DNA of 64,000 nucleotides from Amphiscolops sp. MND2022 (taxonomy: Eukaryota), in assembly GCA_964187785.1 (NCBI GenBank), contig OZ076409.1:64420001-64484000 (forward strand), in the 5' to 3' direction. The position numbers were made by a program, and so were the translations under genes. This document shows, piece by piece, positions 1 to 64,000 of the stretch. Below the pieces are notes generated by a model. The model ran no database searches and had not been told where the DNA came from. It worked only from the letters and a program-made list of their open reading frames with translations. Positions within the stretch are counted from its first letter, which is position 1, and each line of letters begins with the position of its first letter.

Positions 1-148
1 TTTAAATTTCCTCTAAACCCGCCTTTATGAATGAACATTGAATTAGATGAACAGATGGATTATTTTTGTTAATCGTCGTCTAAAGCATCTTTAAATCCTA
101 CGCATGTGCTTGAAGAAGAAAACAATGCAATTGTAAGAATCTGCTAAC

Positions 149-364
149 CATTGCCCTTAGGTATGATTGCGACTTTGGAGATATCGGCTGTTTTTGCCAG
201 CATGTACTCAACCCATCCCTTTTTGCTACTTTGGGACACGAAGCAGGAGTTGTCCTTGACCTTCCTACTTAGGTTTCCGTCGTAGGAGCTAACACATCCC
301 ACAGTACCTTCTTTGATCTTGATGGATGTACACGATGCGAAGGGCACAGCTTTGTCGTTATCGG
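149..364 (-). CDS. 216-bp exon, N-terminal half of a second galactose-binding-like domain
   Basis: Acceptor ctaacatctttcag, donor G|gttag; DNDKAVPFASCTSIKIKEGTVGCVSSYDGNLSRKVKDNSCFVSQSSKKGWVEYMLAKTADISKVAIIPKGN (DGN..C..S..W..L..I.KV.I pattern). The in-frame TAG at 144-146 means it could instead be a terminal exon. Confidence 0.65.
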
Positions 365-3300
365 CTGAAAGATGTTAGTTGGAGGTGATATTTTTCCTCA
401 ACAATGATAAACACCTCAACGACTTAGAAACAGTTACTGTAGGCTCCACCCTAGTAAAGAAGCTCCACCCTAGTATCATTGCAAATACTTATGTGTAACC
501 ATTGAAAAACACCTCGGACTTCAAACACAAGACAAAAAGGTGCTGCATCATATGGCAGTTGGACTAAAAACTTTTGAAACTGTCAAACATAGGTTCCCGA
601 CAGGAGTACTACTTACGCTTTTCCAAACACATGTAATGAGTCACCTGGAGTAATCCGTATCGTTTTGCTTCAAAACTAGTTCTTCTCTATTCCTATCACT
701 AGAAAAACACATGAACAGGGCTTTGAAAAATGTGAGAAATGTCCAATTTGGTATCACAACTGAGTTATTGTATTCATTCAACACCTTTAATTAGGGTCTA
801 TTAGACGCAAAAAAATGTGAACAGGCATTAGCTCGACGTTTTGCCTTGAGGCGCTTCTGGCTGTGCATGAGATAAACTTAAATTTCATTTGATTTTACTC
901 AATCCATTTAAATTGATTGAACGTCAACAATTCATATCCGTCATTGATTTTTGGTTTGAAAGTAGTTGCGGTGCATTCTGATTCTGATCTCGATGTTTAT
1001 GATCCAAAAATCAAGGATGTCATTAAATTAGCAACAGTCCATTTTTATAAGTATTCTTTTTCCTCCTTTTGTTCAACTATATATCAACTTCACTTCGATT
1101 TTCTAAAAATGGATGCAAATTTGGTTTTTTTAAATGTGATGAGAATACCGCAAAATCCGCGCAGTCCATCTTTCGGACCATGTGTTCAATATTCCCTGCC
1201 GAGCGGCGACAGGGGGAAATAAGACACACGCAAGGTTCAAATACCATTATGTCGACATCGTTTGCGTTGAAATTTTCGTCCAATAAAATAATTGATGTCG
1301 ACATAATCTATCCATTACACTGACTGTCAGTTAAAAGTTGCTCATTGGATTTGATCACGGAGAAACTGGGGTGTGGAATTTTCAGACCGTGGCCCGAAAG
1401 CCGTCGTGAAAAACCGTAACACGTAAACCGTAGTTGTGAAAAAAGCGAACCGTGCACATATCTCAAAAATACGAGCGAACTGTTTTATACATTTAACGAT
1501 TTAATTTTAAATGTTTTTGGAGCAAATTCCAACCAGTGAAGCGGCAGTCGAGCGAGTTTTCAGTCGCCATAAACTTGTTCAGTATCAAATACGAGCGTCC
1601 TTACGGGATGATATGGTTGAAAACATTATATTTTTACGCTATAATTCGCAGAGGGCGTTCCCTCATTTGCCATTTTGAGGGCAAGGAAGATGAATGCCGC
1701 GTACTTCTACTACTGATAGGCATTGATAACAAAGATTTTTGATGAAGAAATTTAATTATTTCTGAAGCAAACGTGTTTTTTTCAAACCGTACCTTGAAAC
1801 CGTAAACCGTAGACGATAACCCGTAAACCGTAATTTCAATTCAACCCGTACGGTTCCACACCCCAGGAGAAACTTTGCGTTGAAATAGGGGCCTTTTTAT
1901 GCTACTTTATCTTGTTCCAAGCGTGATTTTTTGCTATTATGGACAATAATATCAAAAAGTTGGGCATTTTTTTGCCTGAAGTGTCGAAACAGTTGTAGAG
2001 ACAAACCTCTAAGTATTTACATTAATATAACATTCTCTAATCAGTGAAATATTTTTATTCAAGAAAAAAATGTGTTTTCGATTTGGGAGGATGAATTGAA
2101 CACATGGGGGTTAATTCGCAAGAAGGTGTACCTTGAACACATGTTCCCATCTTTCAAGCTAGTTTGTGACGTTGGTAGGACTTAAGAGTTTTTAGCGGAG
2201 GACAAATGTTCAATTGCAATTGAACTTTTGGCTCTCGGTATGCCGTGAGGTGCTTTGATCGCTCTTCAAATTTAACGCTATCGCTAGCTAACGCTCTCTG
2301 AAATTATCGTTATCACTAGTTACCGCTATTGTCTTAATTAGGAGTACTTCCGCGAAATGGCACTTTTTGTTCGAAAAAAAACAACTTCGCTGATTTCCTG
2401 AACTTAAAATGAAACAACACTCACGCAGTTTTTTCATAAATTTTAGACACTAAAGCGACGACGATCGCTCTATTTTTTAACTTCTGACCAATTTTCCTCT
2501 TATAAATCATGTGAAAATTATTCGGGAGAAAAGTGAAATGAAAAATTTAGCTGTTCAATTGAAAATTCAGCTACAGCTATACAGTACTGTGATTAAGAAA
2601 TCGTCCCCCTATGCGCTGAACGTCGTTATCATACAATTAGAATAGCTTATTCGCTCTCACTTTCAATTCTGATTGGCGCATCAAGTGAAATCTCAGGCGC
2701 AGAAAGAACACTTCTGCTATTTTCCCAGTTTTCGGCAAGTTTTTTTTGAAAATTTTTAATTCATCGAATTCTGCAGATTGTATAGAATTCACTGATAATT
2801 TTTTGTTCCAAAAACATTCTAAATGAAAAAATTATCGCAGTTTTTTGCCGCGAAACGTTCATTTCCTATCTTAATACATGTAAATCGACGAAATTTCACC
2901 TTTCGAGCATGATATTGCGAAAACGGTTGATAATTTTTGAAATCGAAAAATATCCAGATTCAGTAGATCTGTGCGAGTTATTTGAGCATAAAACTTGCCA
3001 AACAAACTGTGGATAAAACGGTCAAAAATTGGAAAAACGGAAAAAAGTCCCAAATTTGCTCAAAATCATCTATATGTAACTTTCTCAATTTTCGTCCCAG
3101 AAAAATTTAAAAAACACTTATGTAAACTAGATTAAATTCTAAGAAACTTTTATTTCTGATGTTTTTAAAAATTCTCAACCGATTTCGAGAAAATCGAGCC
3201 TAAAATCGCCCCGGGGGACGTTTTCTTAATCACAGTACTGTATTCCGTTTCTGTAATAAGCGATGGCGACAGCTGAGTTGCGCTTAGCGGTCAAACAACT

Positions 3301-6300
3301 GATTCGGTGGCCAGGCAATCGATTGGCCATAGAAGAAACGTAGAAGGTCGTGTCATCACCATCACGAGGAACAAATCAGTTGGTTTCTTTGCCAAAAGTA
3401 ACACGAAACGTGTGCAAAAATCAAATTGGTGCGCAGAATTGAAAAACAGTTAAACTAAAAAAAAAAAGAAGTTTCCCATTGAAAGTCGGGATCTGGTCTA
3501 TGTTCATGGACCGTGTAAGTGTAATACTGCATGTACGTAGAGGTAACTGGGATCTTTTCTGTTAATTCCACCCCCCCCCCCACCAATTTAATCCCCCCCC
3601 CAGTTAAGCGGTCAAGTGAAATCATCATTGAATTAATAGTAACAACCAATCAAATTGCAGTATTTCATAACTCTAACTGCAACTGAAACTCATCGCTGAT
3701 AGTGGTGGGTAATTAAAATTTCCGCGCTTACTAACGTGGGGGGGATTAACAGAAAAGATCCGGTAACTGTTTGCAGCAAACATAAAAATTGTATCCAGTC
3801 TTACCGGCAAACTCAGCGCAAATGGGGTTGCGTGTAGTAGTGGTAGTAGTAGTGGTACTAGTTGTTGTTGTTGTGGTTGTAGTTGGTGCTGGCGTAGTTG
3901 TGGTTGTAGTGGGAACTGTGGTGGTTGTGGTTGTAGTTGTGGCTATAAACACATGCAATATTGAATAATTAACATTTAGATCAAAATAGGACTGCTTCTT
4001 TTCAATAGTACAGATATCAATTAACATAAGCCTACCACAGGAAGCTATTTCACAATTGGACATCATGGCTTGTTTTTGGCATTATTTTGGAATTCATGGA
4101 CTTTCTAGATGATTATTCATTACATTCAAATCTTACCTATGATCCTAGTTTTCATGAGAACCCATTATACATCTATCGAAATGACGACAAAGCGTTACAT
4201 GATTTGTTAACCAAGGACGTTTTTAGCAAGTGATATCTTATTCGTTTTAGCAAAAACCAATGATGAGCGTTCAAAAACTAAGAGTTATTTTGGTTAGATT
4301 TTTAAGATGAACAAGGAGAAGACTCAAAAAGTGAAATCTAGAATTTATTCCAAACGTGATTGATGATAACTTTTGGGCCTAATACATAACGTTATAATTG
4401 TTTCACGTAAAATTTTCTTTAAATTATTGTACCTTATTTCACAATTAGATGTTGAACTACTAGTTTTAGATCACCAATTTTCTTTTCTAGCGTTGTTTCT
4501 GAGCATCTTTTGTAACTGTATCCCCCTCAGACATGATGCCAGGTTATCGAAAATTGGAAAAGACGGTATTCATTGAACATGACCGACTGCTCATTTGGCA
4601 AACCCTTTATTTGGAAAGGAGGAGAACTGCAGCGGCCAGAGAACCCTTGGGAAAACTCGGAAAAACGAGACAAAAGACTCAATTAGCAGGTCCTGTTTGA
4701 ACTTTGACCGTGATTGCGTCATAACTGTACGATAGGAAGAGGCTACTGTACTTACTGGTTACCTTAAGGTACTTAGCTTAATGGTCATTCTTGGTACGTG
4801 GGGCTCCAGCTCGCAACCCACGCTGTACCTTACTTGTGATTTTGCCGTATAAAGACGGTAATTTTTTCAGCTCGTGAGCTACTGGTTATTGCAGTCTCCG
4901 TCCAAGAATGATGTTCTATCTACGATAGCATAAAATACTTTTTTTTGCTCTGTTTTTCAAGAGTATTGGAACGGATATTCTGGTTAGATTACCACAATAG
5001 TCACCTACTGAATCGATCGGAGGACATTCATCAGAAACGGAACTCGCTCCTACGAGCCATTAACTCAAGCAGGCAAAATGAATCTTTTGACAGATGAAAA
5101 CCTCTCCTGGGCACAAAAGCCATAGGCCTTTAGAATTCTTCATGCTCGCGATGACAAGCTTTGGACGAGCTTGGTGTTACTTATAATATCATAATAAATG
5201 AAAGTTATAACTTTCATTTATTTTGTTTTTATAAGTAACACCAAGCTCGTCGAAAGCTTGCCATCGCGAGCATGAAGAATTCTAAAGGCCTATGGCTTTT
5301 GTCCTTATAATCCTTATAAGGATTTCTTGAGCATCTGGTTCGAATAATTTATTTTGGTTTTCACCCAGGAGTCAGGGAGTTTTTCCAGGATCATAGAATG
5401 TTTCTCGACATGACGAATCCATGAATCATGGATGAAAAGCCATGGTCTGTACCTCTGGGTTTCAACCACGGAAGTCTATTACCCGAGTAAGGCATTTGAA
5501 CGCATCGTTCGATAAACATCGAGGTTTGCTGTTAATAAACATTAATCTCATGAAAGGACCACTTGCATGTTCTTTAACACTTTGAAAGTTTTGGATTTTT
5601 TGGGTCATTGAATCATTTTGCAACATCTATAGTGCTTCTAAATTTGTGAAGCACCCACACTAGGAGCTACCCAGATCCCCTTCACCACAAAAGGTTACAA
5701 ATTAACACGAAAATCAAAGAGACAACATTATTTCTTTAAGTTATCATCGCTAGGAAAACACTAAGCAGACTTCATATTACCCGTGTTGAAACTGCTTGAA
5801 CTTTTTGCATGTACTTTAATGTTGTCAGCAACTTTTATTATGATTTTCTAAAACTTTTACGGAAACTTTCATGCGAAAATATTTTCTTGAAAAGATGCTT
5901 CTTGAAAGATTCATCGAAGTTTTGGCTGCAATTTTAAGACTTGAAGTTTTGCAGGTTTCATTAAGCAGCAGCTATAATCTTAAAAGCAAATAATTTGCTA
6001 TCACGTTTACCGCTAGTTCAATGCAAAAGTACTTTAGTTGCGTAACAAACTGCAAAGTAGCGTCATGTTTAGCGAGCCATTTGAGAAGCGGTTATCATAT
6101 CAGATGAGTAGTTGAGAAAACAAAGTGTTAATACAAAGTGATCATGTCGGTGATGAAGTGGTATTAATTTTTTAATTCAATTGCAGTAGTGGAATATGCA
6201 GTGTTATTCTATAAGATTTACAACCAGAAGTTCACTGACTTTTCTAGGTTTTATAAAATTTACCCTGCATGCACGGCTGCGGCATGTAAAACGTTCCTGC

Positions 6301-9300
6301 AGTTTCAACTAGGGTAGGGTTAATATATAATAACATGTTTGGAACTGTTTTAATTTTTTACATGTTTTTGTAGGTTACCAAGCCAATTTTCCGTAATTTT
6401 GTAAAATTCTCAAAAAAACATCCAGGCATTAAAACTTCACTGATTCGATTTAATTTTATCAAGCTGCCTATAAGATGCATCCTAAATTTGGCGGCAATTC
6501 TGCGGCGCAAAGTTTTGCAGGTTTCATTCAGACGCCGATCTAATTTTGAAAACAGCTGAAATCTTCATCAATTTTACCGCGTTTTTATTGCAAATAAACT
6601 TCAGTCACATTATAGGTTTCAAAGTAGCATCATATTTAGCGTGCTATTTGACTAACGATGATTACAATGATACTCACTTGAGAAACTTACTCGTGAAAAA
6701 AAAGTGATCGCGGCGGTAAAGAAATTGAATTGTTTTAAGTTTTAATTCAAATAGTGGAGGTTGCATTGTAATCCTACAAAATGTTTCCCTGCAGGCTCAC
6801 GGAATTTTCCATGTTTTGTTTTAAAAAATTAGCCTGCATGTTTCCATGCAGCATGTAAAAAGTTCAAGCAATCTCGACTAGGGATATTTCATTTTTCAGA
6901 GAAACGTCATTATTTCATCTAAAGTGCTACTCTGTTTGCCATCAAAAGCTCTGGATGAGTTCTTCAACCTTCATTCTGCATTTTGAAAATTTTGATGATA
7001 TAAATCCAACTATCGTTTCTCGAAAAAATTTTGAAACCTGAAACTGATTTGCACATCTATCTAAGCAGACATTTCAGCCTAAACAACGTACAAACTGCAG
7101 CCATTGCACTTCAGTGTGATTTTCATTACCAACACTGGCGCTCATTGCTTCAGCATTAGATGAAATGTTTAGGTATTATTGCTCCCTTTTCTACAAATTA
7201 AGGCTTAACAAAAAACTCCGGAACTTTTCTATGTGTTCTGTAATATTATCGGAGTGACGAATTTACTTTGCATTTTTCCTTTGACGTCGACCTCACAGAA
7301 TGCCAAGTGCCTGTTGTCGAAAGTCTGTGATAGGAGAATTTGGTTTCCTGGAGCGTCGTTGCAGTTGAAAGCAAGCCAGTGTCCTTGGTCCACCCAATTC
7401 TAAAAACATCAACTGTTTTGGCTTGGTCAAACTTACAAAAAAAGGTTTCTTTCTAATATTAAAACGAAAGAAAAAACTAGCAATCATTTCTTAAAATGAT
7501 AAAATGAAACAATTGCATGCCATTCAGAAAATCAAGACTGAGGGCTAATATACAGATTCTAAATTACCTGTTGCTCAAAGAAATAACCGAAACTGCGAGT
7601 TGTTGTACAAAAAAACGCGTTTTCCAAAACTTTAATGCTAAATATTGGTGATTTGTCTTCTTGCATCGCTAATTTATCCTTTATTATCCTTTCTGAATTC
7701 TTCAGACATTGTCATTATTATTTTAATATTTTGTACATTACAATTTCTGCCAATTTTGACCGATTTTGTTTAAACTCCCAGTCAAAAAAACCATTTAATA
7801 TGGCTTAGCTTAAAGTTACATTGTTCTAAAAATTACAAAAATGATTAACAAAACATTCTTTCAAATGAAATAATCTACTAAAACTTTCTAAACTTCAGTA
7901 GCGTTCTAAAATATCGCAACCTCATTGCTTAAAATGGAAAAATTCAAAACCGAATATCTTGTAAACTGTCACGAATACAAAAATTTGCCTGAACCAAAAG
8001 TTTCTTAGAAGTTTATCTAGTTTACAAAAATGTTTGTTTGAAATTTCTACGTTCCATACTGAAAAAGTAAGAAAATGCAATTTTTAGAAAATTTTAATTG
8101 AAATTTGAGTTTTTTCGAAAATTGCGTGGCTTAGAATTGAAATTTTTGAATTTTTTTTCATTCGGAGACATTTACTGTCTATAAGCCTTGAAGTACATGT
8201 ATTAAGAAAGGCTATAAGAATTGCATTTAGAAAATTGATGATTTTTATTTGAAATCGAAAAAGTTTTTCAATCAAATCATACCAGCATTCTCGGAAGGTT
8301 TGGGGGCAAAGGATTGGCTGGAAACTTTTCAAAATGATTTATTCAACTTTGTGAAAATCAAGAAAAAGTAGAAATTTGATGAATTTTCGTCAAAATCTCC
8401 AATTCTAACTGTAATTTTTGTCGCAGAAAAAATTTCAAACAAACATTTTTGTAAACGAGATAAAAATCTGAGAAACTTTTGTAGCTGACAATTTTTTGTA
8501 TTCGTGACAGCTTTAAAGATATTTGGATTTGAAAACTGAAATTTCAAGCAAAGGAGTTGCGATATTTTAGAACCTACTGTAATTCAAACCACAAATGTAC
8601 AGTACGTTCGTTTTGTTTATGCAAGTGTCACTGAAAAAAGAAATGTAGCTTCAGTGTGTATTGAAAAAGTTCAACATATTGAAACACATCTTGAATGCTA
8701 ACATTTTTTTAAAACGTGTTAAATTGTTTTCACGTGTATTATTCAAAATGCAGGGAATAAAATTTTTGCAAAATGAAATTTTAAGTGTTACCATGGTTAC
8801 CATTCGGTTTGGCAAACTTGATGGTTTTACCGTCATACTTGATGATGGTATCTTTATTGGTCCAAAAAGTAGCCTATATCTATGCTGTTCTTCTCGAAAG
8901 AGAACGGTATATCTTTTATCAGTTATGAGAAATATGAGCTACGAAGGAGAAAAAATTTTTTCGAAAAATTTTTTGTCCTCTTTTTTGTCCAAAAACACCA
9001 AGTATGAAAAAAATTGACGTAATTTGTAAACCAAAAGGTATCCTATAAAAGGCTTGTACAATTTACGAGACCATGGACCCTGTATTCGGTCTCAGCTCTG
9101 AGATATAGGGGATGAAAGATGAAAAGTAGTCAAAAATAGCGTCTTTGCAAAAATTTTTTGAAAAAACCCATGAAGCCGAATTTTTTTCGAAACCTTTTTT
9201 CGACGTAAATGTAACCTAGGATCTTCTATAACTTTTAGCGAAAACATGATGTCCGTATCTGGTCTGGGTTTTGAGAAATTTGCCTCACAAGTTTGAAAAA

Positions 9301-12300
9301 TTGGCACACGTCACGAAATCCGCGGAAAAAAAACAGAGGCGCGACGGCGTGTCGCGCTTAGGCACGAGCAGAAACGTTCAATGGTCTGTAAAAGGTGTTA
9401 CAAATTCTTTGTGTTCCAGGGCCCACAACCTTGTGAACTTATCCAGTCTCAGCCTGCAGAAGGTGAGGATATTTTGATGAAAGAACTAAAAATATGAAGG
9501 AAATTTTTTTGAGAAAAATGAAAAAATGTAATTTTGGCAGAAACCCCAAGGCGTCATACTTCGTGACGGAAACTTTGATAGTACAAAAAGTAGCCTACAT
9601 ACTTGCCTCACTTTGTGAGCGAGAATGGTTTTCGTATCTATTTTCAGTTCTGAGAAAAATCAGCTACAAATAGGAAAAAATGGGAAAACTTCAGAAAAAT
9701 TTTTTCATTACCTTATTTGCTAAAAAAATCCAGAGCGAAAAAAAATCGACATCACTTTTAACCTAAAACGTAGACTACATAAGCCTCGTAAAATTAACGA
9801 AACCATGAACCCCATATTTGGTCTCGGTCATGAGATATACGAGCTCAAGTAAAAAAGAACCAAGAAAACTTTTTGTAGAAAAATTGAAGTTTTTTGGCAG
9901 AAAAACGAAGGCGTCATACTTTATGACGTATCTTTATTGGTCCAGAAGTTGCCCATATCTATGCTGTTCTTCTCGAAAGAGAACGGTTTCTGTATCTTCT
10001 ATCAGTTTTGAGAAAAATTAGCAACGAATGAGAAAAAATTTTCGAAAATTTTTTGTTTTTTCTTTTGCCCAAAAACACCAAGTTTGAAAAAAATTTTGAC
10101 GTCATTTTTAGGCCAAAATGTAGCCTATTAAACGCTCGTACAATTTACGAAACCATGGACCCTGTATTCGGTATCAGTTCTGAGATATAAGTGAACAAAG
10201 ATGAAAAATAGTCAAAAATAGCGTTTTTTCAAAAATTCTTTTGGAAAAAACCCATGAAGCCGAATTTTTTCGAAAATCGTTTTCGGCGAATATGTAGCCT
10301 AGGATCCTGCGCAACTTTTAGCGAAACTATGATGTCCGTATCTGTTCTGGGTTTTGAGAAATTTGCCTCACAAGTTCGAAAAATTGGCACATGTCACGAA
10401 ATCTGCGAAAAAGAACGTCACCATATGGGCATCTCGCAAAGCTCGTGCCCCAAAAAACTGACCTCTGACCTCCTCAGTTGATGAACGATTGTTGAAAGTG
10501 ATAAGCCTGGACTGTGGGTAAACTGATTTGGATTCTTTACGTAGTCACTGATACAATTACTTTATGGTAATTGTATTTCCCGAATTTTCGAAAAAAAAAT
10601 CGTTTTTTATCAATAGCAAATGAATTTGCATAAACAAAAAGAACAGTTTGTCTTTTAAACTCTAAATTTTGGAGGGTAATACAGTTATCTGTTTTCTGTT
10701 GCTTTATATATACTTATGATTCGTTCAAATAAAATGTGTTTTTTTAAACAGAATAGTGTTTTTTCATTTCATTGAGTTCTGACAAAAAATTTCACTTTGC
10801 ATAAACAAAACGAACAGGGTGTATATTAAAGTTTCTCAGGAATTTGGTAAGAGTAACTATGTACATGCAAGACTATTAAAATTGCCCGTTTCTGGGAGAC
10901 TCACAGTGAAATCACAATCATGACAGTCAGCGCCGTCTGTGCAAACGCGAGCGACGATTGAGTTGACGTCATAAAGACCTGAAATCCACAAAAACGATAA
11001 AACATTCAAACACACAGACAAGGTTGTTGTTTCATAAAGGTACTCCGGGTATGTGAGTTAACGTACATTATGGTGTAATCTGAAATTAATTGCACATTTA
11101 TCTTTCTCTACAATTTAGATACAATTACTTTTCAAAAACGATTGCTCGGGCCGTATCAATAATTTCTTTGAAAAAAAGACATATTTTGATCAATACCTTG
11201 TAACAAATTGTCTCCTTTTTTACATCGCCTTGTCCACGAAAACACGATGTCATAAGAAGTAATCCAAAGGTGTAACTAAATCAATAATATTGACCTACCT
11301 TGAGCCCAGTCCCCACATTCGAACTCTGTGCCTTCGTAGTATGCCTCTTGACACTCGAAGTTTGGCGGCAGTCCGTCTGAAGAGAAAGTTTACAGACCGA
11401 GCTTCAAATCTATGTGAAACCTTAAAATGAATTTCGAAATGAAGACGATTTTGGGCAAAAACACTGGATAAATATACCCAGACGTGCTGAACTGTTGAAT
11501 GATTGACTGGCTGCGTCTACGAAATGTTCGTGCGAAAGTGATTTCTGGAATACCCCATTGAAGTTGATTTTGATTTTTTAAAAACTGCATAAACATGATT
11601 ATTCTCTGAGATGAGATGATTGCGTCCTTTTTGAAACGACAGAATTCAAGTAAGATCCATTGGCTAACCGTAACCCAGAACTCCAACTTCGGCCACCTTC
11701 GAGTGAGGGATGTTCAAAGTAGCTGTAGGGTACTCCTGCGTTTCAGAAGTGATGTAGTTGTTCTTGGAATAGTAGCAAGTTTCCGGGGATTCAATTTCCC
11801 CTTCTTTGCTGTAACCTGCACTAATTTCATTGTTACTGTCCGCACCAACTGAAGCCATCCCACCGGTGATGAAAATCGAGGATTCTGAAATTAACCAAGC
11901 TTTTAGTTTAACCTCAATTGCTAGTGTTTCACTTAAGTTGCCATCAAATATCCGGAGCTGTGTGAAAAAGTCTTATTCAAATATCATTAAAAGGAAAAAT
12001 CTCATCTTGTGATTGCTCTACAGAAGCGAAATCTTTGGAAGTGAAAACTTTCAAAAATTTTCGGCAACTTTTTGTGTAAATAATCGCTTTTTTTCATTTC
12101 CAGTTGACGACAAGCGTTGCTTGATCAATTTTCGTTTTTTTTTCGAAGTGCTGATTGAAAAAAAAGTTAAATACTGAAAAATGGTGGCTATTTACGAAAT
12201 AAGAAACGTTTTGTCTGAAACACTTTGTATTCTTCTTTTCTTCTTCTAAAACATTTTGCATTAAAAACTAATAAGCACTCAAATTTGGGAAACATGAACT

Positions 12301-13068
12301 TTGAAATGATATCAGACAAAACGTTGAATCAAACGTTTATACGAAGTAGATTACAGCGGTCGAATTTCATATTTATACTGTAATTTTTGGTTTTCTGTCT
12401 CTTGCTATGATAGAATTTCCTTATTTTCCCAGTATCATTTGCTAAAAACCTGACCCAAAATCCATAACCGAAAAATAGGTTTGATTGTGGCTAAAATTGC
12501 TTTCGAACACATTTCAAAATCGTTTCCCATTTTTAGTATCAAATTATAGTATATACTGACCTGACACCCATTGATAATCCGATCCAAGGCTTACACCGAC
12601 TGAAACATGCATAATTCTACTGCAATGATAAAAATAATGCCTAATTTTTTCAACTAAATGCTTTGTTAGTGATTAGCATGTAACAGTGGGTACTTGTATG
12701 AAAAAGTTGTCATATGGAACTATTTTTAAACCCGCAAAATTTTTTTGATAAATTATTCACAAAAAATAGGTTTCGAAAAGACCTTCATATAGTTCCTATA
12801 TTTTATATCAATACTCAATTGCCTTAAACTGCTTAAGGGTTTTTTCAATTCAGCCTTATATTTTAAATTTACAGCATTAAAATCGAGTCATTTGTTCGTT
12901 TTTTTGTTCAAAACAGAAAAAAATTCACTCACAGGTGCAGAAGGCCAGAATCGCGAGGAAAGCTAAAATATCAAATGTATATCAAAAATATGTATCATCA
13001 GAAACAGCATATATCATGAGAAAATGTAGAAAATGTAAAAAAAAACAATACGACTTACCACTTTGCAT
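149..13068 (-). CDS. Multi-exon gene for a secreted protein: signal peptide + galactose-binding-like (F-type lectin/discoidin-like) domain + Thr-rich linker + second similar domain; probably continues past the left window edge
   Basis: GT-AG exons with compatible phases: 13059-13068, 12933-12962, 12561-12599, 11669-11884, 11299-11376, 10905-10978, 7267-7399, 3805-3942, (unresolved exons between ~3560 and ~620), 149-364. Joined: MQSAFLAILAFCTFGVSLG|SDYQWVSESSIFITGG...TCYYSKNNYITSETQEYPTATLNIPHSKVAEVGVLGYDGLPPNFECQEAYY...RVCTDGADCHDCDFTNWVDQGHWLAFNCNDAPGNQILLSQTFDNRHLAFCEVDVKGKMQTTTTT...RNPICAEFA. LAFCEVDVKG resembles the C-terminal LxxCEVxVxG motif of F-type lectin-like domains. Confidence 0.75.
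1210..1310. repeat. Dispersed repeat with short inverted repeat ATTATGTCGACATC...GATGTCGACATAAT; inverted homologue at ~60148-60255
   Basis: Reverse complement of 1210-1310 aligns by eye to tatgtcgacatcaattattt...gcaaacgatgtcgacataatcgtattcgtacctt...cttattcccc at 60150-60250. Confidence 0.65.
1367..1865 (+). mobile_element. Internally deleted (non-autonomous) hAT DNA transposon
   Basis: 12-bp TIR TGGGGTGTGGAA/TTCCACACCCCA; 8-bp TSD GGAGAAAC (1359-1366, 1866-1873); subterminal AAACCGT repeats at both ends; remnant of hAT C-terminal dimerisation region QIPTSEAAVERVFSRHKLVQYQIRASLRDDMVENIIFLRYN at ~1523-1645. Confidence 0.9.
2582..3240. mobile_element. Tc1/mariner-type MITE
   Basis: 27-bp TIR CAGTACTGTGATTAAGAAAWCGTCCCC (1 mismatch), TA on both flanks (2580-2581, 3241-3242), no transposase ORF. 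Confidence 0.9.
3805..3942 (-). CDS. Thr-rich mucin-like linker exon of the lectin-like gene
   Basis: Acceptor tttatag, donor G|gtaaga, 138 nt phase 1-1; mixed ACA/ACC/ACT codons (TTTTTTTVPTTTTTTPAPTTTT...RNPICAEFA) argue for coding rather than a pure microsatellite. Confidence 0.8.
5113..5302. repeat. 190-bp near-perfect spacerless palindrome (foldback)
   Basis: ACAAAAGCCATAGGCCTTTAGAATTCTTCATGCTCGCGATG... mirrored by ...CATCGCGAGCATGAAGAATTCTAAAGGCCTATGGCTTTTGT; symmetry axis at 5207/5208 within AAAGTTATAACTTT; only a few mismatches. Confidence 0.95.
5780..6883. mobile_element. TIR-bounded non-autonomous element (5780-6314, TA flanks) plus adjacent diverged second copy ending at 6883
   Basis: ta|CCCGTGTTGAAACTGCTTGAAC ... 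GTTCCTGCAGTTTCAACTAGGG|ta; the shared motifs AAGTTTTGCAGGTTTCATT and CCTGCATG..GCATGTAAAA recur ~570 bp apart; second right end GTTCAAGCAATCTCGACTAGGG. Confidence 0.6.
7267..7399 (-). CDS. Exon with C-terminal part of the lectin-like domain
   Basis: Acceptor gtttttag, donor A|gtaaat; NWVDQGHWLAFNCNDAPGNQILLSQTFDNRHLAFCEVDVKGKMQ; phases match both neighbouring exons. Confidence 0.75.
7896..8579. mobile_element. Tc1/mariner-type MITE related to the one at 2582-3240
   Basis: ~40-bp imperfect TIR CAGTAG(C)GTTCTAAAATATCGCAAC...; TA at the right flank (left flank TT); internal motif TGTAAAC.AGAT.AA..CT.AGAAACTTT shared with ~3120. Confidence 0.75.
8800..10455. repeat. Cluster of internally duplicated interspersed repeat (possibly Helitron/Helentron-derived)
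   Basis: ~8840-9330 and ~9925-10410 are clear homologues (CTATGCTGTTCTTCTCGAAAGAGAACGG, CCATGGACCCTGTATTCGGT, GGGTTTTGAGAAATTTGCCTCACAAG); partial third copy ~9540-9850; GC-rich imperfect hairpin at ~10428-10451. The repeat is clear, the class is inferred. Confidence 0.6.
11669..11884 (-). CDS. 216-bp exon, N-terminal half of first lectin-like domain
   Basis: Acceptor atttcag, donor G|gttag, phase 1-1; SSIFITGGMASVGADSNNEISAGYSKEGEIESPETCYYSKNNYITSETQEYPTATLNIPHSKVAEVGVLGY. Confidence 0.75.
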
Positions 13069-14988
13069 TTTTATCGTCGGTCCTGATATTGGTTTTTCGA
13101 ATTTTAAAAATGATTTCAAAACATTGAATTTTTGTTTATATATCTTCAGTTCGAATACCAACTGTATCTTGCACAGTCCTTATTATCAAAAGGCGTTGAA
13201 CTTGAACGCTCTGTTCTTTTTCTTCAATCGGATTCTGTACTAAGTCAGTTTTTGGTTGAATCTTGGCCACAAAATTTGAAAAATTTGACACATAAAGCAC
13301 GCAAAAAAACCTCAAGGGTTTCAAGTAGATCTTCAAGCCGAAACTTGAAAAAAAATTCGGGTATCAAGTATATACCATTTAATAAATTCATCTTGAGTTT
13401 CGTTCTTGAACTTCAGAAAATACTTTTTTTCTAAATGTTACACTCCTATCGTCTTTTTATGATAACGCCCCCTTTAGTTCTTTGATCTTCACATATGGAA
13501 ACTTTTCAAAGTGCAATTGATAGCCAATTGACACGAGCCGATGAGTTTTTCGATACGAAACTCCCTTCGTGGGTGGTTGATGTCTTTGCAAAATGAACCG
13601 CTTGAAGATAAGATACGTCACAAATTAATGGACGCAACGTTTTGACAAATGCCGAATAATATTCAAAGGACGAACCTCGGAGTTAACTCAATAGATTCAG
13701 TTCAAAGCTATTCGCCAAAATCGCAAGTATTTTATGGTACCAGGTCGGTAGTATCTCATACGCCAGACTTTTCAAAGTTATTATCTCTTGGAGAAACGTG
13801 ATTAGCTGCATTCATACATCTGTAGTGTCCTACATGCAGGGGCGAAACGAACTGAATTTTCATTCCTTCATCGATCTTTAGTGGTGGTTGGTTTTGACAA
13901 AGGTCATCTTGAAGGGCGCAAAAAGCCGTGAACGAAGGAAAGTTGTTATCAACAGCCAATTTCAAGAGTTTGATTAAAAAGTAATAAGATGGTAGTAATG
14001 GTTCAGTTTCTAACCACGAAATGTAGATCTGACCCAACTATGAAAAAGAGGGCATTTAATAATAAAATTAATTCTGTTTTCCAAAAGGGATTCAGACTCA
14101 TTATTCGGACAAAATTTATTTATGGAATACAACGTCTCTTGTGTGATATCACACTTCCAAACCGGTGATAACCAAAGATTGCTTGCTTCCAGACATTTAA
14201 ATCCAGTTTCAGCTAAGATTCCACTTAGCGATGTTTCGTTCAAAACAAAAACATTCCGAGCGCTTCAAAATTTTATACCCTTGAAAATATATCAGGCGTA
14301 TAGATTCGAGTGGAAACTCAACATCTGGGATAATTCATTTAAAGCGTCAAAAACGAGGCGGCTCGTTCCAGTTCGTGGGACCATACCAAAACACTTACTA
14401 GCGTACATTCAAAGTCGAGAGTTTTTGTCAACATTGATGAGGAAAGTTGATCTCTGGGTACCACTTGCTGAAGCTTTACGAAGACATTCAACTTGTATCA
14501 AAAGTACCAAAAAACAAAGTTTTACATTTACTACCTTGTAATGCAAGTTTTGAAAATTATTGATATTTCTCGTTGGCATGGACAACCAGAGCAATCAACG
14601 ACCAAAAATTAGCTCAAAAACAAAATTAAAATTTTCGAAAAACGAGTCTGAAATGAACTTAAACAAGAGGCAGAGTGGCACCGAGATATTTTTTGTCTAC
14701 TTTTACATCATACCATTTCCAAGCGTTAACATTGAGTTTTCTTCAGGGTTAAAAATGGGAGAACTTTCTCTTAACTGAAAATATCACAAAAAACGATTTT
14801 GTATTATCCTAAAAAAACGTTCAAAAAAGTCATTGCCAAAATTACCCAAAAATTACAATGTACTTGCAATGAAAAAAAATCCTTTAAAAGGCACAAAATC
14901 AAAAACGGTCCTTTTTCACAATTATTGAGAGACCACAAACCATTCCTACGGAGGCAATCCTCATCCAGATATATGTATTGTTTCCATT

Positions 14989-17737
14989 AACAAGGCGGGA
15001 ACTTCTAAAGTTGGCGCCACCTCCAAGGTTTGAAAACCGCAAAGTTTTTTAAAATGTTCAGGCCGTTTTCATGGAAAGCTCAAAACACTGTTTCGAGACA
15101 CTCAAAGGGTGCCTTTCATGCTCGATAAAACTCGGAAATCACTTTTTTCCCAACTGGAAACAGAAAAAACTTTTTTCCCAAAAAATTCTACATTTTTTCT
15201 TTCGGAAAATGCCGCATAGTGCCGAAAACCCTAAGGAGTGCACTATTTATGCAAAACGTTTCGTTTTAAGTAAAAGTCGAAGGGGCTTTGACAAGAACAC
15301 GTTAGAAAAAAGTCGCATAGCGCCGAAAAAACGACGATCGTGAAAAAACAAAACTCGGATATTTCTAAACAAAAAAATGATTTTAAAAAATCTTACAAGG
15401 CTGAAAATTGTAAGAGAGGGGGCCCTTTGGGCTGTTTGAAAATCCAGTTTGTTGCAAAAAATTGAAAAAAAGAGGGCTCTTTGGAAAAATTCGAAAGAAA
15501 AACAAAAATTGAGAAATTCGAACAGTCTCAAAGTGCCAAAAATGTAAAAAAAAGGACCCTTTGGGCTTCTTTAACATATTTTGTTGCAAAATATGAAAAA
15601 ACATTGAAGGGGGACCCTTTAGTGCAATCAAAAAAAGTTTCGAAAAAAGTCTCATAGAGCCGAAAAATTTAAAATAAAAACATCAAAAAGGTAGCCAAAG
15701 GAATCATTAGTACGTTTTTCAGGTTCTGGACGTCGGTTTTGTTTTGAGTGAGGTTCTGACATATCGAGTATGTTTTGGACATGCGTAGTTCAAGTTGAAC
15801 AAATGAACAAAAAAGTGGACTTTTCAGTGTGAAGTTTGTTGTCTGGAGAAAAAGAGGAAAAAAGGTCACTGTAAGAGTCGGGCATTTTTTGCTTGACAAA
15901 AAGCTACGAATAAATATACGGAGTTTTTCACCAGAAGTGACAATTTTTAAATCGTAACTATTCCACAATTAGGGACCAATTTCCAAAACCGTATAGTTTT
16001 GCTTGTCCAGAAACTTTCAAGAAACCCGTCATCGCAACTACGGGAAACCGGAAGTGACTAAACTTTCATCATTGCCAAGACTTGCACCTGGAAAATCGAC
16101 TTTTGCGGTCTTCGTTTTAAAATTTTCTATGCGCCGAAATGTCACTGGACAAAAGGAGGGTTTGTTGCTTTCTGAGCAATGAGTGGGCTCCGACTTGAGA
16201 CGACAATGTTTAACGGGGACAACAATTTGAGACGACAATGTTGGGGACAGCAATTTGAGACGACAATGTTGGGGACAGCAATTTGAGACGACAATGTTGG
16301 GGACAGCAATTTGAGACGACAATGTTGGGGACAGCAATTTGACGCAATTTTTCAAGAGCTCGTAATATTGAAATAGAAACTGCTTTTACCCGAACGTAAC
16401 AATTGTTCAATTGATACTTTCTTATTTGCACCATTTGATAAGCAAGCAGGGAACGCTTTTAAGGTTAAAGAACAAAGTTTTTGAATATGCCAAGCCACAA
16501 TTTTGTGGAAATTTCACAATATAACAGTTCCCAAAATACCAGAAGGGATACCGAAAGAGACTCGAAAACAGCTTTTTCACCAACTCAAAACATGAAAACC
16601 CAATTTCTGAAAATTCTCGAATTTTTTTCGGAACGTAGTCGCACAGTGCCAAAAACCGAACTTTAAGTTCGCAACACTTTTGAAAAGTCGGAAACACTTT
16701 ATGAAACTGAATGGGGGTACTCTTAGCCCATATGAAAATCACGGAAAACCTCGAAAAAAGACAAAATTTGTGCTGAAAATTCTTCGGTAAGTCGCAATGT
16801 GCCGAAAAATCTAAGGTGGTCATCTAAGTTTGCGAAAACACTTCGTTTCTGCTAAAAATCAAAAGGTTGAAAAAAGTCCAGATAAAAATCGCATATTGTT
16901 CAAAGAACCCCAAAGGCAGAACCCTTCTGTTTCACCTCTACATTTGTAAGCATTAAAAAACTTGGTACACCGCAGGTTTCAAACCAACGTAAATTGATTC
17001 CCGCGACTGTCTCGACAGCGTAACTTCAACACCAAGTGGTGGGAACCACTTATTTACTAAGTTAACACAACGAAATGCGTATTAATTGCTCATCTAAAGA
17101 AAGCGCCGACTAAAAAACGCTGACAAAGTCTCAAGCGTCGATGTTGGCACCGAAACTGTCCGCAACTACACAGTTTGTCAAACTAATTTTGTTTGATTAT
17201 TCAATATAATGCTTGACAATAGCCCAGTATTTTAGAAAGTTTACCCTTAAGTACAATAGTCTATGAATTTTTAGCCTTAAATCACTGCCAATCAACCGAA
17301 TTTGATTGTCACACTGGCACTCGCTGACTAATTGTTTACGTCATATTGTAGCGTCTGTGATTACCAAATTTGAGGTTTTTCTTTGACGTTGCTCTGAAAA
17401 CCCGCCAATTTGCATAAAAATCCTAATCAAAACCTGAAGAATTAGCATTGCATTAGGGAAATATTTTGCATTAATGATTCTCTATAAATTAATATCTCGG
17501 CTGCAGATTGCCAGCGCGTCGCTCCTGCTAAACAGTAGCTATTGTTTATATTTTGCAACAAATTAGATGTTTAAAAAGCCCAAAGGGCCCCCTTTTAACA
17601 TTTTTCGGCACTATGAGACTGGCGCCCTATTTGAGTCCTCCGTTGGCTTCTTCAGGGACTGTGGAATGATATAAGACAATAATTGACCCTTTGAAGTCCC
17701 TTTGCTATTTTTGAGCCTTAAGCGGGCCGCCGACTTA
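14989..17737. mobile_element. Cluster of Helentron-associated (HINE/DINE-1-like) repeats: ~14989-15913, ~16400-17117 and an inverted fragment ~17560-17737
   Basis: Termini homologous to the cleaner copy at 62358-62855 (AACAAG.CGGGAAC.TCTAAAGT.GGCGC; CACTGTAAGAGTCGGGCA; AAAGCGCCGACTAAAAA) and internal CGCATAGTGCCGAAAA / GGGGACCCTT motifs. Confidence 0.65.
16196..16341. repeat. 28-bp minisatellite, ~5 copies
   Basis: Unit TTGAGACGACAATGTTGGGGACAGCAAT head-to-tail with no spacers. Confidence 0.9.
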
Positions 17738-17738
17738 T

Positions 17739-20400
17739 GAATAGTTGAATAGTTGAATAGTTGAATAGTTTAATTTATTGACGATTATAAATTACATTAC
17801 TTCTATGAAACATGAATACATTGAAGATATATTATCGTCATATGCCGTTCCCGGCTTGTTTTTTTATTTCTTCAAAAGCTGCGTGATCGGGTCTGCAGCT
17901 CCACGGCGAATTTCCTTCATTAAATGTCAGAAACCGTGCTGCAGAGTCCATGAAATCTCAATTATCTTGGCAGCTCTTGACTGGCCTTTGGAAACAACTT
18001 TTGAATACTTTCCATCCTCTCAATGAATCAATTCAGTTATTGCTGCTAGTTCAACGTGAATCTGTCTGACATTGAGTAGACAATTTAGTTGCCAGAGCAA
18101 GTGATCTTGTTCCGGAATACCTTTCATTCATTTTCTGATAGTCGGTATCGAACGTCCTCTTTTTCCTCAATACATTGAGTACATTTTTGTGAACTTGTTT
18201 TGAACTTAGATTACCACTATTTTATTGTCCATTCATGCTAGATTTTTGCTTCCCAGTGTGAGACAAATCTTGAGGAGTTTGGTCGGAGAGTCCACGAGAC
18301 CGTAGAAAGCATTTTAGAAATTACTCAGTATTTTATAACCTTGTTACTTTTAAGATGCATTAATGCTTAGCGCGTCCGAGAAGCTTAGCACGTTAGCCTG
18401 CCAAAAGTCTAAATTAAACCGAAACTTGATATCTATATTTATTCATCCTTACAAATTGCTATGGTTCTCGATATTCTTGCTAAAACTTCGTCCATAATTC
18501 ACATTTTCGTTTTCCGTTCAACCATAAAACTTTCTAGCTTTCTCCAGTTCAGCGCAATTTTCACGGGTTTGTCTGTCACAAGTTTTACAGTTAGCTAACG
18601 CATTAATTCTCATCTATCTGAAAGGGTTGCTCTTTCGATTTGACGCTGACTAGCGAGTCGTCTTCGCACAACATGACGAAGTTCTCGACTTTCCAGCAGT
18701 ATCGTTTTGTGTTCTATCTTTGCGAGATAAGTCTGTATTTTGCTCCAAATGAGACTCTATTTTTGATTTCTTTTTTTGGAGGATTTTCTATTTTTGAATT
18801 TCTATTTCCAAATGAGGCTCTATTTTTTATTAATATATATGATCACGTTTTTCTCCCAGCAACTCCGTAGGAGTCCAAATGGTTTTATTAACTCGAAGTC
18901 GCAAAATTGGCAGCTGATCCACATTAGCGCCGTTGGGCCCCATAGACGTGTTCTATGCGGAGGTGCTTCCTTGTCTATGCGGTGAAATATATACCAAATG
19001 ATTCATATACTTGCTCTGATCGAAGAGAAGTCAAAGCGTTTACACTGGCCTTCTTTGTCATTCCGTTAGGAGCTATTTGTCCAATAGCTCGAACGAAGAT
19101 TTCCTTTATTTCGGTAATAAATCTCTTCTGGTGGTTTTTCCTAGGCTTTAAAAGAAGGTAACACTGTTTTTCTTCATTAAAAAATATCTAAAATAAATGT
19201 GAATCGCAGTTTTGAAAGAAATATCTAAAAACTATACATACGAAAAAATTTTTGAAACATTTGACTACTTGGAACGATATTCACTACAACATTTCTGACT
19301 ATATTGGGGTCTATCGATGCCATTGATAAATTTCTTCTTTAAAAAATTTTCACCTTTACTTTTTCATGCGGCTGGTTTCCTATTTCACTTTTTCAGGCAA
19401 TGTGTTCCACAAAAGTACTGCTCTCTTAAAATGGCTGTTTTTCAGCTGCTAATCATTTGTAAAACATGATAGGTTAAATTGAGTGTTCTTTCATGTGTTT
19501 AAGGATTTTCAGTGGTGATAGGGAGCTGTGGGACAGCGGCGAAAGATTGAATCTATTTTCATTTGCAGAAAAAAGAAACGGCTTTCAAATCCAGCAGATG
19601 AAAAACGGATGAAACTCGAAACAGTAACCTAATAGCATGTGCTGAATCAATTTTATATCTATCAAAGAATCCTTCATTCCCCAATTTACTTGTTATTCGA
19701 GAGTCGAAATGAGGCTTTGAGAAATGCCGTTGCGGAGTGCGGAAGAATAATGCAAGTGGTTGATGACATGCGCATTTAGTAAAAGTATCTTGATTTTTGT
19801 TGATAAAAATCACAAACGCAAAAGTTTTTTTAAGTTCGGGTAGATCAAAATCCCTGTGTAATCAGGACGTATCGGGTAAAACTTTTTTGACACTGTCTTA
19901 ATGGTTCTCAGCAAAGAATTGAAAATATTTGCTTGCTTGTCCACTCTGCCGTCACTGTCCAAACTTCATCACAAAAGATTCCAAATATGTGCCACAGGAT
20001 TGTATCGTCATTTGTATCGACCCTTTATTTCTTGACCTTTAAGGTAATAGTTAAGCTTTTTGAGGTTATCCCCACTTCTCTGAAAAGGTTAGGATCGGGC
20101 TAAGTGCTGAATTGTGATTGCTATCTTTTTCTGCTAAATGTTTGATAGAGAGCAATAGATTTAGATAACTGGAAAGTTTTAGATTTCTAACTGGAGGCTA
20201 GAATTGAGGTGAGAGGCTCGAAGAGCTGCTTAAGCTCATCTTCTCTCTTGGCTGGATGTAATTTTAGTTTTTCTTCCATATGTTGAGTTGAAACTGTATC
20301 TTTTCAAGTATCCATCCAACTATACGTTTCTTTCCTTTCCTAAACAACAAAAGAGCATCGGTAATCAAATCAAGTATTAGTCCATCATATTTTCTGTTAC
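17739..20400 (-). pseudogene. Heavily decayed non-LTR retrotransposon (LINE) ORF2
   Basis: On minus strand, in order: APE-like VLIT/xDFDLPEL across a frameshift (~19870-19830), RT-like HLDSYGVAG (~18885-18855) and MLCEDDSLV (~18675-18650, degenerate YADD), CCHC-like KCTQCIEEKEDV (~18190-18150), then AATAAA and an (AACTATTC)4 tail at ~17739-17779. 5' boundary uncertain. Confidence 0.5.
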
Positions 20401-21372
20401 TTCACTAGCTTCTCGAATAATTTCGAATAAGATGATCGAACCACTTCAAAAATTGGCACTGATGTGAACTTTTCGTCATAGCTCAGGTTAATGTTTGCGA
20501 ATAAAATGATGGAGAGACAATAAAGTGATGAAAAAAATGGATCAGAGCGAAAGCAAACAACAAAAAAACTTTGATTCCAGCTGCACACAATTTTTTACCA
20601 ATTCCATTTTAAAGGTTTTTTCAAAAACACTGTCCCATTAGTGAGTCCTCGCGTCTATTGTTTTATATTCAGCATACTTGTGGAACTGAACTTTTTTTCC
20701 AAACGACCTCAAAAAATCCAGACCTTTGAGTCTCCAAAATGTTTTACATCTTTTTTCCTGTTTCTGAAAAGTGCACAAAGTTTTACGCATTTCAACGTCC
20801 AACGTTCAATCCTAGTTTTTCCTTCATGCTGACTTTAAGTATCTCAACCATAGACAGCCCCATGTTTCCAAACAAAGTCTCCCTTTCTAGGCAACATGAT
20901 GCATCCAATGACTCAGACTTAAGGATATTAAAAAGTTGCGTTTTATTGAATTCCGCTAATGCGAAAGATGGCAGAAAACTGAGGCAACATCTGGTCTCAA
21001 TTGAGATGCAAGAAGAAAAGAAGTATACAGTCAAGCTTGCAGGCATGTACAGACAACACAACTCGTATTGTTTCACTGTCTTGCCGCCATTGGAGCGAAA
21101 AGTTGAGGCGTTCGAAAGTTAACTTGCCGTTTTTGGTGTGTAACAGTTGAAGTTGTTTTGCCACTTGTTTACAATTCCGTGAAGCGACCATGAAATGGCT
21201 GAAGGTAAGTTTCATTTTAAACGGGTGTCCTATCGTCTCATTTTTGATTGGCTGATGACAAATTATGGAATAGAAAATTGAAAGAAAAACTTCGAGTTTA
21301 CAGTGAAAACGGAACGTAGAAAACATTGATCAGGGTAAATGTAGATTGGTTCATTGACATGGCAGTTTAAAT

Positions 21373-21456
21373 CGGTAATATCCATGATTCTTTGATGTAT
21401 CATCGATTAATAAATTTATTAATCGATGATACATCAAAGAATCATGGATATTACCG
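21373..21456. repeat. Perfect 84-bp spacerless palindrome
   Basis: CGGTAATATCCATGATTCTTTGATGTATCATCGATTAATAAA|TTTATTAATCGATGATACATCAAAGAATCATGGATATTACCG. Confidence 0.95.
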
Positions 21457-22594
21457 CTTAAGCCAACAGCAATTTACTTCCTTGTTGTTAAGATGTTACA
21501 CTCAGAATTACCATGATTCAGTGTTTAGATGTATTAACATATCACTCTATGCCTACACATACATGGATCCATTTTTCCACATAATTTCATGTAGGGAAAT
21601 GGCCTGATATTTTCGTATAAAAGCAAGTGGTTCCATGTATGGAACTGAATGGAACCACATGTGGCGTTGGATCCGGGTGGTCAGTATCAAGACATTCAGG
21701 AGCCAGTTGACTTCAAAATTTAAATAAAAAGACTGTTGTTGATAAAATGTCAACGCTTCAGGAAAACATTTTCGTTCATTGATTTCGTATTTTGGAATCA
21801 GATACATTGATGAAACATCAATGTCCCATTAGTGTTGCATTGATAAAAAATCAACGCACAGTGACTGTTTCTGTTTGGAAACATCGATGATTTATCGATG
21901 ATTCTTTGATCCTTCTATTAAAGTCTCAACTGTGGCCACTGATCCTAACATGTTTGGAGACCGACGAAAAAATGATTGGGTTGAACTTTTCATTATGAAC
22001 TGAACGTTGAAAACGAATTTTTGATGGACAAAATGAAATAGGCAAATAAAATACTTTAAGTTGGTGATTTCGGAGAAGACCATGAGCTCTTGTTCTTTTA
22101 GTCAGTCTTTGGAAATGAAGAAAAAGAAGGAAATGAAGCAGATAGTAGCGACAAATCGGCCCAAAAAGGTATATCAGTTTCTTTTTCGGAAGACCCCACT
22201 GCTGCAACTGAACCCCCCAAAAGCAGTGGCCTACAACCTCCCGGCACCCCAGATCATGGAATTCTCTCTTGGCGTAACAAAAATGGGATTAGAATTACAA
22301 TATTGTACCTTCCGGAAATAACAACTTCAAATTTAATAGTCATTAGTATTTACCCGTATACATGTATACCCTGCAGGTACATTGTGAAATTTCGAGACTT
22401 TTTATAATTTAGTGCAAAAATGTATTCTGTTCACAATAGTATTTCCAAATGGCGGTTGTTCCGATATTTTTATTCATTCATTAATCTACATCAAATTTTA
22501 GCGTTTGATTCTGGAAAAGTTATTGCAACGGTTAAACATCTTCAAGATGAAGTATCAAATTTCAAGTACAGTTGATTCATATTCAGTTTTTCAG

Positions 22595-23230
22595 TGCCAA
22601 AAAGTGCAGAAATGGTACCACAGTTAACTACTGGTCATAACGAAGTATATATAATTCACAATAGTTGTAAACACAAAGTTAACATTTGTGGGCAATCTCT
22701 AATCACTGTATTACCAGAAGTATTTTCTAATTCCGGAAAAAGGCGACAAAAGCGGGCGGAAGTCCAATCTTCTATCTGGAAACAATTCCAGAGCTTCATC
22801 ACCTAAGGACTTGGAGCCGAAAAAGAAATTAACTGATCTAGCCGCAAATGAAAAGGAGGCAGAATTGGATGTTATAACAGTCGATGTGGAAATTACGCCG
22901 GATCTAGAAACAGCAATGACGTCATCACAAGTCACCTCAGAAGAAAAAGTAAACGACGAGGACCAGAAAGAAGTTTTCAACATTTTGGACGATTTACAAA
23001 ATGCTCTGGAACCAAGCCGATCGGTTACACCCAATGATGTAAGTAAGTCGCAATTTTGAAATGTTCAGTTTTGGACGAATGAAAATTTTTACGGTCTTTT
23101 TCTTTCACTCAACAGTGGCAGGAACTCGTAACACCAGTGAGGCGTCGTCAGATACAACTACCTGCTCAAAATGTTATCAAAAGCCTGAAACCAGAAAAAC
23201 ATGAAGTTGTAGCTTTTATTATTCAGTCTC
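22595..23230 (+). CDS. Exons of a plus-strand gene, unknown acidic/low-complexity protein (partial)
   Basis: Exons 22595-22644 (tttttcag/GAA|gtatat), 22718-23038 (ttaccag/GAT|gtaagt) and one starting 23116 (ctttcactcaacag); phases join as PKSAEMVPQLTTGHNE|KYFLIPEKGDKSG...EPSRSVTPND|WQELVTPVRRRQIQLP. Start and end not resolved. Confidence 0.55.
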
Positions 23231-23277
23231 TGAGTGTAGTGAAAAAAATCTTTTTAAAAAATTTTTTGTGGAAAATT

Positions 23278-23768
23278 AATACGAAGCAATCATTAACGGC
23301 TTCAAAGGTTTCCCTTTTGAGATCTTCATGCTCTGACCAGACACCCATCTGTCATCATCGAGCTGATGAAAGTCATCAATTTCGCCAAAAGAGGCGAAGA
23401 TGCAGACTCTAGAAATGATCTCTAGAAGTATGATCTTGACCTTCAACTATTATTTTTTCATCAATTGCGAAGCAGCGTCATCAAAACAAATCTTACAGTG
23501 AGTGCCTGAATGTTGAAAATGATAGTTTGATAGGAATTACAGGCTGTTTTTTAAAAGTACAAAAAGTACATGAAGTAAAGGACATTGAAAAACAATTAAT
23601 CACAAGGAGTGTAGACGGGCCGTTAAAAGCATACGTTATTGCCAAACCATCAGGATAAAAGGTCAACCACCATTGATGTCTCGTAGTGTCTGCAGTGTCA
23701 CGTTGAGATCGAACGCTTACATTCGACATTCCAAACGTCTGAGCTTAAACACAATCAACTTAGAGCAG
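23278..23768. repeat. Partial first unit of the ~592-bp satellite, separated from the array by the Gypsy insertion
   Basis: Colinear with array units from AATACGAAGCAATCAT to CAACTTAGAGCAG; sequence resumes at 49252 (GCAG ATAGCGCTT). Confidence 0.95.
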
Positions 23769-24051
23769 TGTACTGACCTACATTAATAACCAATAGTATT
23801 TAGATGTTTATAGAATGTTCTAGAATGTACATTTATTTAAAATTGAATGACTGTAAAACTCTACTCCTTCAGAGAGAGAAAACTAATATTCAGTATTTAG
23901 TCGACTTCCTTTCTTCTTTCTTTCAGACCTCCAAGCTTTATTAGAGTTAGCTAGCTAGCATCGATCTAAGTAGTCTTGTCTTAATACTTAGACCTGTACC
24001 ATATAGATACAAGACCACTAAATAAAATATACAAATCTTTAAAGCAGCACA
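23769..24051 (+). repeat. Gypsy 5' LTR
   Basis: TGTACTGACC...AAAGCAGCACA; 9 substitutions and no indels versus 48969-49251 by manual alignment. Confidence 0.95.
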
Positions 24052-24054
24052 ATT

Positions 24055-24072
24055 TGGTGCGACTTGTACAAA
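24055..24072 (+). promoter_or_regulatory. Putative primer-binding site (tRNA not assigned)
   Basis: TGGTGCGACTTG... starts 3 nt after the LTR end; TGG is complementary to tRNA CCA. Confidence 0.65.
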
Positions 24073-24385
24073 TTCTCTTTTTCCCTGAATGATTTCTCTT
24101 CTCTCATCAATACAAAAACTACCACTCCTCTTCTTTGAAATTCTTTTCGATTGCAGTGATATTTTTTTTAGATTTTCTGGAAAATATAGTCTGTACATTT
24201 CTGAATTTCTTCTGAAAACATTTCTGAAAAAATACATTATCGTTAGACAAAAAACTTCCCCATCTGAAGTATAACAAAATTTCTCCAATGCCGGTTTATC
24301 ACGTTTTCCTATAAACGTCGACACGGTTCTTCTTCTGTTCTCTTGTTTGCCGGTTTATCACGTTTTCTAACACGTTGACACGGTA

Positions 24386-24570
24386 CATTTTCAGACTGAT
24401 TTATCCACAGTGACACAGTTCTGCTCTTCTTTTCAGACTGATTTATCCACAGTGACACAGTTCTGCTCTTCTTTTCAGACTGATTTATCCACAGTGACAC
24501 AGTTCTGCTCTTCTTTCAGACTTATTTATCCACCGTGACACAGTTCTATTCTCCATACTGATTTATCACA
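24386..24570. repeat. 42-bp tandem repeat in the Gypsy 5' leader, ~4 copies
   Basis: Unit TTTTCAGACTGATTTATCCACAGTGACACAGTTCTGCTCTTC; degenerate GCCGGTTTATCACGTTTTC repeats just upstream. Confidence 0.85.
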
Positions 24571-25524
24571 GCTATCCGGAAGCTTGTTGAAACAGTTTTT
24601 CTTCTGTCCGGTTTATCAAACCGTTTATGTGTTTTCTAACACCTTTGACAAGGCAATAAATTCTTCAATCTTGCTATCTTGAACGTCAGGTGGATCCCTG
24701 GTGTAATAGTTGACTGAGTGCATGCCAGGCTCACCTCATCTATAAGCACGTATGTTTCAAGATCAACTTCGTGTTGGCAGAAAACCTGGATTTTCTACTC
24801 TTACGTTTCGGATCCATTTTCTAATAAAATCTCAAAGAAATCTACATTCAGAATTAGACTCTGAAAATCATAAAACGAAACCAAGTCTTCCGCTACTTCA
24901 TTCTCAACATTCTCCTGTCAACAACAACTCCAATCTTCCCAATATTTTTAACAATTCACAAACCTTTTATTTAACAAAACTACGCATGTAATTTTAACAC
25001 AACTCTTTTGCCCTAAAATCTAAAAAAGGGATGCAAATAAAACAGACACTGTAAAGGTAGTTTTATACTTTCAGCCACCCGCAATTCCTATTCCCTCCCG
25101 TAAGACTTAAACAACCAGACTTAGCTTTCAGCTTCATAATCTGATTTTAAGACTGACTAAACACCTTAGCTAAGTCATTAAGGAGAATCTAGAAGACACC
25201 GAACTACTTTCGAATCTTCGAAATTCTCAGGAAGTAAAAGTAAAAGTTCCACTCCCTTAGTCTTAAAACACACAACCCACTTAAAATTAAAACCCCTTAG
25301 CTCTTCCGGACGTGTCAATAGCCTTATGTTAGACCCCTTAGTTGAAGTCCAGCTCTAAAATACAACTCTCACTGGACGTGTCAGTGACGTTATGTCAGAC
25401 ACTTTAATCCAGACTAAAATCATAAAGTGATTCTGTTAACAATCCTTGAGGTTGAATACAGATTCCTTTGCATCCGCTTCTTTCTTCTCGATTCTTAATA
25501 ATAAAACCTCACACGATAAAATAC

Positions 25525-27590
25525 ATGAACTCAAACACACATAATCGATCCTTGAATAATTGAACTCTTTTTACATCCCCAATATCTGTTTATACACATA
25601 TAATTCCTCATATAACCAACCCTATTTATAACCCTACAATTGTAGACTTTGAGAGATTAATTCCGCAATACGAACAATATTTTTTCGATCTTTTGAATCA
25701 ACAACAAATTTACCCAAGATCACGAACTTGAAAACGACTTCAAATAAAGACGTCCCTCATTACTACATTTTTGCTTTTCAACTCTTCTTAAACACTTCTA
25801 CAATTTTATTTTAGAATATCGTAATTACAATCCTCAGTAAGAGTAACAACAACTCTCAATATTAAACTTAGACAACATACCATGTGGGAAAAAGTTACCA
25901 CAATATTCCTTATCACCACATATACATTTTGCGTTCTCTCCCTATTTTGCATCCTCTTGGAAAAATTACTTACATCAAAAAATAATCTCTAACATGAAAT
26001 CTTCAAAATCTTCCCCTTCACCTTTTGAGATACCTAACATTAAAAACACAAAAGTAATAAAAACAGAAACAAAACCATTTCTACACAACATTGTTTATAA
26101 CTATACATAACCTCTTTCATTTGAAAATGAAGCCTACAGTCTTGAAACAATTCTTTTTATTAGAGAACATCTGGATACATATCTCTTCTATATTAGACAT
26201 AGATCTACAACTGTTTCTACAGAATATCCATCTTTTCAAATTACTTGCCCTCAATAAGAAACTTCTTCAACCCAAACATATAGAAGAACAATTAACCCAA
26301 TTAATCTCCAAGTCCATATTAAAGACGTTTACCATGCTTTCTTAATCCAAGTGAAAGAATTCAATCTAGCGCTCGAAAATCCAAAATATAGCCCAAATGC
26401 ACTTCAAGAATTTGAACGATATATACACAATTTCGAAGTAGAAGATATAGAAAGAATAGTTATAACTCAAGATAATCTTCATCATTGGCTACAAACAGAT
26501 ATAATACGGATACAATGTTTCTTATTTCATTATGTCAAAGTTATAACATTGAACGAACAATCAATACCTCAGATTAAACTAATATCTTTATTCCTTAGAA
26601 AATTTTTAAGATTCAAATATCAATTACAATGGTCAGAACAGGATCAAGCTGCTTTCACAGTACTCACAACTCATTTTATAGCTGATGAATGTCTACCATT
26701 CATCATAAATAAAAAGAATGAACACCCTTATTTTTTCAAACCAGATAAAATAACAAAACAAACCATTGATTTTACATCCTTTGATCCTCGTGTAATTACA
26801 AAATACAATCTTATTGATGACAATAGACCTTATCGTTATGAACAAAATATTCAAGAACAACAAAGTCTATTTACTACCAATGAAAACTACAATGAAAACG
26901 ATAACAATAATGAAGATTACACTCTTGAAAATCAAAATGAAAATCGCAATAAAACTCTTGTACATCATATAAATGAAAACAATACTAGTGAATATACCAC
27001 CCCGAATCTACAACTTCAGCACAAGATGCATCACAAACTGGGACATCAACAAACAACCACTTTATTAGAGTTCCAACTAGGGTTGTTAGTCCAAGACCAA
27101 ATACATATAACCCACAATCATACTCAGATACATCTCCACGACGTATCATTACTTTCAACTTTCCTTCTAGTTCAGATGATGAGATACAAGATGAAACTCA
27201 AAATATACCCTCATTCCGTAATACTTCTGTTGATGTTTCGTCACCTACAAGAACTATTCTCGATACTACACAAAATACAAACACTACACAAAATATATCT
27301 CCATCTATGTACGATCCTCCATCACTCCCTTCTACATTTAAATATCCAAATAAAACAATTCGATCTGAAGACAATAATAACAAACAAACCTCCAGCCGAT
27401 ATTATGACCCATTCAATTATTCCTTTTATCCACAATCTAATACAAATATTCAAGCGAATAATAATCAAAATACTTCTCAACCTAACAATAATCCTAATTT
27501 GCTAACATATCACTCATAAACACACACCCGCTATCAACAAATTCCACACAAACAAATTCTTCTTCACAAAATCAAAGGATACCATATTCT
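25525..27590 (+). pseudogene. Long unexplained coding region upstream of the capsid domain (N-terminal Gag extension or separate ORF)
   Basis: Includes the 384-aa ORF 26351-27505 with helical-looking sequence (ALQEFERYIHNFEVEDIERIV...QIKLISLFLRKFLRFKYQLQW) followed by N/Q/P/S/T-rich low complexity; frameshifted; start approximate. Confidence 0.55.
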
Positions 27591-27594
27591 AACA

Positions 27595-29082
27595 TTGTAC
27601 ACTCTTCTCGAAGACGATTCCAAAATCCTCCACTTTCGTATTTATCAACCGATCCCAAATCAAATAAATCAACATACGACTTACAATCCCACTCAATTTT
27701 CACCAACTGTAAACATGGCACAATCTGTTATTCCTCCACCTCAGCATATACCAATACAACAAGATACATTCATAAATACTTCAGCTTCAATACCAGAACC
27801 TATGAAATCTTTCGATGGTTTAGACCACTCTTACACCCCAGAAGAATATCTACAACAAGTTGAAGCAAGATTAACCTTTGCCATAGGTGAAGAACCTCAA
27901 AATAAACCTGTAAAGTACAGATCATGGCATAATAGACGGACGGTTTATATACAATGTTCTTTAATAGGAACAGCCCTTGATTGGTACACTAACCTCCAAT
28001 AATCATATGAACAACAATGGAATTCATTTGTACAATTATTTAAAAAACAATTTTTTCTCAAATAACAGCTTATTACGCACAACTAGAAGCTATGTCACTC
28101 ATGAAAAAAGATGATGAAACAGTACGTCATTTCGCTCTCAGAGTACAACAGTTAGTTAAAAAAGGATGATGGTGCAATGAAAATGCAGCCACTATGAACC
28201 CTAAAAATAATGAAATTTTTACAAAAGGATTACCTAAAAAGTTAAAAGATTTTGCACACAAAAGACAAGTTAAACACGTATCAACGTTACTTGAACCATC
28301 AATACCATTTCACACACTTGTTCGACATGTTGACTCTGAAGATATTGCTAACGAAAAAATAAGAACCAATGATCTAGCCTTAGAAATAAACAAAATATCC
28401 ATTGAAAACGACAATAATGACAAGGAATTAGAACCTGATCATATAATGGTTACTCAGCCTGGAGACCCAAATAATAAGAGTAAACAAGCTTACAAGTAAT
28501 ATTGCTCTTATTGTCATAAAAACAATCACGGTGTTTCAAATTGTTATCAAAAACAACGTGACGAAGATTACCAAAATTATAGAAATCCGTGACCAAGAAC
28601 TCCCCAACAATCGTTTGTACAATACTTCCGTCCGTAGTAAACCCAGCAATTCTCAAGATAACCGAACTGAAAACAAAACTGATTTTTCTTCTAGAGATAA
28701 TGACCGTAATAGATATAGCCAACACTACTCCTACCATAGTGATAGATATAGAAATATTGATAGATACCGAAGTAACAGTGGAGACTATTCACAAAACAAC
28801 TATCGATCTAATTCTCGACAAAGATACTACAAAAAATCCCAAAGTCCATACTCATCTAGATCTAGATATGACAACCATTATCAAAGAAAAACTCCATCCA
28901 GATCCCCATATAGATCACCATGCAGAAACTATTCTAATTACAGATATAATTCTCAATCAAGATATAGATCTCGCTCTCAATCACAAGGAAATTCTTTCAG
29001 ACAATATAGTTACCCATATAGACCTCCATCCAAACCAAGAGATTACAGATCACGATCTAGAACACCTTCACAGAACAGATAA
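27595..29082 (+). pseudogene. gag: Gypsy gag (capsid, CCHC zinc knuckle, RS/Y-rich tail), disrupted
   Basis: MKSFDGLDHSYTPEEYL...SLIGTALDWY...ETVRHFALRVQQLV...FTKGLPKKLK; CSYCHKNNHGVSNC (CX2CX4HX4C) at ~28503-28544; stops and frameshifts. Confidence 0.85.
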
Positions 29083-32000
29083 CAAACAAAACAGAATCAA
29101 TCAAGTAAATGTTAAATTTACAAATGACAAAGATAGTACTAAATTTGAAGTTCATACATGTCAAATCACTGAAATTGCAAACACAATTACTCCTTATAGT
29201 TGGTTTTATCCACTATATATACATGCTTTTGAAAGAAAAGACAACATATTACCTTCAAAATTAGAAAATTTATTTCTCTTAGATACTGGAGCTTCTATTT
29301 CAGTTTTAAACCTACCAACATTTCATGTAATTGCAAAGCAATTAAACCTTAATGTTCCAAGGGACATTGAAAATAAACGAGCAAAAACTCTTACAGTTGC
29401 CAACCAGACTGAAGTACCAATAGTACATTATGTTTCGATGACATGCTTTACCGAAGTAAATCATCAAAATCGATCGTTCAATATTGAATTTGCTGTAGCA
29501 AACATTAAATACAATATTCTTGGAGCACCTTTCTTCAAGAAAATAATTCAAAATATAGACTTTCAACAAAACATTATGACTTATAAAGAACAACATCCAA
29601 AACTTCCAACAAAAACACATTTTTTGACATTCGCAGAAAAAGATTACCCATATATTTCATACATTTATACCATCAATTGTAAAGAACCAATTCACTTTAA
29701 ACCCATGCAGGAAAGACTATACATTTCCCGATCAAAAGTTATCTCAACTTTCACTTTGAACTAGAAAATAATACTGAATTCTACCCATCAATTTCATATA
29801 CATACTTCTTACAAAAATTTAAAGATATTTTTCATTTCTTAGACATGATCATAAATGGAAAAAAAAGTCTCATGCTCAACAGTAATTCAAAATTTCACAT
29901 CTCATCCAGCTACACTACCACGAGGAATTATTGGATACATAGACATCCCTATCATTCAAACAACACCTCCTTATTATAGAGTTCAAGACGTAAACTCACT
30001 CATTCAAATTCATTGAAAAACTACATATAAATCTCAAACCGTATATACCTTACTACACGACGACGTGGAATTCCAATGGACACCTGAACTAGAAAAAAAA
30101 ATCCAAGATGTTAAAAGTTCAATGACAGCAGACACCGAATTAGCCATACCCAATACCAAACATCCATTTTTCATAACAGTCGTTGCTTCCTTAGTTGGCT
30201 TAAGCGCAGTCCTATTCCAAATGAAGGAAGAAAATAAAATGAAAATTATTTCTTATAATTCTCAAATCCTCAACACCCAAGAACCAAAACTTTCAACATT
30301 AGACCGAGAACTTCTTGCAAGAGTCTATGCATTACAAATATACGAATTTCTCATTATTGGATCTCCTCAACCAATATACATCTTTACAGATCATAAACAT
30401 TTATTACAGTTTTGCCAAAAAGGGAAACCTTAGCCCAAGATTTTATTGAGCACAAATGCAACTCACAAAGTTTTAAAAACTCAAAATCATTCACACCCCT
30501 GGAAAAAACTTAAATGTAGCAGATATGCTTTCAAGAACCTTTACCAAAGAACAACTTCAAATACATCAATTACGACATGAACAATGGCCACCTCAAATAA
30601 ATTTCTCTATTATGAAAGACGATCAACTCAAACCTGTACATTAATTAGTGAAACATGAAGAAATCAAATACAATCAAAAAAACATTTGCCAACGAATTCT
30701 CGCTGACTATGGAGAAGATCAATTTTCCATTCCCATAAACAACAAAGGAGAAGATATTCATAAAAAAACTTTAGATTCATTTTCCTTTCAATCCATTGTT
30801 CCATTTGAATCTAAATACAATAGACCCAGAAAGAATAAGGCAAAATCACTTCTACAACAATCAACTATCCTTGATGATACTGATATTCTTAGTGATGAAG
30901 ATGAACCAAATCAACCTCAAGATATAAAAGATCAGAACACAAATACATTAGCAGAACAAACCCTTGCACTACAATATCCCACTAAAAGTTCCATTTTTTG
31001 ATCCATCCTTCTTTAAGTATAACAAATTATTTCATTATTTCTTCCTCCCAGATGATACCCCAGTAACAATTGAAACTATAAAATCACAACAAAAACACAA
31101 TCCCGTTCTACAAAAAGTTTATCATTGGTTACAAAGTGACGAAAAACCTTTACAAATAGATATAACAAAAGCAAGTAACACTCTCCTATCAGTTTACTAC
31201 AAACTCTTCCACCAATTGTACATAATTCATGAAACAAAAATCATCCATATATATTATTCTAATACACATGATTCAAACCCAAGACAAAATGACAAAATAT
31301 GTCTATCATTTAAAATCTTCCATGCAGCTTTTAACAAACTCCATGCACATGGACACTCAGGAATTAAAATCTCCATAAAAGCTTTCAATCATTTTTATTT
31401 TATACTATTTTTAGATAATTGGATGTCGATATTCATTCATGATTGCATTGAATGTCAACAAAACAAACATATTAACTAAAACATTCAAACTGCAACAATA
31501 CAAACATTTTCAGAAAATGCTTCATGATTCAACTATCGAATATCAATGGATGCAAAAGGCCCAATAAATCCACAATCTAATCAAAACTCATATATTCATG
31601 TGATAGTAGATGCTTTTAGCCACTTTGTAGTAACAGTACCTGTTAAACAAAACAATGCCCAAAACGCTGTCAACTCTTTACAACATCATTGGATTACTAA
31701 ATTTGGACCCCCGTGTATTTAGTTACAGATCGTGGTTCAGAATATATTAATTCTGAACTTGCAAACCTTTGTACTACATAGGGAATTAGACATTCACCAA
31801 GAACACCTTACGCACCACGGACAAATGGTTTAGTAGAAAATCAAAATAAAAATCTTGGAACCCATCTTCGATTTTTCTCACATAACACACCAGAAAACTG
31901 GTCTACCCAAGTCCATAAGTACGCTTATGCACATAATTCACAACCACTCTCTGAATTAAATCTTTCGCCATACGAAAAAGTATTTCACACTATACCAAGA

Positions 32001-32282
32001 ATCCCCATCAACTTTGAACTCAATCTCCAACGAGACACTTATAAAAACTGTACATCTCAATTTTGTCAGAATCTACCACTTCACAAACATTATGACAAAT
32101 CAAACTTAAACCCCTTCTTCCATAAAATCTTGTCAAAACCAGTTCCACAATGGATTCTCGCTACAGAAACGGCGATGATACAAATTTACCACACAGTATA
32201 TGAAAATACAAAAAGAAAAATTATTAATTCATTTGCCAATTTCAATAAAACATAAAATATTCCAAGACCCTTAGACATCGGT
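29083..32282 (+). pseudogene. pol: Gypsy pol, 5' part: aspartic protease, RT core deleted, RNase H, integrase
   Basis: FLLDTGASISVL and YNILGAPF (protease); FQWTPELE...PFFITVVASLVGLSAVLFQ...LDRELLA...IFTDHK (RNase H); HAHGHSG...CIECQQNK (HHCC); ISMDAKGP, VIVDAFSHF, VTDRGSEY, TNGLVE (DDE core). Confidence 0.92.
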
Positions 32283-33110
32283 TGTAACAACTGCTTGGTC
32301 CCTTCAGTTGACCAAACTTTGCGCCGCCCTGAATTCGGTGCTCGGCACTGCGGATCGTTACCGAACACTGCTTGCTTCTTAGATTAAAAGGACTGTATCT
32401 TGACTTAGTAGGATCCAATGATCCCGAATTGTACTTCTTCCTTGTTTCTTAACACGTCCAACTCTCTACAAGTTGAGAGTAACTAACTTAGTCGCCATAA
32501 GTCTTTGGCGAAAAGTCGAAAAGAGGTGAGGAAATGAATTGAGAATTGAAATGGTCCTAAGACCCAACTTGAATACAGCTTTTCAATCCATTTGTGCCTC
32601 TCTAGTTATGGTATACATATCGTTTACAAATCTTCAGTAAATATAAGTCAAAATATGAAGTATAAAAAATGACATTTAGGTGAATTATTAAAGTTAATGG
32701 CGATGTAAACAAACCATAGTGTGGGTATAGCATGTTGGTTAGGTGGGCTCTAAAGCATGTTTACACAATGTATATATCATTATTTCAACAGAGTTATATT
32801 CTCTAATGTGGTCATATAAGTGAATAACAAAGTTTACATTTTTGGTTCAAGGACCTTGAACACCACACATGTGAGGGGTATTGGGGGTTATAGTGGATGA
32901 TTGACCTTGAAACTTCGCCGGTGAATTTGTGTTAGGTACTTGCGTATGTGTGCCAAGTTTCATGTCTCTAGGGTTAGTAGTTGTCGAGAACATCCAATTT
33001 GGGGGGGGTTCCATTTTTGTGATGATTGGATTTTCTTCAAATTTTCATCTAAGTTTTTTTAAAGTTTAAGTTCTTGTTTCTCAACCAACATGTTCCAAAT
33101 CAACTTTCTT
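32283..33110 (-). repeat. BEL 3' LTR, missing ~22 bp at its inner end
   Basis: Aligns with 39649-40477 at roughly 93-94% by eye; homology stops at CAACTTTCTT. Confidence 0.9.
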
Positions 33111-36100
33111 CGTTCCAAATTGTTGACTTTCAGCTGTCTCACGTCACCTTTGTTCCATTTATTACGCACATTCCATTGCGGCAGATATTCTTTAGTCCGT
33201 CGAGTCCAAATCATATCTGAATAAGCTTGCGACACTCGAAATACTTGTCTCAAATCTGTGTAACGTTGAGCGACTGGTAGGAATGGTGTGGCTAAATTAG
33301 CTCTTCCCATTAGGAAAGGTCAAAGCTTCCAGGTCATCAGGATCGTCACTAACACTAGTCAGTGGTCTAGCGTTCAACGTCTGTTCTACTAAACACATAG
33401 TTGTTATAAGGACGTCGTCCGTCAAGGATCGCCCATCCAATACAGCTATCATTGCCTTTTTACAATTTCGGACCAATCGTTTCCAGATTCCTCCAAAATG
33501 AGGAGCTCCAAGAGGGTTGAATTTCCACTTGATTTCTTTTTGAACTAAAGCGTTCTCAATATCTGACTGATTCCATGCATTTATACAATCTCTCATTTCT
33601 TTAGCTCCACCCACGAAGTTTTTCCCGTTATCGCTCAAAATTGTAGCAGGTTTACCTCTACGGGGAATAAACCGTGTGATAGCAGTTAAGCTGGTCTCTG
33701 CTTCCAAAGATGAAACAACTTCAATGTGTACTGCACTAGTCGTCAAACATGTGAAGAGACAACACCATCTCTTCATGGTCTTACGCATATACTTCACTTC
33801 AGAAGGACCAAAATAGTCAATTCCAGTGTTGGTGAAGGGGAATACTCGTTCTTGCAATCTCTCTCACGGTAAATCAGCCATAAATGGTTGAGACACTCCA
33901 GCTCGTTGCTTTCTACATTCAACACATTTCGCTTTGACGTTCGTCAAAGCGTTTCGCAATCCAATAATCCAGTATTCTTGCCTCACAACACTTCTGACGT
34001 AATCTGTGCCTTCATGAAAATTCGCTCGATGAGCATCTTCAAATAACTTGATGACTACATAGTGCTTTGCTGACAAAAAGACCGGGTGTTTGACCTCATA
34101 ACTTGATCTTGAATGCTGCAGTCGGCCATGTAGTCGCAGCAATCCTTTTTCATCCAGAAACGGCGATAATTTATTCAATCGATGTGATGCCGGCAACGGC
34201 TGCCCTTTAGAGATCTTCTCGTAGGCATCATGAAAACTTTCTTTCTGAAAACGTTTTAAAATTGCCAGCTTTGCCGCATTGAGTTCTTCAACTGTCAGAA
34301 TTTCTCCAGAATTCCTTTTCCTCCATCTTAGGCAGTATGAGAGCACTCGAATTATTTTCTTGAAAGAGCCAAATCTTTCCCATTCGAATGCGCGTTTTAT
34401 TACAGCAGCTTCCAGGACTGGTTCTTGCTATTCTTGAATGCTAATTGCAATTTTTCAGGCGCCTTAGGCCAGACGTCCTCTGTCTCGGTGAGCCACGCCG
34501 GCCCTGTGAGCCACTCACTCTCGTTCAGGGCTTCAACTGTCATTCGTCGAGTTCCAATGTCAACAGGATTCATTTTTCCTTCAACATGCCGCCATTGATC
34601 GACAGTTGAATTTTCGAGAATTTCAGCTACGCGGTTTGCCACAAAGACCGGTTGCTTGTTGTTACTTGCGTGAAGCCATTGTAGGACCGTAGTTGAATCT
34701 GTCCAATGTACAATTTGGTCTACTTCAATATCATGTTCTTCCAAAATAAGCTCCTGCAGTCTTACTCCAAAAACTGCTGCCTGCATCTCCAACTTAGCCA
34801 CTGTCATGTTTCGTATTGGAGCTACTCTGCATTCACTTCGCCATTTTCTTGCTTTCTCAAACAAGCAACCATACACATTGCTTCCAACGAAGCGTCTGAG
34901 AAGATATCTAGATCAACTTTGCTCACTCCAGACTCCAAGTATGTTCTTTTAAGGACCATTTGATTCACTTGAATCATCTCTGATGCCCATTTCGCGAATG
35001 CATGTCGATTTTCTTCTATCAGTTCTTCATCCCACGACTGTCCGTTCTCCTTCCATATAGATTTTAGTAGCAGTCGCATTCTGATAGTAAAAAGAGACAC
35101 TATTCCCAGAGGGTCGGACACAGCTGAAACGTGGGATAACACAGCTCTCTGCGTTATCTTCACCGGTATCTCCTTCTGCATGCCTCTGCAGACTTCCAGA
35201 TTGTCTGCGTCAACGTTCCATTGCAGTCCCAAGATTAATGGAGAAGTCGGTTCAGCTTCAAAAGTTTTACTAGAGGACGGTGACTTGTCTGCTTTGTCAA
35301 TAGACGTCATAGTCTGTTCGCAGTTGCTAATCCATTTTGTTAAGTGAAAGCCTCTCTTTGCCAACATTGCTCGCAACAGTTTGTAGATTCCAATAGCCTG
35401 CTCAGCGCTGGGAACAGACTCGACAAAGTCATCCATATAGAAGTTTCGCATTATCAGTTTAGTAATTTGTGGGGACTCCTGTGCGTTATCTCTTGCAACT
35501 TGTTGCAGAGCATAATTGGCGCAAGTTGGCGAACTTTTGGCTCCGAAGAGATGTCTTCCATACTCATACTTGTTAACGGGTTCATTTGGATTGTCTCTCT
35601 ATTGAAATGTCAACACTTCACAATCTTCCGGCGGTACTTTCACTTGGAGGAACATCGCCTCAATGTCAGCAGTGATGGCGATCTTTTGTTCTCTAAACCT
35701 GGAGATTATTCCAATCAGATTCTGTAGTAGGTCCGGCCCTGTCAAGAGGTTATCGCTCAAGGAAATTCCACGTAATTCGGATGCTGCGTTGCACACTCGC
35801 CTCAATTTTCCTGGTTTGTTTGGGTTTTCTACTGGGTGATGTGGAACATACCACTGTCTTTCCAATATTGTAGCTTCTAATTCTTCTTGCTTCAGGATTC
35901 TGACGAATCCCTTTTCAACATCTACTTTGATAGAGTCTTGATAGAGTTTCTTTAACTCTGGTTTCTTTTCAAGTCTTTACTAAAACGATTTCATTTGGCT
36001 TAATGCAGAAGAGCAATTGTTTGGCAAGAAGGGGTCATTTCTTTTCCAGAGAAGACCAACTTCATATCTTTCACCATCAAACTTTGTGGTTTGTTCCAGC

Positions 36101-39100
36101 ATCTGCAACGCCTTCTCATCTTCCTTGGACCTTCCAGACACATCGCAGCGAGACGCATATGATTCTATGTCCCACCACAGTTTTATCTGTTCTGCCAGTG
36201 CATCATCTTCAGAGGCTGTTACGCAAGATGCAGTCATCTGCACAGCTTTTTTCTGTGGAAGTGGTCCACAGAGAGTCCATCCAAGTTTCGTTTTCACTGC
36301 CCAAGGCTCACCATTCGCGCAGCTTTTATATTCTTCAGGCCGATGTATAGGGTAGCAGTTTTGTCCCAATATCATTTTTACATCTTTGAGTTTCAATGAT
36401 TCTTCGCTTAGGACCGACAAATGGGGATAGGCAAGTTTGAGCTCCTGATAGTTGTAGATCTTTGTTCCGGCGTCTATGTTTGGATGAGTGTAAACTGTCA
36501 TGCGGTGTGTGTCGGTCATTGCCTTGCCACGAATTCCCACAGTGAATCGTTCACATTTCACATCATTTGTCCCATGTAGTCCAGCCACACTCAGGTCAAT
36601 TTCTTCCCCGTGAACGTTTAACTTGTCAGCTAATCTCTTGCCTATGAACGATAGGCTCGCTCCAGAGTCACACAACGCCAAGGTCGATTCTTGTTTTTTT
36701 CCAATTTGGATGATGACCGGTATAACTGGCAGAATCCCACTGCTCTTCAGTGAGCAAAATGCAGAGTTCGCCTCCGCCTTCTTTTGTGGGTCTTCTACTC
36801 CACTTTCTTTCGGCCGTTCGTTTGACTCGCGGCGTAGCAATCGATGATGCCGCCTGCTACAGCCATTGACTCCACACGCTTTGTAAGTGCAATCTTTCAC
36901 CACATGTTTTCCAGCCAAGTAACAAAAGCAGAGTTTCAATTCAATGGCTTTTTCATATCGTGCTTGACAGGTCATCTTCAGAAACTTCTCGCATTTCCAC
37001 AAGGGAAGTTTACCATCTTTCAATGGACAATCATAGCCAGTCTTCTTGTCGGCACTGTCGTCAGCAAAGGTTGAGATTGTAGAGCTCTTTGGCTTGTCTT
37101 TAACTGTCCATTTCGATCTGTCTGCGTTGGGGTTGCCTGTCATGAGAACATCTTCCTGCACCGCTGCTACCTCTTGCAACCATAATCTGAACGCTTGCAG
37201 CCCCATGTAGTAATTAGCATTTTGTCTCGCGTGCGTCAACCTTTTCGTCTTCATGTTCATTGGCAATTTTCTGGTCGCACTACTCAGGACGCTTTCTGAC
37301 TGCAAGTCGCCAACATAGTTCATCTGCGTCAGAACTTGTACACAACTTGAAACTATTCTCGAGTTTTTGACCAATGCTACAGAGTCGTACGCTTTCACTG
37401 GTGGAAAGGTGTATTTTCGTCTCAATTGTGCGTTAACTACCACTTGTGGTCTTCCAAAGTGCGCGACCAAGGTATTCCAAGCAAAATCATACATGTCTCC
37501 AGTGTAGCCTAGTCCAGCTATCACTTCTTTCGCTTTCCCAGTGACCAGCGTTTTGAGATGATTCATCTTCAAGCTAGCATCGATGTTTGCAGTGTGCACG
37601 GTCTAGAGGAACAACCCTGACCACTCAGGCCATTCCAATGGGTCGCCTGAGAATTCTGCCAGCTTCAGCTTCGGCAAGCTGGCTGGTAGACTCACTGCTT
37701 CATTTCTTGTTGTCGCGAACTGACTCTGTATGGGGGCAGAGTACTTAGCTGAGGGTGCCCACTGGTGGTGGCAATGTGCCACTTCTCGTTTGGTTACTTA
37801 ACATTGGTTGGTTTGGAGGTTCGAAGTTCCCAAACTGCACATGCTGTTGAAATGTCTTACTCATTTGCATCTTCGCTGATGCAGCGTTCGCGCGAATTGA
37901 CTGGCCGACGTGCCATCCTGTTCCATGGTCGGCTGCGCTGTTTTCGCAGCCAGGTGGGGCATTTGGGTTGTGTGTGACAAAGGGTCAGGTTGTGGTTTGA
38001 TAGGTTCGCTGGCCAGTGCGATTCTGGATACCTCTTCTCCAAACTTCGTTGTTTTTTCGTCACATCCAATTTCATCAAGCCAAGAAGGTACTTTTTTGAA
38101 CGGATCGCTCTGGATGGGTATTGGCGAGATTCTTCGCAAACTTGTGCTTTCTCTGCTTCCCTCCGCCCGAGCGATTTCCATTTCCTTCTCTGCGATTCGT
38201 TTAGCTCTTGCCTTCTCCTCTTAGAGTTTAGCAATTTCGAGTTCTTCTGCGAGTTTATCCATTTCCTCGTGTTTCTTTCGGATTTATGCTTGACGTTTCT
38301 TTGCAGCTAGTTGTTCGTCGATTTCGTCTTGTTTCTTCATTGCTTCCAGTTCTAGGAGCATCACTCGTTTTGTAGTAGTTGACTTTGAAATAACTGATGT
38401 TCTGTTGCCCCTCGAATGTGTCTTGCTTGCACATTGATATCTTTCCCCGGGTAACGAATTCACCTCATTAATACAACAATTAACAAACGAATTGGGGCCA
38501 ACAGTACCTTGTGTCTCTTCTTCATTCGTGTTATTCTGAAGAGAAGTGTCGCGGGACTTTAGTTGTTGCTCTTGCCAATTCACCCTGGCACGGGCCATGA
38601 TTCCCTCCATACGATGCAACTAACTGTAGATTGAAGTATCTCCACTGTGTTTCAATAACTCATCCATCTCGGCCACAATTTCATCTCTCCTTTTGAGGGT
38701 TTCTTCCATTGTTTCTTCAAATGCTTTGTAATCCTCTGAGTTGCAAAGAGTATCCCAATTTTTATTGATTTCATCTTCGTTTTTCTGAAGTATTTCATCA
38801 CATTTCTCTTTGGAGTTTTGAAGTTGTAGGAACTCCTTCAACTGTCCTTCATTCTTTGGCTCCTCATCATTGTGATCATCTGACCAATGTTTTTATGTCG
38901 TGTTTCCAAGGAGTCTAATTCATTCCGATATCTGCAGAAACGGTCGCCTTTCTATCTGACCATTCTGGCTGATACTTGGCTTTCAAGAGTGCTGTGTTCG
39001 CCCCGACGAGTCTGAGACTCTTCCATCTGAGCAGTATGTCTTGTCGGTTCGGTAGAAGGTCTGCGAGTTTCTCTTTCGTCGTGTCTGCTTTGCGTAGCTC

Positions 39101-39232
39101 AGCATGTATTTCATCCATTTTTGTCTCGAAGTTTTGAATTGCTCTCATTTTGCTCTCCCATTGTGGCTTGTCGATAGAACTCTTCAAATAGTTGTCAATG
39201 CTTTTGTAATCAATTCTCTTAGGTTCAGCCAT
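33111..39232 (-). pseudogene. BEL/Pao gag-pol polyprotein, disrupted
   Basis: SLPKLKLAEFSGDPLEWPEW (DUF1759-type gag), Cys/His knuckles, ALCDSGAS protease, WYVPHHPV..NKPGKLR, ADIEAMFLQV, NFYMDD (RT), IFSDAS and WTDS (Pao RNase H), H..FH...CVEC, GIDYFGP, SDNG, PHFGGIW (integrase). Confidence 0.95.
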
Positions 39233-39630
39233 TCTTGAAGTAGATCAAAACCCCAGAGTACACTAACTAACCACAGGAGTCCAAATTCTGCTGTGAATAC
39301 AATTCCCAACAAGCTGATGAAGTAGCCCAAAACCACAGAGTACACCTTATACCCAAGAGCTCTAGTAATACCACTGCGAATACAATCTCCCAGAGCCTGC
39401 AGAAGTAGCCCAAGCCCCAGAGTACACAATTCACCCAGTAGAGCCCTGATGAGACCACTTTGCAGCACAGACAGTTTTGCATAGATCACCACCAGTCGTC
39501 GTTCACTGTACACGTTCACTTGATCGCACAGTGCTGTTCTGGCTGTGTAGCAATCAGATGATCATCCAGTTGTCCGCCCAATTGATTATGTGCGCCCCAA
39601 AACTGATGATGTCCGCCCAATTGATGATGT

Positions 39631-39648
39631 CCGGGTTGGCGGACCGAA
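39631..39648 (-). promoter_or_regulatory. Putative BEL primer-binding site, tRNA-Tyr-like with one mismatch
   Basis: Minus strand TTCGGTCCGCCAACCCGG directly after the 5' LTR; compare the TGGTCC...CCGG Tyr-type PBS. Followed by short GATGATGTCCGCCCAA repeats at ~39555-39632. Confidence 0.45.
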
Positions 39649-40499
39649 TGTAACGGCTGCTTGGTCCCTTCAGTTGACCAAACTTTACGCCGCCCTGAAA
39701 TCGGTGCTCGGCACTGCGGATTGTTACCGAACACTGCTTGCTTCTTAGATAAAAAGGACTGTATCTTGACTGAGTAGGATCCCGAGTGATCCCGAATTGC
39801 ACTTCTTCCTTGTCTCTTAACACGTCCAACTCTCCACAAGTTGAGAGTAACTATTTTAGTCGCCCTAAGTCTTTGGCGAAAAGTCGAAAAGAAGTGAAGA
39901 AATGAATTGAGAATTGAATTGGTCCTAAGACCCAACTTAAATACAGCTTTCCAATCAATTTGTGCCTCTCTAGTTATGGTATACATATTGTTTACATTTC
40001 TACAGTAAATTTATGTCAAAATATGAAGTATAAATAAATGACGTTCAAGTGAATTATTAAAGTTATTGGCTATGTAAACAAACCATAGTGTGGGTATAGC
40101 ATGTTGGTTAGGTGGGCTCTAAAGCATGTTTACACAATGTAAATATCATTAATTTCAACAGAGTTACATTCAAATGTGGTCGTATAGGTGAATAACAAAG
40201 CTTACGTTTTTGGTTCAATGACCTTGAACACCACACATGTGAGGGGTAAAGGGGGTTATAGTGGATGAATGACCTTGAAATTTCGCCGACGTGTTTGTGT
40301 TAGGTAATTGCGTATGTGAGCCAAGTTTCATGTCTCTAGGATTAGCAGTTGTCGAGAAAATCCATTTGGGGGGGGTTTCCATTTTTGTGATGATTGGATT
40401 TTCTTCAAATTTTCATCTATGTTTTTCAGAGTTTAAGTTCTTGTTTCTCAACCAACATGTTCCAAATCAACTTTCTTTGCCTGCGGATGACTGGCGACA
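39649..40499 (-). repeat. BEL 5' LTR (851 bp)
   Basis: TG...CA termini (TGTAAC...GCGACA on plus), followed by TSD. Confidence 0.92.
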
Positions 40500-41097
40500 T
40501 CGGTACCTTTGTATTAAAAAAAATTTCCTCCATGTTCGTTTTTCAGATAAACTCAAGCCACTCAGAATTGGACCATTTAAAATCATTAATAAAATTTCTG
40601 ACATTACATATGAAATTGTTAATCAAGATGGTTATACTTCTCATATACATAGATACCATTTAGTTCCTTACTACCCAAAAGAACCAATCATTTTTCCTTT
40701 CATACAAAAATATAACCCACATTCTACTGATAACAATACCGATAATAATAACTCAAATACAAACGACTCAATAAATCCTTTTGTGTCTTTTTCAGACGAG
40801 GAACAATTAGTTGAGGACGAAATTACAAGTTCCAATAAAGAAACGGAAACACCGTCCACAATTGACTTCCAACCGGAATCATTTAGTCAATACTCTTCAT
40901 TTCCGTATCAACAAAATAAACAACAAATCAGTTACACCAACCCAGAAAACCAATCTATTATTCACGACTATGACAATTATATTAACCCCCGAAGACACAC
41001 CCATGACAGATACGATTTCCGCCTACAACCACGAAACGACTATCGACTTTTCCTTGGTGGAAAGGACATGATTTCATTTTCTCAAAAATCCTGCTGA
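40500..41097 (+). pseudogene. Gypsy integrase C-terminus (GPY/F region and tail)
   Basis: KLKPLRIGPFKIINKISDITYEIV...HIHRYHLVPYY; tail RYDFRLQPR. Confidence 0.9.
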
Positions 41098-41249
41098 ATG
41101 AAAATTGAATGAAAAAGCTAGAAACAAATAAAGATAAATAGTAACCTGAAAAAGGAACACTAAAACAAAAATAGCATAAAAATTTGAGAGTATTAGTGAA
41201 ACTTATGATTAAAAAGAGAACTGCAAATTACAAAAATACTTCAAGATTG

Positions 41250-42643
41250 ATAGCCAAAGACCTTCACCTTCATCAGTTAGAAACAAATCATCAACCAGTT
41301 CAACCCATTCATTCCAAACACTACCTGAATATACAGCAAATCTAAATTCAGATACAGACATACTGGATTCCTCACCCTCAAACCCTAGTCCATGCGCTCC
41401 ATATTCTCCCGATAGAATAACAGCAACGCCTAATAGTACTCCAATACTCCAAACTCAAACAACAACAACAACAACAATTCAATCACAAAATTTGCCATTT
41501 TTAGACACAAATTCACCTTCAAGTGACTCGTGTGATGAATCACTTACCTCTAATGTGCAAGATACTTCAAGTATCATAAATAGACCCCCTCTCCCACCTA
41601 TTCCTTCTACCCGTACTTTGCATATCCCTGATCTTGATTCAGTTCTTCAATACATTAGCTCCTGTTCACACAAAATACCAACCGCAACAAAAAAAATTAG
41701 AAAAACTCCTATACCAACATTACCAAAGAAAACTCCTATACCATCAACAAGTCAAACTCCAATAAAACTATACCAGAACATACAACTAATTCACCATCTG
41801 ATATAAGTTCATTTACATTCTCTCAATTATATCCAAAATTAGGACGTTTAAAATCAAGCACTACCTGTTCTTTAACAGACTTATACCATAAAGATAAAGA
41901 CTCTGATTCGACAGCTAGTAGCCGAGTACCAGAACACAGTTATAACCTTAGATCTCAACCACGAAGACTTTCTCAAGAATTATCATCTTTAACTAGTTCT
42001 AGTACAAACTCAAGATTAATCAGACAACAAGCACAACCCAGAATAGACACTCCTTCTCTTTCCTCATCTCATCCCACAATACCATCTTCCTTATCATTAC
42101 CATTTCAAGTCACATCAGGATTTGAATCAGCATCTCTTATTTCGGAAGACCCTCACACTGTATTAGATGGCGCCGCAAACTTTTCACGAGCTTATTCACC
42201 TAGTTCAATACTATCTGATTCATCAATACAATTACCTGTATTTTTTTAGAAGAATATTCGAGACCTCCTACACCAAACCCACACGAATATCCCATCCGTG
42301 TTAATTCAACCATTATTCGTAGTCTTAACGAAGATCCTCGATACACAGTACTCCCTACTAGGTTTATAAATAATAGTTTCTCTCAAACTCAAGAAAACAA
42401 AGAGAACTAAGAAGATTACAAGAAACTCAATTAATATTAAAATTTGAAGTCGGAGTTACATTCAACTCTTTAAACCCATGCATTTTCTCTTTCAACAAGA
42501 GTAGCACATAAAACAACTCCTTCACCATTCATAGTCACTTCAATCTCTTATCTTCGTGACGCAGAATTACCAGAAATAAGAACTGGTCAAATGAACTTCT
42601 TTAACCCATATTCAGGACTTAATTATAGAACTATACTTTAACT
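41250..42643 (+). pseudogene. Ser/Thr/Pro-rich decayed coding region between integrase and env-like ORF
   Basis: Low-complexity frames (SPSSDSCDESLTS..RPPLPPIPS; HSYNLRSQPRR at ~41935-41967) then a more globular segment (LKFEVGVTFNSLNPCIFSFN...NFFNPYSGLNY) running up to the env hydrophobic leader. Confidence 0.45.
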
Positions 42644-45191
42644 ATGACAGACAAACTTTTCATTACATATATTGTATACCTAATACACCTAGCTAATACG
42701 ACATCAGTTCCTAAAGCTGATACAACAAACCCAGAAAACCATATTTCACCACAAGACCCAAACATATTAAACCTTATGGTATCCCATTATGACTGCGCAA
42801 AACAAAAGAACTTAAGACAATTCAGCTTACTAAATGTTGAGCTATAAAAACAAGCACCCTCAGACATACAGCATACGAAAACTCAAGCAACAGTATATGT
42901 TAGAGCAAAAGCAAAAAGAATCAAAGCCTTCGAATGTGAAGCATATATAAAAACAGAGAAAGTTTGGTGTTCCCAAACATTTTCATCCAGTAGACGATAT
43001 GATCGTTTACAATGGGGACAAAATACATTAGAACTTCCGAAAATACTTGACCCTATCGAATGTAAAAACATGTTAAGATATTTAAACGCAACCGATAGTA
43101 ATGAATTAAACAATTACAACATACAAAGTTCTTTCTAATTTTTTGATGACAGTGATTATCAAAATAAAATTGAACGAGTTCAACAACCATTTAGAGTAAA
43201 CAAATTAAACGCTGGGCATATTGGAACATTGGTATATGATGAACATTACCAAGACTGGATAGTTAATTTTACACAAAATATTATTCAAGATGTAGAAGCG
43301 ACAGAGAATATTTAATAACCCGACAAAGCTGGAAACTCAGAATAACTAATGCTGAAATAACCTATGATGATAAAAACAATCATATGATTCATGATGGATA
43401 TATATTACTATGTTATCATTCAGATGGATTTTGTAAACCCACCACAAAAACTCTATACATATTAACATGGTTTGATGAAAAATTTTGTCTCATATTTCGA
43501 TTACAGGAATTCATTGGAAGAATGACAAGAATTAAAGACCGTTATTGGATAGAAACAGATAACTTTATCGATTCCTCAAATATCACAAAACACCTTCAGA
43601 CCGAAGAAATAAAAGGAACAAAATACCCCAATGTCAAAACACCACAATCAACTGTAGACAATCCAAGTCTTTCTCGTTTTGAAATATATCCCATCGCACA
43701 AACTTTTTGTGGAAAACCCGAACCACTATGTTCAACACAATACGAAGACATTTTTGTTACTTATTTAGATGGTTTTGATATGAATACTGGACAACCAAAA
43801 CCACATTCAATAATAGATCAAAATATTAGTGGAAAAATACAGTTTGATAATTCCAATCAAAAATATATTATCTCTGCATTAAATATATCAAATAGTTTCG
43901 CTACCATAGACTACGATGCTCCTATTAATACCAAAATTGATATCAAGATAAATCATGTATTTATATCATTGACAGTACAAGAACTAAACACTCTCCACAC
44001 AGTATGTGGACTAGAAAGAACACAACTGTTAACAATCTTAGCTATGTCAGTTAAGAACCTCAATTAGCCGGTTTCCTTCTAACTGGAAATCGCAGTAACT
44101 TTCTTTATGTCGAAGGATCTACAGCATGGCTGTATGATTGCCCTCATTTCATATCGCCACTATACAAAGCAGACAAATGCTTTGATAGAATTCCCATACA
44201 CTAGAGAAACTATCATGTATGTAGACTCCATAACGATACAAACTTCTATTCATGCCACACCAATAAAATGTGGAAATAACCGACAAAATATTATTGAATT
44301 AGACCCTGATGCAGAGGACGGAGATTTTTATGTGTTAACACCAGACCCATTAAAAAGGGAACCACCACAAATGTTTGAACCCACTCAAATTAAGACAACA
44401 ATATCACCCAGTACATTCACAGCTCAAGATGCCGGTATTTACTCAAATGCAGAATTAGATCGATTCTGGAATAGAGTATTATCCGCAAAACACTCAGATA
44501 CAACTCTCCAATTACTTGGAAAATCATTAAGTTACGATTTCATTACAATGCATAATGAACAACACTCACACACAGGATCAAATCCTTATAATCATCTAAG
44601 GATTGGATTACATGATCATTTGTTAAACCTTTTACAACTTTTCAACCCTAAATGGTTTAGTCAAGCATTCATTAATTTATTCGGATACCCATGTTATATT
44701 TTAACACAATGTGGAATATACTCCTCTACCTTTTTTTTATAAGAGAAGTTTTAACTTTCCTACTCAGATTCTACAGGACAATTAGGATAAAATATAATCT
44801 CCAAAGCAACATTTCCATTTTGAGTTCAATAGCCCATGGATTTTTTAATATAGTCACATCGGAAATGATTACCGATTTAAATAATACAGGAAAACCTAAA
44901 CGGATATATACTAACCACAAAATTACCACAATTGAAAATGATCATATCCTGTTATCCGAAAAAGAAACACATAATCAAATAAGAAGATACTCTGATAATG
45001 ACTCCCTTTATTTACCTCTTAACTATATAAGTAAAAATTCAACCTTTCAATCACCAAAAAAGACACACCCAAACAACATTAATGATAATAAAACACCTCA
45101 AAATTCCCAAGATTATGACGCTTTAGTACAAAATGTAATAGCTTCACCGGAAAGCCCCGCAAAAAATTTCATAAGAGTTAATTCCTCCTAA
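42644..45191 (+). pseudogene. env: env-like membrane glycoprotein, chuvirus-G/herpes-gB-like (class III fusogen) by motif pattern, disrupted
   Basis: Hydrophobic leader KLFITYIVYLIHLANT; SHYDCAKQKNLRQFSLLNVE; IKAFECEAYI..VWCS; LDPIECKNM; CYHSDGFC; QTFCGKP; CGLERTQLLTILAM; LAGFLLTGNRSNFLYVEGSTAWLYDCP..DKCFDRIP; YVDSIT..ATPIKC; AGIYSNAELD; C-terminal amphipathic/TM WFSQAFINLFGYPCYILTQCGIY..IREVLTFLLRF..SILSSIAHGFF; several N-x-S/T sites; env position between IN and 3' LTR. Confidence 0.8.
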
Positions 45192-45654
45192 CAGGAAAAG
45201 ATAATAACCATAAGGAAAGGACAATAACCAAATAAAACAAAATTAAGCTTTGAAAAAGTTCACAAAATCGACAACGAATAACCTCACAAATTTACTTTCA
45301 TTCCACCCAAAAACTCTCACTTAGACAGTTGCTACCTCAATTCAACCTGTGCCACCTCAACTCAACCCGAAACAACTTGGAACTTCACTTGGACTAATTC
45401 TTTGTGAATAACAAAAATCACAGAGGTTTCTATTCCGGGAATAGATATCACTGTGACTGTTGATATTTTGATCCGACCCAACAATATTCCAAAATTGTAA
45501 GTACAATTTGAACTTCCATTGTATAAAACTCTAAATTTTATAAACTCTCTAAACAAAAGAACAAGAAATACTTCCTCAATAATTTAAACTTAACCTTATC
45601 ATGTGTTAAAAATAATTATTTTTTTAGCGCTACAAATTCACGCAAGTTAAAATA

Positions 45655-46960
45655 ATGGAATCCTTGCCTGACATTGTTGTAGTTAACTCTAGTCCCCCTG
45701 AATTGCTTGCATCCCCTCCGAATATAACCATTCAACAAAATGTTAACGAAGATAATAATTAATCTTCACAAATTCAAGAACCCATGGAAACCATTGCAGT
45801 TGAACAAATTGAAAATATGAACGCGAAATCTCAGAAACGAAAATACCCAGACTTAACCGCCGATAATCCTATTATGGAATCTGGCGCTTGTCCTCCTTTC
45901 ATAAACCATCAAAACAAGATGAAGATCGAGATTGTGATTTAATTCCCATTTTATCTTCAAGACAACTCACATTCCATTTTCATTTAACTTCTTTATGTAT
46001 GATTCCAACCAAATACAAACTCATCATCAGAGAATATACAAACAATTATCATACTTCAATTGCCTCAAAATTAATTACCCCATATGATTGGTGGTTAAAT
46101 AACAAAGTGAAAATTTTCTCTTTTCAATATATTTTCCTCAGACCATCTCAGAACTGAAGAGAATGATGCTAATTTCTTGCCATACCAAATAAAGAAAGCT
46201 CATCATGTTACGTACCACAAATTTCTCAAATACAAAGAACCTGAAAATTATCTTTTCTTCAATTCGAAATATACATCGCCTTTCGCTTTGAACTCAGACT
46301 ACCTAATAGATCACACTAAAATAAAAGGAAAACTAAGAAATTATGACCCATTGAAACAAAGTTTTGTTTTCCTTCCAGATGATAATCCAAAAAGACCAAA
46401 GATAGTACCACAAGAAAATCTCATTCTGAATGATGATTCGTTATTACAAGAAGATATACCCAAAGTTATATCAGACCCTCTTCCTCCAATTCAACCCATT
46501 GCCTCCCAAACTCTTGGAGACTGTGAAAATCTTATTATTACGCTATAGCAAAAAAGGGATATTCCAATAATGAATTATTATTCATTATTTCTCATCTCAT
46601 TTCCATCCTTACAAAAAGAAATATAAAAGAAAACAAACAAAACAAATCAAGAACCTTCAAAGAAACCAACAAATGATATTCCCCAACCGGAAAGTTTTCC
46701 TTCTACCGAAAAAATACAAAAATATCAACAATTAATGGACATTTTAAAACCATATCATAACCCAAAAAAGGATATACTTACTACTATTACTGATATAGTG
46801 AAGCCACTCGAACAAGCCCGAGACCTATTGCAAAATATGACATTTGATACGACAAGAGTCAGCCAGTCAGCTTCGTAGGTACGCACATCCTTAGATGAAA
46901 TCAACTACATATTTGAAAAACTACAACAATCTCAACTGGTAATTATAGATAACAGCTTTG
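45655..46960 (+). pseudogene. Accessory ORF downstream of env, unknown function, disrupted
   Basis: ATG at 45655 (MESLPDIVVVNSSPPELLASPP...), continuing through ORF pieces 45888-46157 and 46177-46548 (YDWWLNNKVKIFSFQY; KIKGKLRNYDPLKQSFVFLPD) to a coiled-coil-like end; end approximate. Confidence 0.55.
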
Positions 46961-47281
46961 ATAATTTTCACACTTGACTCTTAATTCTTTAAAAACCTGT
47001 CAAAATCAACTAGTACTCATTTAATTATTCTTGCTGAGCATATTTATAGTCTATATTAAACAATAAAATACACCTTTAATTTAAAATATGTCAAAAAATT
47101 TTAACTATGGACTTAAAAATTTTTAACAAAATGCTTCAAATGCTCCTCCTTTCAATGAACCGATTTTAACAAACAAGACCTCAAATGAACGATATTTAAA
47201 TACTCTTCAAAAGACCTCCAAATTACACTAACTTGATTCTTAAAATTAAAAAGATATAACACAAAAAAATACATCTGAAAA

Positions 47282-48150
47282 ATGTCAACAATAAAAATCC
47301 AATTTAGAAGGAAATTTAAATGTAAACAAACTAATCTATTTCAGGTGAATATCTTCAAACTTCTTTCTTCGCCCCTTCCACTTCCTTCCAATCGCAGCCT
47401 CAACATCTTTCCACATCAAGAAATTTCCGAAAAAAAAATCCATTTCAACTCTTCCATCACAATGACTTCAAAAACTTCTGTAGAATTCCCGAATGCTTCA
47501 ACTTGCCTTCGATCTCTCATTCTGAAAAAACATAAATCAACGTTATATACACAGATGACACAAGAGAAAAAGGCAGATCCACAACTAACAAAAATGATTC
47601 TCTTCAATATATTCCAAATATTCCAAATAAATAAAATAAATTTTCAGCAATACCTTATATTGCATAATCATCCCGATACCTTCATTCACAAATGTGATGC
47701 TACAACTCAAACGGATTATACTACTATCCGACCAAAATCTTTTTCCAGAAACCTATCTAATAAAACACGTACTCTATTAGGAAAAGAAAAATTAGTATCC
47801 TACTGGCCATCGGATGACAATGATTCTACCGATAATGAACTTCAAAAAGACTCGCTGAAGCGATACTCGACGAAAATTCTCCACACAAAACATAAACTTC
47901 GCATTCTGAGTTTCCACAACAAAGATCACAAAAGACACAGCACCTGCATACAGCCCACCATCATCTGGAGCCATTGATTGCCCTTCAACACCGAGGAGAT
48001 TGCAGTTGCAGCAGAAAATCCAACATCATTCCGCACTGGAGACCCCAAATTGCCGCTTTCACCCTCTCTCAAACTGGTCCCATCATCGAAAAAGCGAATT
48101 CAGAAGTCAAGAAGACCCATGTGATGATAATACGAAGAATAATATAATTT
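47282..48150 (+). pseudogene. Second possible accessory ORF before the 3' LTR
   Basis: 231-aa ORF 47282-47977 with protein-like continuation after one stop (LPFNTEEIAVAAENPTSFRTGDPKLP). Confidence 0.4.
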
Positions 48151-48968
48151 AAAACAAGAAGGATGACAAAAAACATTGTACTTGATTAAACTTTAAACTT
48201 TTCTTCAAAATATAATTCCAATAGGCTTTTTATTTTTTCATTTGTGAAGTATAAAACAACCGCCCATATTTATTTGCCCCATTTATTAAATTTATTCGCC
48301 CAAACCGATATTTATTTGCCCATTTTTAACGAATATTTCCTTATTATTTTTCGGTGCTTTTCGATCCCAAAAGAATTCAATCATATAGTAACAAACTCTT
48401 TTCAAAATTTCAACAAAATTAACTCAAAAATTGATCAAGCACATTGTTCAATTTCAATTGGAATAATGAGAAGCCCACTTTCTCAAAGTTTTCAACAAAC
48501 CCGCCAAAGTTAAAAACAACCTGAAATCTTTTCAGACAGTTTTCATACTTCAAACGATGAAATATGTCAACAAAATTTCTCAATGACTCTTTGACCTTTA
48601 GCTCATATGATGTTTTGCTCACGTTTGTTAAATGCGAAGTTAATTCAGAACCTCAACAGAGGCATAGATTAGAGCCGCTACCAGTTCAAAAACTAGGCCT
48701 GAAAGCATAGTGAAACAGACCACTTTGATGCCTTCGAACTATAGTCGCACATAGGAGGTCTAATAAAGTTGTCACATTTTTGATAGACAACGCGAGATCT
48801 ACCATTGAGTCGAACTTACACCAATGTAAAAGAGATTTATGCCAATCATCCATCAAAAAAAAATTTGAACTAGCGTGTCAGCTAACGCCAAAAACATTTA
48901 CAAAATATTTCCAAATTCATTTTATTCATGTGATGTAAATTTTTTATTCTATTCAAAACCGGGATGGA

Positions 48969-49251
48969 TGTACTGACCTACATTAAAAACCAATACTATT
49001 TAGATGTTTATAGAATGTTCTAGAATGTACATTTATTTAATATTGAATGACTGTAAAACTCTACTCCTTCAGAGAGAGAAAACTAATATTCAGTATTTAG
49101 TCGACTTCCTTTCTTCTTTCTTTCAGACCTCCAAGCTTTATTAGAGTTAGCTGGCTAGCATCGATCTAAGTAGTCTTGTCTTAATACTTAGACCTGTACC
49201 ATCTAGATACAAGACCGCTAACTAAAACATACAACTCTTTAAAGCAGCACA
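48969..49251 (+). repeat. Gypsy 3' LTR
   Basis: 283 bp, preceded by purine-rich AAAACCGGGATGGA (PPT-like, 48955-48968), followed by TSD GCAG. Confidence 0.95.
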
Positions 49252-52200
49252 GCAGATAGCGCTTAAAACTTGGTACCATTGAAGATGCTCATTAGTGATG
49301 AGTTATCAAAAGATGCGAAGCCCTCAGATAGTTGTCTGGTCTATGTATCCCAAGCAATACGCAGCAATCATCAACGTCATCGAATGTTTCCCCTCATGAC
49401 ATCTTCATGCTCTGACAAGACACCAATCTGTCATCATCGGGCTGATGGAACTCATCAAATTTGCCAAAAGAGGCGAAGATGCAGACTCTAGAAAAGATCT
49501 CGAGAAGTATGATCTTGACCCTCAACTATTATTTTTTCATCAATTGCGAAGCAGCGTCAATAAAACAAATCTTACAGTGAGTGCCTGAATGTAGGAAATG
49601 ATAGTTTGATAGGGGTTACAGGCTGTTTTTTAAATGTACAAATAGTACATGAAGTAAAGGACATCGAAAAACAACTAAGCACAAGGAGTTTAGACGGGCC
49701 GTTAAAAGCATACGTTATTGCCAAACCATCAGAATACAAGCTCAACCACCATTGATGTCTTGTAGTGTCTGCAGTGTCACGTTGAGATCGAACGCTTACG
49801 TTCTACATTCCAAACGTCTGAGCTAACACACCATCAACTTAGAGCAGATAGCGCTTCAACTTTTGTATTATTGATGTCGCCCATTAATGATTGGAGTGTT
49901 CGAAAGATGCGACGCCCTCAGATAGTTCCCTGGTCTATGTATCCCAAAGAATACGAAGCAATCATCAACGTCATCGAACGTTTCCCCTCATGACATCTTC
50001 ATGCTCTGACAAGACACCAATCTGTCATCATCGGGCTGATGGAACTCATCAAATTTGCCAAAAGAGGCGAAGATGCAGACTCTAGAAAAGATCTCTAGAA
50101 GTATGATCTTGACCCTCAACTATTATTTTTTCATCAATTGCGAAGCAGCGTCAATAAAACAAATCTTACAGTGAGTGCCTGAATGTTGGAAATGATAGTT
50201 TGATAGGGGTTACAGGCTGTTTTTTGAATGTACAAAAAGTACATGAAGTAAAGGACATCGAAAAACAACTAAGCACAAGGAGTTTAGACGGCCGTTAAAA
50301 GCATACGTTATTGCCAAACCATCAGAATACAAGTTCAACCACCATTGATGTCTAGTAGTGTCTGCAGTGTCACGTTGAGATCGAACGCTTACATTCGACA
50401 TTCCAAACGTCTGAGCTAACACACAATCAACTTAGAGCAGATAGCGCTTAAACCTTGGTACCATTGAAGTTGCTCATTAGTGATGAGTTATCAGTAGATG
50501 CGAAGCCCTCAGATAGTTGTCTGGTCTATGTATCCCAAGCAGTACGCACGAATCATCAACGTCATCGAATGTTTCACCTCATGACATCTTCATGCTCTGA
50601 CAAGACACCAATCTGTCATCATTGGGCTAATGGAACTCATCAAAATTGCCAAAAAAGGCGAAGATGCAGACTCTAGAAAAGATCTCTAGAAGTATGATCT
50701 TGACCTTCAACTATTATTTTTTCACCAATTGCGAAGCAGCGTCAATAAAACAAATCTTGCAGTGAGTGCCTGAATGTTGAAAATGATAGTTTGATAGGGG
50801 TTACAGGCTGTTTTTCGAAAGAACAAAAAGTACATGAAGTAAAGGACAACGAAAAACAACTAACCACAAGGATTTCAGACGAGCCGATAGAAGCATACGT
50901 TATTGCCAAACCATCAGAATACAAGCTCAACCACCATTGATGTCTAGTAGTGTCTGCAGTGTCACGTTGAGATCGAACGCTTACATTCGACATTCCAAAA
51001 GTCTGAGCTAACAAACAATCAACTTAGCGCAGTTAGCGCTTCAACTTTTGTATTATTGAAGGCCTATTAATGATTGGAGTGATCGATAGATGCGACGCCC
51101 TCAGATAGTTGCCTGGTCTATGTACACCAAGGAGTACGAAGCAATCATCAACGTCATCGAAGGTTTCCCCTCACCTTCATGCTCTGACCAGACACCCATC
51201 TGTCATCATCGTGCTGATGAAAATCATCAATTTTGCCAAAAGAGGCGAAGATGCAGACTCTAGAAATGATCTCTAGAAGTATGATCTTGACCTTCAACTA
51301 TTATTTTTTCATCAATTGCCAAGCAGCGTCAATAAAGCAAAACTTACAGTGAGTGCCTGAATGTTGAAAATGATAGTTTGATAGGGGTTACATGCTGTTT
51401 TTCAAATGTACAAAAATTACAGGAAGTAAAGGACATCGAAAAACAACTAACCACAAGGAGTTTAGACGGGCCGTTAAAAGCATACGTTATTGCCAAACCA
51501 TCAGAAAACAAGCTCAAGCACCATTGATATCTGGTGGTGTCTGCAGTGTCACGTCGAGATCGAACGCTTACATTCGACATTCCAAAAGTCTGAGCTAACA
51601 CAAAATCAACTTAGCGCAGTTAGCGCTTCAACTTTTGTATTATTGAAGGCCTATTAATGATTGGAGTGTTCGATAGATGCGACGCCCTCAGATAGCTGTC
51701 TGGTCTATGTACTCCAAAGAGTACGAAGCAATCATCAACGTCATCGAAGGTTTCCCCTCATGATATCTTCATGCTCTGACCAGACATCCATCTGTCATCA
51801 TCGGGCTGATGAAAGTCATCAATTTTGCCAAAAGAGGGGAAGATGCAGACTCTAGAAATATCTCTAGAAGTATGATCTTGACCTTCAACTATTATTTTTT
51901 CATCAATTGCGAAGCAGCGTCAATAAAGCAAATCTTACAGTGAGTGCCTGAATGTTGAAAATGAGAGTTTGATAGGGGTTACATGCTGTTTTTCAAATGT
52001 ACAAAAATTACATGAAGTAAAGGACATCGAAAAACAACTAACCACAAGGAGTTTAGACGGGCCGTTAAAAGCATACGTTATTGCCAAACCATCAGAATAC
52101 AAGCTCAACCACCATTGATGTCTGGTGGTGTCTGCAGTGTCACGTTGAGATCGAACGCTCACATTCGACGTTCCAAAAGTCTGAGCTAACACAAAATCAA

Positions 52201-55200
52201 CTTAGCGCAGTTAGAGCTTCAACTTTGTATTATTGAAGTCGCCCAATAATGATTGGAGTGTTCGATAGATGCGACGCCCTCAGATAGCTGTCTGGTCTAT
52301 GTATCCCAAAGAATACGAAGCAATCATCAATGTCATCGAAGGTTTCCCCTCATGACACCTTCATGCTCTGACCAGACACCCATCTGTCATCATCGGGCTG
52401 ATGAAAGTCATCAATTTTGCCAAAAGAGGCGAAGATGCAGACTCTAGAAATGATCTCTAGAAGTATGATCTTGACCTTCAACTATTATTTTTTCATCAAT
52501 TGCGAAGCAGCGTCAATAAAGCAAATCTTACAGTGAGTGCCTGAATGTTGAAAATGATAGTTTGATAGGGGTTACATGCTGTTTTTCAAATGTACAAAAA
52601 TTACATGAAGTAAAGGACATCGAAAAACAACTAACCACAAGGAGTTTAGACGGGCCGTTAAAAGCATACGTTATTGTCAAACCATCAGAATACAAGCTCA
52701 ACCACCATTGATGTCTGGTGGTGTCTGCAGTGTCACGTTGAGATCGAACGCTTACATTCGACGTTTCAAAAGTCTGAGCTAACACAAAATCAACTTAGCG
52801 CAGTTAGAGCTTCAACTTTTGTATTATTGAAGTCGCCCATTAATGACTGGAGTGTTCGATATATGCGACGCCCTCAGATAGCTGTCTGGTCTATGTATCC
52901 CAAAGAATACGAAGCAATCATCAACATCATCGAAGGTTTCCCCTCATGACACCTTCATGCTCTGACCAGACACCCATCTGTCATCATCGGGCTGATGGAA
53001 ATCATCAATTTTGCCAAAAGAGGCGAAGATGCAGACTCTAGAAATGATCTCTAGAAGTATGATCTTGACCTTCAACTATTATTTTTTCATCAATTGCGAA
53101 GCAGCGTCAATAAAGCAAATCTTACAGTGAGTGCCTGAATGTTGAAAATATAGTTTGATAGGGGTTACATGCTGTTTTTCAAATGTACAAAAATTACATG
53201 AAGTAAAGGACATCGAAAAACAACTAACCACAAGGAGTTTAGACGGGCCGTTAAAAGCATACGTTATTGCCAAACCATCAGAATACAAGCTCAACCACCA
53301 TTGATGTCTGGTGGTGTCTGCAGTGTCACGTTGAGATAGAACGCTCACATTCGACGTTCCAAAAGTCTGAGCTAACACACAATCAACTTAGCGCAGTTAG
53401 AGGTTCAACTTTTGTTTTATTGAAGTCGCCCATTAATGATTGGAGTGTTCGATAGATGCGACGCCCTCAGATAGCTGTCTGGTCTATGTACTCCAAGGAG
53501 TACGAAGCAATCATCAACGTCATCGAAGGTTTCCCCTCATGACACCTTCATGCTCTGACCAGACACCCATCTGTCATCATCGGGCTGATGAAAGTCATCA
53601 ATTTTGCCAAAAAGAGGCGAAGATGCAGACTCTAGAAATGATCTCTAGAAGTATGATCTTGACCTTCAAATATTATTTTTTCATCAATTGCGAAGCAGCG
53701 TCAATAAAGCAAATCTTACAGTGAGTGCTTGAATGTTGAAAATGATAGTTTGATAGGGGTTACATGCTGTTTTTCAAATGTACAAAAATTACATGAAGTA
53801 AAGGACATCGAAAAACAACTAACCACAAGGAGTTTAGACGGGCCGTTAAAAGCATACGTTATTGTCAAACCATCAGAATACAAGCTCAACCACCATTGAT
53901 GTCTGGTGGTGTCTGCAGTGTCACGTTGAGATCAAACGCTTACATTCGACGTTCCAAAAGTCTGAGCTATCACAAAATCAACTTAGCGCAGTTAGAGCTT
54001 CAACTTTTGTATTATTGAAGTCGCCCATTAATGACTGGAGTGTTCGATAGATGCGACGCCCTCAGATAGCTGTCTGGTTGATGTACTCCAAGGAGTACGA
54101 AGCAATCATCAACGTCATCGAAGGTTTCCCCTCATGACACCTTCATGCTCTGACCAGACACCTTATCTGTCATCATCGGGCTGATGAAAATCATCAATTT
54201 TGCCAAAAGAGGCGAAGATGCAGACTGTAGAAATGATCTCCAGAAAGATGATCTTGACCTTCAACTATTATTTTTTCATCAATTGCCGAGCAGCGTCAAG
54301 AAAGCAAATCTTACAGTGAGTGCCTGAATGTTGAAAATGATAGTTTGATAGGGGTTACATGCTGTTTTTCAAATGTACAAAAATTACATGAAGTAAAGGA
54401 CATCGAAAAACAACTAACCACAAGGAGTTTAGACGGGCCGTTAAAAGCATACGTTATTGCCAAACCATCAGAAAACAAGCTCAAGCACCATTGATATCTG
54501 GTGGTGTCTGCAGTGTCACGTCGAGATCGAACGCTTACATTCGACATTCCAAAAGTCTGAGCTAACACAAAATCAACTTAGCGGAGTTAGCGCTCCAATT
54601 TTTGTATTATTGAAGGCCTATTAATGATTGGAGTGTTCGATAGATGCGACGCCCTCAGATAGCTGTCTGGTCTATGTACTCCAAGGAGTACGAAGCAATC
54701 ATCAACGTCATCGAAGGTTTCCCCTCATGACACCTTCATGCTCTGACCAGACACCCATTTGTCATCATCGGGCTAATGAAAGTCATCAATTTTGCCAAAA
54801 GAGGCGAAGATGCAGACTCTAGAAATGATCTCTAGAAGTATGATCTTGACCTTCAACTACTATTTTTTCATCAATTGCGAAGCAGCGTCAACAAAGCAAA
54901 TTTTACAGTCAGTGCCTGAATGTTGAAAATGATAGTTTGATAGGGGTTACATGCTGTTTTTCAAATGTACAAAAATTACATGAAGTAAAGGACATCGAAA
55001 AACAACTAACCACAAAGAGTTTAGACGGGCCGTTAAAAGCATACGTTATTGCCAAACCATCAGAAAACAAGCTCAAGCACCATTGATATCTGGTGGTGTC
55101 TGCAGTGTCACGTCGAGATCGAACGCTTACATTCGACATTCCAAAAGTCTGAGCTAACACAAAATCAACTTAGCGGAGTTAGCGCTCCAATTTTTGTATT

Positions 55201-58200
55201 ATTGAAGGCCTATTAATGATTGGAGTGTTCGATAGATGCGACGCCCTCAGATAGCTGTCTGGTCTATGTACTCCAAGGAGTACGAAGCAATCATCAACGT
55301 CATCGAAGGTTTCCCCTCATGACACCTTCATGCTCTGACCAGACACCCATTTGTCATCATCGGGCTAATGAAAGTCATCAATTTGGCCAAAAGAGGCGAA
55401 GATGCAGACTCTAGAAATGATCTCTAGAAGTATGATCTTGACCTTCAACTACTATTTTTCATCAATTGCGAAGCAGCGTCAACAAAGCAAATCTTACAGT
55501 CAGTGCCTGAATGTTGAAAATGATAGTTTGATAGGGGTTACATGCTGTTTTTCAAATGTACAAAAATTACATGAAGTAAAGGACATCGAAAAACAACTAA
55601 CCACAAAGAGTTTAGACGGGCCGTTAAAAGCATACGTTATTGCCAAACCATCAGAATACAAGCTCAACCACCATTGATGTCTGGTGGTGTCTGCAGTGTC
55701 ACGTTGAGATCGAACGCTTACATTCGACGTTCCAAAGGTCTGAGCTAACACAAAATCAACTTAGCGGAGTTAGCGCTTCAACTTTTGTATTATTGAAGGC
55801 CTATTAATGATTGGAGTGTTCGATAGATTCGACGCCCTCAGATAGTTGCCTGGTCTATGTATCCCAAAGAATACGAAGCAATCATCAACGTCATCGAAGG
55901 TTTCCCCTCATGACGCCTTCATGCTCTGACCAGACACCCATCTGTCATCATCGGGCTGAAGAAAATCATCAATTTTGCCAAAAGAGGCGAAGATGCAGGC
56001 TCTAGAAATGATCTCTAGAAGTATGATCTTGACCTTCAACTATTATTTTTTCATCAATTGCGAAGCAGCGTCAATAAAGCAAATCTTACAGTGAGTGCCT
56101 GAATGTTGAAAATGATAGTTTGATAGGGGTTACATGCTGTTTTTCAAATGTACAAAAATTACATGAAGTAAAGGACATCGATAAACAACTAACCACAAGG
56201 AATTTAGACGGGCCGTTAAAAGCATACGTTATTGCCAAACCATCAGAACACAAGCTCAACCACCATTGATGTCTGGTGGTGTCTGCAGTGTCACGTTGAG
56301 ATCGAAGGCTTACATTCGACGTTCCAAAGGTCTGAGCTAACACAAAATCAACTTAGCGCAGTTAGCGCTTCAACTTTTGTATTATTGAAGGCCTATTATT
56401 GATTGGATTGTTCGATAGATGCGATGCCCTCAGATAGCTGTCTGGTCTATGTACTCCAAGGAGTACGAAGCAATCATCAACGTCATCGAAGGTTTCCCCT
56501 CATGACACCTTCATGCTCTGACCAGACACCCATCTGTCATCATCGGGCTGATGAAAGTCATCAATTTTGCCAAAAGAGGCGAAGATGCAGACTCTAGAAA
56601 TGATCTCTAGAAGTATGATCTTGACCTTCAACTATTATTTTTTCATCAATTGCGAAGCAGCGTCAATAAAGCAAATCTTACAGTGAGTGCCTGAATGTTG
56701 AAAATGATGGTTTGATAGGGGTTACATGCTGTTTTTCAAATGTACAAAAATTACATGAAGCAAAGGACATCGAAAAACAACTAACCACAAGGAGTTTAGA
56801 CGGGCCGTTAAAAGCATTCGTTATTGCCAAACCATCAGAATTCAAGCTCAACCACCATTGATGTCTGGTGGTGTCTGCAGTGTCACGTTGAGATCGAACG
56901 CTTACATTCGACGTTCCAAAGGTCTGAGCTAACACAAAATCAACTTAGCGCAGTTAGCGCTTCAACTTTTGTATTATTGAAGGCCTATTAATGATTGGAG
57001 TGTTCGATAGATGCGACGCCCTCAGATAGTTGCCTGGTCTATGTATCCCAAAGAATACGAAGCAATCATCAACGTCATCGAAGGTTTCCCCTCATGACAC
57101 CTTCATGCTCTGACCAGATACCCATCTGTCATCATCGGGCTGATGAAAATCATCAATTTTGCCAAAAGAGGCGAAGATGCAGACTCTAGAAATGATCTCT
57201 AGAAGTATGATCTTGACCTTCAACTATTTTTTTTTCATCAATTGCCAAGCAGCGTTAATAAAGCAAATCTTACAGTGAGTGCCTGAATGTTGAAAATGAT
57301 AGTTTGATAGGGGTTACATGCTGTTTTTCAAATGTACAAAAATTACATGAAGTAAAGGACATCGAAAAACAACTAACCACAAGGAGTTTAGGCGGGCCGT
57401 TAAAAGCATACGTTATTGCCAAACCATCAGAAAACAAGCTCAACCACCATTGATGTCTGGTGGTGTCTGCAGTGTCACGTTGAGATCGAACGCTTACATT
57501 CGACGTTCCAAAGGTCTGAGCTAACACAAAATCAACTTAGCGCAGTTAACGCTTCAACTTTTGTATTATTGAAGGCCTATTAATGATTGGAGTGTTCGAT
57601 AGATGCGACGCCCTCAGATAGTTGCCTGGTCTATGTATCCCAAAGAATACGAAGCAATCATCAACGTCATCGAAGGTTTCCCCTCATGACACCTTCATGC
57701 TCTGACCAGACACCCATCTGTCATCATCGGGCTGATGAAAATCATCAATTTTGCCAAAAGAGGCGAAGATGCAGACTCTAGAAATGATCTCTAGAAGTAT
57801 GATCTTGACCTTCAACTATTTTTTTTCATCAATTGCCAAGCAGCGTTAATAAAGCAAATCTTACAGTGAGTGCCTGAATGTTGAAAATGATAGTTTGATA
57901 GGGGTTACATGCTGTTTTTCAAATGTACAAAAATTACATGAAGTAAAGGACATCGAAAAACAACTAACCACAAGGAGTTTAGACGGGCCGTTAAAAGCAT
58001 ACGTTATTGCCAAACCATCAGAAAACAAGCTCAACCACCATTGATGTCTGGTGGTGTCTGCAGTGTCACGTTGAGATCGAACGCTTACATTCGACGTTCC
58101 AAAGGTCTGAGCTAACACAAAATCAACTTAGCGCAGTTAGCGCTTCAACTTTTGTATTATTGAAGGCCTATTATTGATTGGATTGTTCGATAGATGCGAT

Positions 58201-58993
58201 GCCCTCAGATAGCTGTCTGGTCTATGTACTCCAAGGAGTACGAAGCAATCATCAACGTCATCGAAGGTTTCCCCTCATGACACCTTCATGCTCTGACCAG
58301 ACACCCATCTGTCATCATCGGGCTGATGAAAGTCATCAATTTTGCCAAAAGAGGCGAAGATGCAGACTCTAGAAATGATCTCTAGAAGTATGATCTTGAC
58401 CTTCAACTATTATTTTTTCATCAATTGCGAAGCAGCGTCAATAAAGCAAATCTTACAGTGAGTGCCTGAATGTTGAAAATGATAGTTTGATAGGGGTTAC
58501 ATGCTGTTTTTCAAATGTACAAAAATTACATGAAGTAAAGGACATCGAAAACAACTAACCACAAGGAGTTTAGACGGGCCGTTAAAAGCATACGTTATTG
58601 TCAAACCATCAGAAAACAAGCTCAAGCACCATTGATATCTGGTGGTGTCTGCAGTGTCACGTCGAGATCGAACGCTTACATTCGACATTCCAAAAGTCTG
58701 AGCTAACACAAAATCAACTTAGCGAAGTTAGCGCTTCAACTTTTGTATTATTGAAGGCCTATTAATGATTGGAGTGTTCGATAGATGCGACGCCCTCAGA
58801 TAGCTGTCTAGTCTATGTACTACAAGGAGTACGAAGCAATCATCAACGTCAGCGAAGGTTTCCCCTCATGATACCTTCATGCTCTGACCAGACACCCTTC
58901 TGTCATCATCGGGCTGATGAAAGTCATCAATTTTGCCAAAAGAGGCGAAGATGCAGACTCTAGAAATGATCTCTAGAAGTATGATCTTGACCT
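49252..58993. repeat. Tandem satellite array, ~592-bp unit, ~16.5 copies
   Basis: Equivalent ORF-track positions recur at 51661, 52253, 54628, 55220, 55811, 56403, 56995, 57587, 58178, 58769 (period ~591-594); ends abruptly at ATGATCTTGACCT 58993. Confidence 0.98.
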
Positions 58994-60301
58994 CTTATAG
59001 TTTTTCAAAATCCTGGCATTAGAACAGTAACTTTTTAATTAGTTTAAGAACTACTTACCGCTCTTTTCACATATAATTGCATGCTTCAATTTATCCGAAT
59101 AACTCAAGTCGTTATTTTGCATTGGTTAGGTAATTTTCCTATCATTCACAAAGGAAGTATGTAATTTGTTCAAAATGCATAAATTATCTGTGGTTAATGG
59201 CTGCTTGAAAAGTGTAACTCTTGAATGCTGTAAATGTCACTTCAAAACGGATTGCACCAATTAGTCTTTTCTTTTATCATAGAGTGAAATGGTGGACCCA
59301 AGTACAAATAGGGACCCCAAGTACAAACTTCTAGCCCGCCTTTTTGCAACGCACAAACCTCTTCTAAACAAAAAGAAACAAGTTGATTTATTCACAAAAC
59401 AAGTGCATCTATAGTTATTTCTACACTCGAAGGCCACATAATTCCACTTCGAGTTTTTGTCTCGAAAATGGAATTTTCATTTCATTGGGCTGCGGAAAAT
59501 AACAAAAAACTTGTTCAATTGAAACTTCAGCAGAAAAGATCCTAGGCGCCTTTTATACGATTTTAGCTTGTTCCAATCTTGAAGTTTTGCTATTTTGGAA
59601 TGGAATATCGAAAATGGAGTCATTTTCTGCTTGAAGTGTCAAAACTGTAAAGACAATCCTCTAAGTAATTACATTCCTATAATATTCTCTTATTAGTAGA
59701 ATATTTTTATTCAAAAACAAAATGTGGTTTCGTGTTGGGGGTGGGAGTCTACCTGGGAGGGAAATAAGACACATGGTCCTCATTCGCTTTTTTCAAAAAA
59801 TTTTCGGACCATGGTTTTATTAAACATTCCTCAAACCCCTCCCCCCAAATACACTTTGTCCCCAACCCCATCCCCCCCAACACAAAAGCAACTTTTCTGC
59901 TTGAAAAAACTTCTTAGGCTAATGAAAAAAATTGATATATTTATAAGTACTTAGAAGATTGTCTATAGTTATTTCATCACTTCAAGCTAAAATTATCCGG
60001 ATTTTTTCGACATTTTTCTGACAAAAAAAGCGAAAATTCACCTCCGGAAAAAACAAATTGTATAGGGAAGCCCCTGTTTTACCGCAAATTTAATCTGCCA
60101 TAAATTAAAATAAGCAACTTTCAACTGTGAATTGATGTAAAAGTTAGGATTATGTCGACATCAATTATTTAATTTGTCCAAAATTTCAACAAAACGATTG
60201 TCGCAAACGATGTCGACATAATCGTATTCGTACCTTGTTTCTTATTCCCCCAGCGCGACGACATATGGTCCAGCTTTTGTTTTTCCGTGGTGTTGTTTCA
60301 G

Positions 60302-60637
60302 AAAACCAGCCCTGAAGACGAAAGATGTTCAAAAGAAGACGAGAAAGAGCCAGTGTCTGGTACAGTACCAGATGTTCTTCTGGATACATCCAAAAATTGG
60401 GAGTCTTTGGACGAGATGGAAAGACGCTTTATGAACAAAGTCAGTTTAGCGGAAGATGACGCCGATAAAATGGAGTTTGAACTGAGAATTTTGAAATCCG
60501 AAATTATAAACATGCGTAAACAGAATCGAAAACACACAAGCCAAATAAGGAAATGGAACCTGAACGAGCTTAGAGAGGAAGTGTACAAGTTATCAGAGCA
60601 GCAAGAACTCATAGAAAGAGCGATGCTACAAGACCAC
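60302..60637 (+). CDS. Internal exon encoding a coiled-coil segment (112 codons, phase 0-0)
   Basis: Acceptor ttgtttcag, donor CAC|gtgagt; ESLDEMERRFMNKVSLAEDDADKMEFELRILKSEIINMRKQN...LNELREEVYKLSEQQELIE heptads. Confidence 0.7.
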
Positions 60638-61539
60638 GTGAGTTAAAGTGAAACGCTTCTAGTGATGTGGTTTTAAAGAGTTCTTAAAACAATGAGAGAC
60701 GTTTTAACCAGAGCCCGGATTCTGGTGGGAGAAAATAAAAACGTTCGGAAAAGCGCACAAGAGCGCGCATAAATTACTTGAAAGTGTCCAAAAGGAAAAT
60801 TGGAATTCTTTCAATCATATTCCAGCAAAAAATAACAAGAAAGTTCAAATCTTGTCTTTTAGTCAAATGCTGTTTTTTTTAAGGGATATGACATTTGCTA
60901 TTCTCGGGAAAACGCTCTCGGTAACTGCTGAGCTCATGAGTGCTAACATGCACTTTGGTGCCAGTAGTGGCGAGAGGCACTTTCGTTTCAGACGTTTTTT
61001 CCATCCAGAACACATTTATTTTTTCAAATTATTTCATTTTTTCAAAGTCAAGATTTTGCCTGACTAAGAGTAGTAATTTTCCATTGTGAAGCTCCATGAG
61101 GGAAATATGCCATTGGTACACATCTATGATTGGCAATATCTGAACTTAGAAGAAACTTATTGCAGGAAATGCTTTTTGATTATGGTTTTATGGAAAAACA
61201 GGGATGATTGCTGCTCTTAGGTTTTTACACAAAAATCAGTCATCAACGTTGTGCAATATAATCTGATCCCAGTGGTGTTTCTCGACAACTCGTACCATAG
61301 TAGATCCTTGAATCACTCAAAGTGTTTTTTTGTGTTGAAATTGTCTGATCTTTCAAGGCTGAAATATGAGAATTAGAACAGATTCAAGAGACTTTTTTCA
61401 TTAGGGTCCGAGTATATTAAATTGTAATCTCGAGATCAAGGATTGGTTCCGAGTGATTGCTCCATTTGTGAGGTTTATGTCACATTTGTAGACTGCCTTC
61501 CAGCTTTGGTAAACATAGCGCTGTCGCACACTATTTAAT

Positions 61540-62340
61540 CACTTTCCAATTGGTCGTTGAAGAAGTTCAGTGCCGGTAGTTTTTTCGAACAAACACTTTC
61601 CAGGATTAGAACACCTCCGTCTTGGAATTTGTGGGTACTTTCGAGGTCGCGAAGAATAAATGTCTATCGAGCAAATGTCTATCGAAAGACCATAGGTTGT
61701 TATCATCTTCATTCTGTAACCAAGTTCCAAATAGTGTGTATTTTGTATTAGATCTGGAGTTTCTCATCGTTTTCATTGCGTTTAGTTTTAATTTGAGGTT
61801 TTGACAGTTCATAGTTACAGGTTTCAGACGGTCATGGTGGTTTTTGTGGAACTTACTTTGCTCAGTCGTAGCTGATGCAAGTTCCGGGCTTTCTTCTATG
61901 TCGCCCCGCCGCAAAAGTTTTTGATTGAACATTTTCGCTCTATGAGGTCCGATGAATCTATTTCTAACATTGACTCGAATCAATTAGTTAGGTTTGATGA
62001 ATCTTTCGTAACGTGGGCTGTTGAAAAATTGTTTATAAAAGTATATATTTGACAAAGATCGTCAGCATTCAATAGTTTCAGTGTTAAGAAAGATAAGGAA
62101 ACATTGCACGGATACCCACGCATTTAGTAGTAGGTTAGAATTGGCATATCAAAAGTTAGAACATAGCCTTGTATAGCATGTTACATGATTGAGGTATATT
62201 TGGAAGAGATCACAAGATCAGTAGCAAAGATAATTAAAAGAACATTCTCTTGTGACTCATCAAACAATTTTAGGTTCAGGACTTTCAAATCAATTTTGCA
62301 ACTTTTCATCTGCTATTTTTGATTCAAGTTGATTCCATAA
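61540..62340 (-). pseudogene. Possible very old Gypsy integrase C-terminal fragment
   Basis: NRFIGPHR...HHDRLKP resembles the GPY/F...HxDRLK pattern; otherwise heavily decayed. Confidence 0.35.
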
Positions 62341-62357
62341 CGTTTGCAGAAGAGGTG

Positions 62358-62855
62358 AACAAGACGGGAACGTCTAAAGTCGGCGCTATATCTAAGGCTC
62401 AAAAAGCGCAAAAGACTTTTTAAAAAAAACTTGAAATTTTTGATTTTTTTCTTTTAGAAAATAGAAAATGTCGCATAGTGCCGAAAAATGTAAAAGGGGG
62501 GACCCTTGGGCTTTTTTAACATATATTCTGTTGCAAAATATCAAAAAACTTGAAAGGGGGACTCTTTTGAGACATTAAAAAATTTTCGAAAAAAGTCGCA
62601 CAGTCCCGAAAAAAATTGAAAGGGGACCCTTTAGTCTCTTCTGGTCTTGTAGGTTACGTAAAAAAGGTTAAAAATGAAAGGGGGGACCCTTTGCACTAAG
62701 TTTGCATTGGCCGGACTTGGCCTGAGTAGTTTTATCAGTTTCTGTAAAAAGTGGTACATACGCGATGAGGTCTGTGGTCTGACGAAAAAAAGAAATAAAA
62801 AAACTAGCCACTGTAAGAGTCGGGCACTTTTCACTAGAAAAGCGCCGACTAAAAA
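62358..62855 (-). mobile_element. HINE/DINE-1-like non-autonomous Helentron element
   Basis: Subterminal inverted repeats AGTCGGCGCT (62378-62387) / AGCGCCGACT (62841-62850), partial IR AGTCGGGCAC next to one subTIR, terminal stem-loop AGACG-GGAA-CGTCT, A/T-run ends, no evident TSD. Confidence 0.75.
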
Positions 62856-64000
62856 TACGTGTAGATAATCCAAATAGCAAGATGATGTTTTGCGGGTTGA
62901 ACTCTTCGTTACCAGGCCGAATCTTTCATTTTCAATCAGTACTTCTGTGTCGTTGAATCCAGCCAGCATTTACACGACTTTAAGTTTTTCACGACTCATT
63001 TCCTCGAGTGCTGTCCTGGGATAATAAACGGATGAAGCACCATTCCCGTTTTCACTGGGTGCGATGATGAAATGAACCCAAACAATGTACCCAAACAAGA
63101 TTTGATTAGTTTTTGGAATGATCTTTCATAGGAAACTCCATCGAGGAATTGCGAAGTTCAGATGATTTGGAGTTGCGCTGTTAACAGGTACTAGACATTT
63201 TACGTCTAGATTACTTCAACGTTACGTGACTTGAAATCTACCACACTTCCCAGTTTGAAAGTTTGAAACACATTCAACAAATTGGGACATAAAAACACAC
63301 TCGGTTGATTATTAATATTCAACTAACACTGTATATATAATAAAACTCGTGCAAATAAAATAACTCAAAACAAATCTTGATGATAAAAGTTGTTTTACGT
63401 GTTTCTTTACTTTCAGTTTCACTACTTTTTCTCTTCCATAGTCTGTTCTGTCGACGGTAGTCACCATTATGTTGTTACCCAACCAGTTGGGTTTGCCAGT
63501 TTTCGTTCCAAATCGCGTCTTTCATTTCCCCACCCTTCATCGCTTGTTGTTTTTTAACTCTTCCGCTAATACCATTTTCATGTTCTTGTCTTTTTTCTTC
63601 TTCTTCCAACTTTTCTTCGTCTCTAGTTTCTTCCACGGTTGGCTTCGATGGTTCTGATGTTTTTGGCTCGATTTCAGCTTCTACTTCTTAGTACGACTCC
63701 TCGATCGGCTCTTCGCTGTCATCACTTTCATTAAAATTGACATTTCTCAATACTTTTCCATTTTCATCGGATGTGCTTTCTTCTCTTGTTTGGCGCTTTT
63801 GCATTGCTTGTAGCTTCTTTATGTTTTCATTTCCTTCTCTTTTTTTGACTTTTTGTGTCCTCGTTCTTTTTAATGACCATATTTCTTTCTAACACAACGA
63901 CGATTCTCCCTTGATGATCAATGCAACTGGCATCAAAGCGAGATAATCGATGCAATGAAAGTCACTACTGAATGTGAAACGTCCAATTGAATCGATGCTA

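Follow-up and report, generated by a model that had tools for sequence, protein, structure and literature searches.

The window, the whole 64,000-nucleotide stretch of DNA analysed here, contains a plus-strand Ty3/gypsy-type LTR element with a BEL/Pao element nested in it in the opposite orientation. Its features are the following:

23769..24051, plus: 5′ LTR of 283 bp, TG...CA, with the GCAG target duplication just upstream
24052..25524, plus: long leader, non-coding, carrying a 42-bp tandem repeat at 24388-24547
24055..24066, plus: candidate PBS-like motif (TGG-), assigned by motif, beginning 3 nt past the 5′ LTR
25525..25863, plus: U1, possible broken short ORF of ~110 codons, ATG at 25525; unsupported
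25882..25992, plus: U2, intact 36-aa ORF with a single hydrophobic segment (hydropathy 2.42)
25994..29082, plus: gag, ~1,030 aa, disrupted in this copy by frameshifts and stops
29083..32282, plus: first part of pol (start approximate), with protease, then connection/RNase H and integrase; broken
32283..40499, minus: nested BEL/Pao LTR retrotransposon, 8,217 bp, duplication TCGGT; not gypsy-element sequence
40505..41097, plus: last part of pol, integrase SH3/GPY-F region and acidic tail
41205..42641, plus: ORF X (start approximate), ~490 aa, stand-alone accessory gene, frameshifted in this copy
42644..45191, plus: env-like gene, ~850 aa, broken, with a signal-peptide-like start and a C-terminal hydrophobic segment
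45192..45600, plus: Y, possible further short ORF; weak
45655..46977, plus: ORF Z1, ~440 aa, accessory gene, broken in this copy
47282..48150, plus: ORF Z2, ~290 codons, probable accessory gene, frame path uncertain
48955..48968, plus: purine-rich tract (11/14 purines) adjoining the 3′ LTR
48969..49251, plus: 3′ LTR of 283 bp with GCAG directly downstream

The outer element has what is expected of Ty3/gypsy: paired TG...CA LTRs, a short target duplication, a PBS-like motif and a polypurine tract. Its LTRs differ at 9 positions, and it sits in a 592-bp satellite with the 4-bp GCAG on either side. No PBS string in the errantivirus table (0 hits) matches the complement of the PBS motif. The nested element carries Pao peptidase, RT, DUF1759 and integrase domains, and subtracting it together with its duplication (25,483 - 8,217 - 5) leaves 17,261 bp, exactly the length given by the first-pass annotation. 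That annotation was also right that the internal regions share one base composition: an A-rich, C-over-G bias of the plus strand runs through all of them and is lost inside the BEL. Only ~300-450 bp near position 30000 separate the protease region from the connection/RNase H match, too little to hold the RT core, so that the element indeed lacks RT as had been claimed. Since adding back an RT of typical size to 17,261 bp gives roughly 18.5–19 kb, the intact progenitor would have been about as long as the ~19 kb proposed before.

The remaining pol order, protease (weak match), RNase H and integrase, agrees with Ty3/gypsy with RT lost, and Ty3 is the best solved-structure match for both RNase H and integrase. 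The env-like product aligns with PF24664 at positions 25-119 (E 0.009) and 421-507 (E 0.004), two collinear matches under the curated cut-off that weakly suggest an envelope of gB/class III type. Its hydrophobic segments are moderate at both ends, the C-terminal one being interrupted by a frameshift, and a sequence search of solved structures with env returned nothing or chance-level hits. Neither gag, pol nor env is intact in this copy, and ~1.5 kb containing ORF X lies between pol and env.

The region before the capsid (~25525-27590) had been listed as an accessory region, a reading that relatives overturn. Coding begins at the ATG at 25994, in frame with the capsid in relatives, and the stretch 25994-27590 encodes Gag's N-terminal half rather than an extra gene. 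Among 86 long matches, the N-terminal domain is continuous into the capsid in 43 and runs from the start to past 28200 in 8, while 15 carry PF03732 in the same protein as the pre-capsid region; the profile is above cut-off in P0136 and P0150, both of which map to 25994-28761. Because relatives place both parts in a single frame, Gag is ~1,030 aa long, with a novel ~290-aa N-terminal domain followed by an Asn/Thr/Ser-rich linker, the capsid domain, a CCHC knuckle and an Arg/Ser-rich tail. The fold of the N-terminal domain was predicted poorly (pLDDT 32), a sequence search of solved structures was empty or at chance level, and leads in the ESM Atlas were all under 0.8. Upstream, a codon model allowing frameshifts gave zero signal in the leader and a score of 1.0 in the U1 region (25500-25993), equalled by 8 of 100 shuffles; U1 had no match in Pfam. 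The U2 peptide, on the other hand, recurs at the start of P0052 (84%) and P0152 (64%), and its stop is 1 nt from the gag ATG.

Between integrase and env, the accessory region claimed earlier turned out to be a family-wide, stand-alone gene with signs of protein-level constraint. Ser, Thr and Pro make up 44% of the first 360 aa of X, and a conserved C-terminal part of ~130 aa follows; the stop is 2 nt from the env ATG. With the same codon model X scores 35.0 against a maximum of 6.5 in 100 shuffles, a figure to be read knowing that the reverse strand of X scores as high (46.6) and that one of the model's 16 training stretches was in the wrong frame. Long homologues number 91 among 203 candidates, and one cluster has 488 members. 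They are all close (median 76-83% identity), and their substitutions are more conservative than in a neutral simulation (0.00 vs -0.64 ± 0.24, 90 matches), although the matches entering this test are non-independent and were picked by similarity. X had no match in Pfam or among PDB sequences.

What was true of the pre-capsid region could also apply here: X and Z1 might be extensions of pol or env in one long polyprotein, as in planarian Burro, split by mutation. P0208 and P0281 do link X to other coding sequence, one to pol and one to env. Both are internal deletions, however, and 89 of the 91 long X matches have no pol or env part, while 49 end in a shared C-terminal motif. For Z1, 464 bp separate it from the env stop, and many matches begin at one common methionine. 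We regard the polyprotein explanation as very unlikely.

The gene claimed after env (45655-46960) is likewise family-wide and stand-alone, with signs of protein-level constraint and very unevenly conserved sites. Z1 scores 30.9 in the codon model (maximum 8.8 in 100 shuffles), and homologues account for 142 of its 149 matches, including a 447-aa relative with 27-30% identity over nearly the full length. The 39 matches covering the core fall into 17 clusters at 60% identity. Across 16 distant representatives, the variance per site reaches 19.8 where 3.7 is expected, and 12 of 72 sites are kept in at least 12 of the 16; the substitution test on the core gave a small shift (-0.44 vs -0.64 ± 0.16 in neutral simulation). 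The predicted layout starts with a disordered N-terminus, which bears a basic KRK motif (found in only 6 matches, of the near lineage), followed by an alpha/beta part, an SH3-like barrel and a helical C-terminus. Structure prediction, proposed earlier as a check, delivered the barrel (pLDDT 83-93 across approximately residues 261-310) but no fold match to any one family: matches of Tudor/KOW/PWWP type have Foldseek E values of 0.08 or worse, and the VIA Z is at most 7.3, tied among many barrels, which is the level of a common arrangement. Z1 had no match in Pfam, PDB sequences or the ESM Atlas, and nothing at E 0.001 or better in a viral structure library. All homologues are proteins without genomic context.

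Further 3′, the accessory region proposed at 47282-48150 fared less clearly. Its codon score exceeds every shuffle (7.6 vs a maximum of 6.2 in 100), but just 4 homologues were found, one of them diverged (51% over 47 aa), and there was no match in Pfam or among PDB sequences. The 232-aa open frame at 47279-47977 shows neutral-looking substitutions (-0.60 vs -0.38, 2 matches), and P0435, the diverged relative, aligns in a different frame; this open frame is probably not the true frame of Z2 throughout. Eleven residues of Y align with the beginning of P0324, a protein of a distant lineage (9 identical, pairwise E 6e-4). The codon model gave zero signal in 45192-45654 (the Y region), in 46981-47278 and in the 3′ UTR. 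X and Z1 count as stand-alone accessory genes alongside gag, pol and env, with Z2 a weak case.

A rival view is that the extra regions arose as separate nested insertions, or as host DNA captured by this copy alone; one genuine nested insertion, the BEL, is indeed present. None of the accessory regions is bounded by terminal repeats, however, so the nested-insertion alternative raised by the first-pass annotation was not borne out. The regions also have the strand bias of gag, pol and env, their stops and starts abut neighbouring genes, and natural deletion fusions in relatives link neighbours in the same order: pol with X, X with env, and env with Z1 (P0208, P0281, P0313). An origin by insertion is, in our view, extremely improbable.

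We therefore interpret the window element, with a probability of roughly three in four, as a non-autonomous, RT-deleted and mutated copy of a high-copy, env-carrying Ty3/gypsy family that has X and Z1 genes. The order in this family runs LTR, long leader, small membrane ORF, long gag, pol, X, env, (Y), Z1, Z2, LTR. The layout and the long Gag are established, and protein comparisons establish X and Z1 as stand-alone genes common to the family, Z1 occurring across many distant sequence lineages. Together with the Gag N-terminal domain they are three unnamed protein families in a very high-copy family. Related loci sought in viral contigs and metagenome contigs were not found.

Replication would follow the standard Ty3/gypsy route, and env would be used for cell entry. 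With the U2 stop 1 nt ahead of the gag ATG and the X stop 2 nt ahead of that of env, production of the extra proteins probably relies on sub-genomic RNAs or on stop-restart translation; most likely they serve the element's own cycle. From the basic KRK motif seen in near relatives and the modelled Tudor/KOW-type barrel, we tentatively suggest, at somewhat less than even odds, that Z1 may act in the nucleus to regulate transcription of the element or export of its RNA, by analogy with CERV of Cer1. X is largely disordered and Ser/Thr/Pro-rich, its conserved C-terminal part is small, and it lacks a membrane segment; that it might be a phospho-regulated adaptor or a host-defence antagonist is a speculative guess from its sequence.

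Alternatively, X and Z1 may be real but structural or metabolic passengers (a virion component, or a membrane or RNA-processing helper) rather than regulators, with Z2, Y and U1 non-coding. The element would then amount to a long errantivirus carrying two extra ORFs, without complex-retrovirus-like behaviour. SH3-like barrels are widespread and do not by themselves indicate a function, the evidence for Z2, Y and U1 is thin, and LTR elements with additional ORFs of mixed function are known, as far as the available portions of PMC5408684 and PMC6431247 go. Against this stand the diverged Z2 relative, the Z2 codon score and the basic motif of Z1. We consider passengers a serious possibility, a little short of an even chance. 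The most far-reaching extension of our reading is doubtful: an undescribed Ty3/gypsy clade of endogenous viruses, 18-19 kb long, with a complex-retrovirus programme independent of Retroviridae, in which 4-6 accessory genes (U2, X, Y, Z1, Z2) would be expressed from sub-genomic RNAs and Z1 would be an old, clade-wide nuclear regulator with a Tudor/KOW-like barrel.

No description of an X/Z1-carrying family or of this layout was found in a literature search that left out most subscription journals and Repbase, and the available part of a genome paper on an LTR-rich invertebrate (PMC9911081) describes no element of this type. Accessory genes flanking env on both sides are regarded as a hallmark of complex vertebrate retroviruses. 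If our reading is true, similar complexity also arose in retrotransposon-derived viruses, via Ty3/gypsy, and the largest survey of env-carrying gypsy elements overlooked a size class through its 10-kb and 1-kb filters.

Complex retroviruses have accessory genes between pol and env and also after env, and both they and the foamy-like endogenous retroviruses of fish are Retroviridae with a class I Env, whereas the window element is Ty3-like. X and Z1 showed no sequence or fold link to viral proteins. In the foamy-like fish elements accessory ORFs similarly bring the size up to 17 kb, according to the accessible text of PMC6431247. The same text presents planarian Burro/GYPSM1 and plant Ogre as gypsy-type elements of very large size and additional coding capacity, Burro also showing homology to env. 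Burro, however, holds its extra recognisable domains and env inside one ~4,900-aa polyprotein, while the window element has separate unnamed genes, and Ogre is large through long LTRs, unlike the 283-bp LTRs found here (PMC6431247, in part).

Comparable in content are the env-carrying Ty3/gypsy "ancient errantiviruses" with HSV/gB-type env (Chary and Hayashi, PMC13524379), which share the gag-pol-env order, Ty3-like RNase H and integrase, LTRs with a PBS, many copies and, judging by weak profile matches in the window element, a gB/chuvirus-like env. The window element differs from them by the ~1.5 kb gene that separates pol from env and by a further 3.8 kb downstream of env. The errantivirus screen allowed at most 1 kb from pol to env, a search filter and no biological definition, and at most 10 kb in total, and would therefore miss an X-carrying layout (PMC13524379); LTR-to-LTR spans are ~7.4-12.6 kb in the first of the 34 parts of its table.

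MDG1/412 elements have sORF1 and sORF2, short ORFs just upstream of gag, the second transmembrane, in a similar position to U2 and the unverified U1. In the part of PMC11952523 considered, sORF2/FAST-like proteins have 63-107 aa, an N-myristoylation motif, a membrane segment and a basic tail. U2 was rejected as such a protein: although the membrane segment is present, it has 36 aa, begins MW and lacks a glycine at position 2. The window element also has env, unlike the MDG1/412 group as described there. Precedents for extra genes or internal promoters in LTR elements, from the portions of the papers available, are CERV of C. elegans Cer1, an accessory regulator in Ty3/gypsy (PMC10309623), the captured third ORFs (ORF3s) of bdelloid LTR elements (PMC5408684) and the internal promoters of the Ty3/gypsy element Tor of Oikopleura (PMC4402516). 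As described in those portions, these cases involve single extra genes of mostly recognisable families, which sets them apart from X and Z1.

Judging from the proteins of other copies, the genes flanking env, namely X (41205-42641, between pol and env) and Z1 (45655-46977) and Z2 (47282-48150) behind env, appear to be part of the gypsy element. In those copies, deletions have fused pol with X, X with env and env with Z1, matching the order seen in the window, and some stops and starts nearly abut (1 nt from U2, a short ORF, to gag; 2 nt from X to env). Within the window, no repeats beyond chance length bound X, Z1, Z2 or a possible further ORF, Y (45192-45600). Two elements are delimited here:

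23769-24051 and 48969-49251, plus strand: LTRs of the gypsy element, a 283-bp direct repeat starting with TG and ending with CA, with 9 mismatches
32283-40499, minus strand: nested BEL/Pao element with its own duplication, TCGGT

The size of 17,261 bp proposed in the first-pass annotation is confirmed when the BEL and one copy of its duplication are subtracted. GCAG is present on either flank of the gypsy element, and two downstream satellite units hold this junction in unoccupied form, which places the insertion within the 592-bp satellite, near the left edge of the array. The array itself (23170-23768 and 49252-59100) holds about 17 units, with up to 99% identity over 300-nt stretches. Behind the 5′ LTR comes a TGG-type primer site, and a purine-rich tract lies just before the 3′ LTR. 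On its plus strand the gypsy sequence is rich in A and poor in G along its full extent, a bias that the BEL does not share. Outside the element are two long, near-perfect palindromes with no spacer (5113-5302, 95-nt arms; 21370-21459, 45-nt arms).

The BEL must be younger than its host, yet its LTRs (32283-33110 and 39650-40499) differ more, at 58 of 825 sites (7.0%) as opposed to 9 of 283 (3.2%; Fisher p 0.02). Gene conversion acting on the host LTRs could account for this, as could a recombinant BEL. The BEL LTRs are about 850 bp long, the left one missing about 25 bases at its inner end, and the BEL frames are long and nearly intact (up to 540 aa; 33297-37602, minus strand).

The pol domains follow the Ty3/gypsy order in Pfam searches: a weak protease, RNase H/connection, and then integrase, as zinc finger, core and SH3 fragments. 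Among solved structures, Ty3 gives the best match to RNase H and to the integrase of a relative. The interval from the protease region to the connection domain near 30000 is too short to hold a reverse transcriptase (RT), and therefore this copy is non-autonomous. RT usually occupies 1.2-1.6 kb; restoring it would give a progenitor of 18.5-19 kb. The stretch at 29700-30000, after the protease and ahead of the point where RT is lost, gave no match in a Pfam search; it may resemble the degenerate, dUTPase-like portion present in the pol of some gypsy elements. With moderate confidence, the ORF at 42644-45191 is read from its sequence as a gB/class III env. It begins with a hydrophobic stretch, has another hydrophobic segment towards its end, and matches PF24664 twice in collinear order, both times under the cut-off (profile 25-119, E 0.009; 421-507, E 0.004).

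The coding stretch before the capsid had also been taken for an accessory region, which is not borne out: relatives carry it in one frame with the capsid, as Gag. Searching with 26258-26950 gave 325 near-length matches among 389 candidates (55-87% identity among the 120 matches listed). Of 471 candidates in the longer-protein search, 86 matched, and 15 of these carry the Gag domain PF03732 on the same polypeptide; 43 of the 86 reach the capsid and 8 span the start to beyond 28200. Two homologous proteins, P0136 (937 aa) and P0150 (914 aa), map unbroken from the ORF start near 25994 through the capsid and CCHC knuckle, which makes Gag about 1,030 aa long, with an unnamed N-terminal domain of ~290 aa. 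Another homologue, P0190, is a natural internal-deletion form with Gag joined in frame to integrase. U2 (25882-25992), an intact hydrophobic ORF of 36 aa, also opens 2 of the 446 retrieved proteins; the codon model gave no support to an ORF from 25525. The Arg/Ser/Tyr-rich Gag tail (28583-29082) shares ~500 nt with another open frame running into the protease and is a possible frameshift region.

The C-terminal part of X matched 91 of 203 candidate longer proteins, one of which represents 488 sequences. These matches tile 41200-42640 as a single frame of up to 493 aa, and 49 of them end in a shared C-terminal motif; pol or env sequence occurs only in P0208 and P0281, through internal deletions. 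Residues 1-360 are 44% Ser/Thr/Pro; no membrane segment was found in the sequence, nor any match in Pfam or solved-structure searches. Homologues are close relatives throughout, and across 90 matches, interrelated and retrieved by similarity, substitutions relative to the window are more conservative than in neutral simulation (0.00 vs -0.64 +/- 0.24).

When 45655-48144, read in a single frame, was compared by phmmer with 1.84 billion representatives, 149 matches resulted: Z1 accounts for 142 (141 plus P0310, whose start lies slightly upstream), Z2 for 4 and the spacer for 3. Identities group around 70-85%, 45-50% and 28-40%, and the 447-aa homologue P0319 aligns across nearly all of Z1 at 27-30%. 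At 60%, the 39 of 149 matches that cover the core fall into 17 clusters, with several supported lineages in the tree. In a set of 16 distant representatives, 12 of the 72 sites are conserved in 12 or more, and per-site variance is 19.8 vs 3.7 under even decay; such unevenness is the pattern expected of purifying selection, though shared ancestry and search bias may contribute to it. A KRK motif recurs in five near-lineage N-terminal Z1 fragments and in the homologue P0445. AlphaFold models P0319 poorly on the whole (mean pLDDT 55) but is confident about a small beta-barrel (83-93). Tudor, KOW, PWWP and chromo-barrel domains all fit this predicted barrel equally well (VIA Z no higher than 7.3, with an rmsd of 2-3 Å across about 55 residues; Foldseek E no better than 0.08). 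The match is one of fold class and implies no function. A T-rich tract ending in AG (45617-45628), ~27 nt upstream of the Z1 start codon, is a candidate splice acceptor.

Z2 is probably a real gene. Its codon score of 7.6 exceeds the shuffle maximum of 6.2, and its four matches (three close, one at 51% over 47 aa) are a lower bound, since the query held only one of its frames. Y is a doubtful gene: 11 of its residues match the beginning of the homologue P0324, and the codon model gives no signal.

By analogy with established knowledge of such families, the element would replicate as a Ty3/gypsy element and enter cells via env. The extra genes may be expressed from sub-genomic RNA or by stop-restart translation, and Z1 and X may have regulatory roles. 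As precedents, Tor carries internal promoters (PMC4402516), the MDG1 group has sORFs ahead of its gag (PMC11952523), and Cer1 has the accessory gene CERV (PMC10309623).

Larger gypsy elements, Burro and Ogre, are already known, and accessory ORFs extend foamy-like fish ERVs to 17 kb (PMC6431247); in rotifers, elements with a single third ORF have been described (PMC5408684). The literature searched yielded no description of a Ty3/gypsy element with separate unnamed genes flanking env on both sides; a related element could be contained in further supplements of one survey (PMC13524379). That survey kept regions of up to 10 kb with pol-env gaps of up to 1 kb, and the term "accessory" was not found in its main text. 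It reports gB-type envelope-carrying gypsy elements as common across invertebrates, and the layout with unnamed genes on either side of env is a variant on these already known envelope-carrying elements.
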